Assembly: GCF_000142905.1 (NCBI RefSeq)
Contig: NW_013657674.1
Span: 528,709 to 592,708, forward strand
DNA from: Thecamonas trahens ATCC 50062
Lineage: Eukaryota; Protista; Apusomonadida
Direction of reading: 5' to 3'
Length of the DNA: 64,000 nucleotides
The position numbers and the translations under genes were made by a program. This document shows positions 1 through 64,000 of the stretch, in pieces; the stretch's first letter is position 1, and every line of letters starts with the position of its first letter. Under the pieces are notes generated by a model. It saw only the letters and a list, made by a program, of their open reading frames with translations, searched no databases and was not told where the DNA came from.

Positions 1-1
1 G

Positions 2-559
2 CCGCGCGTTGACCACCGTCAGCTGGACAGCTCCGGCGGCAGCGATCCATCCTCCAGCCGGATTGATCCAAGCCCGGCCTGCAAGTGCAGCAGTTAGCGC
101 CACCACCAGCATCACGATGCCTACCACAGCTAGTGCCAATACCTGGCTCGTCGGCTCGTTGCCGTCAAAGTAGGCGTCCAGACCGAGAGTAGCGAGCGCG
201 CCAACGACGATGAGCGCCCGTCCCAGCTGATGAATAACTGGATGACGCGCACGATCAGAGGAGCCATCTGCACCCAGAGCACGACCAACGCGGGCAAACG
301 CATCCTCCCATCCCCTTGGAGCCTTGCATCGAGCGAGTACTTCTTTTCCCGCCCACACGCATGCAGCGCCCGTGACTGCTGTCAGGACTGGGTACGCCAG
401 ACCAGGGTACGGCACCACGAGGAGGGCGAGCGAGAGGCCCATGGCGAGCACAGCTGCACCTGCAACTTGGCCAGCGCCACAGCAAGCGGTAGCTGTCCAC
501 CCTGCTGCTATGAGTAATCCCCCGGCCATGGCGGTGGAAATGAGTGTGGCTGCAGGCAT
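2..559 (-). CDS. Polytopic membrane protein, partial (runs off the left edge)
   Basis: Manual translation, not in the ORF track: MPAATLISTAMAGGLLIAAGW...AVLAMGLSLALLVVPYP...RALIVVGALATLGL...VLALAVVGIVMLVVALTAALAG. Open to the window edge with several hydrophobic helices. Confidence 0.6.
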   Translation of the reverse strand, partial: MPAATLISTAMAGGLLIAAGWTATACCGAGQVAGAAVLAMGLSLALLVVPYPGLAYPVLTAVTGAACVWAGKEVLARCKAPRGWEDAFARVGRALGADGSSDRARHPVIHQLGRALIVVGALATLGLDAYFDGNEPTSQVLALAVVGIVMLVVALTAALAGRAWINPAGGWIAAAGAVQLTVVNAR

Positions 560-692
560 GGCTACGTCGCCAGCTCTCTGGTGCAGGCACAAGTGGAGTG
601 GTTGGCTTTTTTGACAGGTGCAGCGCCGACAATGTCACCGCGTGCGGCGTCGAGTCGGATGCGGCACACAATGGCACCATCACTCGAGCTTG

Positions 693-1745
693 CTACTCTG
701 TTGATGACGAGGTGGAGATGGTCGAGGCGCTGGCGTTGGGGTTGTGCGGAAGAGCGGCGCGGAGGGAGGCCGCGGTGTTGGCGCAGGCTTCGACAACGGC
801 GGAAATGCGGGTGGGTGCGGCGCCGATGGCGGTGAGGTCTGCGGTGAGCGAGGTCTTTCCGTGACGAGCGATGTAGCTGCGGAGCGCCTTGAGCTCGGAG
901 ACGGTGAGCTCGTGGGCAAGGATGGTGTCGAGCTCGGGAGGGGCGGCGACAGCAGCCATGACGGTAGCGATGGCGGCTTCGGAGACGCCTGCCGCACGGA
1001 GGTCGCCCATGAGTGTACCCTTGCCATTCCGGGCGACGTGATGCACGAGCGCAGCCATTTCGTTGGCGTCAAGGACAAGCTCGAGGACCGAGGCGAGCGA
1101 GGGCGGCGGCGGCGGCGAGGGCGGCGGCGGCGGCGGGGCGGCGAGGCCGCGGGTGGCGGCGGCAATGGCGTTGTCGGCCTCGATGCGGGCGAGGCGGACC
1201 CTGCTCATGATGGGCTCGATGTCTTCGGCCGAGACGACGCCGGCGGAGAACAGATCGGCCGGCAGCGAGGTCTTGCCCTTGGTGAAGATGTGGGTCTGAA
1301 AGACTGCCCAGGCCTCGGGGCCGAGGGCGCTCTCGAGCTCCTTGCGGACGCGGAACATGTACTTTGTGTTTTCGATCTCGACCAGGATGTTGCGGATGGT
1401 GCCCGGAGCCACGCCAGCGGCGGCCAGATCGTTGCCCAGCGATGACTTGCCGCCAGCGACGACGGCCTCGAACCGCAGTCGCTCGGCCTCTGTGATGTGG
1501 CGCTCGACAATGAGGCCGACAGTTCGCGGGCGCGACTCGAGCTCGTATACCACCCTTTGGATGGCATCGTCCGAGATACCAGCCGCCACCAAGTCGGCGA
1601 TGAGGGTGGTGACCCCGTGGCGGATGACGTGCCGCTCAAAGGCTGCCACCTCACCAGCGCTCAGCGCGTTGGCAAGCACCGCACGGGCGTCAAACACATG
1701 CTCCTTCCGTCGTGGTGGCGGCGTGGACGACGAAGACCCACGCAT
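693..1745 (-). CDS. Hypothetical protein with five ~45-aa helical repeats
   Basis: ORF 693..1802, likely ATG at 1745 (MRGSSS). Five copies of a G(K/V)x(S/T)LxxDLxxxG motif. Confidence 0.7.
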   Translation of the reverse strand: MRGSSSSTPPPRRKEHVFDARAVLANALSAGEVAAFERHVIRHGVTTLIADLVAAGISDDAIQRVVYELESRPRTVGLIVERHITEAERLRFEAVVAGGKSSLGNDLAAAGVAPGTIRNILVEIENTKYMFRVRKELESALGPEAWAVFQTHIFTKGKTSLPADLFSAGVVSAEDIEPIMSRVRLARIEADNAIAAATRGLAAPPPPPPSPPPPPSLASVLELVLDANEMAALVHHVARNGKGTLMGDLRAAGVSEAAIATVMAAVAAPPELDTILAHELTVSELKALRSYIARHGKTSLTADLTAIGAAPTRISAVVEACANTAASLRAALPHNPNASASTISTSSSTE

Positions 1746-1896
1746 TGCTCCGTCTCGGGGGGAGGAGAGGAGAGGGAGCAAGAGTGAGAGAGGTAGCCCC
1801 ACCCGCGACCGGCGTCCCCCTGCTCGGTGGCGGCCTCTACCGCGAGCATTCGAAGCTCACTACGATGCTTGACTTCAAGCTCTGATCGTTCATCCC

Positions 1897-2608
1897 TTAA
1901 CGGTACGCTCGTTCGGACGCGTCCTCGTGCGTCTCAAAGTGGACATCTCGCTGATGCTTGACTTCCCGGTGGGAGGCGCGCCCGCACGTGATGGCGGCCG
2001 ACACGTGGACGCCCGCCTGAAGGATGCCCGACCGAGGAGCATGGGCGAGGCGCGCGAGGTGCCGTACGGCGCCGATCCGGAAGAGCGGCGGGCGCGGACG
2101 GTGCGGAGCTTGCCGTTGACGACCCCGACGACCGGGAAGGAGAGTATGACAGAGTTGAACACAGCGGCCGGACGGGAGAGCGCGAGGACGCCTTGCGATG
2201 GACGAGCTTGCCGGTCGGCGTGGCCGCGCAAGTGGTGGCACGCCATCCTGTACTGGATTCTGGACGCTGCGTACGTGCTCTACACTAACACGATCCCACG
2301 CCCCGCCATAGCTCGCGTGGCTTTTCCTTACGACATTATCGACGCCCTCGCCGCCAGTGCCAACGCCGTCAGCTACGCGCCCTCGCCGCCAGTGCCGACG
2401 CCGTCAGCTCCGCGCCGTCGCGCAAGCGGAAGCGTCCCTCTGCACCGGCTGCTCGTCATCACCACCTTCCCCAGCGAGCCGCTTCGCCTGCCGGATGCTT
2501 CATGGTGAGCGATCGCGGCCGCGGACCCTTTGCGCCGCGCGCGGCGTCCATCTCTGGATCGCCGACTGTGTTCTGTTGCAGCCCACCAGTGGCTACAGCA
2601 GCCGTTAA
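1897..2608 (+). mobile_element. Degenerate piggyBac-like transposon remnant
   Basis: Peptide RKWWHAILYWILDAAYVLY resembles the end of the piggyBac DDE core (R-K-W-W...F..LLD.A..NA..LY). A frameshifted Cys/His-rich tail follows. Bounded by TTAA-CGG (1897) and CCG-TTAA (2608). Confidence 0.55.
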
Positions 2609-3013
2609 CACACTGTACTACTCTTCCACTGCGATTGATGGACGTTGCGACGTCTGCGGTGCGTCGCGGAGCGCGGCTTGCGCGATGGACAAGTTTGTCC
2701 ATTCCGTACCGTAAAGGGATAAAGCTGAATACCTCGCCATCTTGCCCACCATCCCAAGTGTCATCGTTGCGTCGCATCGACATCATTTCCGCCGTCACGG
2801 CTTGTCCCGTCTGCGCACTGGCTCGGTCTCTGACTCGGGACTCTCGCTGATTGCGCCATTAGCCAAACTTTGGCTTTGCCTGCCATCGATTACCGTTTCG
2901 ATGCTTTCGTTCGTTCTCCCGCTCTCTGGCGGGCCGCACCCGGCCACTGACGGCCACTCCAGCCGCCCCGGCCAACCACTGCACGACCACCCCTCTCGAG
3001 ACCTTCCCCAGCC

Positions 3014-4778
3014 ATGTCTGACGTACGCCCTCCTCCCCTCCCCCTTCCCTCCTTCCCCCTTTCCCTTCTCTTCCCCTTCCCTTCCCTCCCCTCTCTCTCT
3101 CTCTCTCCTAGTGTGTTTGCGACCACCACCACCACGCCACCCCTTGCCAAACCAACCGACGCATGCCCCCCCCCCGCCTTACCAAGCACTCACCACCCAC
3201 CACAGCAAGTCTCCCAGCTCCAGCGTGAGGTACGTGAGAGATGACACTAGACAGCCGTCACCTACTTTGTGGGTCCTTTACCTCCCCCTCCTTCCCTCCA
3301 ACCCCGCTACCCTCTACCCAGTTCCTTCCCCACCCTCCCCCTCCTCCCCGCCTCCCCCGCCTTCTGCTGTTCCGGCTTGATCATGATCAGAGTCTGGTGT
3401 GGCAAATGACCTTTTTTTTCCGCGAGCCTTCACCGCCACCCACTGCTGCCACTACCCCCGCACCGTCCACCCATCACCCGTTCCCCCCGCTCCACCCCCC
3501 CACCCCCGCCCCCGCCTCTGTCGCCCTCCCTCTCTGTTCCTCCCTTGCCTCACCCCCCCCCCACCCGTCCTCCTCCCCCACCCTCGTTTGATCGATCACC
3601 ACCGTAGATCGAGGCCCTGACCAAGGAGAACCGCAAGCTGTCGGCCAAGCTCGAGGCTCGTGATGCCGAGCTGAAGAAGCTCCGTGCCGAGAACCGCGAG
3701 CTGAAGCTGCGGCCGCCGCCGCGGACGTATGTGGATGCGGATGACGAGCGTGAGGCCAACGCGTGGCGCGAGAAGGCCAACAACCTCCTGACCCTCCTCG
3801 ACAACCTCCAGCACGACATGCAGGACGATCTGCTCAACCTGGAGGCCGAGACACTGCAGCCGGGCTCGTCGACGCTCTCAACGCCGGCTAAGGGCTCGTC
3901 GTCGACGCTGGTGGCGTCGACGGCCAAGACGGCAGAGCCGGCGGCGGAGCCGGCCGAGGCTGCGTCCCCGGCGCCGCGGTCCGGCCGCAAGCGCAAGGAG
4001 CGGTCGGAGCGGACCAAGTCGCCCGAGCCACTGTGTGTTTAAACGNNNNNNNNNNNNNNNNNNNNNNNNNNNNNNNNNNNNNNNNNNNNNNNNNNNNNNN
4101 NNNNNNNNNNNNNNNNNNNNNNNNNNNNNNNNNNNNNNNNNNNNNNNNNNNNNNNNNNNNNNNNNNNNNNNNNNNNNNNNNNNNNNNNNNNNNNNNNNNN
4201 NNNNNNNNNNNNNNNNNNNNNNNNNNNNCTATTGAGTCGCCGAGCCTGCCGCCGAGTCTGCCGCCGCGGCCGACGCCGACGCTGCCGACGCCTCGCTCGA
4301 CGCGCTGACCAAGGCGTACAAGGACCTTGGCGCCGCCGCCAAGTACATCCACCAGCGCTACCGCGAGGTCAAGGATGGCGTTGCCGACAACGCCACGGCC
4401 AAGAACATCTGGGCCGACAACTCGGACCCCATCAAGCACTCGGCCAAGGCCGCCAAGGCCGTCGCCGGCCACCGCGACGAGCCCATCGACTTTGGCTCGG
4501 CGCCCTTTGCAGACAAGACCCTCGAGGTGACCAAGGCCGCCAAGGAATGGGCAGAGTCGGTGCGCAAGATTTACTCGCAGGCCGGCGACCATGCCTCGGC
4601 CCTCAAGGCCGGGGCGAAGGCCCTTCACTCGTCCGCCCGCAAGCTCGGTAGCGCTGCCGCCGACTTTAACGCCTCGGACGCCGCCTCGGTCGAGCTCGTC
4701 ACCACCCATGCCAACGCCGTTGCCGCCAACCTCAAGACCCTCATGGACGCCGAAGCCGACTGGCTCCTCTCCATGTAA
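3014..4778 (+). CDS. Spliced coiled-coil protein; exons 3014-3022, 3206-3229, 3608-(gap)-4778
   Basis: Introns 3023-3205 (GTACGC...CTCAC...CAG) and 3230-3607 (GTACGT...TAG) join in phase: MSD|QVSQLQRE|IEALTKENRKLSAKLEARDAELKKLRAENRELK. A similar Ala/Lys-rich frame resumes after the gap and ends at TAA 4778. The join across the gap is inferred, since a TAA at 4040-4042 lies at the gap edge. Confidence 0.6.
4046..4228. other. Assembly gap (N run)
   Basis: Run of N. Confidence 0.99.
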
Positions 4779-4860
4779 CCACCTTCCTGTGTGTAAACAC
4801 CGTACTTGAGCCTGCTCTGCCAGCAGCCGCTCCTCCTCAGCATCTGTCTCTGCCTCCCGC

Positions 4861-6246
4861 ATGGCCGACGTCCACGTTGTCCTCACCGGTGCTCGCCGTT
4901 GTGAGCAGCAGCTTGCTGGACACGATGGCATTCTCCAAGGTGAGATAGTGGTGGACAACAAGGCCGTGCAAGTTATTGCCAAGCCGCTCCATGCCCGCGA
5001 GGCCGCGTTCTATGCTCATCTCACGGGCCCATCTCCTCCGGCCGACCTTGCTCGCTTTGTCCCGGACTGCTTTGCCGCCGGCCCGGTGACGGTCGCCATG
5101 GCCAGCGGTGAGACGACGACAACCGAGCTGCTCGTCGTGGCTGACCTCCGCGGCGAGCTGGGCGGCCGGTATGCGCTTGCTGATTGCAAACTCGGCTTTC
5201 GTGAAGCAGCGCCGTTGGCCGTAACCTCGGCCGAGAAGACCGCCATCCAGACAGCCAAAGCGCTTGGCACCACATCGGCGACGCTGGGCGTTCGCCTGCT
5301 CGGCCTGCACGCTCCGCGACTCGACGGCTCGTGGGTCACTCGCGACAAGGCGTACGGAAGGTCGCTCGACTCGCCGGCAAGCTTGTCGGCCGCACTCGCC
5401 GGCGATCTGCTCGGCTCGGCGTCGGCGGGGCAGCTGAAGCAGATTCGGAGCCGGATTGGCGATCTCCGGGATGCACTTGCCTCCACACACTCGGTCAAGC
5501 TCTTCTCAGCCTCAATCCTCATCGGGTATGCGCCTGGCGGCTGCGCCGATGACGTCACCGTCGCGTTGGTCGACTTTGCCAACTCACTCTGTGGCGTCAC
5601 TGCCGACGACAGCTCGCTCGGCGTCGACCATGACTCGGTTGACGCGCTCGGCGCCGTTCTCGACACCATTGACGCGGCACGGCACGGGTACACCATCGGG
5701 CGGGCACCTGTAGATGCCGATGCCGCCGCGCTGGCTGCCCTCGTCAATGACGTCTACGTGGTCGCCGAGCGCGGGCTGTGGCAGCAAGGTTTCCAGCGGA
5801 CCACCGCTGTCGAGATAGAGGGTCTCATCCGTGGCGACAAGCCAGAGACCCAGGTACTGATGGCGGTAGGAAATGCGAGCGCACGGCCGATTCTCGGCAT
5901 TATCGCTGTCTCGCGAGTCGACTATGATGGCGACAGAGTCGGCGAGTTTGGTATGCTCGCGGTGGCGCCGGCGGCGCGGTCGGCCGGTCTCGGGCGCGCG
6001 CTCATTGACGCCGCCGAAGCTCATGCTGCGGCCACCTGGGGTGTCAGCACCATGATGCTCGAGCTGCTCACTCCGCGCAACTTTGTCATGCCTGACAAGG
6101 TCAAGCTAACCAAGTGGTACACGGCGCTCGGATATACGCCGTGTGCGCCAATGCCGTTTGAGGACAAGCTCCCGCAGCTGGTTCCGTTCCTCGACACGGA
6201 AGTCGACTTTACCGTCTTTCTCAAGCAGCTGAGCGGAGAGACATGA
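4861..6246 (+). CDS. Inositol polyphosphate kinase (IPK/IPMK family) fused to a C-terminal GNAT acetyltransferase
   Basis: IPK motifs: QLAGH, EAAFY, DCKLG (DxKxG), TSATLGVRL, DKAYGR, SASIL, VDFAN. GNAT motif A: FGMLAVAPAARSAGLGRALI, plus WYTALGY. Confidence 0.85.
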   Translation: MADVHVVLTGARRCEQQLAGHDGILQGEIVVDNKAVQVIAKPLHAREAAFYAHLTGPSPPADLARFVPDCFAAGPVTVAMASGETTTTELLVVADLRGELGGRYALADCKLGFREAAPLAVTSAEKTAIQTAKALGTTSATLGVRLLGLHAPRLDGSWVTRDKAYGRSLDSPASLSAALAGDLLGSASAGQLKQIRSRIGDLRDALASTHSVKLFSASILIGYAPGGCADDVTVALVDFANSLCGVTADDSSLGVDHDSVDALGAVLDTIDAARHGYTIGRAPVDADAAALAALVNDVYVVAERGLWQQGFQRTTAVEIEGLIRGDKPETQVLMAVGNASARPILGIIAVSRVDYDGDRVGEFGMLAVAPAARSAGLGRALIDAAEAHAAATWGVSTMMLELLTPRNFVMPDKVKLTKWYTALGYTPCAPMPFEDKLPQLVPFLDTEVDFTVFLKQLSGET

Positions 6247-6280
6247 CTTGAGGCAGCGTTGCTTCCGAGTGTCGGGGGCA

Positions 6281-7225
6281 TTATGCTGGTGGTGGACTAA
6301 ACCGATGGCAGAGGGCGGCGGCAAGACCGGCGCCGTCGCCGCGATGGCTCTCGGCGAGCGGCCCGAGGCTGTCTCTGAGCTCGAGATTGAACTCGCCCGC
6401 CACAGCATGTACCAGCGCAGACCGCAGCGCGTCCTTCAGCGGACGACCAGCAGCGGCAACGGCAGCCGTAGCGGCAGGCTCTGCAGCGACCAGATCGTCG
6501 AGTGAAGCGACGGCGAGTCCAGGGTCGTTGATGCCACACGGGACGATGGCGCCGAATGCGTTGTCAAGCTGGCCGTCTGAGTTGTCGACGTTGAGCGCAA
6601 AGCCGTGCATCGAGACGTGTTTTGAGAATGAGACGCCAATGGCAGCAATCTTGCGACCGCCGACCCAGACGCCCGGATGATCGGCGTTGCGCCCGGCCAC
6701 GATGCCAGTCACCGAGGCGGTGGCGTCCATAACCACTTGCTCGAGCGCATGCATGAAGCACTTGGCCGAGCCGCCGTGCTGGCGGAGATCGACCAGCAGG
6801 TAGCCCACTAGCTGACCGGGACCATGGTAGGTGATCTGGCCACCACGGCGGATGCGGACCACATTCGCCGGCTTACCCGTCGCCGCCGCCACCATCTCTT
6901 CCGAGAGCTCAGTCTTCCGTGATCGGACGCCAAGGGTGTAGACCGGGCTATGCTCGAGCAGCAGCATCTTGCCCATCTCACCACGCCATACCGCGGCACG
7001 CATCGCATCTTGCACCGCCAGCGTTGGCTCATACGGCATCGGCGTCTGGCCATCGATCGCAAACAGCTCGCCGACCATCGTCTCTTGCGCCCGACACGGC
7101 CGCAAGCTTCGCCCACAGGCCAACCCGCCACTCGCCAGCCCAGACACGGCCCGCCCACTTGCCGCCCACCTCCATCCTCCGCCCACCATACATGGTGTAA
7201 CCATCCGCCGTACACTCCTCAGCAT
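6281..7225 (-). CDS. LIPT2: Octanoyltransferase (lipoate-protein ligase B), probably mitochondrial
   Basis: LLEHSPVYTLG, RGGQITYHGPGQLVGY, KIAAIG, HGFALNV, IVPCG. Arg-rich, acid-free N-terminus resembles a presequence. Confidence 0.95.
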   Translation of the reverse strand: MLRSVRRMVTPCMVGGGWRWAASGRAVSGLASGGLACGRSLRPCRAQETMVGELFAIDGQTPMPYEPTLAVQDAMRAAVWRGEMGKMLLLEHSPVYTLGVRSRKTELSEEMVAAATGKPANVVRIRRGGQITYHGPGQLVGYLLVDLRQHGGSAKCFMHALEQVVMDATASVTGIVAGRNADHPGVWVGGRKIAAIGVSFSKHVSMHGFALNVDNSDGQLDNAFGAIVPCGINDPGLAVASLDDLVAAEPAATAAVAAAGRPLKDALRSALVHAVAGEFNLELRDSLGPLAESHRGDGAGLAAALCHRFSPPPA

Positions 7226-7526
7226 GGGTGGATGACTGGTTCGAGTGGTGTGTCAGCGCCACCCGAGGCAGAGGCCGAGGCTGACGACGTCGCCACTGAA
7301 CTTGAGCACTTTGAGCGCTTCGTTCGGTTGCGATCCGCAGACAACGATGACCGAGGCGGATTCAGGTGATCCCCCCCCCCCCCCTCACACATTCTCCCCT
7401 CTGGCCCATCTCCAACCCGGCATCAGCAGCCCGATCGAACCCCGCTGCCGGCTATCGACCTGCTCATCAGCTGCGACGGTATCGGCAAGTTGCACAGCCT
7501 ATCTACCATCAACCCAGAACCCGGGC

Positions 7527-7570
7527 ATCGATCGATGGATCGATGGATCGATGGATCGATGGATCGATGG
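7527..7570. repeat. (GATCGATG)n short tandem repeat
   Basis: atcgatcgatggatcgatggatcgatggatcgatggatcgatgg between the divergent LipB and Mss4 genes. Confidence 0.9.
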
Positions 7571-7751
7571 GATGCTCTTGTCATACATGGCCTCCCTGCC
7601 AGCCCTCTCCCCTCTCCTCCTCTCCTCCCACGTCCGCCTTCTTCTCCCAAGCCCGCTTTGTGGCCGCCACCCGCCGCCACTTTAGGCGAGAGAGCGCGGT
7701 CGACAGCGACGACTCCACGAGGCCACACCTCACACTGGGCAACAAGCAGGA

Positions 7752-8165
7752 ATGGCGGATACGAGCAACAGCTATGATGCCAAGTGCAAGCAGTGTGGGT
7801 GCATGCTGCTGGCGGCGGGCGACGGGAGTCTGACTCGGCTCGAGACGACCTTGCCCGATGCCGAGGCCGAGGACGGCGTGGTGGCGGTGGCGAACGGCGT
7901 TCGTCTGGATGATGTCATGGGCTTCTTCAACATCGGTGTCTCAAACACCCTCACACAAGCTCACGGAGTTGATGACCATGATCCGCCTGTCTCTCGCTTC
8001 CTTGTCTGCCCGGACTGCCCCACTCCCGTCGCAAAGATCGTCGGCTTTATCGTCGCTGAGGCTGATCATGCCGCCAAGGGCTGCTGGATCTTTGAGGAGC
8101 GCATTGCTGGACCCTCGGCGGAGCCCACAGCCTCGGCCGAGTCCACAGCCTCGGCTGATCCCTAA
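7752..8165 (+). CDS. RABIF: Mss4/RABIF-like Zn-binding Rab chaperone/GEF
   Basis: CKQC...LL, DVMGFFNIGVS (cf. DMFxFENVGF), FLVCPDC, IVGF; 137 aa. Confidence 0.8.
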   Translation: MADTSNSYDAKCKQCGCMLLAAGDGSLTRLETTLPDAEAEDGVVAVANGVRLDDVMGFFNIGVSNTLTQAHGVDDHDPPVSRFLVCPDCPTPVAKIVGFIVAEADHAAKGCWIFEERIAGPSAEPTASAESTASADP

Positions 8166-8643
8166 GCTGCCGATCCATCGTCGTAGCCCTCTGGAAACAG
8201 CTGCTGTCGTGCAGAACTCTCTCGTGAGACTGCACACTCTCTGCCGTCCACATCAGCGCAGGCTGCGCAAGTCATCTCCTCTTGTAGTGCCACCCCAAAC
8301 TCTGGCCGATCACATCTCCTTTTCCCCCATCTCCCATGCGACACTCTGCTCTGAACGCCGCCGGTTCGTCGCTGTTCGCCCTCCCCCCCTTTTTGCGGCG
8401 CGGCCTTTTTTTGTGCCATTCGCCGGCGAAACTCAGCCGATGCGACCGCGATACCTCTCCTCGCCCCTTTAGTGCGGGTCCGCTGTACACCACCACAGCC
8501 ACACTCTTCACCCCCCTCCGCCCTTCCCCACATCTCCCCCTTAGCTACCCCCTCCCTCCCTCCCCCATTTTCTTGCGGGAAATTCCAACTTCCTGCTTGC
8601 TCTAGCCCACCTCCGAGTTGTCCGGTGTTCCGTCTGTAGTGTG

Positions 8644-11600
8644 ATGGCAAGCCACCGCTTCAGTCGGCCGCCCTCGGTAGCGTCCGCTGGCGGCATGCCT
8701 GGCGGTGGACTTGGGCCGCAACGACGCCCAAGCCTTTCAAATACACCCCGTTCGTTCTCGGCATCATCGCCAAGCCCTCTTTTGTTTGGGCAAAATCTAG
8801 GTGCTGGCTTTGGAGTGGGAGCTGGTTCGCAAACGTCGGCAAGTCTGGGCCGGACAGTCGGAAATACCTCTGCGTTTGCTTCCCTCTCGGCAGAAGCCTT
8901 CTCCCTCCTCGATTTTGACGAGACCCACCCTATGGAAAGCTCGATTATGATTGAGCCTGCTTCGCTCGGCAGCATGAGTCTTGACGACGTCGACATGTCG
9001 CTTGGTGACGACTCGACGGACGGATCGTCGCTCACGGCGCTCTCGGCGTTCGGCTCGTTTGACTGGAGCGACATCGCTGTGCTCGACGAACTTGGCTCGG
9101 GCGAGCTTGGCACGGTCCTCAGCATTGAGTACCAGGCCACGCCGTACGCGGTCAAGCTCCTCGAGCCGGGGGTGTCGGCCGGCGATGTGGCCAACAGCAT
9201 GCTCCCGCTCTTCTCGCTCTCGCACCCGAACATCTTGCGATTCTTCGGGGCGACGACCAACGGCGACGGTCGGGTCGGCATCGTGACCGAGCTCGCCGGC
9301 GGGGGCTCGCTCGCCGATTTGCTCAGCGTTCCAGCGCGCGTGCCGCAGCTAGACGAGCGCATGACTATGATGTACCACGTCACCCGCGCCCTGCACTACC
9401 TCCACTCCGAGTCGGTCCTCCACTACGACATCAAGCCGGCCAACATCTTCATCACCACCTCTGGCGAGGTTCGCCTAGGCGAATTTGGTTTTGCCTCGGT
9501 TGCCGAGCACGCGCGGCAAATTTCGCCGAGATACTGCGCGCCCGAGGTGCTCCTCGCCGATGACGTTGCCGCCGGGGACGAGGCCTCGGACGTCTACGCG
9601 CTCGGCGCAACCATTATCGAGGTCCTCACGCTCGCCTCGGTGTTTGACGGCGACGCGACTGCCGCCCGCATTGCCGAGCCGCACACCCGCATCTCGGACG
9701 ATGTCGTCACTCGCTTTGTGGAGCTCAACCTCCCAGAGAGTCTCGAGGAGGCTGTGCTGAATGCTCTTGAGCCCGACCCGCTTCTCCGGCCGCCGGTCAC
9801 CCGGATGCTCTCGGTCCTCCGCTCCGCCGACGCTCTGTTGCGGCGGCAGAGTTCGCTCGTCAATCCCTGGGCCTCCGGCCCTGGCCGTAGCGGGCAAGCA
9901 AGCCCTGAAGCCCTGCTCCATGATCTCGAGCAGTTGTGGGACGAGGTGCGCCTCACCGAGGAACCGGGCACCCTAGCGTCGGCACTTCCCAAGCTTATCG
10001 GCCTTGTCGGGATCCTTGTTCGCGCCCTCATTCTGCTCAAGCCGAGGACTGTGCTTCTGCGGGTGTTCGAGGGCGTGCTCGATGAGATCATTGGCCGAAT
10101 CCTCCTGTTCAACCTCTCGCGCCACGGCCGCGAGCTCGGCAAAGTGGCGTGCTCACTGCTGGAGATGCTCGGCAGCCTTCTCTGTGACGTTGTTGTTCCG
10201 ACCGAGGCCGAGACTGTGCTCGGCGGTGGGGAGATGAACTTGTCGCTCGGCACCCATTTTCTCGCCCGCGCGCTGCGCCTCCTCGTCAGCCCTGGTGGGG
10301 TGTACGACGGAGGCGCTGAGCTGCCGCGCAGCCGGGAAGAGCTTGCCGCGTTCGAGGCCACGTTGTATGTGGTCCATGGCGCACACGTGCTCTGTTTGCT
10401 CGAGGCTCGCGCCCGCCGGCTCCGCGACACGGCGCCTGACGTTGACAGCGGTGTCGGCAAGGACACTGCTGTGGCTCCTCTGCCAGAAACAATGGCCGTC
10501 TGCAAGCTTGTCATCTCACATCAGATTGCTGCTCTCCGCCTCATGGACGAAGCGCTCGACGCCGTCCCTGCCCGCGTCCGAATGGCCGAAGTTCGGACGG
10601 CCTCGCTCTGGCAATGGCCGCACACCAAGACCGCGCTCGCGCTGATCCACGGCGCCTTTCGCGCGTACTGCGTCGTCCCACGGGCGCCGGCCGCGCTCGA
10701 CGCCGAGCTGGCCAGCCTCCGCCGCGAGCTGGCCCCGGTTGCTACGCGGACGGCATCGGCGTCGCGGGCCATTGTGCCGCGCGCCCTCCAGTTTGCGCTT
10801 CGGCTTGTCCAGTTTGGCCAGACCTCGATGGCGCTCCGCACGGCCCACATGGTCTCGCGCTTCCTCTTTCGCCCGGAGCAGATCGATCGGTTTACCGTGA
10901 CAGAGCGCAAGCTCGTCAAGCGGCTCTACAGCGCGCTGGCGCAAGCCGATACCGAGGACGACGCCCTCCGCGCGCTCGTGAGGGTTCTCGGCCTCCTCCG
11001 CCGCAGGCGGTACCGCGCGGCCGCCATCTCACTCGCCCTTGCCGACTATTGTGCGTCGGCACGGTGGGCGCAGTACGCGCGCCGACTGGCCTTTGTGCGG
11101 CGGCGGGTGTTTGGCGAGGCAGCGCAGACTGGCTACAGCCAATTTGCCGAGCTCGAGCCAAGCGTCGACGCGCCGTTCAAGACGCTCGCCGACCGCATTG
11201 GCGAGCTTCTTGGCTACACCGTCCCGGTAGGCTCGAATGACGCGGCACTTGTGCCAGGGTCGCAGGCCGCAACCCGGACGTCGCTGCTCTCGGCGCTCAT
11301 GTCGATTCTCATCGCTGACATTCTGCAGGATATTGTGCGTATGCTCGGCTCGCCGCCAGTCGAGTACGCTGTGTTGGGCCTCGGGTCGCTCGCCCGCGGC
11401 GAGCTTTGTCCGTACTCGGACCTCGACATGGTGGTTGTGGTCCGCGAGTCGTCGCCAGCTGCAAGTGCATACTTTACATCGCTCGCCGAGGTTCTTGATC
11501 TCATGGTCACCGCCCTTGGCGAGTCGCCTGTCGACATGGGCAACGGCATCTCCTCGCCGGTTGTCCACGGCTTCCGCATGGACGAGGGTCCGTTCTCGGG

Positions 11601-14535
11601 CTCCAACACGTTTGTCCTCACACCGGAGGCACTCGCCCAGCGCCAGCGCGAGGCCATGACGGACCTCCGTGCCGGACACGACGTCGATCCCGAGACGTTT
11701 GGCTTGCGGACCGCCGCCTACCTCTCAGGCTCCAAGTCGCTGTACTTTGAGTATGCCAACGCTGTCCGCACTGTCCTCGACGAGTCTGTCGTGGCCACCC
11801 AGCAGTTTGCGATTCTTAACCTGGTGGCCAACCTGAAGGCCTTTACCCCCGATGGCCTCGCGGCGTCGTTTGCTCCCGACTCTGATAGGAGCGCGGTCAT
11901 TGACGTCAAGAGCGCACTCTGTCGGCTTGTCTCGTGTCTCCTCGACGGCCTGGCACTTTTCTTCCGCATTCCCGATGCCAACACCTACGCCCGCATCGAA
12001 AAGCTCATGGAGGAGAAGCACATCCACACTGACCTTGGCATCACTCTCTCGTACGCCATCGAGTGGATTTTCAACTTTCGGTCGTCTATCCACAATCGGA
12101 TCGGGCACGAGTCTGACTCGGTGGTGAGGGCCAACGCGCCGACGCTCAATCCGTCAGTGAGCGGGAGAGCCAGTCGCGCTGTCGGGCGCAAGTCGGGCGC
12201 GCCCCTCGAGATGGACCCCGTCGACGACGAGGAGCTCGCCGCCCTAACCCGCTGCGTCATCGAGCCGCTCCACGCCCTTGTCGCCGCGCACTGTATTCGG
12301 CACATCGACCTCATCCCACCTGCGCTTGCAGAGCGCTATCTCGTCATGCTGCCGCACGTGAGCAGCGTGCCAAACGCATCGCCAGCATCGCCGCTCAACT
12401 CACCGCTCCCGCTGCACGCAGCGCGGTGGAACCACTTGCTCCTTCTTTGCTCGCGGACCGTTCCGGCGCCGTATCCGGAGACCGCGCTGGCCGCTCTGCC
12501 GCCGAGCGCCGACACGCTTCGGCGCGGTACGTTCTGGATGACCTCGTCGGTGTCTTCTGTTCCGGTCTGTGGTGTGCTCAAGCTGTCACTCGCACAGGCG
12601 CTCGTCGAGCGTGCACCTGCCGTAGCACTCGGCAGCAGCACAACGGCCATCCAGCTCGGCCCGTTGTTCTTTGTCGAGCTTGACTCGTGCGAGCAGCCCG
12701 AGCTGCCGAACTTGTCCATGCAGCTGGCTGCCGCCGCTCTGCCTCAGATTCTCTTCCACGGTGCGGTCCAGCGAGTTGAGGCTGCCATCGTGTGGGAGGA
12801 GGCGACGTCGCAGTTCTCGACATGGCTTGTCTGTGAGGCCTTTCAAGTTGCTAGCCCGCTCGGTGGCAAGCCTCCGCCGGAGCCGCCGGAGCTCGATGGC
12901 GTTTTCGGTGCGGCTGGAAGCCGGGCGAGCATCGGCCTGCGCAGCTCTGATGACCAGATTATGGAGGCGTCGACCTCGCCCACAATGGGCGAGGCTGTTG
13001 AGGATGCCGGCATGATGGCTGCCACGGCGTCGCTGGCGGCTGGTGGCAGCTCGTCTAGTCTCGCCAGGTTGCCTTCCGAGGCTGTAGATGATGCCGACCT
13101 GGAGCTCGAGTCTCTCGATGAGGCTTGCATGGCCAGCGGCAGCGGAAATGTGTCTGAGACCGTGGATGACGCCGAGACCGTGGACGATGCTGGCGATGGG
13201 ATCTCGGCGAGGGCTAGGGTGCGGCGCGAGTCGCGGCTGAGCTTCTCTGGCTCGATCAAGATGGTGGCCAACGGGGCTCAGACCGATGTGGTCGAGGCAC
13301 AGCGATGGGCGCCTGACTCTCTCTCTGCACAAGAGCACACTCGGCACCTCCTTGTCTCGCTCCTGACAGCGTGCTCGGGCTTTGGTCTGGACGACTATGT
13401 GTGGACAAGCGACGGCCGGCTGATGTGGACGCTGGCTCGGTGGCCGGTCTTTACGCGCGCGCAGCCTGCAATCAGCGGCGGCAGCGCGCATCCTGCGTAC
13501 CTCCCGCTCCTCTCGAATGGACTGGCACTCGTGCTCACGGCTGAGCATGCTGACGGGCCGATTGACTTGCTCACTATCCAGGACCTGCTCCGGCTGCCAG
13601 CAAGTGAGCTGATCGAGATGTGGCTGAAAATGGCTGCAAGCGTCGCGAGTCAGGTCCGGCTTCTAGTCGGCATTTGTACCCATGTGAGCGTGCTGCCGCC
13701 AGCGAGTATCCGGACTTTGCAGCGCGGGACAATCGCTCAAAAAGCGAGCGAGGCTGTGAGCTGGATGCTGATTGTGCTCGACCAGATCAAGCGTCTGCTA
13801 CACGCTCAACCGCTGCGGCTGACCAAGCTGCAGCTTTTGACCTCTGTCATCCCACCATTCCAGCATGTGGCTACCTTTGTACGGCTGATGCAGCGGCTCC
13901 ATCCGCGAGGCCTTGACCTGCGCTTTGTCCACACTGCGCTCAGGCACGCGCTGGTGACTCACCCGTCGGCGCTAGTGACTGGCGTCGGACTCGACACGGT
14001 CGTTACTGATCTCCCGACCGACCACTCCAAGATCGCGACTGTGTTGACCAAGGAGCGTGCGCCGCTAGGTCACGATGTGACGGTCTTTGTCGGGTTTATG
14101 CAGTCGACGCTAGCGACACTGACTCGAGGACAGATTGGCGAAGCCATGGATGGCTTTCTCGCCGCGATCTTCTGCAACGCTCGGCTCGGCGGGTTTGATG
14201 GCGGGAAAAGCGATGCTGTGGTGAATCCGCAGTCGCTCACGCCACAAAGCTCGCGGCTGCGGGCAAACACGGCCAGCATTAATGCGGTCTCGAGCCAGTG
14301 CCCGGTGGAGCAGCACGCACGCGACCGGACGTTCTCGCTGTTTGGAGGAAGCGAGGCTCGAACGGTGCGAATGCGCGGCGCTACGGTGATCGGTGATGAG
14401 CTGAGCATCAAGGTCGGAGCGAGTCGCATACCGACACGGACACGTACCCATCAGAAGTCGACGAGCCGCCTGAGAGGGAGACAGAGACGACGCTCGAGTT
14501 TCGCCAGATCGGCGCGGTGCTGGGCAAGGCACTAG
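8644..14535 (+). CDS. Giant multidomain protein, 5' part: protein kinase + helical region + DUF294-type nucleotidyltransferase + substrate-binding domain + degenerate atypical kinase
   Basis: Kinase motifs LGSGELG, AVK, HYDIKPAN, EFG, APE, DVYALG. NTase motif GLGSLARGELCPYSDLD (~11377-11427). DUF294_C-like IDVKSALCRL...NTYARIEKL...FR..IH. Confidence 0.85.
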   Translation: MASHRFSRPPSVASAGGMPGGGLGPQRRPSLSNTPRSFSASSPSPLLFGQNLGAGFGVGAGSQTSASLGRTVGNTSAFASLSAEAFSLLDFDETHPMESSIMIEPASLGSMSLDDVDMSLGDDSTDGSSLTALSAFGSFDWSDIAVLDELGSGELGTVLSIEYQATPYAVKLLEPGVSAGDVANSMLPLFSLSHPNILRFFGATTNGDGRVGIVTELAGGGSLADLLSVPARVPQLDERMTMMYHVTRALHYLHSESVLHYDIKPANIFITTSGEVRLGEFGFASVAEHARQISPRYCAPEVLLADDVAAGDEASDVYALGATIIEVLTLASVFDGDATAARIAEPHTRISDDVVTRFVELNLPESLEEAVLNALEPDPLLRPPVTRMLSVLRSADALLRRQSSLVNPWASGPGRSGQASPEALLHDLEQLWDEVRLTEEPGTLASALPKLIGLVGILVRALILLKPRTVLLRVFEGVLDEIIGRILLFNLSRHGRELGKVACSLLEMLGSLLCDVVVPTEAETVLGGGEMNLSLGTHFLARALRLLVSPGGVYDGGAELPRSREELAAFEATLYVVHGAHVLCLLEARARRLRDTAPDVDSGVGKDTAVAPLPETMAVCKLVISHQIAALRLMDEALDAVPARVRMAEVRTASLWQWPHTKTALALIHGAFRAYCVVPRAPAALDAELASLRRELAPVATRTASASRAIVPRALQFALRLVQFGQTSMALRTAHMVSRFLFRPEQIDRFTVTERKLVKRLYSALAQADTEDDALRALVRVLGLLRRRRYRAAAISLALADYCASARWAQYARRLAFVRRRVFGEAAQTGYSQFAELEPSVDAPFKTLADRIGELLGYTVPVGSNDAALVPGSQAATRTSLLSALMSILIADILQDIVRMLGSPPVEYAVLGLGSLARGELCPYSDLDMVVVVRESSPAASAYFTSLAEVLDLMVTALGESPVDMGNGISSPVVHGFRMDEGPFSGSNTFVLTPEALAQRQREAMTDLRAGHDVDPETFGLRTAAYLSGSKSLYFEYANAVRTVLDESVVATQQFAILNLVANLKAFTPDGLAASFAPDSDRSAVIDVKSALCRLVSCLLDGLALFFRIPDANTYARIEKLMEEKHIHTDLGITLSYAIEWIFNFRSSIHNRIGHESDSVVRANAPTLNPSVSGRASRAVGRKSGAPLEMDPVDDEELAALTRCVIEPLHALVAAHCIRHIDLIPPALAERYLVMLPHVSSVPNASPASPLNSPLPLHAARWNHLLLLCSRTVPAPYPETALAALPPSADTLRRGTFWMTSSVSSVPVCGVLKLSLAQALVERAPAVALGSSTTAIQLGPLFFVELDSCEQPELPNLSMQLAAAALPQILFHGAVQRVEAAIVWEEATSQFSTWLVCEAFQVASPLGGKPPPEPPELDGVFGAAGSRASIGLRSSDDQIMEASTSPTMGEAVEDAGMMAATASLAAGGSSSSLARLPSEAVDDADLELESLDEACMASGSGNVSETVDDAETVDDAGDGISARARVRRESRLSFSGSIKMVANGAQTDVVEAQRWAPDSLSAQEHTRHLLVSLLTACSGFGLDDYVWTSDGRLMWTLARWPVFTRAQPAISGGSAHPAYLPLLSNGLALVLTAEHADGPIDLLTIQDLLRLPASELIEMWLKMAASVASQVRLLVGICTHVSVLPPASIRTLQRGTIAQKASEAVSWMLIVLDQIKRLLHAQPLRLTKLQLLTSVIPPFQHVATFVRLMQRLHPRGLDLRFVHTALRHALVTHPSALVTGVGLDTVVTDLPTDHSKIATVLTKERAPLGHDVTVFVGFMQSTLATLTRGQIGEAMDGFLAAIFCNARLGGFDGGKSDAVVNPQSLTPQSSRLRANTASINAVSSQCPVEQHARDRTFSLFGGSEARTVRMRGATVIGDELSIKVGASRIPTRTRTHQKSTSRLRGRQRRRSSFARSARCWARH

Positions 14536-17309
14536 CGGCAGATGCTGTGCTCCGCGTGGCTCTGGTTGAATTGGTAGCGTCGCTGGCGCAGCCGGTCACC
14601 GACGAACTCATGGTGCTACTCGCTGGCGTGCTTGGTGCCGAGTCTCGGCTCTCATCGTTGGCCCTGCTCGGCATTCCGGAGACGCCGTCGCGTCTCTTTG
14701 CGCTTCTTGGCGAAAAGAGCCGACGGCAAGCGATGATGGCCAAGCTGCGGCGGGCGTCGAGCAGTTCCTCTCTGCTGCATGGGCTCTGTTTGGCATCGGG
14801 CTCGCTGCCGCGCAACTCGCTTGTCCGGGCGCTGTCGTCGGATGCCAATGCTATGGCGCTGACGACGGTGACCCTGGTAGGAGTGAGCTCGCTTACTAGC
14901 TTTGCCAAGTCTGGAGTGACGCGGACGGCGGTCGTCCCGCTCTGCCTCCCGGCATTGCGAACACTCGAGCTCGCGTGGTGTCCGCAGCTGGAGTGCGTGG
15001 CGATTGATGCTCCGGGTCTGCTGGTGGTCTCGCTCGCCTCGCTCACGCGTCTGCGGGTGATGCGGCTGGATGAGGCGAAGCCTCAGACGGTGCTGGATCT
15101 GAGTAAGTGGCGGACAATGTCAGACACGCGACTGGTGCAGGTGCTTGCCGGGCTGCCGCCGCTGACGGTCGAATTGGACTCGCGGTCACAGATAAGCCGG
15201 CCAATCCGTGAGGCTGTTACCGCGGGTACGCTTGGAAAGGTGCTCACGGTCGAGGTGTTGAGCGGTGCGGAGGAAGAGGAAGAGTTTATGTTCCTGTCAC
15301 CCTCTGCGTTCGTCGGAACTGATCTCGACGCGCTGGGCGAGATGCACACGTTGCTGTGGCAGATGTTCAGCTGTGGGCGGGCGTCGGCAACATGGTACGC
15401 CGAAGGTGGCTCGATGTCGCGGACGAGCGAGCCAGGATGGAGTGCGCCGGCGGACTGTCAGCCGGCGCCGAGCGGCGGGCCACTGGGCGACGTCGCCCGG
15501 GTGGTCGAGTGGCTGGATGAGACGCGCGGGCTGATGACGCCTCAACGTGCGGTACAGCTTGTGTCGCGGCACGTGCTGCCTGGGCTGGCGCGGACTGAGC
15601 TACTTCTCCGACAGGATCTTGCGGTCTTTGTGGTGCTTGTGGAGTTCTCAGAACGGATCCGGCGGCTGCACGTGACAAACCAGGTTCTACTCGACAAGGC
15701 TGGATTTCTGCGGATGCTGACGAGCTTGCAGGATCGGCGGTCTTGGGTGACGGACGTGGTGCTTTGCAATGTCGAAGTAAGCGAGTCGTTGATGACAGAG
15801 CTGGCGCCTGTTCTCTGCCACTCGTCGGCGCACTCGCTCAACTGCATGCGGGTGAAAGTGAGCGAGGGCGCGGTCCGGCAGCTAGGCGAGGCGCTGATGG
15901 CGGCGGACAGTACGCTTTTGAACATGCAGATGGTGGCTTGTGAGCTGACCGACGACCATGCGCAGTGGCTGGTACCGGTTCTCCATGCGGCGGAGTCGCC
16001 GCTCGAAGTCCTCTCACTAGTCGACAACAAGTTGACGCCACAGTGGCTGATGCCGGGCGATGACAAAAGCGTCGGTCTGGGCTCAGCGCTGCAGTCACTC
16101 GATCTGAGCTTTACGCCGGGTGTGCTACGGCTGCCGCGTAAGCGGCGTAAGGCACTGACCGGCAAGTTTGCGTCGACACTTGCAAGCTTGATGCGGAAGC
16201 TCACGGTCTTGCACCTCACCGAGTGCGGAGTGACTGACGATGACGTCGAGGTCCTGGTCACTGCGGCAAAGCAGGCCGAGTGCCCGCTTGTCCGGCTCGA
16301 GCTCGGGCGCAACGCTATCAAGTCGCGCGGCGCTGTGCTCGTGGCTCAGTTGATTGCGCGACCAGGCTCTCTGCTCTCGCAAGTCGAGCTCTCGCGAAAC
16401 CCTATTGGGCCCAAGGGCGCGGCAGCTGTGGCAAGAGCGTTAACATCGCCGCATGCGGTGGTGACCTGGCTTGGCCTACGGGGCTGTGGGATCAAGGACG
16501 CCGGGTTCAGCAGTGTATTCAATGCAGTGGGTCAGGCCGGGCTGCGAATGACGGTTCTCGACGTGGGCGAGAATATGCTGTCGTCGCGTAAGCGCGACAA
16601 GTCGTGCGACGCGCTCATCCACATGCTGGAGGCCAAGTCGTCGCCGTGCGTCACGTCGCTCTTCCTCGACTCGATTGGAGTGTCGGACCTGGCGCTCTCG
16701 TCGCTGACCAACGTGCTGAGCCTCGGCAAGAACCAGCTGGTGGAGCTCTCGCTGGCCGGCAACAAGCTGACCGAGCGGTCCATGCGGAGCGTGTGCATCC
16801 TGTTGCGGTCTCCGACAAGCTTCATCATGAAGCTGGACGTGTCGCGGTGCTCGCTGACGGATGCGAGTCTGGGATGGATCAACGAGGCGCTGCATCACGA
16901 GAACTTCAAGCTGAGCTACCTCGCGGTCGGCGGTAACGACTTGAGTCGGGCTGGGCTGCTCGACTGGAGCGCTGACTGGCGCAGGCCGCCAGCAGGCGAT
17001 CTGATCATCGACCTGGGCGCAGTTCGCGATACTTCGCTACCGTCGAACGCGGCGACGACCAAGCTTTTGTCGTCTGTGGGCGACATTGCGCCTGGTGCGA
17101 CGTCGTGGATGACGGTGGATCCTGTGGCGGAGTCGCAACTGCGGTCGTCCGCGTCGTCATCATCGGAGGGGCTTTCAGCCATCGACTCTGAAGAAGTCGG
17201 TATTGTTGCGCGACTGCGGAGCCGCGGCGCAGCGCTCGGCATTGTGGTGTGGGACGCAGCAACGGCTCGGGTAGCCGTATCGGGAACTTCGGCGATGTCG
17301 CGACCGTAA
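14400..17309 (+). CDS. LRR region (ribonuclease-inhibitor/NLR-like), probably the frameshifted C-terminus of the upstream gene
   Basis: Repeats such as LEVLSLVDNKL, LVRLELGRNAI, LSQVELSRNPIG, LVELSLAGNKL, LSYLAVGGNDL. This frame is open from 14400, overlaps the upstream ORF and has no ATG near its start. Confidence 0.8.
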   Translation, partial: AEHQGRSESHTDTDTYPSEVDEPPERETETTLEFRQIGAVLGKALAADAVLRVALVELVASLAQPVTDELMVLLAGVLGAESRLSSLALLGIPETPSRLFALLGEKSRRQAMMAKLRRASSSSSLLHGLCLASGSLPRNSLVRALSSDANAMALTTVTLVGVSSLTSFAKSGVTRTAVVPLCLPALRTLELAWCPQLECVAIDAPGLLVVSLASLTRLRVMRLDEAKPQTVLDLSKWRTMSDTRLVQVLAGLPPLTVELDSRSQISRPIREAVTAGTLGKVLTVEVLSGAEEEEEFMFLSPSAFVGTDLDALGEMHTLLWQMFSCGRASATWYAEGGSMSRTSEPGWSAPADCQPAPSGGPLGDVARVVEWLDETRGLMTPQRAVQLVSRHVLPGLARTELLLRQDLAVFVVLVEFSERIRRLHVTNQVLLDKAGFLRMLTSLQDRRSWVTDVVLCNVEVSESLMTELAPVLCHSSAHSLNCMRVKVSEGAVRQLGEALMAADSTLLNMQMVACELTDDHAQWLVPVLHAAESPLEVLSLVDNKLTPQWLMPGDDKSVGLGSALQSLDLSFTPGVLRLPRKRRKALTGKFASTLASLMRKLTVLHLTECGVTDDDVEVLVTAAKQAECPLVRLELGRNAIKSRGAVLVAQLIARPGSLLSQVELSRNPIGPKGAAAVARALTSPHAVVTWLGLRGCGIKDAGFSSVFNAVGQAGLRMTVLDVGENMLSSRKRDKSCDALIHMLEAKSSPCVTSLFLDSIGVSDLALSSLTNVLSLGKNQLVELSLAGNKLTERSMRSVCILLRSPTSFIMKLDVSRCSLTDASLGWINEALHHENFKLSYLAVGGNDLSRAGLLDWSADWRRPPAGDLIIDLGAVRDTSLPSNAATTKLLSSVGDIAPGATSWMTVDPVAESQLRSSASSSSEGLSAIDSEEVGIVARLRSRGAALGIVVWDAATARVAVSGTSAMSRP

Positions 17310-17329
17310 TTGGCTGTAGTGCAGCCATT

Positions 17330-18589
17330 TTAAACGATACTGCTACCACGCCGGACTCCACTATTGGGCCGGATTGATGACATGGCGGTGGCTGCGTCGT
17401 TGGTGCTCGAGGAGCTCGAGCGTTGGTCTGCAATGCGAGTGACAATGATCTTGGAGTTGTCATTGGAATCGGCTTCATCCGAGTCGCTGACATGTACGGG
17501 TATGACCGACGAGCGGCGATGAGAGTGAGGGGCGCCTCCCACGACAAGAACTCCCGCCTCCGCGGCAGCCACCGAGTGGATGGCCTTTTCGTACGCACGG
17601 CGAGAACCGAAGCGAAAGTGGACAGGCGTCTTGAGCGACGACGGGTAAAAGTAGTAGATGATACCCACACTGACCGAAGCGATGGCGGCGAGCGAGGCGA
17701 GGGCATCGAAAATGTCGAACACAATGGTCTCAGTCCTTACAATCTCGTCGAGATCCCACGAGAACTGGTCGATGGTGATGCCGAAAGAGGCGTTGGTGTA
17801 GCTCCGCAGAGTTGGCGACGGCTCTTGCTCAAACGAGCGGATGACGGTGGCGGAGAGAGGGAAGCTGGTGATGGCATTCTGATGGAGCCTCTGTATGGTT
17901 GACATGCCGATGTGCAAGAAGGCCGTGCCGTGCGTCGGCAGCGGGAGCGGCTTAAAGGCCGCTAGTGTTGTCGAAGAAGCGAGTTCCTGGTCGGCGGAAC
18001 GGATCATGGCATACACAGCGGTCGTGCCACATCTGGCCTTGTCGTTGAAGCACAACTGAGTCGAGCCGCGGATCGAGAACGAGAAGGTCGGATTGGTGGC
18101 GCTAGGGAAGACGTCTGCAAGCGGATAATCGATGCAGGAAAAGCCAAAATACGTGTAGGCCACTTCGTTGCACGGAACAGACGTGGGAACAAAGGCGACG
18201 AGCGGCGTGCCATCGGGAGCTGACTCGCCAGTAGGCATGTACAAGTTCTTCTCGCATATTCCGGCCACCATTGGATCGAGCGGATTGAGCGAGCATGTGG
18301 TAAGGAAAGTTCCGTCTGGAGCCTTGGTGCGGGAACGGAAGGATGCGGTTGTCACCGGCCGATCGCGAGCCTCGACCAATTTGCGGCCATTGATGACCAT
18401 ATTGAACACGTTGCCAGCAAAGGCAAGTAGCACAATAGCGACAAAGAGGACTCGCTCCCACCCGTTCATCCACTTGAGCAGCATGGCGTTGGACAAGATG
18501 TTGAATAGAGGGAAGGCTTGATTGTAGGCGCGAGTAGGCGCGAGCGGGACAGAAAGAGTGCGGTGGAGCCAACCACGATGTTTGTTCAT
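17330..18589 (-). CDS. Two-TM protein with Cys-rich extracellular loop; ENaC/ASIC/PAC-like channel candidate
   Basis: TM1 VLFVAIVLLAFAGNVFNMVI is followed by PVTT...FLTTCSLNP. The loop has several Cys. TM2 is ETIVFDIFDALASLAAIASVSVGIIYYF. Start uncertain (ATG 18589 or 18484). Confidence 0.55.
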   Translation of the reverse strand: MNKHRGWLHRTLSVPLAPTRAYNQAFPLFNILSNAMLLKWMNGWERVLFVAIVLLAFAGNVFNMVINGRKLVEARDRPVTTASFRSRTKAPDGTFLTTCSLNPLDPMVAGICEKNLYMPTGESAPDGTPLVAFVPTSVPCNEVAYTYFGFSCIDYPLADVFPSATNPTFSFSIRGSTQLCFNDKARCGTTAVYAMIRSADQELASSTTLAAFKPLPLPTHGTAFLHIGMSTIQRLHQNAITSFPLSATVIRSFEQEPSPTLRSYTNASFGITIDQFSWDLDEIVRTETIVFDIFDALASLAAIASVSVGIIYYFYPSSLKTPVHFRFGSRRAYEKAIHSVAAAEAGVLVVGGAPHSHRRSSVIPVHVSDSDEADSNDNSKIIVTRIADQRSSSSSTNDAATAMSSIRPNSGVRRGSSIV

Positions 18590-18857
18590 ACTGAGCCGCA
18601 ATTGCTGCCACGAACGTTGCCGAGCGGCGGAGTACCGGGACAAAGCGGTCAATGCGAGGCTAGCACAGGAACAACAGCAAGAAGAGCACCGCACTGCGAA
18701 GCGCTGATGATGCGCGATGTGTGAGGTCCAATGACTTGGCACATGAAGGCGATGTTTGACGGTGTCGATTGTCATGGCCACGGACGTGATCTGGGAGATG
18801 AGGCAGGTATGGACTAGCACCCGCCTCTGGCTTGGGCGTAGGTTTGTTTAGACGGGC

Positions 18858-21800
18858 TTAGGCACTGTCGTCGTCCAGGCCCGAGAAGGCGATGCCATAC
18901 TGGCGCTGCGCAAGACGCATCTGCTTCTCGTACTCGGCAACCTTCTTGACGGCGGAGCGGTAGGCGTACTTGAGCTCCTCAAGCTCGTCGAAAAAGTTTG
19001 GGTCAAAGGCGTCGAGCTCGAGGCGGAGAGCCTCGTTCTCGCGCTCGAGCTGCGCCATCTGCTCCAGTGCAGCGTGATAGGTATGCTGCAGCTTGTCGTA
19101 TGCCTCGGTAGCCTTGGACTCGACGCTTGGTAGCTGCTCGCCACCGAGCGAGGCGGTGAGGTCCTTCTCCAGCACCGACGTGCGGTCGTTGAGGACCGAG
19201 ACCCGCTTTTTGAGTGCGCGGTTCTCTTTTTCGATCTTGAGCAGCGCGTCGGCGTTGCGTGCACCGCCGTTGAGCGCCTGGTAGGCCTCGATGTCGTCAC
19301 GGGCGCGGGCGAGCTGGGTCTCCAGCTGTGACTTGACAGTGGAGAGCGAGGCGATGTCGGCCTGCGCGGCAGCCAGCGCGGCCTCCTTGGCCTCGAGTTG
19401 TGCGTGGAGCTCGTGCTCCTGTCGATCGAGGAGGGCGCGGGCGCGGCAGGTGTCGTCTTCGGCCGAGGCCTGAAGCGACTCGAGCGCGTTGCGGGCGGCG
19501 AGCGCGTCGGCCTCGAGGACGCCGGTCTGGGTTCGCAGCTCGATGTTGGCCTCCTTGAGCGCAGCGGCGTCGGCGGTGAGGCTCTTGACCTTTTTGGTCA
19601 GCTTGGCGTTTTCGGCGGCCAGGCGCTTGACCTTGGACGCGGCGGCGGAGACAAGCTCCTCCTTCTCCTTCAGTGGGAGGTAGGCGGCCTCAAGCTCGTC
19701 GTACTTGCCCTTGAGCTCACGGTGGGCCTTGCGAAGGGCCATGTACTTGACGTTAGACGCACCAGCCTTTTTGGCGCTCGCCACCTCGGCCTTGAGCTGT
19801 TCGATGACCCTGTTCTGCGAGAGAACCACCGACTCGAGCTTGCTAGCTTTGGAGCCTGTTCCCGAGCTGGACAAGTCTGCCGACGCAATGACAGCCCCGG
19901 ACGCCTTCAGCAGCGCCACGTGGTCCTCGAGCTGAGCGATGCGCTCCCGGAGCCGCGGCTCCGACTCGGTCTTCTGCGCAAGCTCGAACCGCAGCTCGGT
20001 TGCCTCGTTGGTCACCTCCAGCACCTCCTTCTCAAGCGCACGCTTGGCGGCCTCGAGCTCGACAACCCGAGCGTGCCACTCCGCCTCAGCTGTATCTCCA
20101 GAAGCCGATACACTCGGTGCCACGCCGACGAGTACCGCGTCGTCGTCGCGGGCCTCGCGGAGCTCAAGTTCGAGCCGGAGCTCCGCAACCTGAGACTCGA
20201 GACCTTGCTTTGCCAGTGCCTCCTCTTCGAGCCGAGCAGTAAGGCCAAAGACCTCGGCCTGGAGGTCGTGCAGTGCTTGGGCCGACTTGATGCTGGCCGA
20301 CTTGGGTCGCTCCTCGCTCCGCGCTCCGCCACCAAGCTTGCGAAGCTTGGCTGCCAGCCGCGCCTTCTCGCGCTCCATCTTGGTCACGGTCTCCTTGAGG
20401 CCGACAAGTTGCGACTCGAGCGAGTCGATGGTCGCCGCCGACGACTTGATTTTGTCCTTGAGTGCGGCTTCTTTGCGCTGCCAGCGCTTGTTTGCTTCCC
20501 ACTGCGCCATAGCCGCCGCGCTCTCAGCGGCCGACCGCGAGTCTGGGCGGCTCGTCGCGCTCGAAGGCCGGCGGGTGGCGGGGCGACGCTTTGCCGGCTC
20601 GCGCGATGGTGGCGGATCGTCGTCCCCTCCTCCGCCGCGACTGTCGCTCGACTTGCTCCGCGAGCGTGAAGCTTGTGCCTCACGCTCGCGCGCGGCCGCC
20701 ATCTGCTCCTCAGCAGCCTTAGCCTCCAGCTCAAGCTTGCGGATGCGCTTGCTGGCACGGGTGAGCTGGTCACGAAGCTCAGCAATGACGCCGTCCTTCT
20801 CGGCGACTCGTTGCTTGAGACGGGCAACTCGCTGAATGTCGGCGTCGCCAGACGAGCGGTCGCGGCGGACGGAGGCCTCGATCTCGTCGCGCATCGAGGC
20901 CCGCTTGGCTGCGAGCTCACGCTCGCGAGCCTTGAAAGCGGTGGCCATCTCCTTCATCTCGCGCGCCATGGTGGCGCGCTCACCCTCGAGTCGACCGAGC
21001 TTGGACTCGAGAACCCGGACCTGCGAGTGGTAGCTCTTGGCCTTGTCTTTGTTGGCCTTGGCCGCCGACGCAGCGCGGGCCATGGCGGCTTCCAGCCCGT
21101 CAATCTTGGCCTGCAGCTCGGTTGTCTGCTGTGCCACCATCGATTTGACCGAGACCGAGACCTTGGACGCGGCAAGCTCGGCCCGCGGCGCCGATGTCTC
21201 GGCCTTGACCAGCTCAGCACGAAGCTCGCGGATTGCGCGCTTTTTGTCGGCCAGCTCGCGGCGGAGCGCACTCACAGTGTGCTTGAGCGACGACGGCGGA
21301 GCCGCCGCCGCCGCTGACGACTCGCGTTGCAGTGCCGACCGCAGCTCGGCAGTCTGCTGCCGCTGTGCGGCAAGTTCGGCCTGGAGCGAGCGAATCTCCG
21401 AGGCATGCAGGCCACGGACCTCCTCCATGGCGGTCCGGTGCGAGGTGAGGAGCTCTTCGATCTGGCTCGCCCGCCGATCGGCCATTTTCTTGACGCTCTC
21501 CAACTCGTTGGCGAGCTGCGCGTACGCAGCAGCTGACTGGTTGAGCGCCTCGTTCTTTGCATGCAACAGGGCCTCTAGCGAGGGTGGCATGGCGTGCGAA
21601 GGCGAGCGCGAGTCGGGTCTGGTCTCGTCGACGTTGAGCTGGTTGACCAGCTCTTGGAGCTTGGCATACGACGCGTCCGACGCGTCGAGGACCTTTGTTT
21701 GCAGCGCAGCAATGGTCTCGTCGTCGGCCTGCTTTTGCTTCATCGCTTGACTTCTCGTCGACGCGAGGAGAGCACGCAGCTCGTCGAGGGCTTTGTCCTT

Positions 21801-24800
21801 GGTCTGAAGCTGTGCCTCGAGTGTGTTGACTGAAGACTGGGCCAGCGCTAGCTGGCGCGCGGTGGCAGGATCACCCTCACCGTTGCCAGCCTCGGCAGCG
21901 AGAGCGCGGCCGTGGGCCTCGTCGGCGTGTCTGGCCTTGAGCTTGGCGTTTGCCTCGGACAGGGCCACGTCCTTGTCGAGGAGAGCCGCGCGAAGACTGG
22001 CGACCTGCTTTCCAGAGCCCACCAGCGCTGCATCGAGCTCGTCGATCATGCGCGAGTACTCGGCAATGGCGGCCGACGCCGACGCGAGCTGGGCACGCGC
22101 CTCGTCGAGCTGACGGGAGGCCGGCATGGACGGGTCGAGCTCGCCCAACTTGGCGGCCGAGGTCTTCATGGCCATCAGGATGATGTCGCGCTCGCGGTCC
22201 TTGCTCTGCATGTTGGCGAGATGGGCATGGCCGGCGGTGGCAGCCTGAGCCTTGGCAGCCTCCAGCTGCATTTCAAGCTTGACACGGAGCTCCTGCTCGG
22301 CAGCGAGGCGCGTCTCGTTCTCGGCGGCATCGGCGCGAGCGGATGCCAGTTCGGCAAGGACTCGCTCGCGGTGCCGCTCGCCGGCGAGCTGCTCAACACG
22401 CAGCGCAGTAACTTGGGAAGCCCATTCCTCAACGAGACTGGCAGTTGAGCCGTTCTTGTAGCCCTCGACGAGCTCGGCCTGGACATTGGCGGCGACACGT
22501 GTGGCGTCAAGCGCGGCCTCGGCGTCGGCAAGCTTGGTGAGCGCGTCGGCGACAGCGGCATCCTTGTCGGCGGCGCGCTGCGAGGCGCGGGCGAGAGCAG
22601 CGTTGGCGTCGTCGAGCTGGCGGCGCGGAACGCGCTCGACAAGCGCCAGCCGATGCTCGGACGCCGCGGCCTGGAACGCCCGTGACTGGTCCATCAACTG
22701 CGAGCGGAGCTCAAAGGCTGAGCGGGTGGCATGGTCAGCGTCCTTGGTGGCGGCGATGAGAGCGTTGGAGGCAACAACGGCCTCGCGGCGTGTCTCGCGA
22801 GCTGCCTGCTCGGCCTCGACAGCCTTGGCCTTCAACCGCATGTTGGCCTGATGGAGAGCGCCGAGCTGGGCGGCGACGTCTCCGGACGCCTGCAGATCAT
22901 CGATGGCCTTGGCTGCGAGCAACGATTGGTCCTCGAGCTTGGAGCGAGTCGTCCGCATTTGCTCCATCTGGGTGGTGGCGAGCTCGAGTAGCCGCTTGTA
23001 GGTGGCAAGGTCGGCGGCGGCGGCGGCGGCGCGGCTCTTGGTCTCCTCGAGTTCGGCCGAGAGCGCACGTGAGGCATCGCGCGAGAGGCAACCAACAGCC
23101 TTGCTCTGTGCCACAAGCAGCTTCTCCTGTGCCGAGCCGAGCTGGGTCGACAGCTCTGAAATCTTGGCCTCGGACTCGTCCAGCAAGGCGGTGTTAGCCT
23201 GGAGAGCGGCCGAGGCGGCGTCGGCGCGCTTCTTGGCAGCCGAAGCGGCAGCCTTGGCCGAGTCGAGCGAGGTCCGTAGCGACAGAACTTCGGCCTTGAG
23301 GCCGGCCACCATATTGTACTTGCGCTTGAGTACTTGTGGGGCTGAGCCGTCGGTGACAGCCGACGAGAGTTCCTTGAGCTGGTCGACAGTCTCAAGAGTC
23401 TTGGTGTGGGTTTTGCGAAGCGCTTCGAGCTGGCCCTCGAGCACGTCGGCGCGGGCGAGCGCAGCAGTGGCGTCTGCAGCATTGGCGCGCGCATTGGCGA
23501 GCGCAGCGCGGGCGGCAGCCTCGGCCTCGGTGGCGTTGGCGGCGGCAGCAAGCGCGGTCTCAGCGCGGTCAACAACCTGGGCGTACTCGTAGTCCGGGAC
23601 CGAGGCGGTGGTGAGAGCGAGGAGGCGGGTGTTCTCGGCCTTAAGGAACTCGTTGGAGGCCTTGAGCGTGGCGATGTAGCCCTTGGTCCACGAGCCGGCA
23701 TCCTCAGCACGCGCCAGAAGCGCAGCGTGATCGCGGGCAAGGTCGTCAGCACGCAAAGAGGCGGCCTCGAGGCGGCGGACAAGCTCCTTCTCGTTGACGC
23801 GGAGCTCGATGACTGTTCGCTTGGCGTTGATGAGCTGGGCCTTGTTGGGCGAGTTGGGCGCCTTGAGCTGGGCGAGGGTCTCGCGGGCGGCCGCAAGGAG
23901 GTCAGAAGAGTCGCCGGCGCGGCGCTCGGCGGCGCGCGCAGCAGACTGTGCTGTCTTGAGTTCGGCGAGGGTCTTGGCATGCTCAGCGTAGAGAAGCTCC
24001 TTCTGAGCGCCGAGCTCATCAAACTGCGAGTTGAGCTCCGCCAGCGCGCGCTCGGATGCGTGCAGCTCCGAGTGCATGGCCTCGTTGGCCTCGAGGGCTT
24101 CGAGCAGCTGGGCCATGAGGCCGCCGAGCTCGTCGACCGACGCAGGGTCCATCGATGACAGCATCGAGCGCGAAGGTGAGAGGCGGGCGGCAGCCGGCGG
24201 CGAGAGTGCCGGGTTCTGGACCACCAGCGAGGCGTATGTCCGGCGCGAGGGGGTGCCTGGCGCCATGACGGAGGCCGAGCCGGCAGCAAAGCTTGCGCCC
24301 GGATCGAGCATGCCCGAGACGAGCGCGGTGCGGAGCTGCGACTTGAGCTGGATGACCTCGTCCTCGAGAGCGGCCAGCTCGCGGTCCTTGCGGGCGGCAA
24401 GCGAAGCATGGTGCTCCTTCTCCATCTTCTCTTCGCGGAGCTGAACCTTGACGGCCTTGACCTCGTCGTGGGCCTTGGTGACGGCGTCGTCAAGCTCGTC
24501 GCAGTGGGCGACGAGGTCGAGCTTGGAGTCCCACAGGTCGAGAAGGGCCGTGACGCCAGGTGGGACGGGGGCCGAGCTGTCGCGGGCGGCCAGCTGCGAC
24601 TTGAGTTCCTTGACGGTGGCGTCGAGGTCTGTGGCGGCCGCAGAGCGGAGCGCGGCGAGCGACGATTTTGCGGCCGAGGCTTGGGCGGCGAGTGACTCGT
24701 TGGCGGCCATCAGCGTGCCATTCTCGGACTCGAGGTTGGCAAGGCGAGTTGCCGCCTGCTCCAGCCTATCGAGCAGGAGCGCATTGTCACCGCCTGCCGC

Positions 24801-26564
24801 ACCAGCCAGAAGCGAGGTGCCTGACTTGCGCGGGCGCTGGAGGGCGAGCAAATCGTTGACGGAAGACGCGACGTCGAGGCCGGCATCATACGCCTTGGCG
24901 CCACGCTCGACAGCCTGCAGACGGAGGCAGGCCTTGAGCTCCAGGACCTCCTCCTCGAGCTCATCGATGTCGAGGCGGTAGCGTGAGAGTAGGGCGGCTT
25001 GCTTTTGCAGCTCGCGGTCCTTTGCGGTGAGAACGATCGTGACGTCTTGCGAGTTGAGCGAGCCGTACTTGTGGCGGTAGGCGGCGTTCTCCTCCTCGAG
25101 AAAGTCTGCGTCGGCCTGAACCTTGTTGATCTTGGCAATGAGGGCCTTGTAGGCCTCGTCCTGGCGGGCAATGTTGGCCTTGAGGTGCTTGATCTTGTCA
25201 AGGGCCATGTGGAACCGCGGGTTTCCGCCCTCGTACTCCTTGATCATGCAGTGGGCCTCGAGGATCTCGCGGGTCTTTTCGTCGAGCTCCTGCATGGCCT
25301 CGTTGTAGCGAGCCTCGACGTTGCGAAGGGCAGCGCGAGTGGAGGAGACCTCGTCTTTGAGGGCAGCAAACTCAGCTGCGTGTTCACGGGCGGCAAGGTC
25401 CTTGAGCTCATCGAGCGAGGCCTCGCGCGAGGCCCATTCGGACTGCAGCGCGGCCTCGCGCTCTTCGACGGTCTCGACAAAGTGACGGAGGGTGGCGATG
25501 GTGGCGTCGCGGTCTGCGAGCTGCGACTTGAGGGCCTCGTTGGACGAGGCGCGAAGCTCGAGGTCGAGCTTCTCGACCTTGTTTGAGAGCGAGGTGATGC
25601 GCGCGTCCTTGGCGGCCAGCTCGTTCTCCTTGGTGAGGAGCAGCTTCTTGACGGTGGCCATCTTTTCCTCGACGAGGGCCATAAACCGGGAGTCGTCTGT
25701 CTCGTACGAGGCGAGCTGGGTGGTGAGGGCAACCTTGGCCTCGTGGAGGCGGTCATTCTCGTCCTCGAGCTGTGTGATGCGGTGCTTGAACTCGGGGACG
25801 GCGCCGGCGTCATCCTGCAGGTTGCGCTCGACACGTTCCCACTCATCGACGGCTTCGGCAAAGAGGCCCTGGGTGAGAGTCAGCTCGTTCTTGTACTTTT
25901 CGGCCTCGGCGGTCGACTCTTCGAGCCGCGAGGTGAGCTGGTTGAGGGTGACCTGCAGCTCACGGACCTGGGTCTTTGAGCGCTCGTCGTTGGCGGCGTC
26001 CTCGCGGACGCGGCGCTCCTTAGTCTCGAGCGCAGCCTTGGTCTCCTTCAGCTGCTCCTGCAGAATGATGAGCTCGTGGCGGTGCGAGTTAGCCTGTGCC
26101 TGCGCGTCCTGAAGATCAGCGAGCGCATTGGACCGCTGGGCCTTGGCGGTCGCCAGCTCCTCCTCCAACGAGAGCTTCTCGCGCTCCAGCTGATTGACAG
26201 TTGTCTCGAGGCTGGAGATTTTCGAGTTGAGGACGGAGAGCTCTGCGGCTGCACCGAGGCCGGACGAGCCTCCGGCCATGCGGAGCGCATCGAGCTGTGT
26301 CTCGACCTGGACAAGGTCTCTGTCCGAGGCCGACCACATATCCAGGGCATACTCCATAGCCGCTTGGGTAACCGAGAACAGATGGGCCACAGCACCCGGA
26401 TCAGAAGCCTCTGGCGCCTGCGTGTCAAACTTTGCGCCCTTCAGTTCTTCCAGCGCCACCTCGACCAGCGGCGGGTCAGCGGCGCCAACATTGTGAACGT
26501 CGTCCAACGACCACGAAAGGACCTTGTCCCACGACAGTGGTGCCGTCTTTGGCGCGAACGACAT
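18858..26564 (-). CDS. CEP290: Centrosomal/transition-zone protein CEP290 homologue
   Basis: 2568-aa coiled coil. C-terminal ELDAFDPNFFDELEELKYAY matches the CEP290 signature (FDPxFFEEIEDLKYNY). N-terminal LFSVTQ and internal WEANKRWQ motifs also fit. Confidence 0.9.
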   Translation of the reverse strand: MSFAPKTAPLSWDKVLSWSLDDVHNVGAADPPLVEVALEELKGAKFDTQAPEASDPGAVAHLFSVTQAAMEYALDMWSASDRDLVQVETQLDALRMAGGSSGLGAAAELSVLNSKISSLETTVNQLEREKLSLEEELATAKAQRSNALADLQDAQAQANSHRHELIILQEQLKETKAALETKERRVREDAANDERSKTQVRELQVTLNQLTSRLEESTAEAEKYKNELTLTQGLFAEAVDEWERVERNLQDDAGAVPEFKHRITQLEDENDRLHEAKVALTTQLASYETDDSRFMALVEEKMATVKKLLLTKENELAAKDARITSLSNKVEKLDLELRASSNEALKSQLADRDATIATLRHFVETVEEREAALQSEWASREASLDELKDLAAREHAAEFAALKDEVSSTRAALRNVEARYNEAMQELDEKTREILEAHCMIKEYEGGNPRFHMALDKIKHLKANIARQDEAYKALIAKINKVQADADFLEEENAAYRHKYGSLNSQDVTIVLTAKDRELQKQAALLSRYRLDIDELEEEVLELKACLRLQAVERGAKAYDAGLDVASSVNDLLALQRPRKSGTSLLAGAAGGDNALLLDRLEQAATRLANLESENGTLMAANESLAAQASAAKSSLAALRSAAATDLDATVKELKSQLAARDSSAPVPPGVTALLDLWDSKLDLVAHCDELDDAVTKAHDEVKAVKVQLREEKMEKEHHASLAARKDRELAALEDEVIQLKSQLRTALVSGMLDPGASFAAGSASVMAPGTPSRRTYASLVVQNPALSPPAAARLSPSRSMLSSMDPASVDELGGLMAQLLEALEANEAMHSELHASERALAELNSQFDELGAQKELLYAEHAKTLAELKTAQSAARAAERRAGDSSDLLAAARETLAQLKAPNSPNKAQLINAKRTVIELRVNEKELVRRLEAASLRADDLARDHAALLARAEDAGSWTKGYIATLKASNEFLKAENTRLLALTTASVPDYEYAQVVDRAETALAAAANATEAEAAARAALANARANAADATAALARADVLEGQLEALRKTHTKTLETVDQLKELSSAVTDGSAPQVLKRKYNMVAGLKAEVLSLRTSLDSAKAAASAAKKRADAASAALQANTALLDESEAKISELSTQLGSAQEKLLVAQSKAVGCLSRDASRALSAELEETKSRAAAAAADLATYKRLLELATTQMEQMRTTRSKLEDQSLLAAKAIDDLQASGDVAAQLGALHQANMRLKAKAVEAEQAARETRREAVVASNALIAATKDADHATRSAFELRSQLMDQSRAFQAAASEHRLALVERVPRRQLDDANAALARASQRAADKDAAVADALTKLADAEAALDATRVAANVQAELVEGYKNGSTASLVEEWASQVTALRVEQLAGERHRERVLAELASARADAAENETRLAAEQELRVKLEMQLEAAKAQAATAGHAHLANMQSKDRERDIILMAMKTSAAKLGELDPSMPASRQLDEARAQLASASAAIAEYSRMIDELDAALVGSGKQVASLRAALLDKDVALSEANAKLKARHADEAHGRALAAEAGNGEGDPATARQLALAQSSVNTLEAQLQTKDKALDELRALLASTRSQAMKQKQADDETIAALQTKVLDASDASYAKLQELVNQLNVDETRPDSRSPSHAMPPSLEALLHAKNEALNQSAAAYAQLANELESVKKMADRRASQIEELLTSHRTAMEEVRGLHASEIRSLQAELAAQRQQTAELRSALQRESSAAAAAPPSSLKHTVSALRRELADKKRAIRELRAELVKAETSAPRAELAASKVSVSVKSMVAQQTTELQAKIDGLEAAMARAASAAKANKDKAKSYHSQVRVLESKLGRLEGERATMAREMKEMATAFKARERELAAKRASMRDEIEASVRRDRSSGDADIQRVARLKQRVAEKDGVIAELRDQLTRASKRIRKLELEAKAAEEQMAAAREREAQASRSRSKSSDSRGGGGDDDPPPSREPAKRRPATRRPSSATSRPDSRSAAESAAAMAQWEANKRWQRKEAALKDKIKSSAATIDSLESQLVGLKETVTKMEREKARLAAKLRKLGGGARSEERPKSASIKSAQALHDLQAEVFGLTARLEEEALAKQGLESQVAELRLELELREARDDDAVLVGVAPSVSASGDTAEAEWHARVVELEAAKRALEKEVLEVTNEATELRFELAQKTESEPRLRERIAQLEDHVALLKASGAVIASADLSSSGTGSKASKLESVVLSQNRVIEQLKAEVASAKKAGASNVKYMALRKAHRELKGKYDELEAAYLPLKEKEELVSAAASKVKRLAAENAKLTKKVKSLTADAAALKEANIELRTQTGVLEADALAARNALESLQASAEDDTCRARALLDRQEHELHAQLEAKEAALAAAQADIASLSTVKSQLETQLARARDDIEAYQALNGGARNADALLKIEKENRALKKRVSVLNDRTSVLEKDLTASLGGEQLPSVESKATEAYDKLQHTYHAALEQMAQLERENEALRLELDAFDPNFFDELEELKYAYRSAVKKVAEYEKQMRLAQRQYGIAFSGLDDDSA

Positions 26565-26999
26565 GTGCGTGGGGGTGGCGTGGCTCGGTGGTGGTGATGG
26601 AGGGGGGGGGGGGGGTTCTGGGCGTGGGTGTGGGTGTGGGTATGGGTGTGGTGTGGGTGTGGGTGTGGGTGTGGGTGCGGTGTGCGCGCCAAAGGAGGCA
26701 GTTGGTGGTGGTGGAAGGGTTGGAGGGAGATGCGAACGTGTTCAAACTTTTGGCGCGGATTGGGGGAAGGCTGGCTTGGGCATCGAGCCATTGGTGACTG
26801 CCGCCGACTGCTGCCGGCAGCACAGCCGACCCGAACAACGGCCACGCTGGTCACGCCACCCACCCACCCACACCTCACACACACCTTCACACACACCTTC
26901 ACACACACCTCCGCACACACCTCCACACCACCACCACCTCCTCCTCCTCCTCCTCCTCCCCACCTCCCCCCCCCCCCCCCCCCACCTCATACGGATAGC

Positions 27000-27695
27000 A
27001 TGGCGGCAGGCACAGCCGACTCACTCGACCAATTCGCCGAGTACGAGGACTATCTTGACTCGTTTGTGCTCCCTGTTGATCTGTACTATCTTGGAGATGA
27101 ATCGCTGGCTAGGCAGCTGGTGGAACTCGACGTCAAGGGCCCCGGAGACTTGCTCTCGCGGGCAGAGTTCAAGAGGCTCAAGTCGGATGAGACGCAACGA
27201 ACGGCCAAGATCCGTAACGCTCCAAAGTCACTGGCCCATGCTGGGCTAGAGGGCGAGTTCCGTGACTATCCGCTGCTGGTCGAACTCGCACAGCGGGAGG
27301 AGCTGGTGCTCTCGGGCAAACTGGCTACCATCATCTTCATCCGCCACGTCAACCGCAAGGGCCAGGAGATCTCCGGCTACATCGACTACGCCCATCGACT
27401 CAAGACCGACAACTTTGAGGAGTACTTTGCTCTCCACCGCGTCTTGCTCCCGCGGCCCTCGGACCTCTCGTTCTACAACTGGGAGACACAGACGTGCACC
27501 TCCAACGCCACCACAAACTTCCAGGTCATTGCTGACAACGAGAAAGGCCTGCAGTTTAAGAACAAGCGCGATCGCAAGATCATCAACGTCAGCCCCGAGG
27601 AGCATCCGGGCCACTCGTCGTTCCGCAAGCCATTGGAGAACACGCAGTACGTCCAGTGTGTGCTGTACGACCATGTCACTCGCAGAAAGTCGTAG
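27000..27695 (+). CDS. CFAP299: Cilia- and flagella-associated protein 299 (DUF4464)
   Basis: YEDYLDS, DLYYL.DE.LARQLVEL, IIFIR, GQEISGYIDYAHRLK, DLSFYNW, FKNKRDRKII, YDHVTRRK; ATG at 27000. Confidence 0.92.
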   Translation: MAAGTADSLDQFAEYEDYLDSFVLPVDLYYLGDESLARQLVELDVKGPGDLLSRAEFKRLKSDETQRTAKIRNAPKSLAHAGLEGEFRDYPLLVELAQREELVLSGKLATIIFIRHVNRKGQEISGYIDYAHRLKTDNFEEYFALHRVLLPRPSDLSFYNWETQTCTSNATTNFQVIADNEKGLQFKNKRDRKIINVSPEEHPGHSSFRKPLENTQYVQCVLYDHVTRRKS

Positions 27696-27730
27696 ACAGC
27701 GCCCAAACGGGTGAACTCGGTAAACGCAAC

Positions 27731-30700
27731 CTACGTGTGCTCGAGATCAACCCGCGACACAAGGCCGCCGCGGTCGACCAGCTGCAGCGAGCCGTCACCT
27801 GTCTCGATAACGCCAACAATGGCCTCCCGGGTCGAGAACGTGAGGTCGGCAGAGCCGCCGGTGGCTGCTACGTCGACATCAAAGATGCACACCGTGTTGG
27901 CAAGGTGAGCAAGAGAGTCGGCTGGCGGCTTGCCGGATGCGCTCGAGAGCACCCGTCCGTCGTGCAGCTGTTGCAGGTGAACGACGGTGCCAGTGTGCGC
28001 AACGGCGAGCCGCGTCACAGACGACTCGAGCCCCTTGTCGTAGGGCTGCTTGAGCGAGACAACCGCTAGCTGGCCCGAGTGCCCGCCGACAACAAGCCGA
28101 CCATCGGCAAGCACAACCATGGCATACAGGTCACCGATGCCCGGTGAGATAGTGTCGAGCGGCAGTCCACGCGACCACAAACGCACCGTTCCGTCATATG
28201 AGGCCGAGACCAGGTCGCCGCAAGCCGTGGGTGCCACCTGCCGCACCGCGTCAGTGTGGCCATCCAGCTCGTCGCCGAGGTGCAACTTGCTGCGCCCCGA
28301 ATCGCCGCCATCACCCGGTAGCTCATTCCAGTGCCACATCTCGATGTTGTGCCCATAGCGGCCGACCGCAATCTGCTTCTCGTCGAGTTGTGCCAGACTC
28401 AGGACCGGATACGAGACAAGGCCCGGGCGCGCTATGTCCACCAGCCGCCTCATCGACTCCCCGCGGATGACCTCGCTTCGCGCCGCAGGCTCGGAGCTGC
28501 GCGTGTCGACAAGCACTACCGGCCGATAAATGGTAGGCAAGACGACTGAAGACCGCCCAAACGGCGAGGCCTCGGCCTCGTCGAGGCTCGTTACCACCCG
28601 GCGCGTCCGCGGGTCGTGGATCACGTCGCGAAGATGCCACACAAAAAGGTTACCTGCAGAGTCCCGCGACTGCTGTGAGCCCTCGCCAGCGACAAGCTGC
28701 CGCTGCGGCATCTTCCACATCAGCGCCGTAACCACGTACCCGGGACCCGAGAGTGTGATGAGTACCGTCCAAGGCATGGTGCTCGTGTCAAAGACAACAA
28801 CCACGCCACCGTCGTGCTCGCCGGCAAACTTGCGCGCCTTGTGGCCGTACTGCTCTACGCACAGTGCGCATCGGCACGGTGGGAGCCGGACCGCCACCGC
28901 TACGACGTCGCGACACTCTAGTTGAGCCATCGCCGTCACCTCGAGACTCTCGCCGACCTGGAACGACTCTGCTCGCGAGCCATAGGTGACAGGGAGCTTG
29001 AAGAGCGGCACAGCCGTCGTTTCGCGCACCACATCGCCGGCAACGGAGATCTCAGAGCCGGTCTCAGACTCGACGCCGGCGTCGTGGCGAACAGATACCG
29101 CTCGCGCCCGTGTCTCTCCGCCGCCGAGCAGCCCGCCACCAGGTCCGCCGCCGATCTTGGCCCGCCGCGGCTTCTTCGAACGTACTTGGGCACGAGGCTC
29201 GAACACAATCCGCTTGCTCATCCACCACGAGTTGGCCTCCTCGACCAGCTGCCGCATCGAGTGCTCCACACGCCCGATCGGTTCGGGGGCCGGACCCAGC
29301 TCGTCTGCATCGTCTGCCCGCTGCCGATACAGCGTATCTGCTAGGACTGTCGGAAGTTCCGCCAAGCGAGAAACCACAGTCTGGATGCGGTCGTACGTCT
29401 CTTGGGTGAGTGGGTTGTACGAAATGTCGACAGCCACAAGCTCAACAGCAGGGTCGGCCGGGACAAGCACCGGCGGGATGGGGTCGCTATGGCCATCGGA
29501 TGCCTGGTTGTCAATGTCTGACTCTTTGCCCGAGCAACTCTCGCCCGCCACGCACTCGCTCACACTGCCGTGGGGCGAGCCGCTGCTGGCCGTGACGCCG
29601 GCGTCACCGCCATCGTTCACTGGTTCTGCACAGCCAGGTGTGTCCGATCCGAGAATGGGCACGACAGCATTTCCGCGGATGCTCTCTGATTCTGCACTGC
29701 CAAAAGCGTTCGATCCGCCGTCGCTCACCGGTCCTGCGCTGCCAGGAGTGTCCGATCCGAGAATGAGGAAAACAAGGTCCCAAGCAACGTCTCCGGTGAT
29801 CGCGTTGTGTGCAACGTTGAGTGTGCGGATAGATTTCGTGGCGCTCATTGCGTTGACGAGCAGCAGCGCTTGGCTGTCGACAAGCCCACAGCCGCGAAGA
29901 TCGAGGTGCGTGATCGGGCGGTGGCGCGAGTTGAAGGCAAACAGCATCCGGAGACCATGCTGAAAGGTACGCGGGGTTCGTGCAAAGATGAGCCGCGGAT
30001 CGTGCGCCACAAAGGTGCGGAGCGGGGCCCATTTTGCGTTGCTTAGTGTGCAGACGGCAAGGTCGGGCGCGGCTCGCTCGACTTGATCGAGCACGGCGTC
30101 GGTGACTCTGGTGCCGGAAGCGACCAGAACCCGGAGGTTGCTTGCATACTTGGCCAGGTCACCGAGAGTGACCAGCTTCTCGCATCCCGAGACATCGAGC
30201 TTGGTCAGATTGCGGCAGTGCTTGAGAATCGCCGACAGCATGGTGTCGGTGAGGAGTGACGAACCCTGGATGGTGAGCTTCCGAAAGTAAGTTCCGCTCA
30301 TGGCGTCAAAGAGGTGGCCCTGGCGGAGAGGATCCAGCGAGGCAAAGTCGACACGGGACACGACGTCCTCCTTGAACTGCGAGAGACGGAGGTTGATAAA
30401 GGCAGCGAGGTCGCCGCGCATGAGGTCGCGGAGCGCGTTGGCAGCCTGCGCCTTGACGAGCTTGCTCAGCTCGCCGGTGAGTTCGATGGGAGTGACGAGG
30501 CCGGCCTCGCGAGCCAGGTCCCGCGCCGACTTGCGCCTCCACGACAGTCCGGCCTTGGGTGGCGCGTGCAGGCGACGGAGCCGCTTCTCCTCGGCCAGCG
30601 AGGTGGCGACGTATGCCTGCTGGTTGCGCTGGATCTGGATGCTCGGCGTGACGGTGACGAGGCCACCGCCGCGTGAGCTCTTGTACTGGCCAGAGGAAAT

Positions 30701-33700
30701 GACGGCAAAGCGTGCGGCAGCCGACGGGAGGCTCTCGTTGTCGAGGACGGTGGCGTAGAGCGGCGCCAGAGTCGGCTCGCCGGCCTGGAGCAGGTCCCGC
30801 AAGGTCAGCGGCTCGCCTTCACTCATCGACGTGATAGCCGACTGCAGAGTGAGAATCTTGTTAAAGATGACAAAGACGAGGCCCGGCTTGAAGCGAATCT
30901 CCAGCGTTGTGGGAAAGTTGCGGCGGGTGGCGAGTGCATCGATTATCGCCGGTGGCGCAATGGTCTCCATTCGCCGGTGGTAGGCATCGAGCTCGGCGAG
31001 CCAGTGGCCGAGCACGCTCTCGGCATCGACGCGGGTAAAGTTGGCGGCAACGACTGGGTCGATGGGCAAGTTCATGTCGGCCATGCAGAAAAGAACCGTC
31101 TTGACCCGGGCCTGTGCGGCCGAGAGCCGATGCGCAATGAGCGGCGCCACAAAAGCATGATCGTTGTCGATGGGCACTGGGCGGCGGACTAGGCCGTTGG
31201 GCGCACCGGGCTCGACCACATCCTCGACCACGTAGTTGTCAAGCTTGCCGTCCTCGGGATTGGTGATGAGGGCGAGGAGGACTTGCTGCGAAAAGTACGC
31301 GTGGTCGAGGCCGGGCACTTCAAGCGCAGATGCGAGCACGTCCTTGAGAATGGGACCAGGCACGGTCTCTGAGACCTGAAAGACATAGTCAGCGTCGTCG
31401 TTGATGTGCCTCACGCGGATGAGGTCGGTCGGCGGTGTGCCGTCGCCAAACACCAGGTGAGCGAGAAGGTGGACGGCGAGCTCGGCACCGGGGAGCTCCG
31501 GGTTTTGCTTAAAGTGGAAGCCGCCGACTTGGACAACGTTGCGGCGGCCGTGGGAGGAAGTCTGTGTCACGCCTGTGGCCGTAAACAGCTCCTCGGCAAA
31601 CTCGTCGCGGAGGCGGCGGACGCGGCCGTCGCGGACGCCGATAAAGGCCTGCGGGCCAGCGGCGGCGTAGGCGCTGAGTCGGGCATCGCCGACAAGCTCG
31701 CCATCGCTCACTACTTCGGCGATGGCGTCCATTTTCCACGCCCAGCGCGCCTCGACCATGTGCTTCATGGCGGCGAAGGGGGCGGACTCGCCCCACGAGG
31801 TGGTAAAGTCGGAGAGCATGGCTGAGAGCGGGTGGAGGACAAGGGTGACGGCGTTGCGGAGGTACGTCGAGTCATCTCGCGTGAGCTGAACCAGTTGAGA
31901 GAGTGTAGCCGGCGGCGTCGCGTCGGCGTACCAAACCGACTCCTCCTCACAGCCGTGCATGAAATGGGCCTTGTAGCGGATGGTACAGGCAAAGGTGTGG
32001 AACTTGGCCCAAGCACGGGCCATGTCGCGGTGGACGACGCCAGCGTCGCGGAGGGCGGCGATGCGGCCCTGAGTCGAGGCGCAGGCGATGCCAACGTAGA
32101 GGGCGAGGCCGTCGAGGGCGAGAGCAATGAACCGACAGAGGTTGTCCTTGACAAACAGTTCGCCGGCGAGTGGCACTTCGCCAGGAGAAAACACGCCATG
32201 TGCCGTGTTGTTCCGTTTGAGCGTCTCGATGGCGTAGAACTGGCGGAGGGCAACGTAGGGAAGGATAGCTTGCTCGGACGAAAGCTGCACCTGGCGGCCG
32301 TCGCGAATGCACGCGGCCAATTCTTCGGCCGACATGGGCGCGGCGTCGCCTGCCGCGCCGTCTCCACGGGAGCGAGCAAAGCGGGTGACAATCTTGACGG
32401 GCGCGTTGAGCGCTCGGCGAACTCGCTTGGCCCGCTTGGTCGTGCCATCGTCGTCGTAGTGGTAGTAGTTGTCGGCCTCGTCGCGGCGACGCTGATCAAG
32501 CAGATCCTGTGCGGCAGCGATGGCCGGATTATCGATGAGCATGCCAGAGGCCTCGTCCTTGCGACGATTGTGAAGGGCCCATTGGAGGATGAGGTTGTTC
32601 GAGGTAGGGAGAACGTCATCGAGCTTGGAGGCAAAGACATCTGCGAGTGCGGCGCAGTAGTCGCTGAACAGCTCGGGCTCGCCAGCCACGTGGCACCCGG
32701 AGCGAATGCCGTGGCCGATGGGGTCGACGTCGGCGCCGCCGAGCAGGTCACAGGCGACCTCGACTTGACGACGGGCAAGCTCGCCGGGCGTAGTGATGGT
32801 GTTGACCGGCGAGAGTGCGGCGACGTCAAGGCGGAAGCCGTCCTTGAGCACCGAGCGCTGACCGCGGTCAAAGCAGAGGAAGGGTGTCTCGCCGAGGCCG
32901 ATGGTTTGTAGCTCGAGGAGCTCCATGGTGGCCTGAAAGTAGCTGAGGATGTGCGGCTCGTCCGAGGCGACAAGCAGGATGGCATCAAGGTCGGAAAAGG
33001 GACACATTTCCTCGCGAGCGAGCGAGCCGAGGCCAACGACAGACCATGCGCAGGGCGGGGGCCGGTGATAGACATGGCGTCCTCGATGAGCGTCTCGAGC
33101 AGTGCGCAGGTCATGCCACCCATGAGACGCATAAGAACATGAATACCCTCATCGCGCTGGAGCACATGGACAAACTGGTCCTGATGTGCTGCGAGGAGCG
33201 AGAAGATCCAGTCGACCGAGGACGGCGGCGCAGGAGTTACATCCGCGTCCTCGGCGGCTTGACGGCTTGAGCCATGTGCTGCCGATGCCGGGACAAGGCC
33301 TTCAGTCACAAGCAGGGCCGTCAGCTTGCGGGTGAAGACCGGCGAGACGGCCTCGAGCGAGCGCGGCGCAAGGCGGGCGGCGTCGACGCGCGGCTCAAAG
33401 AAGCGCTGGTAGAGGAGGGCCACAAAGTAGCGCATAAAGTGGAGGGTACCCCGGTTGACAAACCACGGGAGAGACGCAAGGTCAGCCGCAGGCAGTGGGC
33501 TGACGTAGGCGTCGAGCAGGGCGGCACCGGCCGGCGAGAGCGGATGAGCGGCAACGGCACGCATAAAGGCGGCGGTGGTGGCGAGTGGAGCAAGTGCAGC
33601 AGCATGTACGTTGTCGCCGGTCAGTCCGGCATCGTCGGCGACTTGGATGGCCGAGTAGGCGTAGAGAGTCGCGATCTTGTGTCCGTTTGCGTATGCCCGC

Positions 33701-35298
33701 GACGGTGGAAGCGAGGTGGCCTGGTGCGAATAGAGGGCGGCAAGAGCAGTGAGAAGCGTGACCTGCGCGTCAGCAAGCCCGGCCTTGTCGGCGAGCTCAA
33801 ATGCGGCGGTGGTGTAGTTGAGCGCAGGGGGGAGCCAAAGCTCGGTGTCGAGGGCGCGCGGGAGAAGAAAGGAGTCAATGAGGCCGCAGAGACCATCGAC
33901 AAGATCGAATGCGGCGGCGGTACGAGCAGGGGATGCCGCAAGAGCTTCCGAGTGCGAGGCAGCCACAAGCTCGCGGATGACCATGGTGCAATGGTCCGAC
34001 GCTTCCGCAACGTCAGCCTCGCTTGGCGAGTGGATGGCCATATGTAGGTGAGCAAGGCGGAGGGCGAGGTCCGCAAGCGGTGGGATGATGGCATCCTGGT
34101 CGAGTCTATCCACCAGGGAGAGGCGGGCGCAGAGGATGCGGAGGCCGCGGGCCTCGGCCCATGGAATGTCGCCCGGGGTGGACGCCGCCGAAGTCGCCGC
34201 GTGGATGATGTCGACGAGCGGAAGGAGGGTTGCGGCGTCGAGAGGTGTCTCGCGGGTGACTAGCGGAGTCGCGCTGGTTGTTGTATGAGTTGCGTCGCCC
34301 GCCTCGGGCGCGGGTTCGGGGTTGCCAGCCTCGGGTGCGAGTTCGGTATGATGAGCTGCATCGCCAGCTTCGGGCGCGGGTTCGGGGTTGCCAGCCACGG
34401 GCGCGAGTTCGGTATGATGAGCTGCGTCGCCCGCCTCGGGCGCGGGTTCGGGGTTGCCAGCCTCGGGCGCGAGTTCGGTATGATGAGCTGCATCGCCAGC
34501 TTCGGGCGCGGGTTCGGGGTTGCCAGCCTCGCGCGCGAGTTCGGTATGATGAGCTGCATAGCCAGCTTCGGGCGCGGGTTCGGGGTTGCCAGCCTCGGGC
34601 GCGAGTTCGGTATGATGAGCTGCATCGCCCGCCTCGGGCGCGGGTTCGGGGTTGCCAGCCTCGGGCGCGAGTTCGGTATGATGAGCTGCATCGCCCGCCT
34701 CGGGCGCGGGTTCGAGGTTGCCAGCCTCGGACGCGAGTTCGGTATGATGAGCTGCATCGCCCGCCTCGGGCGCGGGTTCGGGGTTGCCAGCCTTGGGCGC
34801 GAGTTCGGTATGATGAGCTGCATCGCCAGCTTCGGGCGCGGGTTCGGGGTTGCCAGCCTCGGGCGCGAGTTCGGTATGATGAGCTGCATCGCCCGCCTCG
34901 GGCGCGGGTTCGGGGTTGCCAGCCTCGGACGCGAGTTCGGTATGATGAGCTGCATCGCCCGCCTCGGACGCGGACTCGGTGCCGCCAGCCTCGGACGCGG
35001 GCTCCACCTCCACCAAGTTGCCGACCTTAACCGCAACCTCTTCGGCATCTCCAGCCACCACGTCGGCAATGGTGACATCAAGCTTCCCGCCATCCGCTTC
35101 GGCTTCTACTCCAATGTCATCCACACCACCCGCATGCCCGTGGCCGCCAACCTGGAGCTGGCTTGCGCACGCACCAGCTCCACCTCCACCACCACCAGTC
35201 CCGTCCGCCATGGCCATGTTGCCGCCACTACCGTCATCACCAGCCACAGCAGAAGTTTCTTCTGCCTCGCTTGGGCATGCGGTGTCTATGGCCGACAT
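27731..35298 (-). CDS. Giant multidomain protein (~2520 aa, frameshift at ~33057-33061): tandem repeat + helical region + DUF294-type nucleotidyltransferase + PI4K/HipA-like kinase + LRR + WD40
   Basis: Adding one C in the C5 run joins the two ORFs as LIEDAMSITG-PPPCAWSVVGLGSLAREEMCPFSDLD. DUF294_C-like VKDNLCRF...STQGRIAALRDAG. Kinase-like FHFKQNPELPG, NPEDGKLDNY, PIDNDHAF. LRRs LTKLDVSGCEKL, ITHLDLRGCGL. WD40 GHTDAVRQV...SASYDGTVRLW. Confidence 0.85.
34287..34975 (-). repeat. Coding minisatellite, ~10 x 66 bp (HHTELAPEAGNPEPAPEAGDAA)
   Basis: ggtatgatgagctg recurs every 66 bp from ~34345 to ~34939. Confidence 0.95.
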
Positions 35299-35356
35299 GC
35301 TTGCTGTACTGGGGTGACGTGAAGTCTTTTGAGCGCAGGAGGAGGGCGGAGGAGGG

Positions 35357-35360
<4 letters not shown>

Positions 35361-35401
<41 letters not shown>
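35361..35401. repeat. Poly-G tract (41 nt)
   Basis: Uninterrupted G run (poly-C on the sense strand) ~60 bp upstream of the ATG at 35298. Confidence 0.95.
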
Positions 35402-35402
<1 letters not shown>

Positions 35403-35515
35403 GGAAGAGGAGGATCAATGGTGGCGTGACAGGCAACGACATCGCTCACTTGATTCCGGCTCGCAGATGCAATATCCAGGGATAGCTTTCCTGTGCTGGG
35501 TCCTGGGTGGTGACT

Positions 35516-38500
35516 TCATTCAAAGTCAGCGCTCGAGATATTAGGCAGATCTCCTTGTGCCCTGGTCACTGCCATCGTCGCACTGTCAGACACCCTTCTC
35601 GACTCGCGACAAATAGGAAGCGCGTCCATGGTCCTGGACCGCGTCGAGTTGGGATGGTGGTGGTGGCCGTGGCCGTGGCGGTGATGGTGGCCGTGGCGAT
35701 GAGAGCCATTGTCCTCTCGATGCGGACGGTGCCCGCTTCCCTTCCGACGTTGATGGTGTGCGCTTTCCTCTTGATGTGGATGGTGCGTACCGCTAGGCGC
35801 AGAAACTCCAACTTCGGCATCGGCATGCCGGCTGTGCCTGTGACGCCGCCGGTGATGAGTGCCGGATCTGAGATCTTGACTTTCGCCTGCATGCAAGCAC
35901 CAGCCTCATGGCCTGTCGACACATCGCGGTGGCGGCGGCGCGGCTTGCGCCCTTTGCTATGCGCGTGATGGGCCAGTCCGTTCCAGTGATCGCCTTCCTG
36001 GTGCGACCGCCACCGCCATTTTTCCGCACCAGAGTCATTGACGTCATCAGCCAGTGTCTCCCACTGCTTTGACAGCCGCCGGCCTCCAGCCACTGGCGAC
36101 GTCGCGTTGGTCACCCCGCGGTACTCGATCGTGCTCGAGTTGCGCCGTCCTGACCGCGAGTGGGACCGCGACGAATGCGACCGACTCGTGTCAGGAGCGG
36201 CCGACGCCGGCTTGATGGGAGTGTGGGTGAGGCACTGGACAGTATGCAGGTCTTGTGCTGATCGATGTGACTGCAATGCCTTGTGGCTCGGACTGAGAAG
36301 CTTGTGGCGAAGATCGGGTGAAGGCCCAAATTCGCGCAGATCCACCAGCGACCGAGACACCTCCAGGCGCAACAAACCATGTTGCTCCGAGCAAACGAGA
36401 GCTGCCCTCGGCGGCGACGATTCGTCCATGCCAGACACACCAGGCTCCTTTGCCTCGTGCAACGTCGCCAGCGAAGCTCCGGAGCCCGCATCACGTGGTG
36501 GGGTTGTGCTCGCTGCGCTCAGCTCGGGCTCGTCGTCGAGCATGACTGCCTTTGGCCGCGCCACCGGTAGCTCCTTGATGCTTGCAGGCCCCCCTTCGAT
36601 GGAATCCAAAACGTTGCGTGCTTCTGCTGTCGATCTCGGCGACGAGCTTGCTGTCGCGTTCGAACACGAACTCGATGACGAGCTTGACAACACAGCCGGG
36701 GCCACCTTGCTCGTGCGGCCTCGCCGCTGCTTGCGGACAACATGAAAGACAATCGCAGCGACAGCGACAGCAATCGTGACAATCTGAAAGCCAACAGAAA
36801 TGCCAAAGAGCGTCTCATCCTCTTGGTACAGGTAGTACATGAGCTGGCCGGACGACGCCAGCCCCGAACCAATCGAAAGCAACGTGTGGAGCTCATGGAT
36901 GAACGGGTCGAGAATGGCAACTACAAGCATAGTGACTGTAAAGTTGACAATCGTGGCAAAGATGCGCGGCCCAGACTCCCCGAGAAAAACCGTCTCGGCC
37001 ACAAAAGCAAATGTCGAGACAAACTGGAGGGCGCGGAACCAAAAGAACGGCGGCTTTAGGCCGTGGAGCAGAAAGCCGTACGCCTCCATCGCCACATCGA
37101 TGACCACCATGTTGAGCGCTCGCAGCGCACGGTACATCTGAATACCTGTCATGCACATCCACACCGGGAACGCCACGCACACGCCCACAAGAATTATCCA
37201 AGCCAGCACCGCAGCCCGCAGGTGCTCGCCCTCGTAGCACGTCACCCGCATCTCCGCGACCAACCGCAGGCTTCCGTCGCCAACCTTGATGCAGTTGAGC
37301 GCCTCGAGCGTCCGCAGCGAGAGCTGCAGGTAAGAGAGCGCAAACAGGATCATGATGGCGTGCTTAGAGCGCGAGCGCATAATGTCCTTACGACTCAAGG
37401 GAGTTCTTCCAACAGTCCGCGAATCCTCCAGCCGCTCTTGCAACAGCTGCGTCGTGTTGAGCGAGGTTGCGGTGCCGGAGCGGAGTGAGGCCACCAGCCG
37501 CGCGTTTGACCGCGCAAACGCCTCGTGGTGAGGAATCGACGAACCGTAGATGGAGCTGTTGCCGTCGAGCACCATCGACGATGACGACGACGACGACGAT
37601 GACAGCTCGTTGCGCAGCGTCGGAAGGTTAAGCACAGACGTAGCCCGATGCGCGCTGCGCGCCAGACACGAGTGCGTCCGGACCCAGACAACGGCAATGA
37701 ACATAAAGCCAGCAAGAACGACAATAACCACAGTGCCCGTATAGAGTGAGACAAACGAGAGGGCGCCAACAGAGCAGCCGGGCTTGACCACCTCAATCTC
37801 AAAGTTGATGATAGACAGTACCCGCACAATGGTGGGGAAAATCGGCGACGTCATCGAGCCTGAGAGCTGCTGCAGGCCGACCTTGCACACAATGACCATC
37901 TGCTGTGCCGCAACTAGAACAGAGACCACAGAGACCAGTGTCTGTGCCGAGAAGAGGAACAGCGAGCCGAGGACAACGATAAAGTACACGCTTGCCACGA
38001 TCAGCATGAGCGCCACTTCGGCCTTCACCGACGCATCCGAGCCACATGCCCGGCACACGCCGTACTCTTGGTAGTACTCATCCTCGCACGTCGAGCAGAA
38101 CTCGTCGGCATAGCCCTTGGCGCACTGCATCGTCATCCGCACGCCATCATCATCCATCCGCGGTGGATACTTGTCATCCTCACCCATCGCGCCAGGGCAT
38201 GCCGCAGGGAGCCGGCACATGGTCGGTGGCACAGTCTCGGATGGCGACCAGTAGCCCGCCCGCGGCCAGAACCGTGCGCCGCCAGGACAGTACGCGCCCT
38301 TAAAGTTGGAGCACGGCTGGCACTGTCGCCCATACCACACAAACCCTTCGTCGTAGCACTGATGCTCAACGTACGTCAGCAGCGAGGCCAGCGGAACCGG
38401 CGCAGCGCCGGCTGCTCCCAGTTCGCGGAACGCCATCTTGTGGTAGCCGGTCTTGTTTGACGACGGCGAGACAAAGGACAGCGACGTCTCCGTCTTAAAG

Positions 38501-40510
38501 TCAGCATTGATCCTGCTAATGGTGACGGGTGCAGCGTCTCTGGGATCACTAAAGATCTCAACTTCGACCACATACAAGCCGTCGGGCCGAAACGGGGTGT
38601 CCGACGCCAGCGCGCGCGTCCGCGAGAGCACCATTGCGATGCCACCGGCGTACGGCGAGACAGATGGCTTGAGCGCCCAGACAATGGGGTCCGGGATCTT
38701 TGGTCCCGACTTGGGAGGCGGTGAGGATGGCGGTGGTGGTGGTGGAAGAGGGGAGGGAGGTGGCGGCGATGGTGGCGATGGTGGCGGAGGTGGTGGCGAC
38801 GGGGGTGGTGGCGATGCCGGCGGAGGTGGCGGCGATGGCGCCGATGGCGGCGGAGGTGGCGGCGATGGCGCCGATGGCGGCGGAGGTGGCGGCGACGGCG
38901 GCGGGGGTGGCGGCGGCGATGGTGGTGGCGGCGGAACGCATGCGCCGTACGACGGCGAGCCTTCGGTCGTGTCCAGCTCATGCGTGGGTGCACATGTCGT
39001 GCATGGCCCGTTCACGGGATCCACAAGGCAGTCGGCTTTCGTCGCGCACCGGGAACCAGTCCATCCGGTGACACAGGCCGAGGTGCAGGTGGCCGGCGGG
39101 CCAGCTAAGGTGCAAGGATCGGTTGACCGCTTGCAGAACGTGTTCGACGCACAGTCTCCCGGTGGCGGATTGACGAACCGCGACACTCCGGAACACGAGG
39201 TGTCAGCATTTTCCGCATCACCGCCGTAGTTGGTGCACGAGACCGTGCCGACGGTGTCGATGGTAGAACCGACGTCGTTAGTGGTGTACAGTGCTCCGCG
39301 GACGAGCGCGTGGTTCTGCGTGATGAGCGAGCCTGACAGCGTGGGTACGGCACCAGTGCCAAAGTATGCTCCTGCCCCGAAATCGGCGGTGTTGTCGGTG
39401 ATGGTGAGATTGTGGAGCGTCGCGCTCGTCGACCCCGTCACATACAAGCCGCCACCGTCTGTCGCCGAGTTCCCGCTCAGCACCGTGTTCGAGATGAGCG
39501 AGCCAGTCGATCCAGCACCCGCAAAGCACACGGCACCGCCAAAATCCGCGACGTTGCCGGCGACGAGCGAGTCGGTGAGCACTACGTCGACGCCCTCGCC
39601 CCACCACATGCCGCCGCCACAAACGGCCGCTGAGTTGTCGCGGATAGTGGCCCCGCGGATGCTCCCGGACGGCGCATCGCCGCCGACTTGCATCACGGCG
39701 ATGCCACCGCCACTAGTACCAGCCTCGTTATTGTACACATCGAAAACAGCGCCGGCAACTACGTCGATAGCGGCGGTCTGGTCCAGATACACCCCGCCGC
39801 CCTCAAGCTCCGCAGTCGAGGACGAGATCGAGGCGCCTGCGCCAATGACTTGGAACAGGTTGGAATTTTGCACCGCAATGGCACCGCCGACAGTGCCTGC
39901 GGTACAGCTCCGGAGGATGGCGCCATCGAGTATGAGACTTGAGCCCGATGGGACCTGCACGCATCCGCCCGGGCCTGTCGCCTCGCAGTTCTCCAGCGTC
40001 GAGTCGACAATGGTGAGCGACGACGACTGGCCGACCTCGACGCATCCAGCTTTTGTCACGGCTCCATCATCGACCATGCAGCCATTCACGTGGATCCTGG
40101 TAAAGGTCACTGTTGAGGCGTCCATCAGTCGCATGCATCCGCCTTTGTTGTACGCCGTATTGGGGCCACCTCCATTAACGATGGAAAAGTCTTCGAGGAA
40201 AAAGCCGTCGGCCTTGGTATCAAACAGAAACGCCCGCTGATTCGACGACTGGCAATCGATGATAGTCACACCGACGCCTGCACCTCGAATTGTGATGGAG
40301 ACGCCTGCTCCGAGCCCCGTCACCGCGCTCGCGCATCCTGTCCATGTTCCTGCAGGGATCTCCACAACATCGTTGTTGGCCGCAGACGCAACCGTCGACG
40401 CGATGTCAGCAACGTTGCCGGGAAACGGGGAGGGTTGCACCAAAGACACCACAAACGAGGAGGAAGGACAAGGCAACAACACACAACACGCGTCCTTCGC
40501 AGCCGTCCAT
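35516..40510 (-). CDS. Cell-surface receptor-like protein: beta-helix (GGA/GGC Pmp-like repeats), EGF-like, Pro-rich stalk, Ig/TIG-like, Cys-rich, multi-TM; probable frameshifts near both ends
   Basis: GGCM/GGCV/GGAI/GGGV/GGGI/GGGL repeats with NxA. SPPPP stalk; CPGG...GYW...C Cys-rich region; about 8-9 hydrophobic segments. A signal-peptide-like MDGCEGRVLCVVALSFLLVCGVFGA (ATG 40510) and a His-rich tail (35516-35896) lie in neighbouring frames. Confidence 0.75.
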
Positions 40511-41257
40511 TGCGGTGTGGGTGGTGTGGCAGGCTTGGTTCGGGTGCCTAGTACGGGTGCCAAGTGCGGGTGAAGCGGTGGGTGTTAACGAAGAGAAGAC
40601 AACAAGTTGCAACGATGTTTTGACCAGATTGGCGGAGTGGTCATCCCTGACAAACGCACAGGTTCGAGAACAATGCCAATTTCCTGCACACTCTCGGTTG
40701 CCGGCTGAGTGGTCGCTCCGCTGGCTCGACGGCTTGAGATTTCCTCGCGTTTGCTGTGCTGACCATCTTTGCCAGCACATCGTGCCAATTGGCACGGTGA
40801 TCCGCGTGTACAGGAGCGCCGTTCGATGGCTCGATAGCTCGCGTACAAACGAGATCAAGGTAAGAATTGGGCAGCCAGTGGGCGCCCGTCGTCGTCGTCG
40901 TCGTCGCGCATCGTCATCAAAAGGATGGGCGGATGGGTTCCCGCTCCGTCGGAGCCCACTGTGCCGATGCCATTGGAGCTCTTAGCAAAGTAAGGTGCTA
41001 GCTGCTTTGCTTTGCTCCGCCGGCCGCGAGTGTTAGCGGCTCGTAGCAGTCGCGGCAACAGTACTATGGGGAGTAGTGACATGCAGTCTCCGAAAAATAG
41101 TAGCATGCTTGTCACCGGACAACCCTAGCCCATCACTGTCGAGTGCGTCACTTGGCGCGAGCGCGCACCCAACTCCGACACCACCAAGCTCCCCGCACCA
41201 CAGCACTCACCCACACCGCAGACTCACACTCACACCCACACAGCACAACCCCTCTCC

Positions 41258-42760
41258 ATGTCGAGCCACACTCCGCGCGGGCTCAAGAATCTGGTGGCGC
41301 TCTCGCGGGCGCCCGGGGCCTCGTTCTCGGCTCCGGCGAGCAGCACAGGCAGGCCGGTCGAGGCCAAGGCGGGGATGGGAGCTACTTCCGAGAGTGATGA
41401 CCAGGTGGCGGCCATGCTGGCGGCATCGGATCAGCTCAAAGTCTCGCAAATGCTGGCAACCGCTGGCTTGGCTCCCGAGGAGGCGGCAGAGGCCGCGGCG
41501 GCGGCAGCGGGCGCGAGCGACTCGGCTGGCTCGGCCAGTGGCGCAGCCGCGCGATTGGTCCCGCTCCTGCGGGAGGAGCTCGGCCTTGTCCGCGATCAGC
41601 TGGCGACGGCCGAGAGAAACTTTGAGAGTGTGTCAGCTGCGCACGCGCAAGCGCAGCGTGAGCTGGAAGAGTTGCGCTCGCAGAACGCGGCGCTGGTGTC
41701 CCAAGCGCCCGACGTGGCGGCGGCGGCACTGGCGGCGGCGGCGGCGCAGGAGAAGGTCGACGTGGCGAGTGCAGAAGCTGCAAAGGCCCGCAGCGCGCTG
41801 GCGGCCATCACTAGAGAGCGGGATGCGGCGCAAGCCAAAGTTGCCCATCTTACCAAGGCGCAGGGACTAGCTGCCGAGCAGATCAAGAAGCTCCGCCGCG
41901 AGGCCGCTGACGCCCAATTTGAAAAGGGCAAGCTCGCCTCGCTGGTTGAGGCCTCGCAGCGGCAGAGCTCAGCGCTCAATGCCGAGCTGGCATCGATGGC
42001 AACGTCGCTGACTGTGGCCGAAGCTTCACTCGAATCTGTGCGCAACGAGAACGTGGCGCTCAAGGCGGCACTAGCCGCCGCAGAGGCTCAGGCGGTCGCC
42101 GCCTCGTCCGCTGAGGACGCGGCAGCCCGACTCGACGCCGCACTCGACGAGGCTGCTGCTCTCAAGAGCGAGCTGCTGGAGATGCGGTCGAGTGCACAGG
42201 CTCGCAAGCTCGAGCTCGATGCTGCGCTCGCCGACAAGGACGCCGCCGAGTCGGCACTCGCCTCGCGCGACGCTCGCATTCGGGACCTGATGGCATCGGC
42301 AGCGAGCTCCGCTGACGACGAGGTTCCCGTCTACAACGAGTCCACAGGCGAGAGCAGTCATTCGTCACGCTCGTACGCGCCTGCGCCAGTTATGGCTGCG
42401 CTGGTCAAGGCGCGCGGCGCGCTCCGATCGACACTCGCCGACCTGCTCACAGCCGAACGCGCGGCCGAGTCGTCGCTCACCTGCCTAGTCTGCCTCGGCG
42501 GCCTCAACGAGCCAATTCTCTTCCCGACCTGCGAGCACGTGGTCTGTGAGGGCTGCGCGCCGGCCGATCTTGGCCAGTGTCCCGAGTGTGAGGCGCCGAA
42601 CGAGGCCCGCTTTGCCGGTCCGCTTCGGGTCGACGCGCTCGAGACGCTTGCCTCTAAGTCGCAGTTTAAGCTTCAGTCGCTCCAGGCAGCGAGCGAGCAG
42701 CTGGACGTCTTGTTTGCAGCAGTGTATGCGGCGGTGGGCGCCGGCGCCGTCGAGGAGTAA
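41258..42760 (+). CDS. Coiled-coil protein with C-terminal C3HC4 RING finger
   Basis: CLVC...P....TCEHVVCEGC.......CPEC after a long Ala/Glu heptad region. Confidence 0.85.
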   Translation: MSSHTPRGLKNLVALSRAPGASFSAPASSTGRPVEAKAGMGATSESDDQVAAMLAASDQLKVSQMLATAGLAPEEAAEAAAAAAGASDSAGSASGAAARLVPLLREELGLVRDQLATAERNFESVSAAHAQAQRELEELRSQNAALVSQAPDVAAAALAAAAAQEKVDVASAEAAKARSALAAITRERDAAQAKVAHLTKAQGLAAEQIKKLRREAADAQFEKGKLASLVEASQRQSSALNAELASMATSLTVAEASLESVRNENVALKAALAAAEAQAVAASSAEDAAARLDAALDEAAALKSELLEMRSSAQARKLELDAALADKDAAESALASRDARIRDLMASAASSADDEVPVYNESTGESSHSSRSYAPAPVMAALVKARGALRSTLADLLTAERAAESSLTCLVCLGGLNEPILFPTCEHVVCEGCAPADLGQCPECEAPNEARFAGPLRVDALETLASKSQFKLQSLQAASEQLDVLFAAVYAAVGAGAVEE

Positions 42761-42776
42761 AGTCTCGGAGCGAGCG

Positions 42777-45047
42777 CTAGCGTTCTGGCGAGCGGATGGG
42801 AGGCGTGATGTCGAGGTCAACGTCAACGCCGGCAACAAACGACGGATACGACTCGGCGTTGCCCGAGCCCACGAGCGCGCCTACACGCTCCTCGAGCGAG
42901 CCGAGGTGCGCTGCCTGTTCCGAGATGAGCGGGACAAGGCGGTCGAGAAGGTCGTCGACTTGGGTGTCCTCATCGCGCTGAGCGCGCGCCTTGGACGCGA
43001 CCTTCATGAGGCGGGCAACCTGTGTGCCGAGCTCCTCCACCTGGCCCCGCTGCTCGTCGTAACGAGCCTCGGCAGCGCGGAGCTTCTCCAGTGCCGCAGC
43101 CTTGTGGCTTCGGATGGTGCCCTGCAGCGAGGCAATACGCTCGTCGGTCCGTTGCTGCAGCCGCGCGAGCTTGTGGGTGAGAGAGTCGATCTGGGTCGCG
43201 CGCTCGCGAAGCTCGTCCTCAAGCTGCACAATGGTGCGCTCGGCCTTGAACCGCCGCTCGCGCTCGGCAATGAGCGCACGCGAGGCCTCGTTCTCGCCGT
43301 CCGACGCCGCCAATCGCGCCGCGTCAAGCTCGCGGGCTAGCTCGTCGACCCGCTCGCGGTGGGTCACCAGCACCTGCATCTTCTCGCGCTTTGCCTGGAG
43401 GAGGGCAGTGCGGAGCGTGCCAGTTGCGGTCTCGCTCACCGCTGGCACCTCGCCGTGAGTCGCGTACACCATGGCGTGCGGGCCGCGCTTCTCGACTTGA
43501 AGTGCCCGGACTTGCGCCCGCAGTGCGGCGATGATGCCCTCCTGCTCAGCAAGCAGCGCCCGGGTGTGTGCGGCCTTGGCCTTGGCGGCGTCGGCGGAGG
43601 AGAGCTGAGGCGTAGGCGGCAACGAAGGCTCGAGTTCGTCGAGGACGGCGTAAGCGCGCGCGACCGCGCCGACGTTGACCGCCAGCTGCGCGGCAAAAAA
43701 CTCGAGTGGGGTCCGCCGGCGGTCGCCATTGAGACAGACGACGGCCGAGACGGCGCCGGCGGCCCACGAAGGCATCAGCGCCTTGGTCAGCCAATGCGAG
43801 CGATAGTCGATGCCGGGCGTCCGCCCGCTGCCGTCGGGCGATGCCAACGAGCCGGCGTACATGGCAAGATGCCGCGCCTCGGCAAACGCTGCCCGCGCTG
43901 TCGGCGACTCGTGCCCGCCCACTCCAGCAACCACAACAAAGGTCGCCGAGCCGCCGCGGTCGAGGCTCAGTACAACTACCAGGTGAGCCTCGGGTGACAA
44001 GGTCTCGCGATCGAGGGACACGTTCATGTACCCGAGCGTGAGCACATTCTCGACCTCGTCGACCGAGGCGACAGCAACTCGCGAGAGTCCCGCCAGCGTT
44101 GTGTGTCCCTCGTCGTACTCGAGCACCGCCCGGTGCGGCTTGACGTGCTCAGCGTTGTTCGGCTCCCCGTCATGAGCTCCGCGGACCGTCACCGGATCAG
44201 CGTAATGCGACGATGCTCGCTGTGACTGCAGCCGGTCGCGCGTAACCAGGTCGCGCGGCGCGCCGCTCCCAATCTCGTACATGGCCATGCGAAGAGCACC
44301 GCGTTCGAGGAGCGCCGCCGCCGCGTAGTGCACCGCGCCGCCGGACGGCGTCAGCGGCCCGCCACCGAGAACATCGTCTCTCCCCAGCGCCCAGAGCCGC
44401 GCCGGCGCGCCAGCAGCCACCACCACTGCGGCATCTGCTCCTTCCACGGAAGCCCTTGCCACGGCTGGAGCCACAGCAGCCGCAAATGCAGCCTCTGCCA
44501 GGGCCAACTCCGAGTCGACGACCACTAGAGCGCCATCGCCCGCCGTCGCCGCCGTTGCTACAGACCCCTGATCGGCAGTAGCTCCTGGCCGCGCCGAGAG
44601 CGTCGATGAGGCAAGCGAAGTCGGTGAAGCAGGCGCAGCAGATGAAGCAGCAGCAAGCTCCTCTGCTCTACCTCGAGACGACGGGGCAATGCCATCCACA
44701 GCCGCCACCAGGGCATCCAGCTCAAAGGTCCGATTCTCTGTGTGTGAGCTCTTGCTGCTGCTGCTCTTGCTGCTCTTGCTGCTGTTGCTCTTGCTGCTGC
44801 TGCTCTTGCTGCTATGCTTGTTGCTATGCTTGCGGGATCGATGCCCATCTGAGCGAGATGATGATGCTGCTTTTGCTGCTGTTGTTGCTGCCGATGATGA
44901 TGGGTGGGCATGAGGGTGGGGGTGGGGGTGGGAAGGGGTAGGGGTAGTCTCTGCCTGAGGCACGGGAAGGACGAGGGAGGAAGGGCCCTCGACTCGGCAG
45001 ACAGAGTCGCCCCATGGGCATGGGTAGAGCACCCCGACAGTGGGCAT
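42777..45047 (-). CDS. Divergent kinesin-like protein (degenerate motor domain + coiled coil)
   Basis: RTFELDA, SVEGADAAVVVAAG, MYEI, LAGLSRVAVASVDEVENVLTLG, AHLVVVLSL, IDYRSHWLTKALMPS occur in kinesin motif order. No P-loop. Start uncertain. Confidence 0.6.
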   Translation of the reverse strand: MPTVGVLYPCPWGDSVCRVEGPSSLVLPVPQAETTPTPSHPHPHPHAHPSSSAATTAAKAASSSRSDGHRSRKHSNKHSSKSSSSKSNSSKSSKSSSSKSSHTENRTFELDALVAAVDGIAPSSRGRAEELAAASSAAPASPTSLASSTLSARPGATADQGSVATAATAGDGALVVVDSELALAEAAFAAAVAPAVARASVEGADAAVVVAAGAPARLWALGRDDVLGGGPLTPSGGAVHYAAAALLERGALRMAMYEIGSGAPRDLVTRDRLQSQRASSHYADPVTVRGAHDGEPNNAEHVKPHRAVLEYDEGHTTLAGLSRVAVASVDEVENVLTLGYMNVSLDRETLSPEAHLVVVLSLDRGGSATFVVVAGVGGHESPTARAAFAEARHLAMYAGSLASPDGSGRTPGIDYRSHWLTKALMPSWAAGAVSAVVCLNGDRRRTPLEFFAAQLAVNVGAVARAYAVLDELEPSLPPTPQLSSADAAKAKAAHTRALLAEQEGIIAALRAQVRALQVEKRGPHAMVYATHGEVPAVSETATGTLRTALLQAKREKMQVLVTHRERVDELARELDAARLAASDGENEASRALIAERERRFKAERTIVQLEDELRERATQIDSLTHKLARLQQRTDERIASLQGTIRSHKAAALEKLRAAEARYDEQRGQVEELGTQVARLMKVASKARAQRDEDTQVDDLLDRLVPLISEQAAHLGSLEERVGALVGSGNAESYPSFVAGVDVDLDITPPIRSPER

Positions 45048-46015
45048 GACAGGGGGGGAGGGGGGATGAGGGGAAGGGGGTGGGTTGGGGTGGGGTGGTG
45101 GCGGTGACCGGTTGGCGCGGCGTTTGGTCGGTTAGTCGGTTGGTCGGCAGCTGGTCGGCGGCCGGTCGGTGGCCGGTCGGTTGACGGCCAGGTCGTTGAT
45201 GCTGCTCACGGGCTGCAGCTCACGGCTGCTGTACAAGTTCGATGGAGGTGCCGCTCGTTCGAGTGTGGGTGTTTGCGTGAGAGATCCGCTGCAATGCTGC
45301 ACTCAAGTCGCTGCTGCAGCCAACGCTGGGCCCAGTCGGGTGTGCCCGAGTTGCCCGGCGCCGTTGCATGACCTACGATCATTTCGAGGCCCTCTGAGGG
45401 GAGGGGACGCAGCCAAGCTTGGGTTCTCATCGACGCAACGGCGCCGATCCTGTCATGGTCGTATGGGCTGGCGGTGCCGGTAAAGTGGGTGTGGGGCGCA
45501 GATGTGAGCAGATTGATTCGCGCTAGACTACCACTCATCGCGTCGGTGGCCGCTTGCTGGACCTTTCCAGCTTGTCCTCAACTCCTTGACCGCGCCATCC
45601 AGGCTCGGCTTGGGGAGCACGACATGGCATCGCGCGTCGGGCGTCCATTGAAGGCCCTCTGGAGAAGGTGGGTGCTCGCTCGAGTGCGGATCAACGACGC
45701 CTCGCACACACACACCTCGCTTTCACGCCAACGCCGACGGGTTGGCGTCGGGTCTGGTCGCATCCCCAAGCTTGTCGGCAAGCATATCAGATAGCACACA
45801 TGAGGGGTGCAAGGGTGTTGCCACGGACTTTGTCGCGGCGTAGACGACTCTCGCGCTCACATCACGCCAGCTCGACGCCGTCAACGCAGCACCCACGATA
45901 CCTCCCCGACCGGTAAGATAAAGTCGAAGCTCGACTTTGTCGGGCCGCTCGACCGGCTCCTCGTGTCGATCAGCCTGGTTGACGCCAGCATCGCTCTGGG
46001 CTGCATAAACAGAAG

Positions 46016-46810
46016 TTATGCCCGCGCAAAGCACCGCGCCACGCCAGCGTCTACAAATCCAAGCGAGGAGTAGAGGCCCGCGCCGTCGGGCGAGCTCTGC
46101 AGCGACGCCGTCTCGGCTCCGGCGCCAGCTGCCTCCACCAGCACCGACGCGAGCATCGCCCTCGCCAGCCCACGCCGCCGCCATTCTGCCGCAGTTGCCA
46201 TGCAGTAGATGCCGACGTCGCCATCGTGAGCAACCGTCACCATCACGCTCACAAATGCTCCCTCCCGCACCACGCCAAATGCGGTCGCCGCGGTCTCGGC
46301 CGGCATCGCTGCGAGGACGGCTTCAAACGCCGGATCGTCGTAAGCTGTTGCGCAGAGCGTGCCAACCTCGGCCATGCTCGGCCTTGTCACCTTCACATCA
46401 TCCGATGTCCAAGCCTCCAGCCCAGCCAATGCGCCAGCTTTGTGAAGATCCAGAGCCATGCACGGCATGGCGTACTCGACCAGTTCGATCCGCCCAACAG
46501 CGATCACACCACATTCGATCTCGGCCTCTTGCGACGGCGCCCAGATCCAGATCAGCGCCGGCTCGCACCCTGACTCGGACTCTGAGCCACGTTGTGGCAG
46601 AGGTCGACTCGGATCAGGCCAAACTGCCGATGAGAAAAAGTCTGCGTTGTCGATCTGGGTCACCACTGCGCCGACGAGCCCAGGTGCCTCGCAGCATACG
46701 CCTTCACCCTCTCCACCAATGCGCACACCCACACCCTCGCCAAAGGCAGCAAACGCCTCACCCATGGTCTTCATGCCCCTTTTCGCCACCGTCGACATGC
46801 TTGCGGCCAT
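46016..46810 (-). CDS. GNAT family N-acetyltransferase (bacterial-like)
   Basis: VGIYCMATAAEWRRRGLARAML...LQSSPDGAGLYSSLGF. Confidence 0.85.
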   Translation of the reverse strand: MAASMSTVAKRGMKTMGEAFAAFGEGVGVRIGGEGEGVCCEAPGLVGAVVTQIDNADFFSSAVWPDPSRPLPQRGSESESGCEPALIWIWAPSQEAEIECGVIAVGRIELVEYAMPCMALDLHKAGALAGLEAWTSDDVKVTRPSMAEVGTLCATAYDDPAFEAVLAAMPAETAATAFGVVREGAFVSVMVTVAHDGDVGIYCMATAAEWRRRGLARAMLASVLVEAAGAGAETASLQSSPDGAGLYSSLGFVDAGVARCFARA

Positions 46811-47436
46811 TTCCGCTGCTTCGAGCTGTCTCTCGAGCTGTCGCGCTCCGAGATGAGTGCATGATACTCCTGTGCGATTCCCTCCGCCTCGACGCACTCC
46901 CTCACGTTGGCGACGTCACGCACCGCGCCGTCGCCAAACGGCCGAGATCATCCTCCGCTAATGCACTGCTTCGCATGTACATTAGAGTGTACGACATCGG
47001 TGAGCCAGCTTGGTGCACCGACGTTGCCCTGCTGCCGCTCTTCATCGAGCCCGAGTACCTTCGCCCCCTGCTTGACATCGGCGGACCGTCGGTGGAGTGG
47101 CAGCTTCTTCCTCGTCTCGCGCACCAGCGCCAACAGTGTCAACAGCACTCGCACCAGGCTTATCGCAGACAATGACGCCATCAACGTTGCTGTGCTCGCT
47201 ACCGGAGTCATCAACCACGCACGTGAGCTTGGTGTCGAAGTCGACACGGTCGTCCGTGCACGCGTCGGTTCAAGGCAGTTCGACGTGCTCCTTCGCGTTG
47301 TGCGTGAGCGTCTGCGGTAGAGAAAGAACCCAAAACGTGGTAGCAGTGCGGTGGGAGGAGAGGGATTGCCGATGTAGTCGACTACAAAGCTTGCAAGAGG
47401 ATTGATGTGGTGATCATCTCAGCGGATCTGGGCGGG

Positions 47437-48662
47437 AACGCTCCGCCGAGTTTCGCCCCCAACCTGGATCCAGAGCCTGACGTACAGACTCGTCTCGACC
47501 CAACCTAGCAGGACGTGTCCGGTGGTGGGGGCGGTGATGGCTAGTGAAAGAGTCGGAGACGATCTGTATCTAGGCATTGATGTGTCGACGACTGGGATCA
47601 AGGTTGCGGCGTGCACGGATGACGGCCATGTGGCGGCGACGGCGTCGGTGCGGTTCGACGACGATCTGCCTCAGTATGGGACCTACGGCGGAGTCCATAC
47701 CTTTGATGACGGCCGCGTCTCTGCTCCGCTAGCCATGTATGTCGACGGTCTTGTTCTGGCGCTGGATCGGGCGGCGGAGAGGTTTGGCGCCAACGCGATG
47801 GCGGCGGTGGCTGGGCTCGGCCTCTGCGCGGCGCAGCACTCGGTAGTCCTGCTTGCCACCGACGACATGGCGAGCGCGGCCGGTGACGACGCGCCGAACG
47901 GGGCGAGGATCGTGGCCGAGTGCGCGGCGTCGGCAGATGTGCCGTCGTGGATGGACGCGTCATANNNNNNNNNNNNNNNNNNNNNNNNNNNNNNNNNNNN
48001 NNNNNNNNNNNNNNNNNNNNNNNNNNNNNNNNNNNNNNNNNNNNNNNNNNNNNNNNNNNNNNNNNNNNNNNNNNNNNNNNNNNNNNNNNNNNNNNNNNNN
48101 NNNNNNNNNNNNNNNNNNNNNNNNNNNNNNNNNNNNAACGCTCCGCCGAGTTTCGCCCCCAACCTGGATCCAGAGCCTGACGTACAGACTCGTCTCGACC
48201 CAACCTAGCAGGACGTGTCCGGTGGTGGGGGCGGTGATGGCTAGTGAAAGAGTCGGAGACGATCTGTATCTAGGCATTGATGTGTCGACGACTGGGATCA
48301 AGGTTGCGGCGTGCACGGATGACGGCCATGTGGCGGCGACGGCGTCGGTGCGGTTCGACGACGATCTGCCTCAGTATGGGACCTACGGCGGAGTCCATAC
48401 CTTTGATGACGGCCGCGTCTCTGCTCCGCTAGCCATGTATGTCGACGGTCTTGTTCTGGCGCTGGATCGGGCGGCGGAGAGGTTTGGCGCCAACGCGATG
48501 GCGGCGGTGGCTGGGCTCGGCCTCTGCGCGGCGCAGCACTCGGTAGTCCTGCTTGCCACCGACGACATGGCGAGCGCGGCCGGTGACGACGCGCCGAACG
48601 GGGCGAGGATCGTGGCCGAGTGCGCGGCGTCGGCAGATGTGCCGTCGTGGATGGACGCGTCA
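47437..48662 (+). repeat. Exact 526-bp direct duplication (47437-47962 = 48137-48662) flanking N-gap 47965-48136; probable scaffolding artefact
   Basis: Identical sequence at a 700-bp offset on both sides of the gap. Confidence 0.9.
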
Positions 48663-49856
48663 CCCGAGGCGGTGGCCGGAGCAGCGGTGCTCGCGGAGGC
48701 CGCGGGCGGGAGGGCGGCGCTGGCGGCGCGGACCGGCTCGCCGCCGTCGGCGCGATTCTCCGGGCCGCAACTGTGGGCAGTGAGGACGCGTTCGAGTGCA
48801 ACGCTGAAGGCCACGGCTCACGTCCGGCTGCTCTCGGCCGCGCTGACGTCTGTGCTCGCCGGCAAGCTGGTGGCCAACGACGCGGCGGACGGGTCGGGCA
48901 CCCACTTGCTCGAGCTGAGCACCCGGGCGTGGGCGAGCGAGTTGTGCGAGGCAGCCGCGCCTGGACTGGAAGCCAAGCTCGGGCCGGTTGCGGACGGATG
49001 CGAGGCCGTGGGCCGGGTCGCACCCTGGCTCGTCGCGCGGTACGGGCTGAGGGCAGACGTGCTTGTGGCGCCGGGCACGGGCGACAACCCGAGCGTGGTG
49101 GCTGGCCTCGGGCTCTCACGGACGCAGGTTGCGCTCTCGCTGGGGACATCAGACACACTCCTGGGGTTGTCCGATGCCGTGATTGCGTCCGACGCCGCGT
49201 CAGTCTTCTGTGCGCCCGAGCCCGCCAACGTGCACGCGCCATACATGGCGCTGCTGGTGTGTGCGAACGGATCGCGGACGCGGGCGCGGCTGGCGCGAGC
49301 ACTGGTGGCCGAGACCGAGAGTGACGAGGCAGCATGGGCTGCGTTTGATGCGGCGCTAGCAGATGCACAGCTACACGGACGCGGGTATGCGCTCTTTGCA
49401 GACGTGGCGGAGATCCTGCCGCCGACGGCGGCGGGCGAGCCGCAGCGATGGGATGCCGACGGCGCCTGTTTGAGTGACGCGCCTGTGGATCCTGGCCTTG
49501 ATGCCGTTCAGGCCGTGGAGAGCCGGGCTCTGGTGATGGCTCAAGCCGCGAGCTCGGTGGGAATCGAGTTGTCGGCTGCCGATGTTGCTGTGGCGGTCGG
49601 CGGCGGGGCGGCGTCGGACGCAATGCTGCAGCTGTTTGCCGACATCATGGGAGTACGCGTGGCGCGACCGGTCCACGGGGCGCACGGCGCGGCGATGGGT
49701 GCGGCACGGCGGGGAGCGACTGCGTGCGGCGTACCTCCAGACCGGTGGGCACCGAGGCTAGAGGCTGCACGGACGCCGCGGACGGCGACGGTGCATCGGT
49801 CGGCGGCGTGGCGGAGACGCGGTGCAGCGGCAATGGGCCTGTCGAGCAGAGAGTAG
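48237..49856 (+). CDS. XYLB: Xylulose kinase (FGGY family, eukaryotic XYLB type)
   Basis: LYLGIDVSTTGIK, VRFDDDLPQYGT.GGV, QHSVV, WMDAS, TGS....RFSGPQ, DGSGT, TGDNP, SLGTSDT, NGSRTR, GGGAAS. Confidence 0.9.
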   Translation: MASERVGDDLYLGIDVSTTGIKVAACTDDGHVAATASVRFDDDLPQYGTYGGVHTFDDGRVSAPLAMYVDGLVLALDRAAERFGANAMAAVAGLGLCAAQHSVVLLATDDMASAAGDDAPNGARIVAECAASADVPSWMDASPEAVAGAAVLAEAAGGRAALAARTGSPPSARFSGPQLWAVRTRSSATLKATAHVRLLSAALTSVLAGKLVANDAADGSGTHLLELSTRAWASELCEAAAPGLEAKLGPVADGCEAVGRVAPWLVARYGLRADVLVAPGTGDNPSVVAGLGLSRTQVALSLGTSDTLLGLSDAVIASDAASVFCAPEPANVHAPYMALLVCANGSRTRARLARALVAETESDEAAWAAFDAALADAQLHGRGYALFADVAEILPPTAAGEPQRWDADGACLSDAPVDPGLDAVQAVESRALVMAQAASSVGIELSAADVAVAVGGGAASDAMLQLFADIMGVRVARPVHGAHGAAMGAARRGATACGVPPDRWAPRLEAARTPRTATVHRSAAWRRRGAAAMGLSSRE

Positions 49857-49886
49857 AGCGCAGGCTTTGTTACATTGTTGGCAGCG

Positions 49887-50967
49887 CTACGAGAGGGCAA
49901 AGAGAACGCCGGCAGCGGCGGAGAAGACCGAGGCGATGACGTCAAACGAGAAGGAGAAGCCCGGTGAGAGGTCGCCGAGCGGGGTCTCGAGCTGCGAGTT
50001 GTTGACGTGGAGCACAATGGAGGCATACAGCAGCCAGGCCAAGGTTGTGAAGAAGCAGAAAACAAAGGCGCCGAGCATGGAAATGAGCTTAGACTTGCTG
50101 CCGATGCCGAGGGCGAGCGGGAAGGACATGACCACAGCGGCCGCGCCCGGTACAAGGGCCAAGAACAGCATGGAGAACGAGGCCTTGCCACCCGACGACA
50201 CCGAACCGCCGTGGAACTGCTCCAGCGGGGAGCCGGTTCCGGACTTCTTGCCATTGTGGATGATAGAGCACGCGCCGCCGCCGCCCGATCCGCTCGGGCA
50301 CATCCAGAGCAGGCCCAGGAAGACCGACGAAGCGCCGTGCGGCTGATGGAGGACGGCCCAGTTGATGGTGCCTGCCGCGACGAGGGCAAACAGGAATGCA
50401 AACTGTAGGGAGATGATGAGCGGCATGAGTAGACAACCAGCATAGCGTTGACGATCAGCATGGCGTTGACGATCAGCAAGGGGTCGACGATCAGCAATGG
50501 GTGGACGATCAGCAAGGGGTCGACGATCAGCAATGGGTGGACGATCAGCAAGGGGTGACGATCAGCAATGGGTGGACGACCAGCAAGGGGTGGACGACCA
50601 GCACGGGGTTGACGATCAGCAAGGGGTCGACGATCAGCAAGGGGTGGACGACCAGCGAGGGGTCAATGACCAGCACGGCCAGCAGCGCAGAAGGATGAGC
50701 AGAAGAGAGCGATAGTGGGGAGCAGGCGATGGCGGGCAGCAGCACAGGTCGGCGAGCATTCAGCATGAGAGAGCGGAAGGGTACCAGCATGCGATGGCGG
50801 GCAGACAGCAGTCCATGGGTGAGTCATGCAGGGGAGGGAGTGACGACGGTGGTCTTTCTTGCATCCCCCGGGGCTGCGAGGCTGTGAGGGAGAGGGGCCA
50901 CAAGCGGGAGCAGAAGACGTACCAACATGAGAAAAGCGCCAACGAGGGCCTTTGTCTTGACAGCCAT
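49887..50967 (-). CDS. Claudin/PMP22-like tetraspan protein; exons 50923-50967 and 49887-50402
   Basis: Intron 50403-50922 (GTACGT...CTACAG) gives MAVKTKALVGAFLML|FAFLFALVAAGTINW...LGLLWMC...C (W-GLW-C-C-like signature). Four TM segments; GFSF before TM4. Confidence 0.75.
50448..50680. repeat. Intronic 18-bp minisatellite (GACGATCAGCAAGGGGTC-like)
   Basis: About 12 degenerate copies inside the claudin-like intron. Confidence 0.9.
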
Positions 50968-51216
50968 GATGCAGGTGCTGGTCGAGATGGGTGAAGTGAG
51001 GTCCTCATAACCGCTCTTTCTCCATAGCCCTCTTCGTGAGGTTGGGCGGGGAAGAGGGGGAAAAAGGCGGTAGTGTGCGTGCGCACGTGCGATTCGCAGC
51101 TTACCCCACGCCTACACTCCCAACCGCACACCGCACACACGCACGCGCCACGGTCCCACACACCCCGACACCTCTCGCTATTGATGGACCCTACTTTGAC
51201 AGACCCTCTTCCGAAC

Positions 51217-52023
51217 ATGGCATCCACTACTGCGACTGAGCCCGGCACTGACGGTCGTCTGGCCCCCAATGGCGTACGTGTGGACGAGCGAGTTTGATCA
51301 CGAGCTGATCGCGATCCACGCCTGCGAACATGACGACGAGCACTCACCGCCCTTCCCCTCGTACAGAACTATGGCGCCAGTGACGCGACGCCGGCAGTGG
51401 TCGCGGTCAATGTGTCGGCAACCAAGGAAAATGCACCGTTGCTTGCCGGAGGTGCGGCCAGCCAGGCTGAGAACGGACAGACCGCAGCGGTAGCGACGAC
51501 AGGCAGCCACGGTGGGCGGTCGGCCGGATCGGGCAGCGAGGGCGAGGCCGTGCTCGGCGTGGCGCCCAAGGTTGCGCTTGCCTCGCTGTACACCTTTGCG
51601 GTCCTTGTTGCGCACTTTTTCCTGGCGACGACAGGCATCCTGCTGATGAAGGAGTCATACTCGCTCCCGTACAACGCGGGCTACTTTTACTTTACGCTGG
51701 CATTTGTTGCCGGTGCGCTGGCCATTCCGATCTTGCTTGTGGTCTCGATGAAGGCGTCGGGCGAGGTGACATGCCATCCGGGCGAGTACTCGTGGATCAT
51801 GCTTGGCCGGCTGGTGACGCTCGCACTGTACGTGCTCTCGCTCGGCTATGGTGGCTACTTTGTGCTCTCTGTCACTGGCTCGGGCTGCGCCACCAACATC
51901 CAAGCGTGCGGAACGAGTACCAAGGATCTGGTTCAGTACATGGTGTACTTTATGCTCTGCGGCGTGCTCGCCATCTGGGACGCATGCTTCAGCTCGCGCT
52001 ACCGCGGGCGCAACCCGTACTAA
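51217..52023 (+). CDS. Four-TM hypothetical protein; exons 51217-51273 and 51367-52023
   Basis: In-phase intron 51274-51366 (GTACGT...CTCAC...CAG). Four hydrophobic helices; ENAPLL dileucine-type motif in the N-terminal tail. Confidence 0.7.
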
Positions 52024-52042
52024 AACGCCACCGTTGCTGCCG

Positions 52043-52798
52043 CTAGAACATGGTGATGAGGGCAAAGGTCGAAAAGTGGAGCAGGATCGGGTAAAAGACA
52101 AGCCATCGCTGCTGGCGCATGGCGAGACGGGCGACAAACATCGACGACGCCGAGTGTGTGCACCAAGCGACGACGAGCGCCGAGAGCGCCATGCCAACCC
52201 ACGACGAGAGTTCGACAACCAGGGCGGCCGCCGAGAGGCCGACAATGGGCAGGAGGCAATAGCCGAGGACAGAGGCCACCAGATACACCGAGACGCCCGA
52301 CTCGGACATCATATTGAGGAGGAGAAAGATGGCGGCGCAGCCGGCCGAGCCCACGCCGTAGATGATGTTGAAGTGAACCTTACCGGCCATGAGGAGGAAG
52401 AAGCCGAGGAGGGCGGCAAAGACAATCGGCCCAGCTAGATCGTAGTCATCCATCACCCGCGCCAGCTCAGCGTCGTCCACCCGCAGCGGATGAAGGACGG
52501 CAAGCGACTTGGACTTGATGTCGCCAAAGTCGATGCCCAGCTCCTCGAGCAATGGCGGCTCATCGTCAAACGAGCCTGTGAGGATGGAGCCGCCCGATCG
52601 GGGCAAACTCCCCATCCCAGCCTCACCACTAAAGCCACTACTCATACGACCACCAGGACCACCACCACTCCCACCTCCTTGTCCTCCACTACCTCCGCCA
52701 ATGCCCGGCGAGTACTCCTCGCCGCCGTCTTCATACCCAAACGAGAGCATGCCGTCCTCGTCCCCCGCCGGCGCATTGTCAAACGCCACGTTCAGCAT
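52043..52798 (-). CDS. YIP1: Yip1/YIPF5 ER-Golgi Rab-interacting protein
   Basis: DDEPPLLEELGIDF, DLAGP, GKVHF.IYG, SVLGYCLLP. The 5' end may extend into the gap. Confidence 0.93.
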   Translation of the reverse strand: MLNVAFDNAPAGDEDGMLSFGYEDGGEEYSPGIGGGSGGQGGGSGGGPGGRMSSGFSGEAGMGSLPRSGGSILTGSFDDEPPLLEELGIDFGDIKSKSLAVLHPLRVDDAELARVMDDYDLAGPIVFAALLGFFLLMAGKVHFNIIYGVGSAGCAAIFLLLNMMSESGVSVYLVASVLGYCLLPIVGLSAAALVVELSSWVGMALSALVVAWCTHSASSMFVARLAMRQQRWLVFYPILLHFSTFALITMF

Positions 52799-52879
52799 GA
52801 CCCTGTCGAGCAAGACCAGCCAGTTGTATATGTATACAGAGTGGGGGAGATGGGGGAGGGGGAGGTGTTTGGGGAGGGG

Positions 52880-53142
52880 NNNNNNNNNNNNNNNNNNNNN
52901 NNNNNNNNNNNNNNNNNNNNNNNNNNNNNNNNNNNNNNNNNNNNNNNNNNNNNNNNNNNNNNNNNNNNNNNNNNNNNNNNNNNNNNNNNNNNNNNNNNNN
53001 NNNNNNNNNNNNNNNNNNNNNNNNNNNNNNNNNNNNNNNNNNNNNNNNNNNNNNNNNNNNNNNNNNNNNNNNNNNNNNNNNNNNNNNNNNNNNNNNNNNN
53101 NNNNNNNNNNNNNNNNNNNNNNNNNNNNNNNNNNNNNNNNNN
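52880..53142. other. Assembly gap (N run)
   Basis: Run of N flanked by G-rich and C-rich tracts. Confidence 0.99.
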
Positions 53143-53207
53143 CCCCCCCTCCCCCCCCCCCTCCCCACACACACACGCATACAGCATACACACCACTACT
53201 CCCTCTC

Positions 53208-55718
53208 ATGCCTTCCTTGTCCAGCTCACCTGTTGTCCGTGTTGCAGCTGTGGGCAGCTTCCGAGTGTATCGGACCCAAAAGTGGCCACTGTTTGTGGCA
53301 CTTTGCACAGCTCTCGTTACCCTTCCGGTGGCACTCTTTGCCCTCTTTGCCTCTGCCAGTACCACATCATCATGTGATGGTCTGATGGACAATTATTTGT
53401 TTGTCACTGGTGTTGGCCTCGGTCTCTTGGCTTTGATCTCTGCCATCGATGTGTACATGGCCGAAGCTGGAAGAGCTGTTCTTCGTACTCTCCATGCTGT
53501 CCAGCTCGAGGAGACCATGATGATGGCAGCCGCGGCGGCTCAGGCTTCGGCGGCTTGGGTCGGCCTCATGCGATTTCCCATGGTCCTTGTTCATCTCGTG
53601 CGCGAGCTCATCAAAGTCGCCATTCCGCCCGCTGTCCTTGTCGGCATCTGGCTCATCCGCAGGTGTGGGGAGCCGCCTGCCGGCGCTGTTCGCACCGACC
53701 CTGTGGTCGAGCATGCCGTCGTCGCCGTCGTCGCCTACGGCATCGTCGCTTGTCTAGTTCACGCTGCGGCAGAAGCCGTCTCGGCACTCAGGATCGGTCC
53801 ATACTGGCACTCGGACGTCCACATGGCGACGCTTAAGAAAGCGCTCCTCGACGCCGCCACCCTTGCCTCGGCCTGCCGCGAGGGGCCCGAGCACACACTC
53901 CGGCCCGAGGCGCGGGCGGCAGCCATTCCGTTTGCCGACGACAACGAGGCCGGGCGTGGAAGCGGGAGCGTGACTACGTCGCGCGACCCGACGCTCATCG
54001 GCATCCAGCACACGTTTGTGACCTCGACGGTCAAGGGCGTCTCGTTCTGCAACGTCTGCACCAAGGCTGTCCGTGGCCTCGGCGCGTCGGGTCTCGAGTG
54101 CTCGTGCTGCGGTTACGTGGTCCACGCCAAGTGTGTGGCCGACGCCGACGCACGGTGCAAGGTGTACGTGGCGCACGCGCACATCGATGCCTCGCTCACC
54201 GGCGCGGGCTCGTCCGAGGTCCTCGCCCTGCCCGACGGCACTAACGCGCCGCTGGAGCACCTGTGGGTGGCGGGCAACTGCCCCGGGCGAGTCCCATCGA
54301 CCTGCATGGTGTGTTACAAGTCGACGGCGTCAGCGCGCGGGCTCAAGCACTACCGCTGCGCCTGGTGCCAGGCAACGGTCCACGAGAGCCACCTCGCCGA
54401 CGCTCCACGGAGCTGCTCTCTCGGCATCCACGCGCCGCTCATTGTGCCACCGGGCGCAGTCGGGCTCGAGACCGATAACGCCGGCGAGGTCAAGTACGTC
54501 ATGCGGCCGGTTGCCGGCGCCCGCCCACTGCTGGTGTTCATCAATCCCAAGGCTGGCGGGCGCCAGGGTGAGGCTCTCTTCCCGGTCTTTCAGCAGCTGC
54601 TCAATCCGGCACAGGTCTTCGACCTGATGAAGGGCGGCCCGGCGCCAGGCCTCCGCGCCTTCCGCGGCTGCACCAACTTTCAGATTGTGTGCGCCGGCGG
54701 CGACGGGACCGTCGGCTGGATCATGCAAGAAGTCGACAAGGCCGAGCTCGGGGGCTACGTCCCGCCCATTGCAGTCATTCCGCTGGGAACCGGCAACGAC
54801 CTCGCGCGCTCGCTCGGGTGGGGTGGTGGCTACGAGGGTGAGGATGTTCACGACATTCTCGTCGAGATGGCGCACGGCCGCATCTACCCGCTCGATCGGT
54901 GGCAGCTCTCAGTGGCCGGTGTTGACGGCTCGGGCTCGGACGAGTCGGCGGCTGGCGCCGTCGCCTCGCACAACACCTCTTCGGTCCTCAACAATTACTT
55001 TTCCATCGGCCTCGACTCCAAGCTCGCACTCCAGTTCCATACCGCCCGCGAGGCCAACCCGGGCAAGTTCTCGTCGCGGCTGTACAACAAGTACTACTAC
55101 GGCAAGGTCGGCTCCAAGCAGCTCCTCACCGGGTGCGGCGAGACCCTGCTCGCCCAAGTCATTACCCTCACCGTCGATGGCCGCCAGATCGACCTCGGCA
55201 AGGCGCAAGGCCTCATGGTCCTCAACCTGCCGTCGTACGCCGCAGGCTGCAACTTTTGGGGCTCGTCACCGCGTGCGCCGTGGAAAGTCGCCGCCACCGA
55301 CGACGGCCTCCTTGAGGTCGTTGCCATCACCTCGGCTTTCCACCTCTCGCGCTGCGCGTCCAAGAAGCGCTGGGTCGGCGCCCCGATCCGCCTCGCCCAG
55401 GGCGCCTCGATCGTCATCGACCGCCTCCCGGACGCGCCGCCGCTGCCCATGCAGGTCGACGGTGAGCCGTGGGCCCAGGACTTTACCTCACTCGACATCT
55501 CGTTCCTCAACCAGGCCCACATGCTCACCCACCCCGAGCGGGCCATCGTTGTCGCCCAAGAGATCGTCGTCGAAGACGCCGCAACCAGAGCTTCAGGGCC
55601 GCCGCAGCCTCGCCGCCCGGCTACTGCTCCCGCACCGCAGCCGCCTGCCGAAGACGACGACCACTCGTACGACTACGCATACGAATCGTACGAGTCGGTC
55701 GGCGATGCCCGAGTGTGA
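53208..55718 (+). CDS. DGK: Diacylglycerol kinase with N-terminal TM segments and two C1 domains
   Basis: C1 domains (HTF...CNVC...C.CC...H.KC; HLW..GN...CMVC...CAWC). PLLVFINPKAGG, GGDGTVGW, PLGTGNDLAR, NNYFSIG, MQVDGEPW. Confidence 0.93.
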   Translation: MPSLSSSPVVRVAAVGSFRVYRTQKWPLFVALCTALVTLPVALFALFASASTTSSCDGLMDNYLFVTGVGLGLLALISAIDVYMAEAGRAVLRTLHAVQLEETMMMAAAAAQASAAWVGLMRFPMVLVHLVRELIKVAIPPAVLVGIWLIRRCGEPPAGAVRTDPVVEHAVVAVVAYGIVACLVHAAAEAVSALRIGPYWHSDVHMATLKKALLDAATLASACREGPEHTLRPEARAAAIPFADDNEAGRGSGSVTTSRDPTLIGIQHTFVTSTVKGVSFCNVCTKAVRGLGASGLECSCCGYVVHAKCVADADARCKVYVAHAHIDASLTGAGSSEVLALPDGTNAPLEHLWVAGNCPGRVPSTCMVCYKSTASARGLKHYRCAWCQATVHESHLADAPRSCSLGIHAPLIVPPGAVGLETDNAGEVKYVMRPVAGARPLLVFINPKAGGRQGEALFPVFQQLLNPAQVFDLMKGGPAPGLRAFRGCTNFQIVCAGGDGTVGWIMQEVDKAELGGYVPPIAVIPLGTGNDLARSLGWGGGYEGEDVHDILVEMAHGRIYPLDRWQLSVAGVDGSGSDESAAGAVASHNTSSVLNNYFSIGLDSKLALQFHTAREANPGKFSSRLYNKYYYGKVGSKQLLTGCGETLLAQVITLTVDGRQIDLGKAQGLMVLNLPSYAAGCNFWGSSPRAPWKVAATDDGLLEVVAITSAFHLSRCASKKRWVGAPIRLAQGASIVIDRLPDAPPLPMQVDGEPWAQDFTSLDISFLNQAHMLTHPERAIVVAQEIVVEDAATRASGPPQPRRPATAPAPQPPAEDDDHSYDYAYESYESVGDARV

Positions 55719-56175
55719 CGCTGTTGGCAGGTTGTCAATGGCAGGAAAGTGACACACAAACGTTCACCTGTCAACAGCACTACTCCACCACCACCACCAC
55801 CACCACCACCACCACTTTCCAACCCACACGCTGCACCTACCACCCATCAGGCGTGCAGATTCCCTTCCCGCCACATCGACTTGCATACAATCAGTTAACC
55901 CCACTTACCCGCCTATGTGTAGGTGTGGGTGTCACGGAGGGGGAGGAGCCTACCATTTACCGAGAAAAAATAGTCGCCGCTGACCAACAAACGCTTTTTC
56001 CCGCGTTTGCCAGCTGTTCTTTGCCCGCACAAGGATTTGTGACACTCCAACACACCTCACTCACACCTCACACACCCTCACACACCCCTCCAGCCCCCCT
56101 CCTCCCCACTGACAGGCAAAGGTATACCTTTGCATACCTCCTCTCTCTCCCTCCCTCCCGTAGTCAACGTACGAC

Positions 56176-58731
56176 ATGAGTGGTGATCCGTCCGAGTACT
56201 CAGTGGTGGCGGAAGCGCTGAAAAGGTTCGGTCGACCCGAGCTGCTCTCTCTGGCCAAAGTAGCCGAACTGCGGAATGATGTACTTCCGCTCATCACCGC
56301 CGAACAACTCGCTTCGCTCGCTGGCCTTCCTCTCGGTGTCGCCGTGCACATTGTTGCCTCTGTCGCCTCATCGACTGCCGCTGGCGCCTCGACGACGGCT
56401 GGCGCTACGGCGGCGGCTGGCAAGTCGGACTCGTCATTGCCCTCGCTCTCCCGCAGCGTCTCGCGGCAGATGACCGAGCGGTTCACGGTAGAGGTGGCGA
56501 CTGGGCGTGTCGAGTTGGCGGCCGAGGAAAGCGATGGAAAGTCGTCGCTGCCGCAGCTGTGGACGTCTGGGCGCAACCATGCTGTGGTGCGGGTGAACGC
56601 CGCAGCGTTGGAGATGCTCGGCGCAGGCGGCGTGGACGAGCTCGAGGGTAAGGTCCTCGCAGATCTGGTGCCGCCCGAGTATGGCCATGCGCTGGTGCTG
56701 ATGCAAGAAGGCTTGCAGCGTGTAGAGGGCGTGTATGGGCCGGTGCGGATCGAGGTGGCGGTGGGCAGCGAGTCGCGTCGGTTCATGGAGCACTCGGCCA
56801 TTGCCATGGACGACGCCACGGCCATGCACCTGTTCAACCCGGTCGATGTAGGATCGGGCAGCGAGTCGGGCACGGCGGCGGCGGCGGTGCAGGACGAGCA
56901 GACCGCGCGGCTCCTTCTGGATGTCTTCTCGCGGGCAGGCAACGTGCACGACAAGACCGAGCGCGGGCTAGAGATTGTGGGCCGGCGGCTGGGAGTAGAC
57001 ATGGCTATTTTCTCGCGCGTTGTTGACGAGGTCTACGAGGTCATGGCCAACTGGGATGCGTCGGGCGGGCTCAAGGACGGCATGACGTTCCCGCTCGGCA
57101 ACACGTACTGCTCGATCACGCTCGCGACGGCGTCGCAGGTCTCGATTCCGGTCTGGTCGTCGTCGCCGTACCGGATGCACCCGTGCTTTGAGGCCTTTCA
57201 ACTCGAAGCGTACATCGGAACGCCTGTCGAGTCGCAAGGCAAGACGTTCGGCACAGTCAACTTTACCTCCAAGTCTCCGCGAGCTGTGCCGTTTACCGAA
57301 GGCGAGCGGTACGTGGTCAAGCTGCTGGCGATGCTTGTGGGGCGGGCGCTCGACGAGGCCGCGCTCGACCAGGCGCTGGCGGACCTCGCAGCTCTCAACG
57401 ACTCGCTCGACCTCAAGGTCCAGGAGCGGACGGCGGCGCTCGAGGTGATGGCCGCCAAGGCGCGCGAGGCGTCCGAGGCCAAGTCGCACTTTCTGGGCGT
57501 CGTCTCGCACGAAATTCGCACTCCGCTCCATGGCATGTCGGCCATGATCGACTTTCTCCACGACACGCAGCTCGACGAGACCCAGACCCAGTTTGTGGAC
57601 ACGGCGCGATCCGAGGTGGCCAACCTCCGGACGCTTGTCGAGTCGATCCTCACCTTTACCCGTGCGTCGGACCCTGCGCGCGAGCTCGAACGCGGCCAGC
57701 TGGCGCTCGGCGAGGTTGTCCGCTTCAAGCCGGGCGAGATGCTGGAGCAGGCCGTCCGTGTGCTCGAGCCCAAGGCTGCAGAGGTCAATGTCCAGCTTCG
57801 GCTGGAGCTCGGGCGTGCGCTGAAGGCCGGGAAGGATGTTGCGCAGGCGCGCGGTGCGCTCTCGCGGATTTGTCTCAACCTTGTGGAGAACGGTATCAAG
57901 TACCGCCGCAAGTCGGGCGTCGAGCCGTTTGTGACCATTTCTGGCGGCCTCAAAGCGGGCAAGGACGGCCAGCCCCAGCTGGTTATTCAGGTCCACGACA
58001 ACGGCGTTGGCATGTCGCAAGCGGTCAAGGACACGGCCTTTGAGCCGTTTTCGCAAGGCCGTATGGACCACCAACGCGAGTACGGCGGCCTTGGCCTCGG
58101 CCTCTCGATCGTCAAGCAGCTGGCAGACGCCATGGGCGGCAGCATCGAGCTCATCTCGGACGTTGGCTTGGGCACAACGGTGACCGTCACTGTGCCGGCG
58201 CAGGCCGAGAACTCTAACCCAGACGCCAATGAGCACGATCTTCGCAACATCAGCGCGATCGACTTTACCGACTTGGATGCCTCGACCGAGCAGACCGACG
58301 AAGACGAGGGTGATGGCAGCGCGTCGCCAGCGGCCGTCGGCTCGGACGGCAAGCCGCTACTCAAAGTGCTGATGGTCGATGACGTGCTGACCAACCGGCT
58401 CATTGTCTCGCGGATGCTCATGCTCTACCCGGACGCCTCGTGCGACGTTATGGAGGCTGTCGATGGCACCAAGGCGCTCAAGCAGATCCGCGCCCTCTTG
58501 CCCTCTGTCTACGACGTCATCCTCATGGACGTTTCCATGCCGCTCATGAACGGCCTCGACGCCACTCGCCACATCCGCGAAATCCCCGAGTACGCTGACG
58601 TGCCGATCATCGGCGTCTCAGCTGCCGCCGCCGAGAAGGAATGTCTCGAGGCCGGCATGACGTTCTTCCTTGCCAAGCCGTTCTCGCATGAGGTCTTTGC
58701 CGCAGTTCTCCGCGCAAACGTGCGAAGGTGA
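56176..58731 (+). CDS. Hybrid sensor histidine kinase (SAM-like, PAS-like, GAF, HisKA, HATPase, receiver)
   Basis: SHEIRTPL H-box, NLVENGIKY N-box, DNGVGM G1, FEPF, GLGLGL G2; receiver VDD...MDVSMP..NG...KP. GAF: TYCSI...HPC...AYIGTPV...GTVNF. Confidence 0.93.
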   Translation: MSGDPSEYSVVAEALKRFGRPELLSLAKVAELRNDVLPLITAEQLASLAGLPLGVAVHIVASVASSTAAGASTTAGATAAAGKSDSSLPSLSRSVSRQMTERFTVEVATGRVELAAEESDGKSSLPQLWTSGRNHAVVRVNAAALEMLGAGGVDELEGKVLADLVPPEYGHALVLMQEGLQRVEGVYGPVRIEVAVGSESRRFMEHSAIAMDDATAMHLFNPVDVGSGSESGTAAAAVQDEQTARLLLDVFSRAGNVHDKTERGLEIVGRRLGVDMAIFSRVVDEVYEVMANWDASGGLKDGMTFPLGNTYCSITLATASQVSIPVWSSSPYRMHPCFEAFQLEAYIGTPVESQGKTFGTVNFTSKSPRAVPFTEGERYVVKLLAMLVGRALDEAALDQALADLAALNDSLDLKVQERTAALEVMAAKAREASEAKSHFLGVVSHEIRTPLHGMSAMIDFLHDTQLDETQTQFVDTARSEVANLRTLVESILTFTRASDPARELERGQLALGEVVRFKPGEMLEQAVRVLEPKAAEVNVQLRLELGRALKAGKDVAQARGALSRICLNLVENGIKYRRKSGVEPFVTISGGLKAGKDGQPQLVIQVHDNGVGMSQAVKDTAFEPFSQGRMDHQREYGGLGLGLSIVKQLADAMGGSIELISDVGLGTTVTVTVPAQAENSNPDANEHDLRNISAIDFTDLDASTEQTDEDEGDGSASPAAVGSDGKPLLKVLMVDDVLTNRLIVSRMLMLYPDASCDVMEAVDGTKALKQIRALLPSVYDVILMDVSMPLMNGLDATRHIREIPEYADVPIIGVSAAAAEKECLEAGMTFFLAKPFSHEVFAAVLRANVRR

Positions 58732-58788
58732 TGAAGCCAACCGCCCCCTCCCGCCACGTGTCTTTGCTGTGCTTTTTCATTCATTATT

Positions 58789-61700
58789 TCAGCCCTCGAC
58801 AATGATGTCGGCCGCGACGGCGAGCGCCGAGTCGAGAAGATAGTCGCCGCGGTTTGACCGGAGGTGGGCAAGGGTCGCTTCGGCGAGGACGTCAGGAGCA
58901 ATCTGGGACACCCCGTGCGGGGCAGCACCGGTAAAGACAAGCGAGAAGCCGGAGAGGAGATCGAGGCTGACGGTGGGACCCATGGCGCCGCCGGATGCGC
59001 CGTCGGCGACGATGACACCGAGCGAGTGCTCGCGGACGAGATGGAGCCAGAGCTCGGTGGCGCCAACGGCGCCAGCAGAGGCGAGAGTGACGAGCTTGAC
59101 GCCGCGCGAGGCGAGACGGCCCATCCACGGTGCGCCGCCGATGTACCACTGCGAGGCCTCGAGTGCGTGCGACCGCGGGTGGGCCGGCGCCGGAAAGTAC
59201 ATGGCCGGCGCGGGCAGGCGGGCCGCGGAGGAGAAAAAGGCTTGTGCGATGAGGGCAAGGTCGAGACCGGCCGGGTGGCGGACGTCGACGACAACGACCC
59301 GGACAGAGTCAAGTGTCCCGGATTCCATCCACTCTGTCCAGAGCTGTGGCGTGAGCTGAGCGGCAGCGATGACAGCGACGCCCGGGCGCGGAAACGAGAG
59401 CGGCCCAGAGGCAACGACGCGATGGAGGCGGGAGATCTTGAGCGAGCGGACGAGGATGCGGGGAGAAGTGGGACGGCCTGGGCCCGGGTCGACCTCTACC
59501 CGTAGCGGCTGGTGCTTTGTGCCGAGCGTCAGCTGGGCGAGAACGCGCGAGACCATGTGCTCGCGGGTGGATGCAGAGACGTAGACAGCGAGCTCCTGGA
59601 GAAGTTCAGCGGCGGGCACACCCTCGAGGGTGACGATGACGTCGCCGACGGCAAGGTCACAGCCCGGGTAGATCCGGGTGACGACAAGCAAGCCGTCGAT
59701 CCAGCGCCACTCAAAGGGGAGGACGTAGAGGCGGCGGGCGTGCGAGACGTGCGAGACGCTGGCCTGGCCATCGAGGACACGATGGACGGCGTGGCGGAGG
59801 GTGTCGAGAAAAGCGTCGAGCGAGTCATCGACAGCGGCATCAAGGAGGGTGTCGGTGAGGACAGCCCGCCACTCGGAGGAGAACATGGGATCGGGCCACT
59901 GGGCGGCGACGGCCGGCGAAAAGTAGGTGAGCGCTGTCCACATCTCGACAACAATGGTGAGCCGGGCGTAGAGCGAGAGCGCGGTGGGGAGGTAGAGGGC
60001 GTCAACGGCGGAGATGCGGAGACCACCGTCGTCGTCTTCGACAAAGCCATCACCCACCAGATCACTGTCGGACGAGTCGGACGAGCGCGCGCCGTCGCCG
60101 TAGGCAGCCTTGGCAAGGAGGGCGTCGGCGTGGCTGGCGACGGTGTCCGGAGCCGGCGGGCCGGCATCTGCTGGCAGTGTAAAGCCTGCGGCGTTGACAT
60201 AGACAACGGTTGGCAGAGCCATGCCGATGCCGCGACCGATGTCCTCAGCGATGTAGTGCGAGCGCGGGTCGGCCGGATCGAAGGCGTGGCGCCATGAGGT
60301 GGCCGGACGCGCGTGGAAGGACTCGGCTTGCGGCGAGAGCTCGGGTGAGGTTGACGGCGGCGGCGCCGGCGGGAGCTCTTCGGCGGTGAGGACGACAAAG
60401 GCCTTGCTCTCTGGCCGGGACTGGGACGAGGTCGAGTAGCGGATGCGCGAGTCGGCCTCAGGTGCGGACGGCTGCAACTGCCAGCCGACGAGCGAGTTGT
60501 CGGCCATGTCGAGGTTGACAAAGTGGTCGCGACCGTCAACAGCAAACGAGGCCGAGGTGGCAGGAACTTCAAAGTGCGGAGCGACAAGCTCGAGGGTGCC
60601 GATGCCCTTGAGCAGAAAGCCAATGACAAGAGTGGCAGCATCGGCAGGGACGCGGCCCTGGATGTGGTACTCGGTAAAGGGCGTGGTGCCCGAGATGGGC
60701 TCGTCGTCCATGGCCTCGAGCGAAAGGTAGAGGCCGGCGTGGGTCACGACGCCGACGATCATGTGGACAACAACACGACCGCGAGTGGCGAGAAAGGCTG
60801 AGAAAAGGTACGGCGCGCCAGCAAACGGCGTGGCGTCGGTCTCTTGCGCCAGTAGCGCAGAGTACGGTGGGGTGGCAAGGGCGGCCGACCGGGTCAGCCG
60901 AGCTGACGAGAAGAACGACGACGGCGGGCCGAGCCCACGCACGCCAAGCCCGTGGTGTCGCCAGCGAACGGCATCTGCGGCTGCAGCATAGTCGGCGCGC
61001 ATGTCAAGGCTCATAGCCTCTTGTGGCGTGTCGACGTAGATGGCGAGGAGCGGGGCAGCCGGGCCAAAGAGCATGGCGAGGGCGGCGGCGAGCTTGGTAG
61101 GCGTGATGGCGTGGAGGGCCTGGACGACCCCCGAGTGTAGGAGCTCATCCCACGGCGTGGCCGCCGCCTCGTCGGAGGGGTGGAAGAAGCGGAGTACAGC
61201 GTAGAGATGGGCGAGCACGGTCATGTTGAGCAGCTGAATCTCGTTGAGCGGCGCCGGCGGAACAAGGAGGTGCTTGAGAGCGCCAAAGGAGCGGAACTGA
61301 AGCGAGCGAAAGGCAACCCGGACATCAGCGTCCGGTGCCACCCAGTGGAGGCCCGGGACAAGGCATAGGCCGATGGTGATGTATAGGGCCGAGTCCGAAA
61401 CAGGCGCGATGACCAGAAGCTCAGCCTGAGGCGCGGCCTCCTCCAGCACCGGCGAGAGGGCAGTGTTGAAGACAAGTGGCGTGAGCGGAGCACCGGCACC
61501 ATCGACCCTCACAAACAGCGCGCCCGCGCCTGCAGCCACGGCACGATCCCTCATGACCGCCGCTGGAATCAGCACCGACATTCGCTGAGCGCCACCGGCG
61601 CCAACCTTGCCCACCACCGACTGCATCCGCTTGAGGCCCGGCGGCCTATGTGGTGACGATGACGACGACCCAGCAGAGGCAGCGGTGACGGAAGGCGTGG

Positions 61701-61806
61701 TGGCGATCGATGCAGAGGACAAGGCAGAAGGAGCGAGGAGAGCCGTAGCGCGAAAGGCGACAAAGGAGCCACGAAAGGAACGAGCATCAAAGGACTGGAT
61801 GATCAT
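58789..61806 (-). CDS. Bacterial-type S41 peptidase/PDZ-like protein, apparently catalytically inactive
   Basis: LYAVLRFFHPSDEAA..PWD, a CBM-like MDDEPISGTT...VPADA...IGFLLKG.GT segment, PDZ-like GDVIVTLEG, VVVDVR, IAPDV. The expected S-x-x-E site reads AVGATE. Start uncertain. Confidence 0.7.
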   Translation of the reverse strand: MIIQSFDARSFRGSFVAFRATALLAPSALSSASIATTPSVTAASAGSSSSSPHRPPGLKRMQSVVGKVGAGGAQRMSVLIPAAVMRDRAVAAGAGALFVRVDGAGAPLTPLVFNTALSPVLEEAAPQAELLVIAPVSDSALYITIGLCLVPGLHWVAPDADVRVAFRSLQFRSFGALKHLLVPPAPLNEIQLLNMTVLAHLYAVLRFFHPSDEAAATPWDELLHSGVVQALHAITPTKLAAALAMLFGPAAPLLAIYVDTPQEAMSLDMRADYAAAADAVRWRHHGLGVRGLGPPSSFFSSARLTRSAALATPPYSALLAQETDATPFAGAPYLFSAFLATRGRVVVHMIVGVVTHAGLYLSLEAMDDEPISGTTPFTEYHIQGRVPADAATLVIGFLLKGIGTLELVAPHFEVPATSASFAVDGRDHFVNLDMADNSLVGWQLQPSAPEADSRIRYSTSSQSRPESKAFVVLTAEELPPAPPPSTSPELSPQAESFHARPATSWRHAFDPADPRSHYIAEDIGRGIGMALPTVVYVNAAGFTLPADAGPPAPDTVASHADALLAKAAYGDGARSSDSSDSDLVGDGFVEDDDGGLRISAVDALYLPTALSLYARLTIVVEMWTALTYFSPAVAAQWPDPMFSSEWRAVLTDTLLDAAVDDSLDAFLDTLRHAVHRVLDGQASVSHVSHARRLYVLPFEWRWIDGLLVVTRIYPGCDLAVGDVIVTLEGVPAAELLQELAVYVSASTREHMVSRVLAQLTLGTKHQPLRVEVDPGPGRPTSPRILVRSLKISRLHRVVASGPLSFPRPGVAVIAAAQLTPQLWTEWMESGTLDSVRVVVVDVRHPAGLDLALIAQAFFSSAARLPAPAMYFPAPAHPRSHALEASQWYIGGAPWMGRLASRGVKLVTLASAGAVGATELWLHLVREHSLGVIVADGASGGAMGPTVSLDLLSGFSLVFTGAAPHGVSQIAPDVLAEATLAHLRSNRGDYLLDSALAVAADIIVEG

Positions 61807-61887
61807 GGGTGGATGGTGTGCCGTGCGATCTGTGTGTGTCCGACCGAGAACGACAGCCAAAGTGCGGGCGGAGGGCAAGCCAGCTTC

Positions 61888-61994
61888 CCCTGGCCCTGGC
61901 CCTGGCCCTGGCCCTGGCCCTGGCCCTGGCCCTGGCCCTGGCCCTGGCCCTGGCCCTGGCCCTGGCCCTGGCCCTGGCCCTGGCCCTGGCCCTG
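61888..61994. repeat. (CCCTGG)n hexamer microsatellite, ~18 copies
   Basis: Perfect tandem repeat. Confidence 0.97.
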
Positions 61995-62185
61995 CGACAT
62001 GGCGAGTTGCGTATGGGTGCTGGGCGGAGTGTGCCACACTGCAGGCCGACTCTTCCCGCTCTTGCTCTCCAGTATCAAGTTCTGTGGTCCCTCGCCTATC
62101 GACGGTGAGAAGAAGAGGATGGCATGTGACGAGGGAGTGGTCATGCCAGGGGGGGGGAGGGGGGGGGAGGGGAGGTGGTGAGTGA

Positions 62186-62320
62186 GGTGATCGATCGTGA
62201 TCATGATCATGATCATGATGGCCAATCGTGATCGTGCTCGATCGCAATCATAATGCTCGCCGTGATCGTGATCGTGATCGATCGTGATGGTGATCACGCA
62301 TGGTCAATCGATGGTCGATG
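62186..62320. repeat. GATC-rich degenerate hexamer repeat (GATCAT/GATCGT)
   Basis: gtgatcgatcgtgatcatgatcatgatcatgatg...gtgatcgtgatcgtgatcgatcgtgatggtgatc. Confidence 0.8.
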
Positions 62321-62810
62321 GTCTACTGGAATATAAAGGAAGATGATGGAGTGGTGTGGAGGGAGAAGAGAGAGCAGCAAGAGCTGCAGGGCAGTGGTTG
62401 GAGTGATCGAACAAGAGCGGCTCTCGTGCTGATCTTGCAGGGGCGGCAGGTAGCGTAGCTGAAGGCCGCAGAGCGAGAGGGTTAGGAGTGTGAGCAGGCA
62501 GAAACCTTTCTCCGGGCATGAACCAGCTTTGTTGCAGTTCTACAGAGTGTCGATGGCGTGAGGAAGGTCGCGATGGGTGGCAATGGGCGCGATGGTCGCT
62601 GAGCAACAGGGCACAACAAAAAGACAGATCATGTTTTTCGCGTCGGACAGAGGCATTGCGGTGACATAGTAAACATTGGGCGACGTTTTGGCGGCGATGG
62701 AAATGTCGATGGCTGCGGCCAGCGATCTTTGCAAGGGGCCGGAGCAGCCAAGGCGTGTGGTGTTCGTAGTGTGCAAAACATGGATTTACGCAGTGCTGGT
62801 GAGAGCAAAG

Positions 62811-63998
62811 CTAGTCGATGTCGATGTCGTCCCAGTCGATGTCAAGCGGGGCTGACTCGATCTTGTCGCCGGTGCCATCCCACGGCTCGACGTCCGCGAG
62901 CGAAGTAGCGGCGAGCTCAAACTCTGCGGTCGGCTCCTTGCCGCGCTGGAGACGGTCGATGAACGAAGTGAGGCCGTCAAGCGAGACTGCGCCCCGGAAG
63001 GTGGCGTAGCGCGACTTGCGGACGTTGACAGCGACGACGGCCGGGTAGCCGGCGTCCATGCGGAAGGCCTGCTCGAGAGTCGGCTGCTGGAGGGCAGACG
63101 ACCAGATCCAGCCAAAGCGCGAGGCGGCGCGCTTGGCAGAGAGGGTCTTAAAGACGTCGAGCAGGACGTTGCGGCCGTCGGCTCCGGTCTCCTCGACAGG
63201 TGGAACGACCATGACGAAGCAGAGCTTGCGATCGGTGCATTCGGAGGAGAAGACCGAGCCCGAGGTGAGCTCTGTGAGGACGGTCGGCTTGTCGACGAGG
63301 CTAAGCGCGTAGCTCTCGATGGCCGAGGCGGAGCGCTGACCCTGGTACGGCACAGGCTCGCCGTCGTCCGAGGAGCCAAAGACGACAATGGTCGGGTAGC
63401 CCTGGACGTTGTAGCGGGCGGCGAGCTGGGTGTAAACGGTGGCGTCGACGGCGCCGAGCTTGACCTTGCCATCGAGGGCAGCGGCGGCCTTTTTCCACTC
63501 GGGCTCGAGTGCCTTGCAGTGGCCGCACCATGGGGCAAAGAACTCGACCATCCACACCTCGCCCGAGTCGATGACGAGCTCGTCAAAGTTGGACTCGTCA
63601 AGGTGGACAACGGCGTCGGCCTTGCCCTTGCTCTTGCTCTTGCTCTTGCTCTTGCCCGAGCTTCCACCGCGGAGCCGCGAGCGAACGAGCTTCTTGGCGG
63701 CGTCGAGACCGGCGGCGACGATGGCATCGGCCGTCCGGCCGCCGTTGTAGTCCTCGGGCTGCGAGGTGGCCGTCGAGAAGATCTTGATGGTGGGGAAGCC
63801 CTGGATGCCGAATCGGCCAGCGAGATCGCGATGGGCATCGGCATCGAGAGCGGCGACAGTGACCACGCCCTTGAGTGCAGAGGCGGCCTTCTTCCACTCG
63901 GGCGTCAGCGACTTGCAGTGGCCGCACCACGGGGCGAAGAACTCCAGGAGGACAGGTCCGTCGGCATTGGTCACCACTGCGTCAAAGTTGGAGGGCGT
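62811..63998 (-). CDS. PDIA6: Protein disulfide isomerase A6 (P5/ERp5)-like, 5' partial
   Basis: Two EFFAPWCGHCK thioredoxin domains followed by a non-catalytic b domain and EPWDG; open to the window edge. Confidence 0.92.
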   Translation of the reverse strand, partial: TPSNFDAVVTNADGPVLLEFFAPWCGHCKSLTPEWKKAASALKGVVTVAALDADAHRDLAGRFGIQGFPTIKIFSTATSQPEDYNGGRTADAIVAAGLDAAKKLVRSRLRGGSSGKSKSKSKSKGKADAVVHLDESNFDELVIDSGEVWMVEFFAPWCGHCKALEPEWKKAAAALDGKVKLGAVDATVYTQLAARYNVQGYPTIVVFGSSDDGEPVPYQGQRSASAIESYALSLVDKPTVLTELTSGSVFSSECTDRKLCFVMVVPPVEETGADGRNVLLDVFKTLSAKRAASRFGWIWSSALQQPTLEQAFRMDAGYPAVVAVNVRKSRYATFRGAVSLDGLTSFIDRLQRGKEPTAEFELAATSLADVEPWDGTGDKIESAPLDIDWDDIDID

Positions 63999-64000
63999 GA

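Follow-up and report, generated by a model that had tools for sequence, protein, structure and literature searches.

Giant Multidomain Proteins of Thecamonas trahens Often Pair a Predicted GlnE/DrrA-Type Nucleotidylyltransferase with a PI4KII-like Kinase Module and Repeat Scaffolds

Results

Two Giant Genes in the Window

The window, a 64,000-nucleotide stretch of the genome of the marine flagellate Thecamonas trahens, holds two giant genes, gene A on the + strand and gene B on the − strand. Gene A starts with the ATG at 8644 (first residues MASHRF) and is spread over two ORFs that overlap, leaving no intergenic gap, the second of which encodes the leucine-rich repeats (LRRs). Its features, with the evidence in brackets, are as follows.

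8644..17309, +, gene A (two ORFs, 8641-14535 and 14517-17309)
9079..9801, +, N-terminal eukaryotic protein kinase domain, non-RD (HYD), with EFG replacing DFG (Pfam Pkinase)
11257..11778, +, predicted DrrA/GlnE/DUF294-type nucleotidyltransferase (NTase) catalytic domain (Pfam DUF294, 6.5e-9; alignment; AF2 model against DrrA)
11383-11427, +, G-X11-D-X-D motif, GSLARGELCPYSDLD (sequence; paralogue alignment)
11569-11583, +, GFRMD with the third Asp (paralogue alignment)
11875..12150, +, helical DUF294_C (KNTase_C/HEPN-clan) partner domain (Pfam DUF294_C, 7.7e-6; DrrA residues 216-310)
12643..13920, +, PI4KII-like module, probably a degenerate relic (hhalign and large-profile hmmsearch; marginal)
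about 14400..14535, +, frame-change stretch (ORF offsets)
15762..17006, +, RNI-type LRRs, about 12, with a period of about 29 aa (Pfam LRR_6, 8.5e-13; regex spacing)

The offset between the two ORFs (14517-8641 = 5876 = 3n+2) has the same direction as the assembly error of gene B described below, and judged from it, the frame of gene A would be restored by one base missing from the reference. At the N terminus, residues 147-387 match Pfam Pkinase with an E value of 7e-34. The VAIK Lys, HYD-x4-N, and APE motifs are kept, but the Asp of DFG is changed to Glu, which leaves the protein kinase activity of this domain uncertain.

Gene B corresponds to AMSG_01683 and, after addition of one missing base, forms a single uninterrupted ORF of about 2495 codons. 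The start of the public model is used here; translation could instead begin at the ATG at 35298 or at 35442.

27731..35217, −, gene B, AMSG_01683 (start as in the public model)
34285..34999, −, coding tandem repeat, 66-nt (22-aa) unit, 10.8 copies (repeat analysis and translation)
33056..33057, one-base deletion in the reference assembly, C5 for C6 on the − strand (contigs of other runs)
32621..33064, −, predicted NTase catalytic domain (BLASTP against A, paralogue alignment, Pfam)
32984-33028, −, G-X11-D-X-D motif, GSLAREEMCPFSDLD (sequence)
32957..33003, −, false 47-nt intron of the public AMSG_01683 model (tblastn of P0002 onto the window)
32825-32839, −, GFRLD (sequence, paralogue alignment)
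31919..32269, −, helical DUF294_C partner domain (Pfam DUF294_C about 1e-4; BLASTP against A)
30404..31687, −, PI4KII-like atypical kinase module with FK, NPEDGKLDN, and IDNDHAF kept (motifs, AF2 model)
29366..30298, −, short LRR region, about 5 repeats, broken by low complexity (Pfam LRR_6/LRR_4)
27878..28384, −, C-terminal WD40 β-propeller (Pfam WD40, 5.7e-7; β-propeller models)

An Assembly Error Hides the Active Site of Gene B

The frameshift in gene B is an assembly error. An extra G behind position 33056 is present in the contigs of all three runs (X1, X7, and X3), which comprise an estuary metagenome, a marine metagenome, and a 2020 run of T. trahens. Because of this one-base error, the public model of AMSG_01683 contains the false intron, which deletes part of the catalytic motif, so that the annotated protein lacks its own active site.

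The error also accounts for the one peptide of the original prediction that is absent as written. Most of the strings quoted there lie where they were placed: in gene A, the NTase string at 11344-11427, the helical string at 11899-11964, and IQLGPLFF/QPELP at 12649-12708; in gene B, the helical string at 32093-32155 and VQVGGFHFKQNPELP at 31490-31534. Of the NTase string of gene B, GLGSLAREEMCPFSDLD is found at 32984-33034, but the residues given before it are in another frame, which indicates that a frameshift had been tacitly repaired by the earlier reader. The extra G in the three sets of contigs demonstrates that this repair was correct.

Gene B is under purifying selection, in agreement with the original proposal: 11 of 14 variant sites are synonymous. 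The apparent frameshifts in both genes, together with their bacterial closest relatives, might be taken as signs of bacterial contamination of the assembly or of transferred genes in decay. This explanation is scarcely credible and, for gene B, already largely refuted by the assembly error and the mostly synonymous variants. Moreover, the GC content of 63-65% is similar to that of the rest of the window, as against 35-38% in the bacterial relatives, the neighboring genes are of eukaryotic type (RING finger, IPK, Pkinase), and the ORFs run free of stops for 930-1964 codons.

Blocks Shared by the Two Genes

The two genes had been described as paralogues with collinear NTase, helical, and kinase-like blocks followed by LRRs. 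By BLASTP, they clearly share the NTase block (E 6e-27; 41% identity across 143 aa) and the helical partner (E 8e-8; 35% across 78 aa), whereas the kinase-like block is not significant (17.7 bits, E 16). Nor is this block of gene A significant with a profile of 7 sequences. Marginal signals for it come from hhalign (164 collinear columns, E 0.022, 2% probability) and from an hmmsearch among 17 proteins with a profile of 124 sequences (E 0.0097). The LRRs do lie downstream in both genes, those of gene B being followed by the WD40 propeller. Genes A and B are otherwise unalignable, yet both keep the G-X11-D-X-D motif and the third Asp.

The NTase Is Predicted to Be of the GlnE/DrrA Type

The NTase of both genes is predicted to belong to the GlnE/DrrA protein-adenylyltransferase type, and assignment to the protein-NMPylating GlnD/GlnE/DUF294 group in the original prediction thus holds, on Pfam matches to DUF294 and DUF294_C, a sequence match to DrrA, and the DrrA and GlnE folds. 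The Pfam families matched are DUF294, DUF294_C, and SidM_N. Measured against gathering scores of 21 bits (DUF294) and 22.5 bits (DUF294_C), gene A reaches 36.2 bits for DUF294, above the cut-off; its DUF294_C score is 22.0 bits with the whole ORF, just below the cut-off, and 26.2 bits with the domain alone. Gene B is borderline for DUF294_C (22.4-22.7 bits) and stays below the cut-off for DUF294 (18.2 bits), since the assembly error truncates the piece. NCBIfam gave weak matches to GlnD. With a profile of 11 paralogues, Legionella DrrA was the only sequence match in the PDB (E 1.1e-7).

The structural comparison was made with an AF2 model of the gene A NTase (pLDDT 76.8). It superposes on DrrA with Z 20.9 and an rmsd of 3.4 Å over 250 aa, at about 17% identity, and on GlnE with Z 17.9 and 17.5, the matches extending over 250-259 aa. 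Both genes carry G-X11-D-X-D, which has been named as the signature of SidM and GS-ATase (PMC12409994), and the sequence alignment shows that A, B, C12, C24, C4, and most other paralogues retain the GFR[ML]D Asp. The DUF294-type helical domain is placed in the KNTase_C/HEPN clan (PMC3710099).

DrrA/SidM (PDB 6yx5, 3nku; Pfam SidM_N) resembles A and B in being a large multidomain protein in which G-X11-D-X-D is followed by a helical domain. With a domain of this kind, Legionella AMPylates Rab proteins of its host. In contrast to A and B, DrrA is an effector that Legionella pneumophila secretes, and it contains a Rab1 GEF together with a P4M domain that binds PI4P; the Thecamonas proteins are encoded by a eukaryote and have kinase, LRR, and WD40 modules in place of GEF and P4M. 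GlnE, GlnD, and the bacterial DUF294 proteins (PF03445 + PF10335) likewise share both Pfam domains with A and B, and the GlnE fold matches the model of A. Modules for cNMP binding and CBS modules are typical of the bacterial DUF294 proteins; A and B are giant, eukaryotic, and devoid of these modules and of a PII/GS context.

Synthesis of a nucleotide messenger, which had been offered as an alternative output, is very improbable. Enzymes that make cyclic or linear oligonucleotide signals do occur within the pol-β NTase superfamily, but the strong matches in structure and sequence point to the GlnE/DrrA branch, which acts on proteins and has the helical partner. Protein modification is the activity of all the closest relatives, and the next chains in the comparison, which are unrelated, remain below Z 7 (e.g., 9dbh, Z 5.5).

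A PI4KII-like Kinase Module, Intact in B and Probably Degenerate in A

The "atypical kinase" of the original prediction is real in gene B and belongs to a separate family, as yet without a name, with a type II PI4-kinase-like fold. The AF2 model (pLDDT 70), a bilobal protein-kinase-like fold, matches PI4KII β (8a5x) with Z 15.5 and an rmsd of 3.2 Å over 241 aa and 4yc4 with Z 15.2, which puts PI4KII α/β (Z 15) ahead of CotH (Z 11), HipA and PI4KIII (about 9), and Legionella LepB (7.9). The module has an FK-strand Lys, a D-x3-D-N loop, and an IDND segment; the latter two presumably resemble the catalytic loop and the DFG equivalent of PI4KII. B, C12, C3, and C24 all share K60, D146, D150, N151, D174, and N175, in keeping with an ATP-binding Lys, a catalytic-loop Asp/Asn, and a metal-binding Asp. 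Unlike the fold, the sequence sets the module apart from PI4KII as its own family: it has no Pfam match, PI3_PI4_kinase included, even at E 10, and no match among PDB-chain sequences or in NCBIfam. At least 1463 clusters of a 1.84-billion-protein library contain the module.

In gene A, the corresponding module is probably a degenerate relic, marginally detectable and interrupted by a low-complexity insert. ACSGFGLDD stands in place of NPEDGKLDN, and the Lys, the D..N loop, and the DND are all absent. With these catalytic-type residues lost, the "kinase output" once assigned to gene A is unsupported.

A Family of at Least 11 Proteins in Thecamonas

A and B are members of a family of at least 11 giant soluble multidomain proteins in T. 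trahens. The genome contains no fewer than 9 NTase loci, to which C3 and C32 are added by BLAST; no convincing transmembrane segment was found, and none of the RNA runs searched clearly contained the gene sought. In many members, the NTase is followed by the PI4KII-like module and then by LRR, WD40, or TPR scaffolds. The modular family that had been proposed is borne out, repeat and signaling domains varying between members: C1 and C38 consist of NTase and TPR, and DEP domains are present in C1 and C32. Among relatives with the kinase module, Thecamonas P0040 joins it to a RabGAP-TBC domain, and in P0127, the NTase and kinase module pair is fused to Ras/Roc domains.

A, B, C12, C24, and C4 have an intact G-X11-D-X-D motif, whereas the DxD is lost in C15, C1, C38, C3, and C45. 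With about half of the paralogues lacking it, non-catalytic roles are common in the family. It is conceivable that the proteins are mostly scaffolds, large signaling platforms in which NTase- and kinase-like folds serve as pseudoenzyme modules that bind nucleotides or proteins, and the lost DxD motifs, the relic module of gene A, and its EFG for DFG would fit. We nevertheless consider this improbable, since the five intact members keep G-X11-D-X-D and the third Asp in otherwise unalignable proteins, gene B retains all kinase catalytic-type residues, and the bacterial relatives keep G-X11-D-X-[DE].

Bacterial Relatives

The closest relatives of A and B are giant effector-like proteins of low-GC bacteria. 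The same design of NTase, kinase module, and WD40 or LRR repeats is found on bacterial contigs (35-38% GC), and the kinase module on its own is widespread in named endosymbionts of protists, occurring in Chlamydiae, Dependentiae, Paracaedibacter, and Caedimonas. The suspected link to bacterial effector-like proteins holds. In five endosymbiont genomes with the kinase module, the Thecamonas-type NTase was not found. The NTase tree has no resolved branching and hence gives no direction of transfer.

Discussion

The observations are best explained, with a probability of roughly 60%, by a family of GlnE/DrrA-type nucleotidylyltransferases that carry a PI4KII-like module and repeats and are related to bacterial effector-like proteins by horizontal transfer. 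The core is a pol-β NTase with G-X11-D-X-D and a HEPN-clan helical domain. Like GlnE, GlnD, and DrrA, the NTase would use an NTP to place AMP (or UMP) on a hydroxyl group of a target protein. The kinase module of gene B may phosphorylate a phosphoinositide or a protein, and the repeats may pick targets or partners. In gene A, the NTase looks active by prediction, the PI4KII-like module is probably a relic, and a protein kinase (HYD, EFG) has apparently been added at the N terminus. Common ancestry with the effector-like proteins of low-GC bacteria would involve horizontal transfer in either direction. Small-GTPase and membrane-traffic signaling would be the likeliest setting in which the family acts, an analogy drawn from fusions in proteins other than A and B (P0127, P0040, and the DEP-containing C1 and C32) and from DrrA as the nearest solved structure.

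The original prediction had likened the proteins to NLR receptors. NLR/STAND receptors do resemble A and B in their C-terminal LRR, WD40, or TPR arrays and N-terminal enzymatic domain, but their defining feature is a central NTPase. No NACHT, NB-ARC, or AAA domain was found by Pfam, and no credible Walker A was seen, in A, B, or the paralogues examined; the sole G-x4-GK[ST] string is isolated in the C-terminal part of gene A. As neither gene has a STAND NTPase, the likeness fails. The proteins may still act as sensors in innate immunity or conflict, their repeats detecting microbial or viral ligands and releasing AMPylase and kinase outputs, an NLR-like logic without the STAND NTPase that may have evolved through an arms race against similarly built bacterial effectors. 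Such a role is unlikely, if well short of negligible. It would suit the lineage-specific expansion into at least 11 very divergent copies with catalytic residues often lost, the variable repeat arrays, the homologues among effector-like bacterial proteins, and the related NTase at the N terminus of bacterial NB-ARC/TPR STAND proteins (P0153 and its neighbor). Apart from the missing NTPase, however, LRR and WD40 are general protein-interaction modules, and the DEP domains of other members and the RabGAP or Ras/Roc domains of kinase-module relatives suit housekeeping signaling.

Returning to the nucleotidylyltransferase reading, a 2025 review divides AMPylases into GS-ATase, FIC domains, and kinase-fold enzymes; it lists FICD and SelO for eukaryotes and confines the GS-ATase/SidM type to bacteria (PMC12409994). 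This picture would become broader with a free-living eukaryote that has a GS-ATase/DrrA-type domain both intact and under selection. Tentatively, and against the odds though not steeply so, the family could represent the first eukaryote-encoded protein AMPylases of the GS-ATase/DrrA type, a third class beside FICD and SelO, in one chain with a new family of PI4KII-like kinases. If so, the host would run its own expanded set of "Legionella-style" Rab and phosphoinositide modifiers, and bacterial effectors built in this way might have evolved from the family, or the family might be a counter-weapon of the host against them. The family offers a tractable system for the origins of effector modules of the Legionella, Chlamydia, and Dependentiae type.

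A comparable family, NEX2, is expanded in Neochlamydia and combines F-box, OTU, DUF294, and TPR domains (Domman et al., 2014; PMC4209131). By description, this family of an amoeba symbiont resembles that of Thecamonas in its mid-protein DUF294, repeat arrays, eukaryote-like domains, and large lineage-specific expansion; neither the kinase-like module nor eukaryote-encoded members are described in that paper. Among the relatives found here, P0117 (F-box) and P0034 (OTU) share accessory domains with NEX2.

A DrrA/GlnE-Type Nucleotidyltransferase in Two Giant Paralogues

Gene A (8644–17309, +) and gene B (AMSG_01683, 27731–35217, −) were held in the original prediction to share a nucleotidyltransferase (NTase), a helical partner, an atypical kinase-like block, and leucine-rich repeats (LRRs). 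Comparison by BLASTP bore out the first two, with 41% identity over 143 aa for the NTase block (E 6e-27) and 35% over 78 aa for the helical block (E 8e-8), but not the kinase-like block, which aligned at 17.7 bits (E 16). LRRs do follow downstream in both genes, and a WD40 propeller lies at the end of gene B. In Pfam, gene A matched DUF294 (6.5e-9) and DUF294_C, with weaker matches to SidM_N, NTP_transf_2, and GlnE, and gene B matched DUF294_C and a truncated DUF294.

The profile of an alignment (A3) of eleven Thecamonas NTase paralogues was run against 177,635 PDB sequences. A single protein was matched, Legionella DrrA/SidM, across its catalytic and helical parts (E 1.1e-7). An AlphaFold model of the NTase and helical region of gene A (pLDDT 76.8) matched DrrA with Z 20.9 (rmsd 3.4 Å over 250 aa) and two GlnE adenylyltransferase domains with Z 17.9 and 17.5; unrelated chains scored below 7. 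Both genes contain G-X11-D-X-D, the signature of SidM and GS-ATase domains (PMC12409994), and within GFR[ML]D they share a conserved Asp. The fold matches and the signature sustain the predicted pol-β NTase fold, and this Asp, as judged from sequence, is a candidate third acidic residue.

Reading Frames and Assembly

The window has a GC content of about 60%–67% and was placed on contig C6 of the 28.7-Mb genome. Contamination was considered and is rejected on the basis of GC and the neighboring genes. The reading frames of both genes are interrupted in the reference:

8641–14535, +, gene A, first ORF of 1964 codons, first ATG at 8644
14517–17309, +, gene A, second ORF of 930 codons in a different frame
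27731–33007, −, gene B, ORF of 1758 codons in the reference, with an overlapping ORF upstream in a different frame

The peptide strings quoted in the prediction were nearly all found at their positions; the gene B NTase string, however, requires a frame change around 33056–33062, within a run of C's. Contigs of four public runs were aligned to positions 30000–35500. One extra G behind 33056 is present in three runs, one from an estuary metagenome, one from a marine metagenome, and one a 2020 run of the organism itself; the contigs of the fourth do not cover this position. The extra G indicates a one-base homopolymer deletion in the reference, and gene B accordingly forms one ORF of about 2495 codons. 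Its public model (P0002, 2479 aa) bypasses the deletion by means of a false 47-nt "intron" (32957–33003), through which annotated AMSG_01683 loses part of the catalytic motif of the NTase; in the precomputed Pfam list of this model only WD40 appears. Within gene B, the other runs' contigs depart from the reference at 14 single bases, and 11 of these changes are synonymous, indicating purifying selection; on the reads and this synonymous excess, a pseudogene status is rejected. The N-terminal portion of gene B includes a coding tandem repeat of 66 nt that is almost perfect (34285–34999, 10.8 copies, 94% matches), and inside it the contigs of the other runs mostly end.

The frame change in gene A falls within 14400–14535 and, by arithmetic, would correspond to one missing base, in the same direction as in gene B. 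Metagenome contigs searched for exact 30-nt matches near this junction gave none. Pieces on each side of the frame changes in both genes were searched separately. In the sole RNA run examined, just 5% of sampled words were present.

A PI4KII-like Kinase Module in Gene B

The atypical kinase of the prediction was recovered in gene B:

30404–31687, −, PI4KII-like kinase module of gene B

The module has no match in Pfam (to E 10), NCBIfam, or PDB sequences, and its identity is given by fold comparison only. The predicted structure (pLDDT 70, pTM 0.73) is closest to type II PI 4-kinases (Z 15.5 and 15.2), followed by CotH (Z 11), HipA and PI4KIIIβ (about 9), and LepB (7.9). It has clear paralogues within the Thecamonas genome, and the residues expected in an active kinase, K in FK, D-x3-D-N, and DN in IDND, are invariant across B and the paralogues C12, C3, and C24. 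The family comprises 1463 clusters in a library of 1.84 billion proteins, 423 of them at E <1e-30, mostly in proteins of 1000–5000 aa.

The kinase-like block of gene A, in contrast, is collinear but degenerate: the FK-strand Lys is absent, ACSGFGLDD stands in place of NPEDGKLDN, IDND is absent, and the module is divided by about 150 aa of inserted low-complexity sequence. It was not detected by a 7-sequence profile and gave marginal scores with hhalign (E 0.022, probability 2%, 164 collinear columns) and with a 124-sequence profile (E 0.0097 among 17 proteins searched). As these scores are only marginal, gene A is not counted as a proven carrier of the kinase module; its residues suggest that the block is probably a dead relic.

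The Thecamonas Family

Genome-wide, the NTase core was found at no fewer than nine loci, every one in a giant ORF, and C3 and C32 were added by BLAST.

Accessory domains of Thecamonas paralogues
A, C15: Pkinase
C1: DEP and TPR
C32: DEP
C38: TPR
B, C24: LRR and WD40
C3: LRR

An intact G-X11-D-X-D is retained by A, B, C12, C24, and C4; the motif reads D-x-E in C32 and is eroded in C15, C1, C38, C3, and C45. The layout of gene A recurs in C15 (L030 1297–8186, G000:C15), where a Pkinase ORF overlaps the NTase ORF in a different frame, and here too the assembly may be in error by a single base. No convincing transmembrane segment was found in the family proteins. In P0040 (L036, G000:C1:47000–56999), a Thecamonas gene model with 1625 aa, a RabGAP-TBC domain is joined to the kinase module, and the ORF matching it (C1b) has weak ankyrin matches too. 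The Legionella effector LepB combines the same pair, RabGAP-TBC and kinase.

Relatives in Bacteria and Metagenomes

A genome search for kinase-module loci, seeded by a 4-sequence alignment, recovered the module in Chlamydiae, Dependentiae, Paracaedibacteraceae (including Candidatus Paracaedibacter symbiosus), Caedimonas, and other Alpha- and Gammaproteobacteria. The bacterial modules usually occur as two tandem copies within giant proteins without the Thecamonas-type NTase. Loci L037–L056 (Chlamydiae, Dependentiae, Paracaedibacteraceae, Caedimonas, and other MAGs) encode giant proteins of 1000–3400 aa from protist-associated bacteria with two tandem modules; at L046 and L048 several of these genes lie consecutively. 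The NTase profile had no match in five endosymbiont genomes that carry the kinase module. Similarity searches with the NTases of gene A and P0117 and with the gene B kinase module returned almost only self or Thecamonas matches from a word index that is poor for divergent, compositionally biased proteins.

A smaller set of relatives carries the NTase-kinase pair of gene B.

Proteins with the NTase-kinase pair
P0117: F-box, NTase, kinase, WD40; bacterial contig with EF-Ts and radical-SAM genes, GC 38%
P0090: DUF294, DUF294_C, kinase, LRR; bacterial contig with IS elements
P0082: NTase-kinase pair and WD40
P0127: SidM_N/DUF294, kinase module, two to three Ras/Roc GTPase domains; compact 158-kb contig, JGI metagenome

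The gene for P0127 adjoins one for a 2642-aa giant with DUF294, DUF294_C, and ankyrin repeats. A FastTree phylogeny of 124 kinase modules contains a well-supported branch (96). On one side of it are 15 rows, among them Thecamonas and every NTase-linked module, and on the other are 109 rows, among them all those from named bacteria. Resolution of the NTase tree is poor. The literature offers a precedent in the NEX2 expansion of Neochlamydia, which has 50 members and features F-box, OTU, DUF294, and TPR (PMC4209131).

Proposed Role

By analogy with GlnE, GlnD, and DrrA, the NTase would nucleotidylylate a protein hydroxyl; the kinase module of gene B may phosphorylate a phosphoinositide or a protein, and the repeats would select partners. 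The target may lie in small-GTPase or membrane-traffic control, a weak assignment with a probability of roughly 0.3. It is suggested by DrrA being the nearest solved relative, by the fusion of the pair to Ras/Roc domains in P0127, by the RabGAP-TBC domain of P0040, and by the DEP domains of sister genes.

An alternative, live but unlikely, is a role in immunity or conflict. A related NTase stands at the head of bacterial NB-ARC/TPR proteins (P0153). In two bacterial giants encoded side by side (L059 8001–14276 and 385–7866), one of them P0153, a DUF294 NTase is accompanied by DUF7779 and TPR arrays; as P0153 also has an NB-ARC/AAA_16 NTPase, it is a STAND-type protein with the NTase in effector position. 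The NLR-like sensor suggested in the original prediction fails on its defining domain, since neither a STAND NTPase nor a credible P-loop was found in the Thecamonas family proteins examined, and the NLR reading is rejected.

The kinds of domain are already known. In a review of AMPylation, the GS-ATase/SidM fold is assigned to bacteria only, and the eukaryotic AMPylases named are FICD and SelO (PMC12409994). A literature search returned no paper on these Thecamonas genes, and no description is known of the PI4KII-like family, of its combination with a DrrA-type AMPylase, or of its expansion in a eukaryote.

Neighboring ORFs

The interval between genes A and B contains two ORFs (17330–26564, −), one of 496 and one of 2568 codons. 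Neither has a Pfam match, and the longer has no PDB sequence match and no similarity to the NTase family; the shorter was flagged as channel-like in the original prediction. Directly upstream of gene B, a 1665-codon ORF (35566–40563, −) contains a right-handed β-helix region (Pfam Beta_helix, 5e-9). A single ORF at 4861–6246 (+) combines inositol polyphosphate kinase and GNAT acetyltransferase domains.
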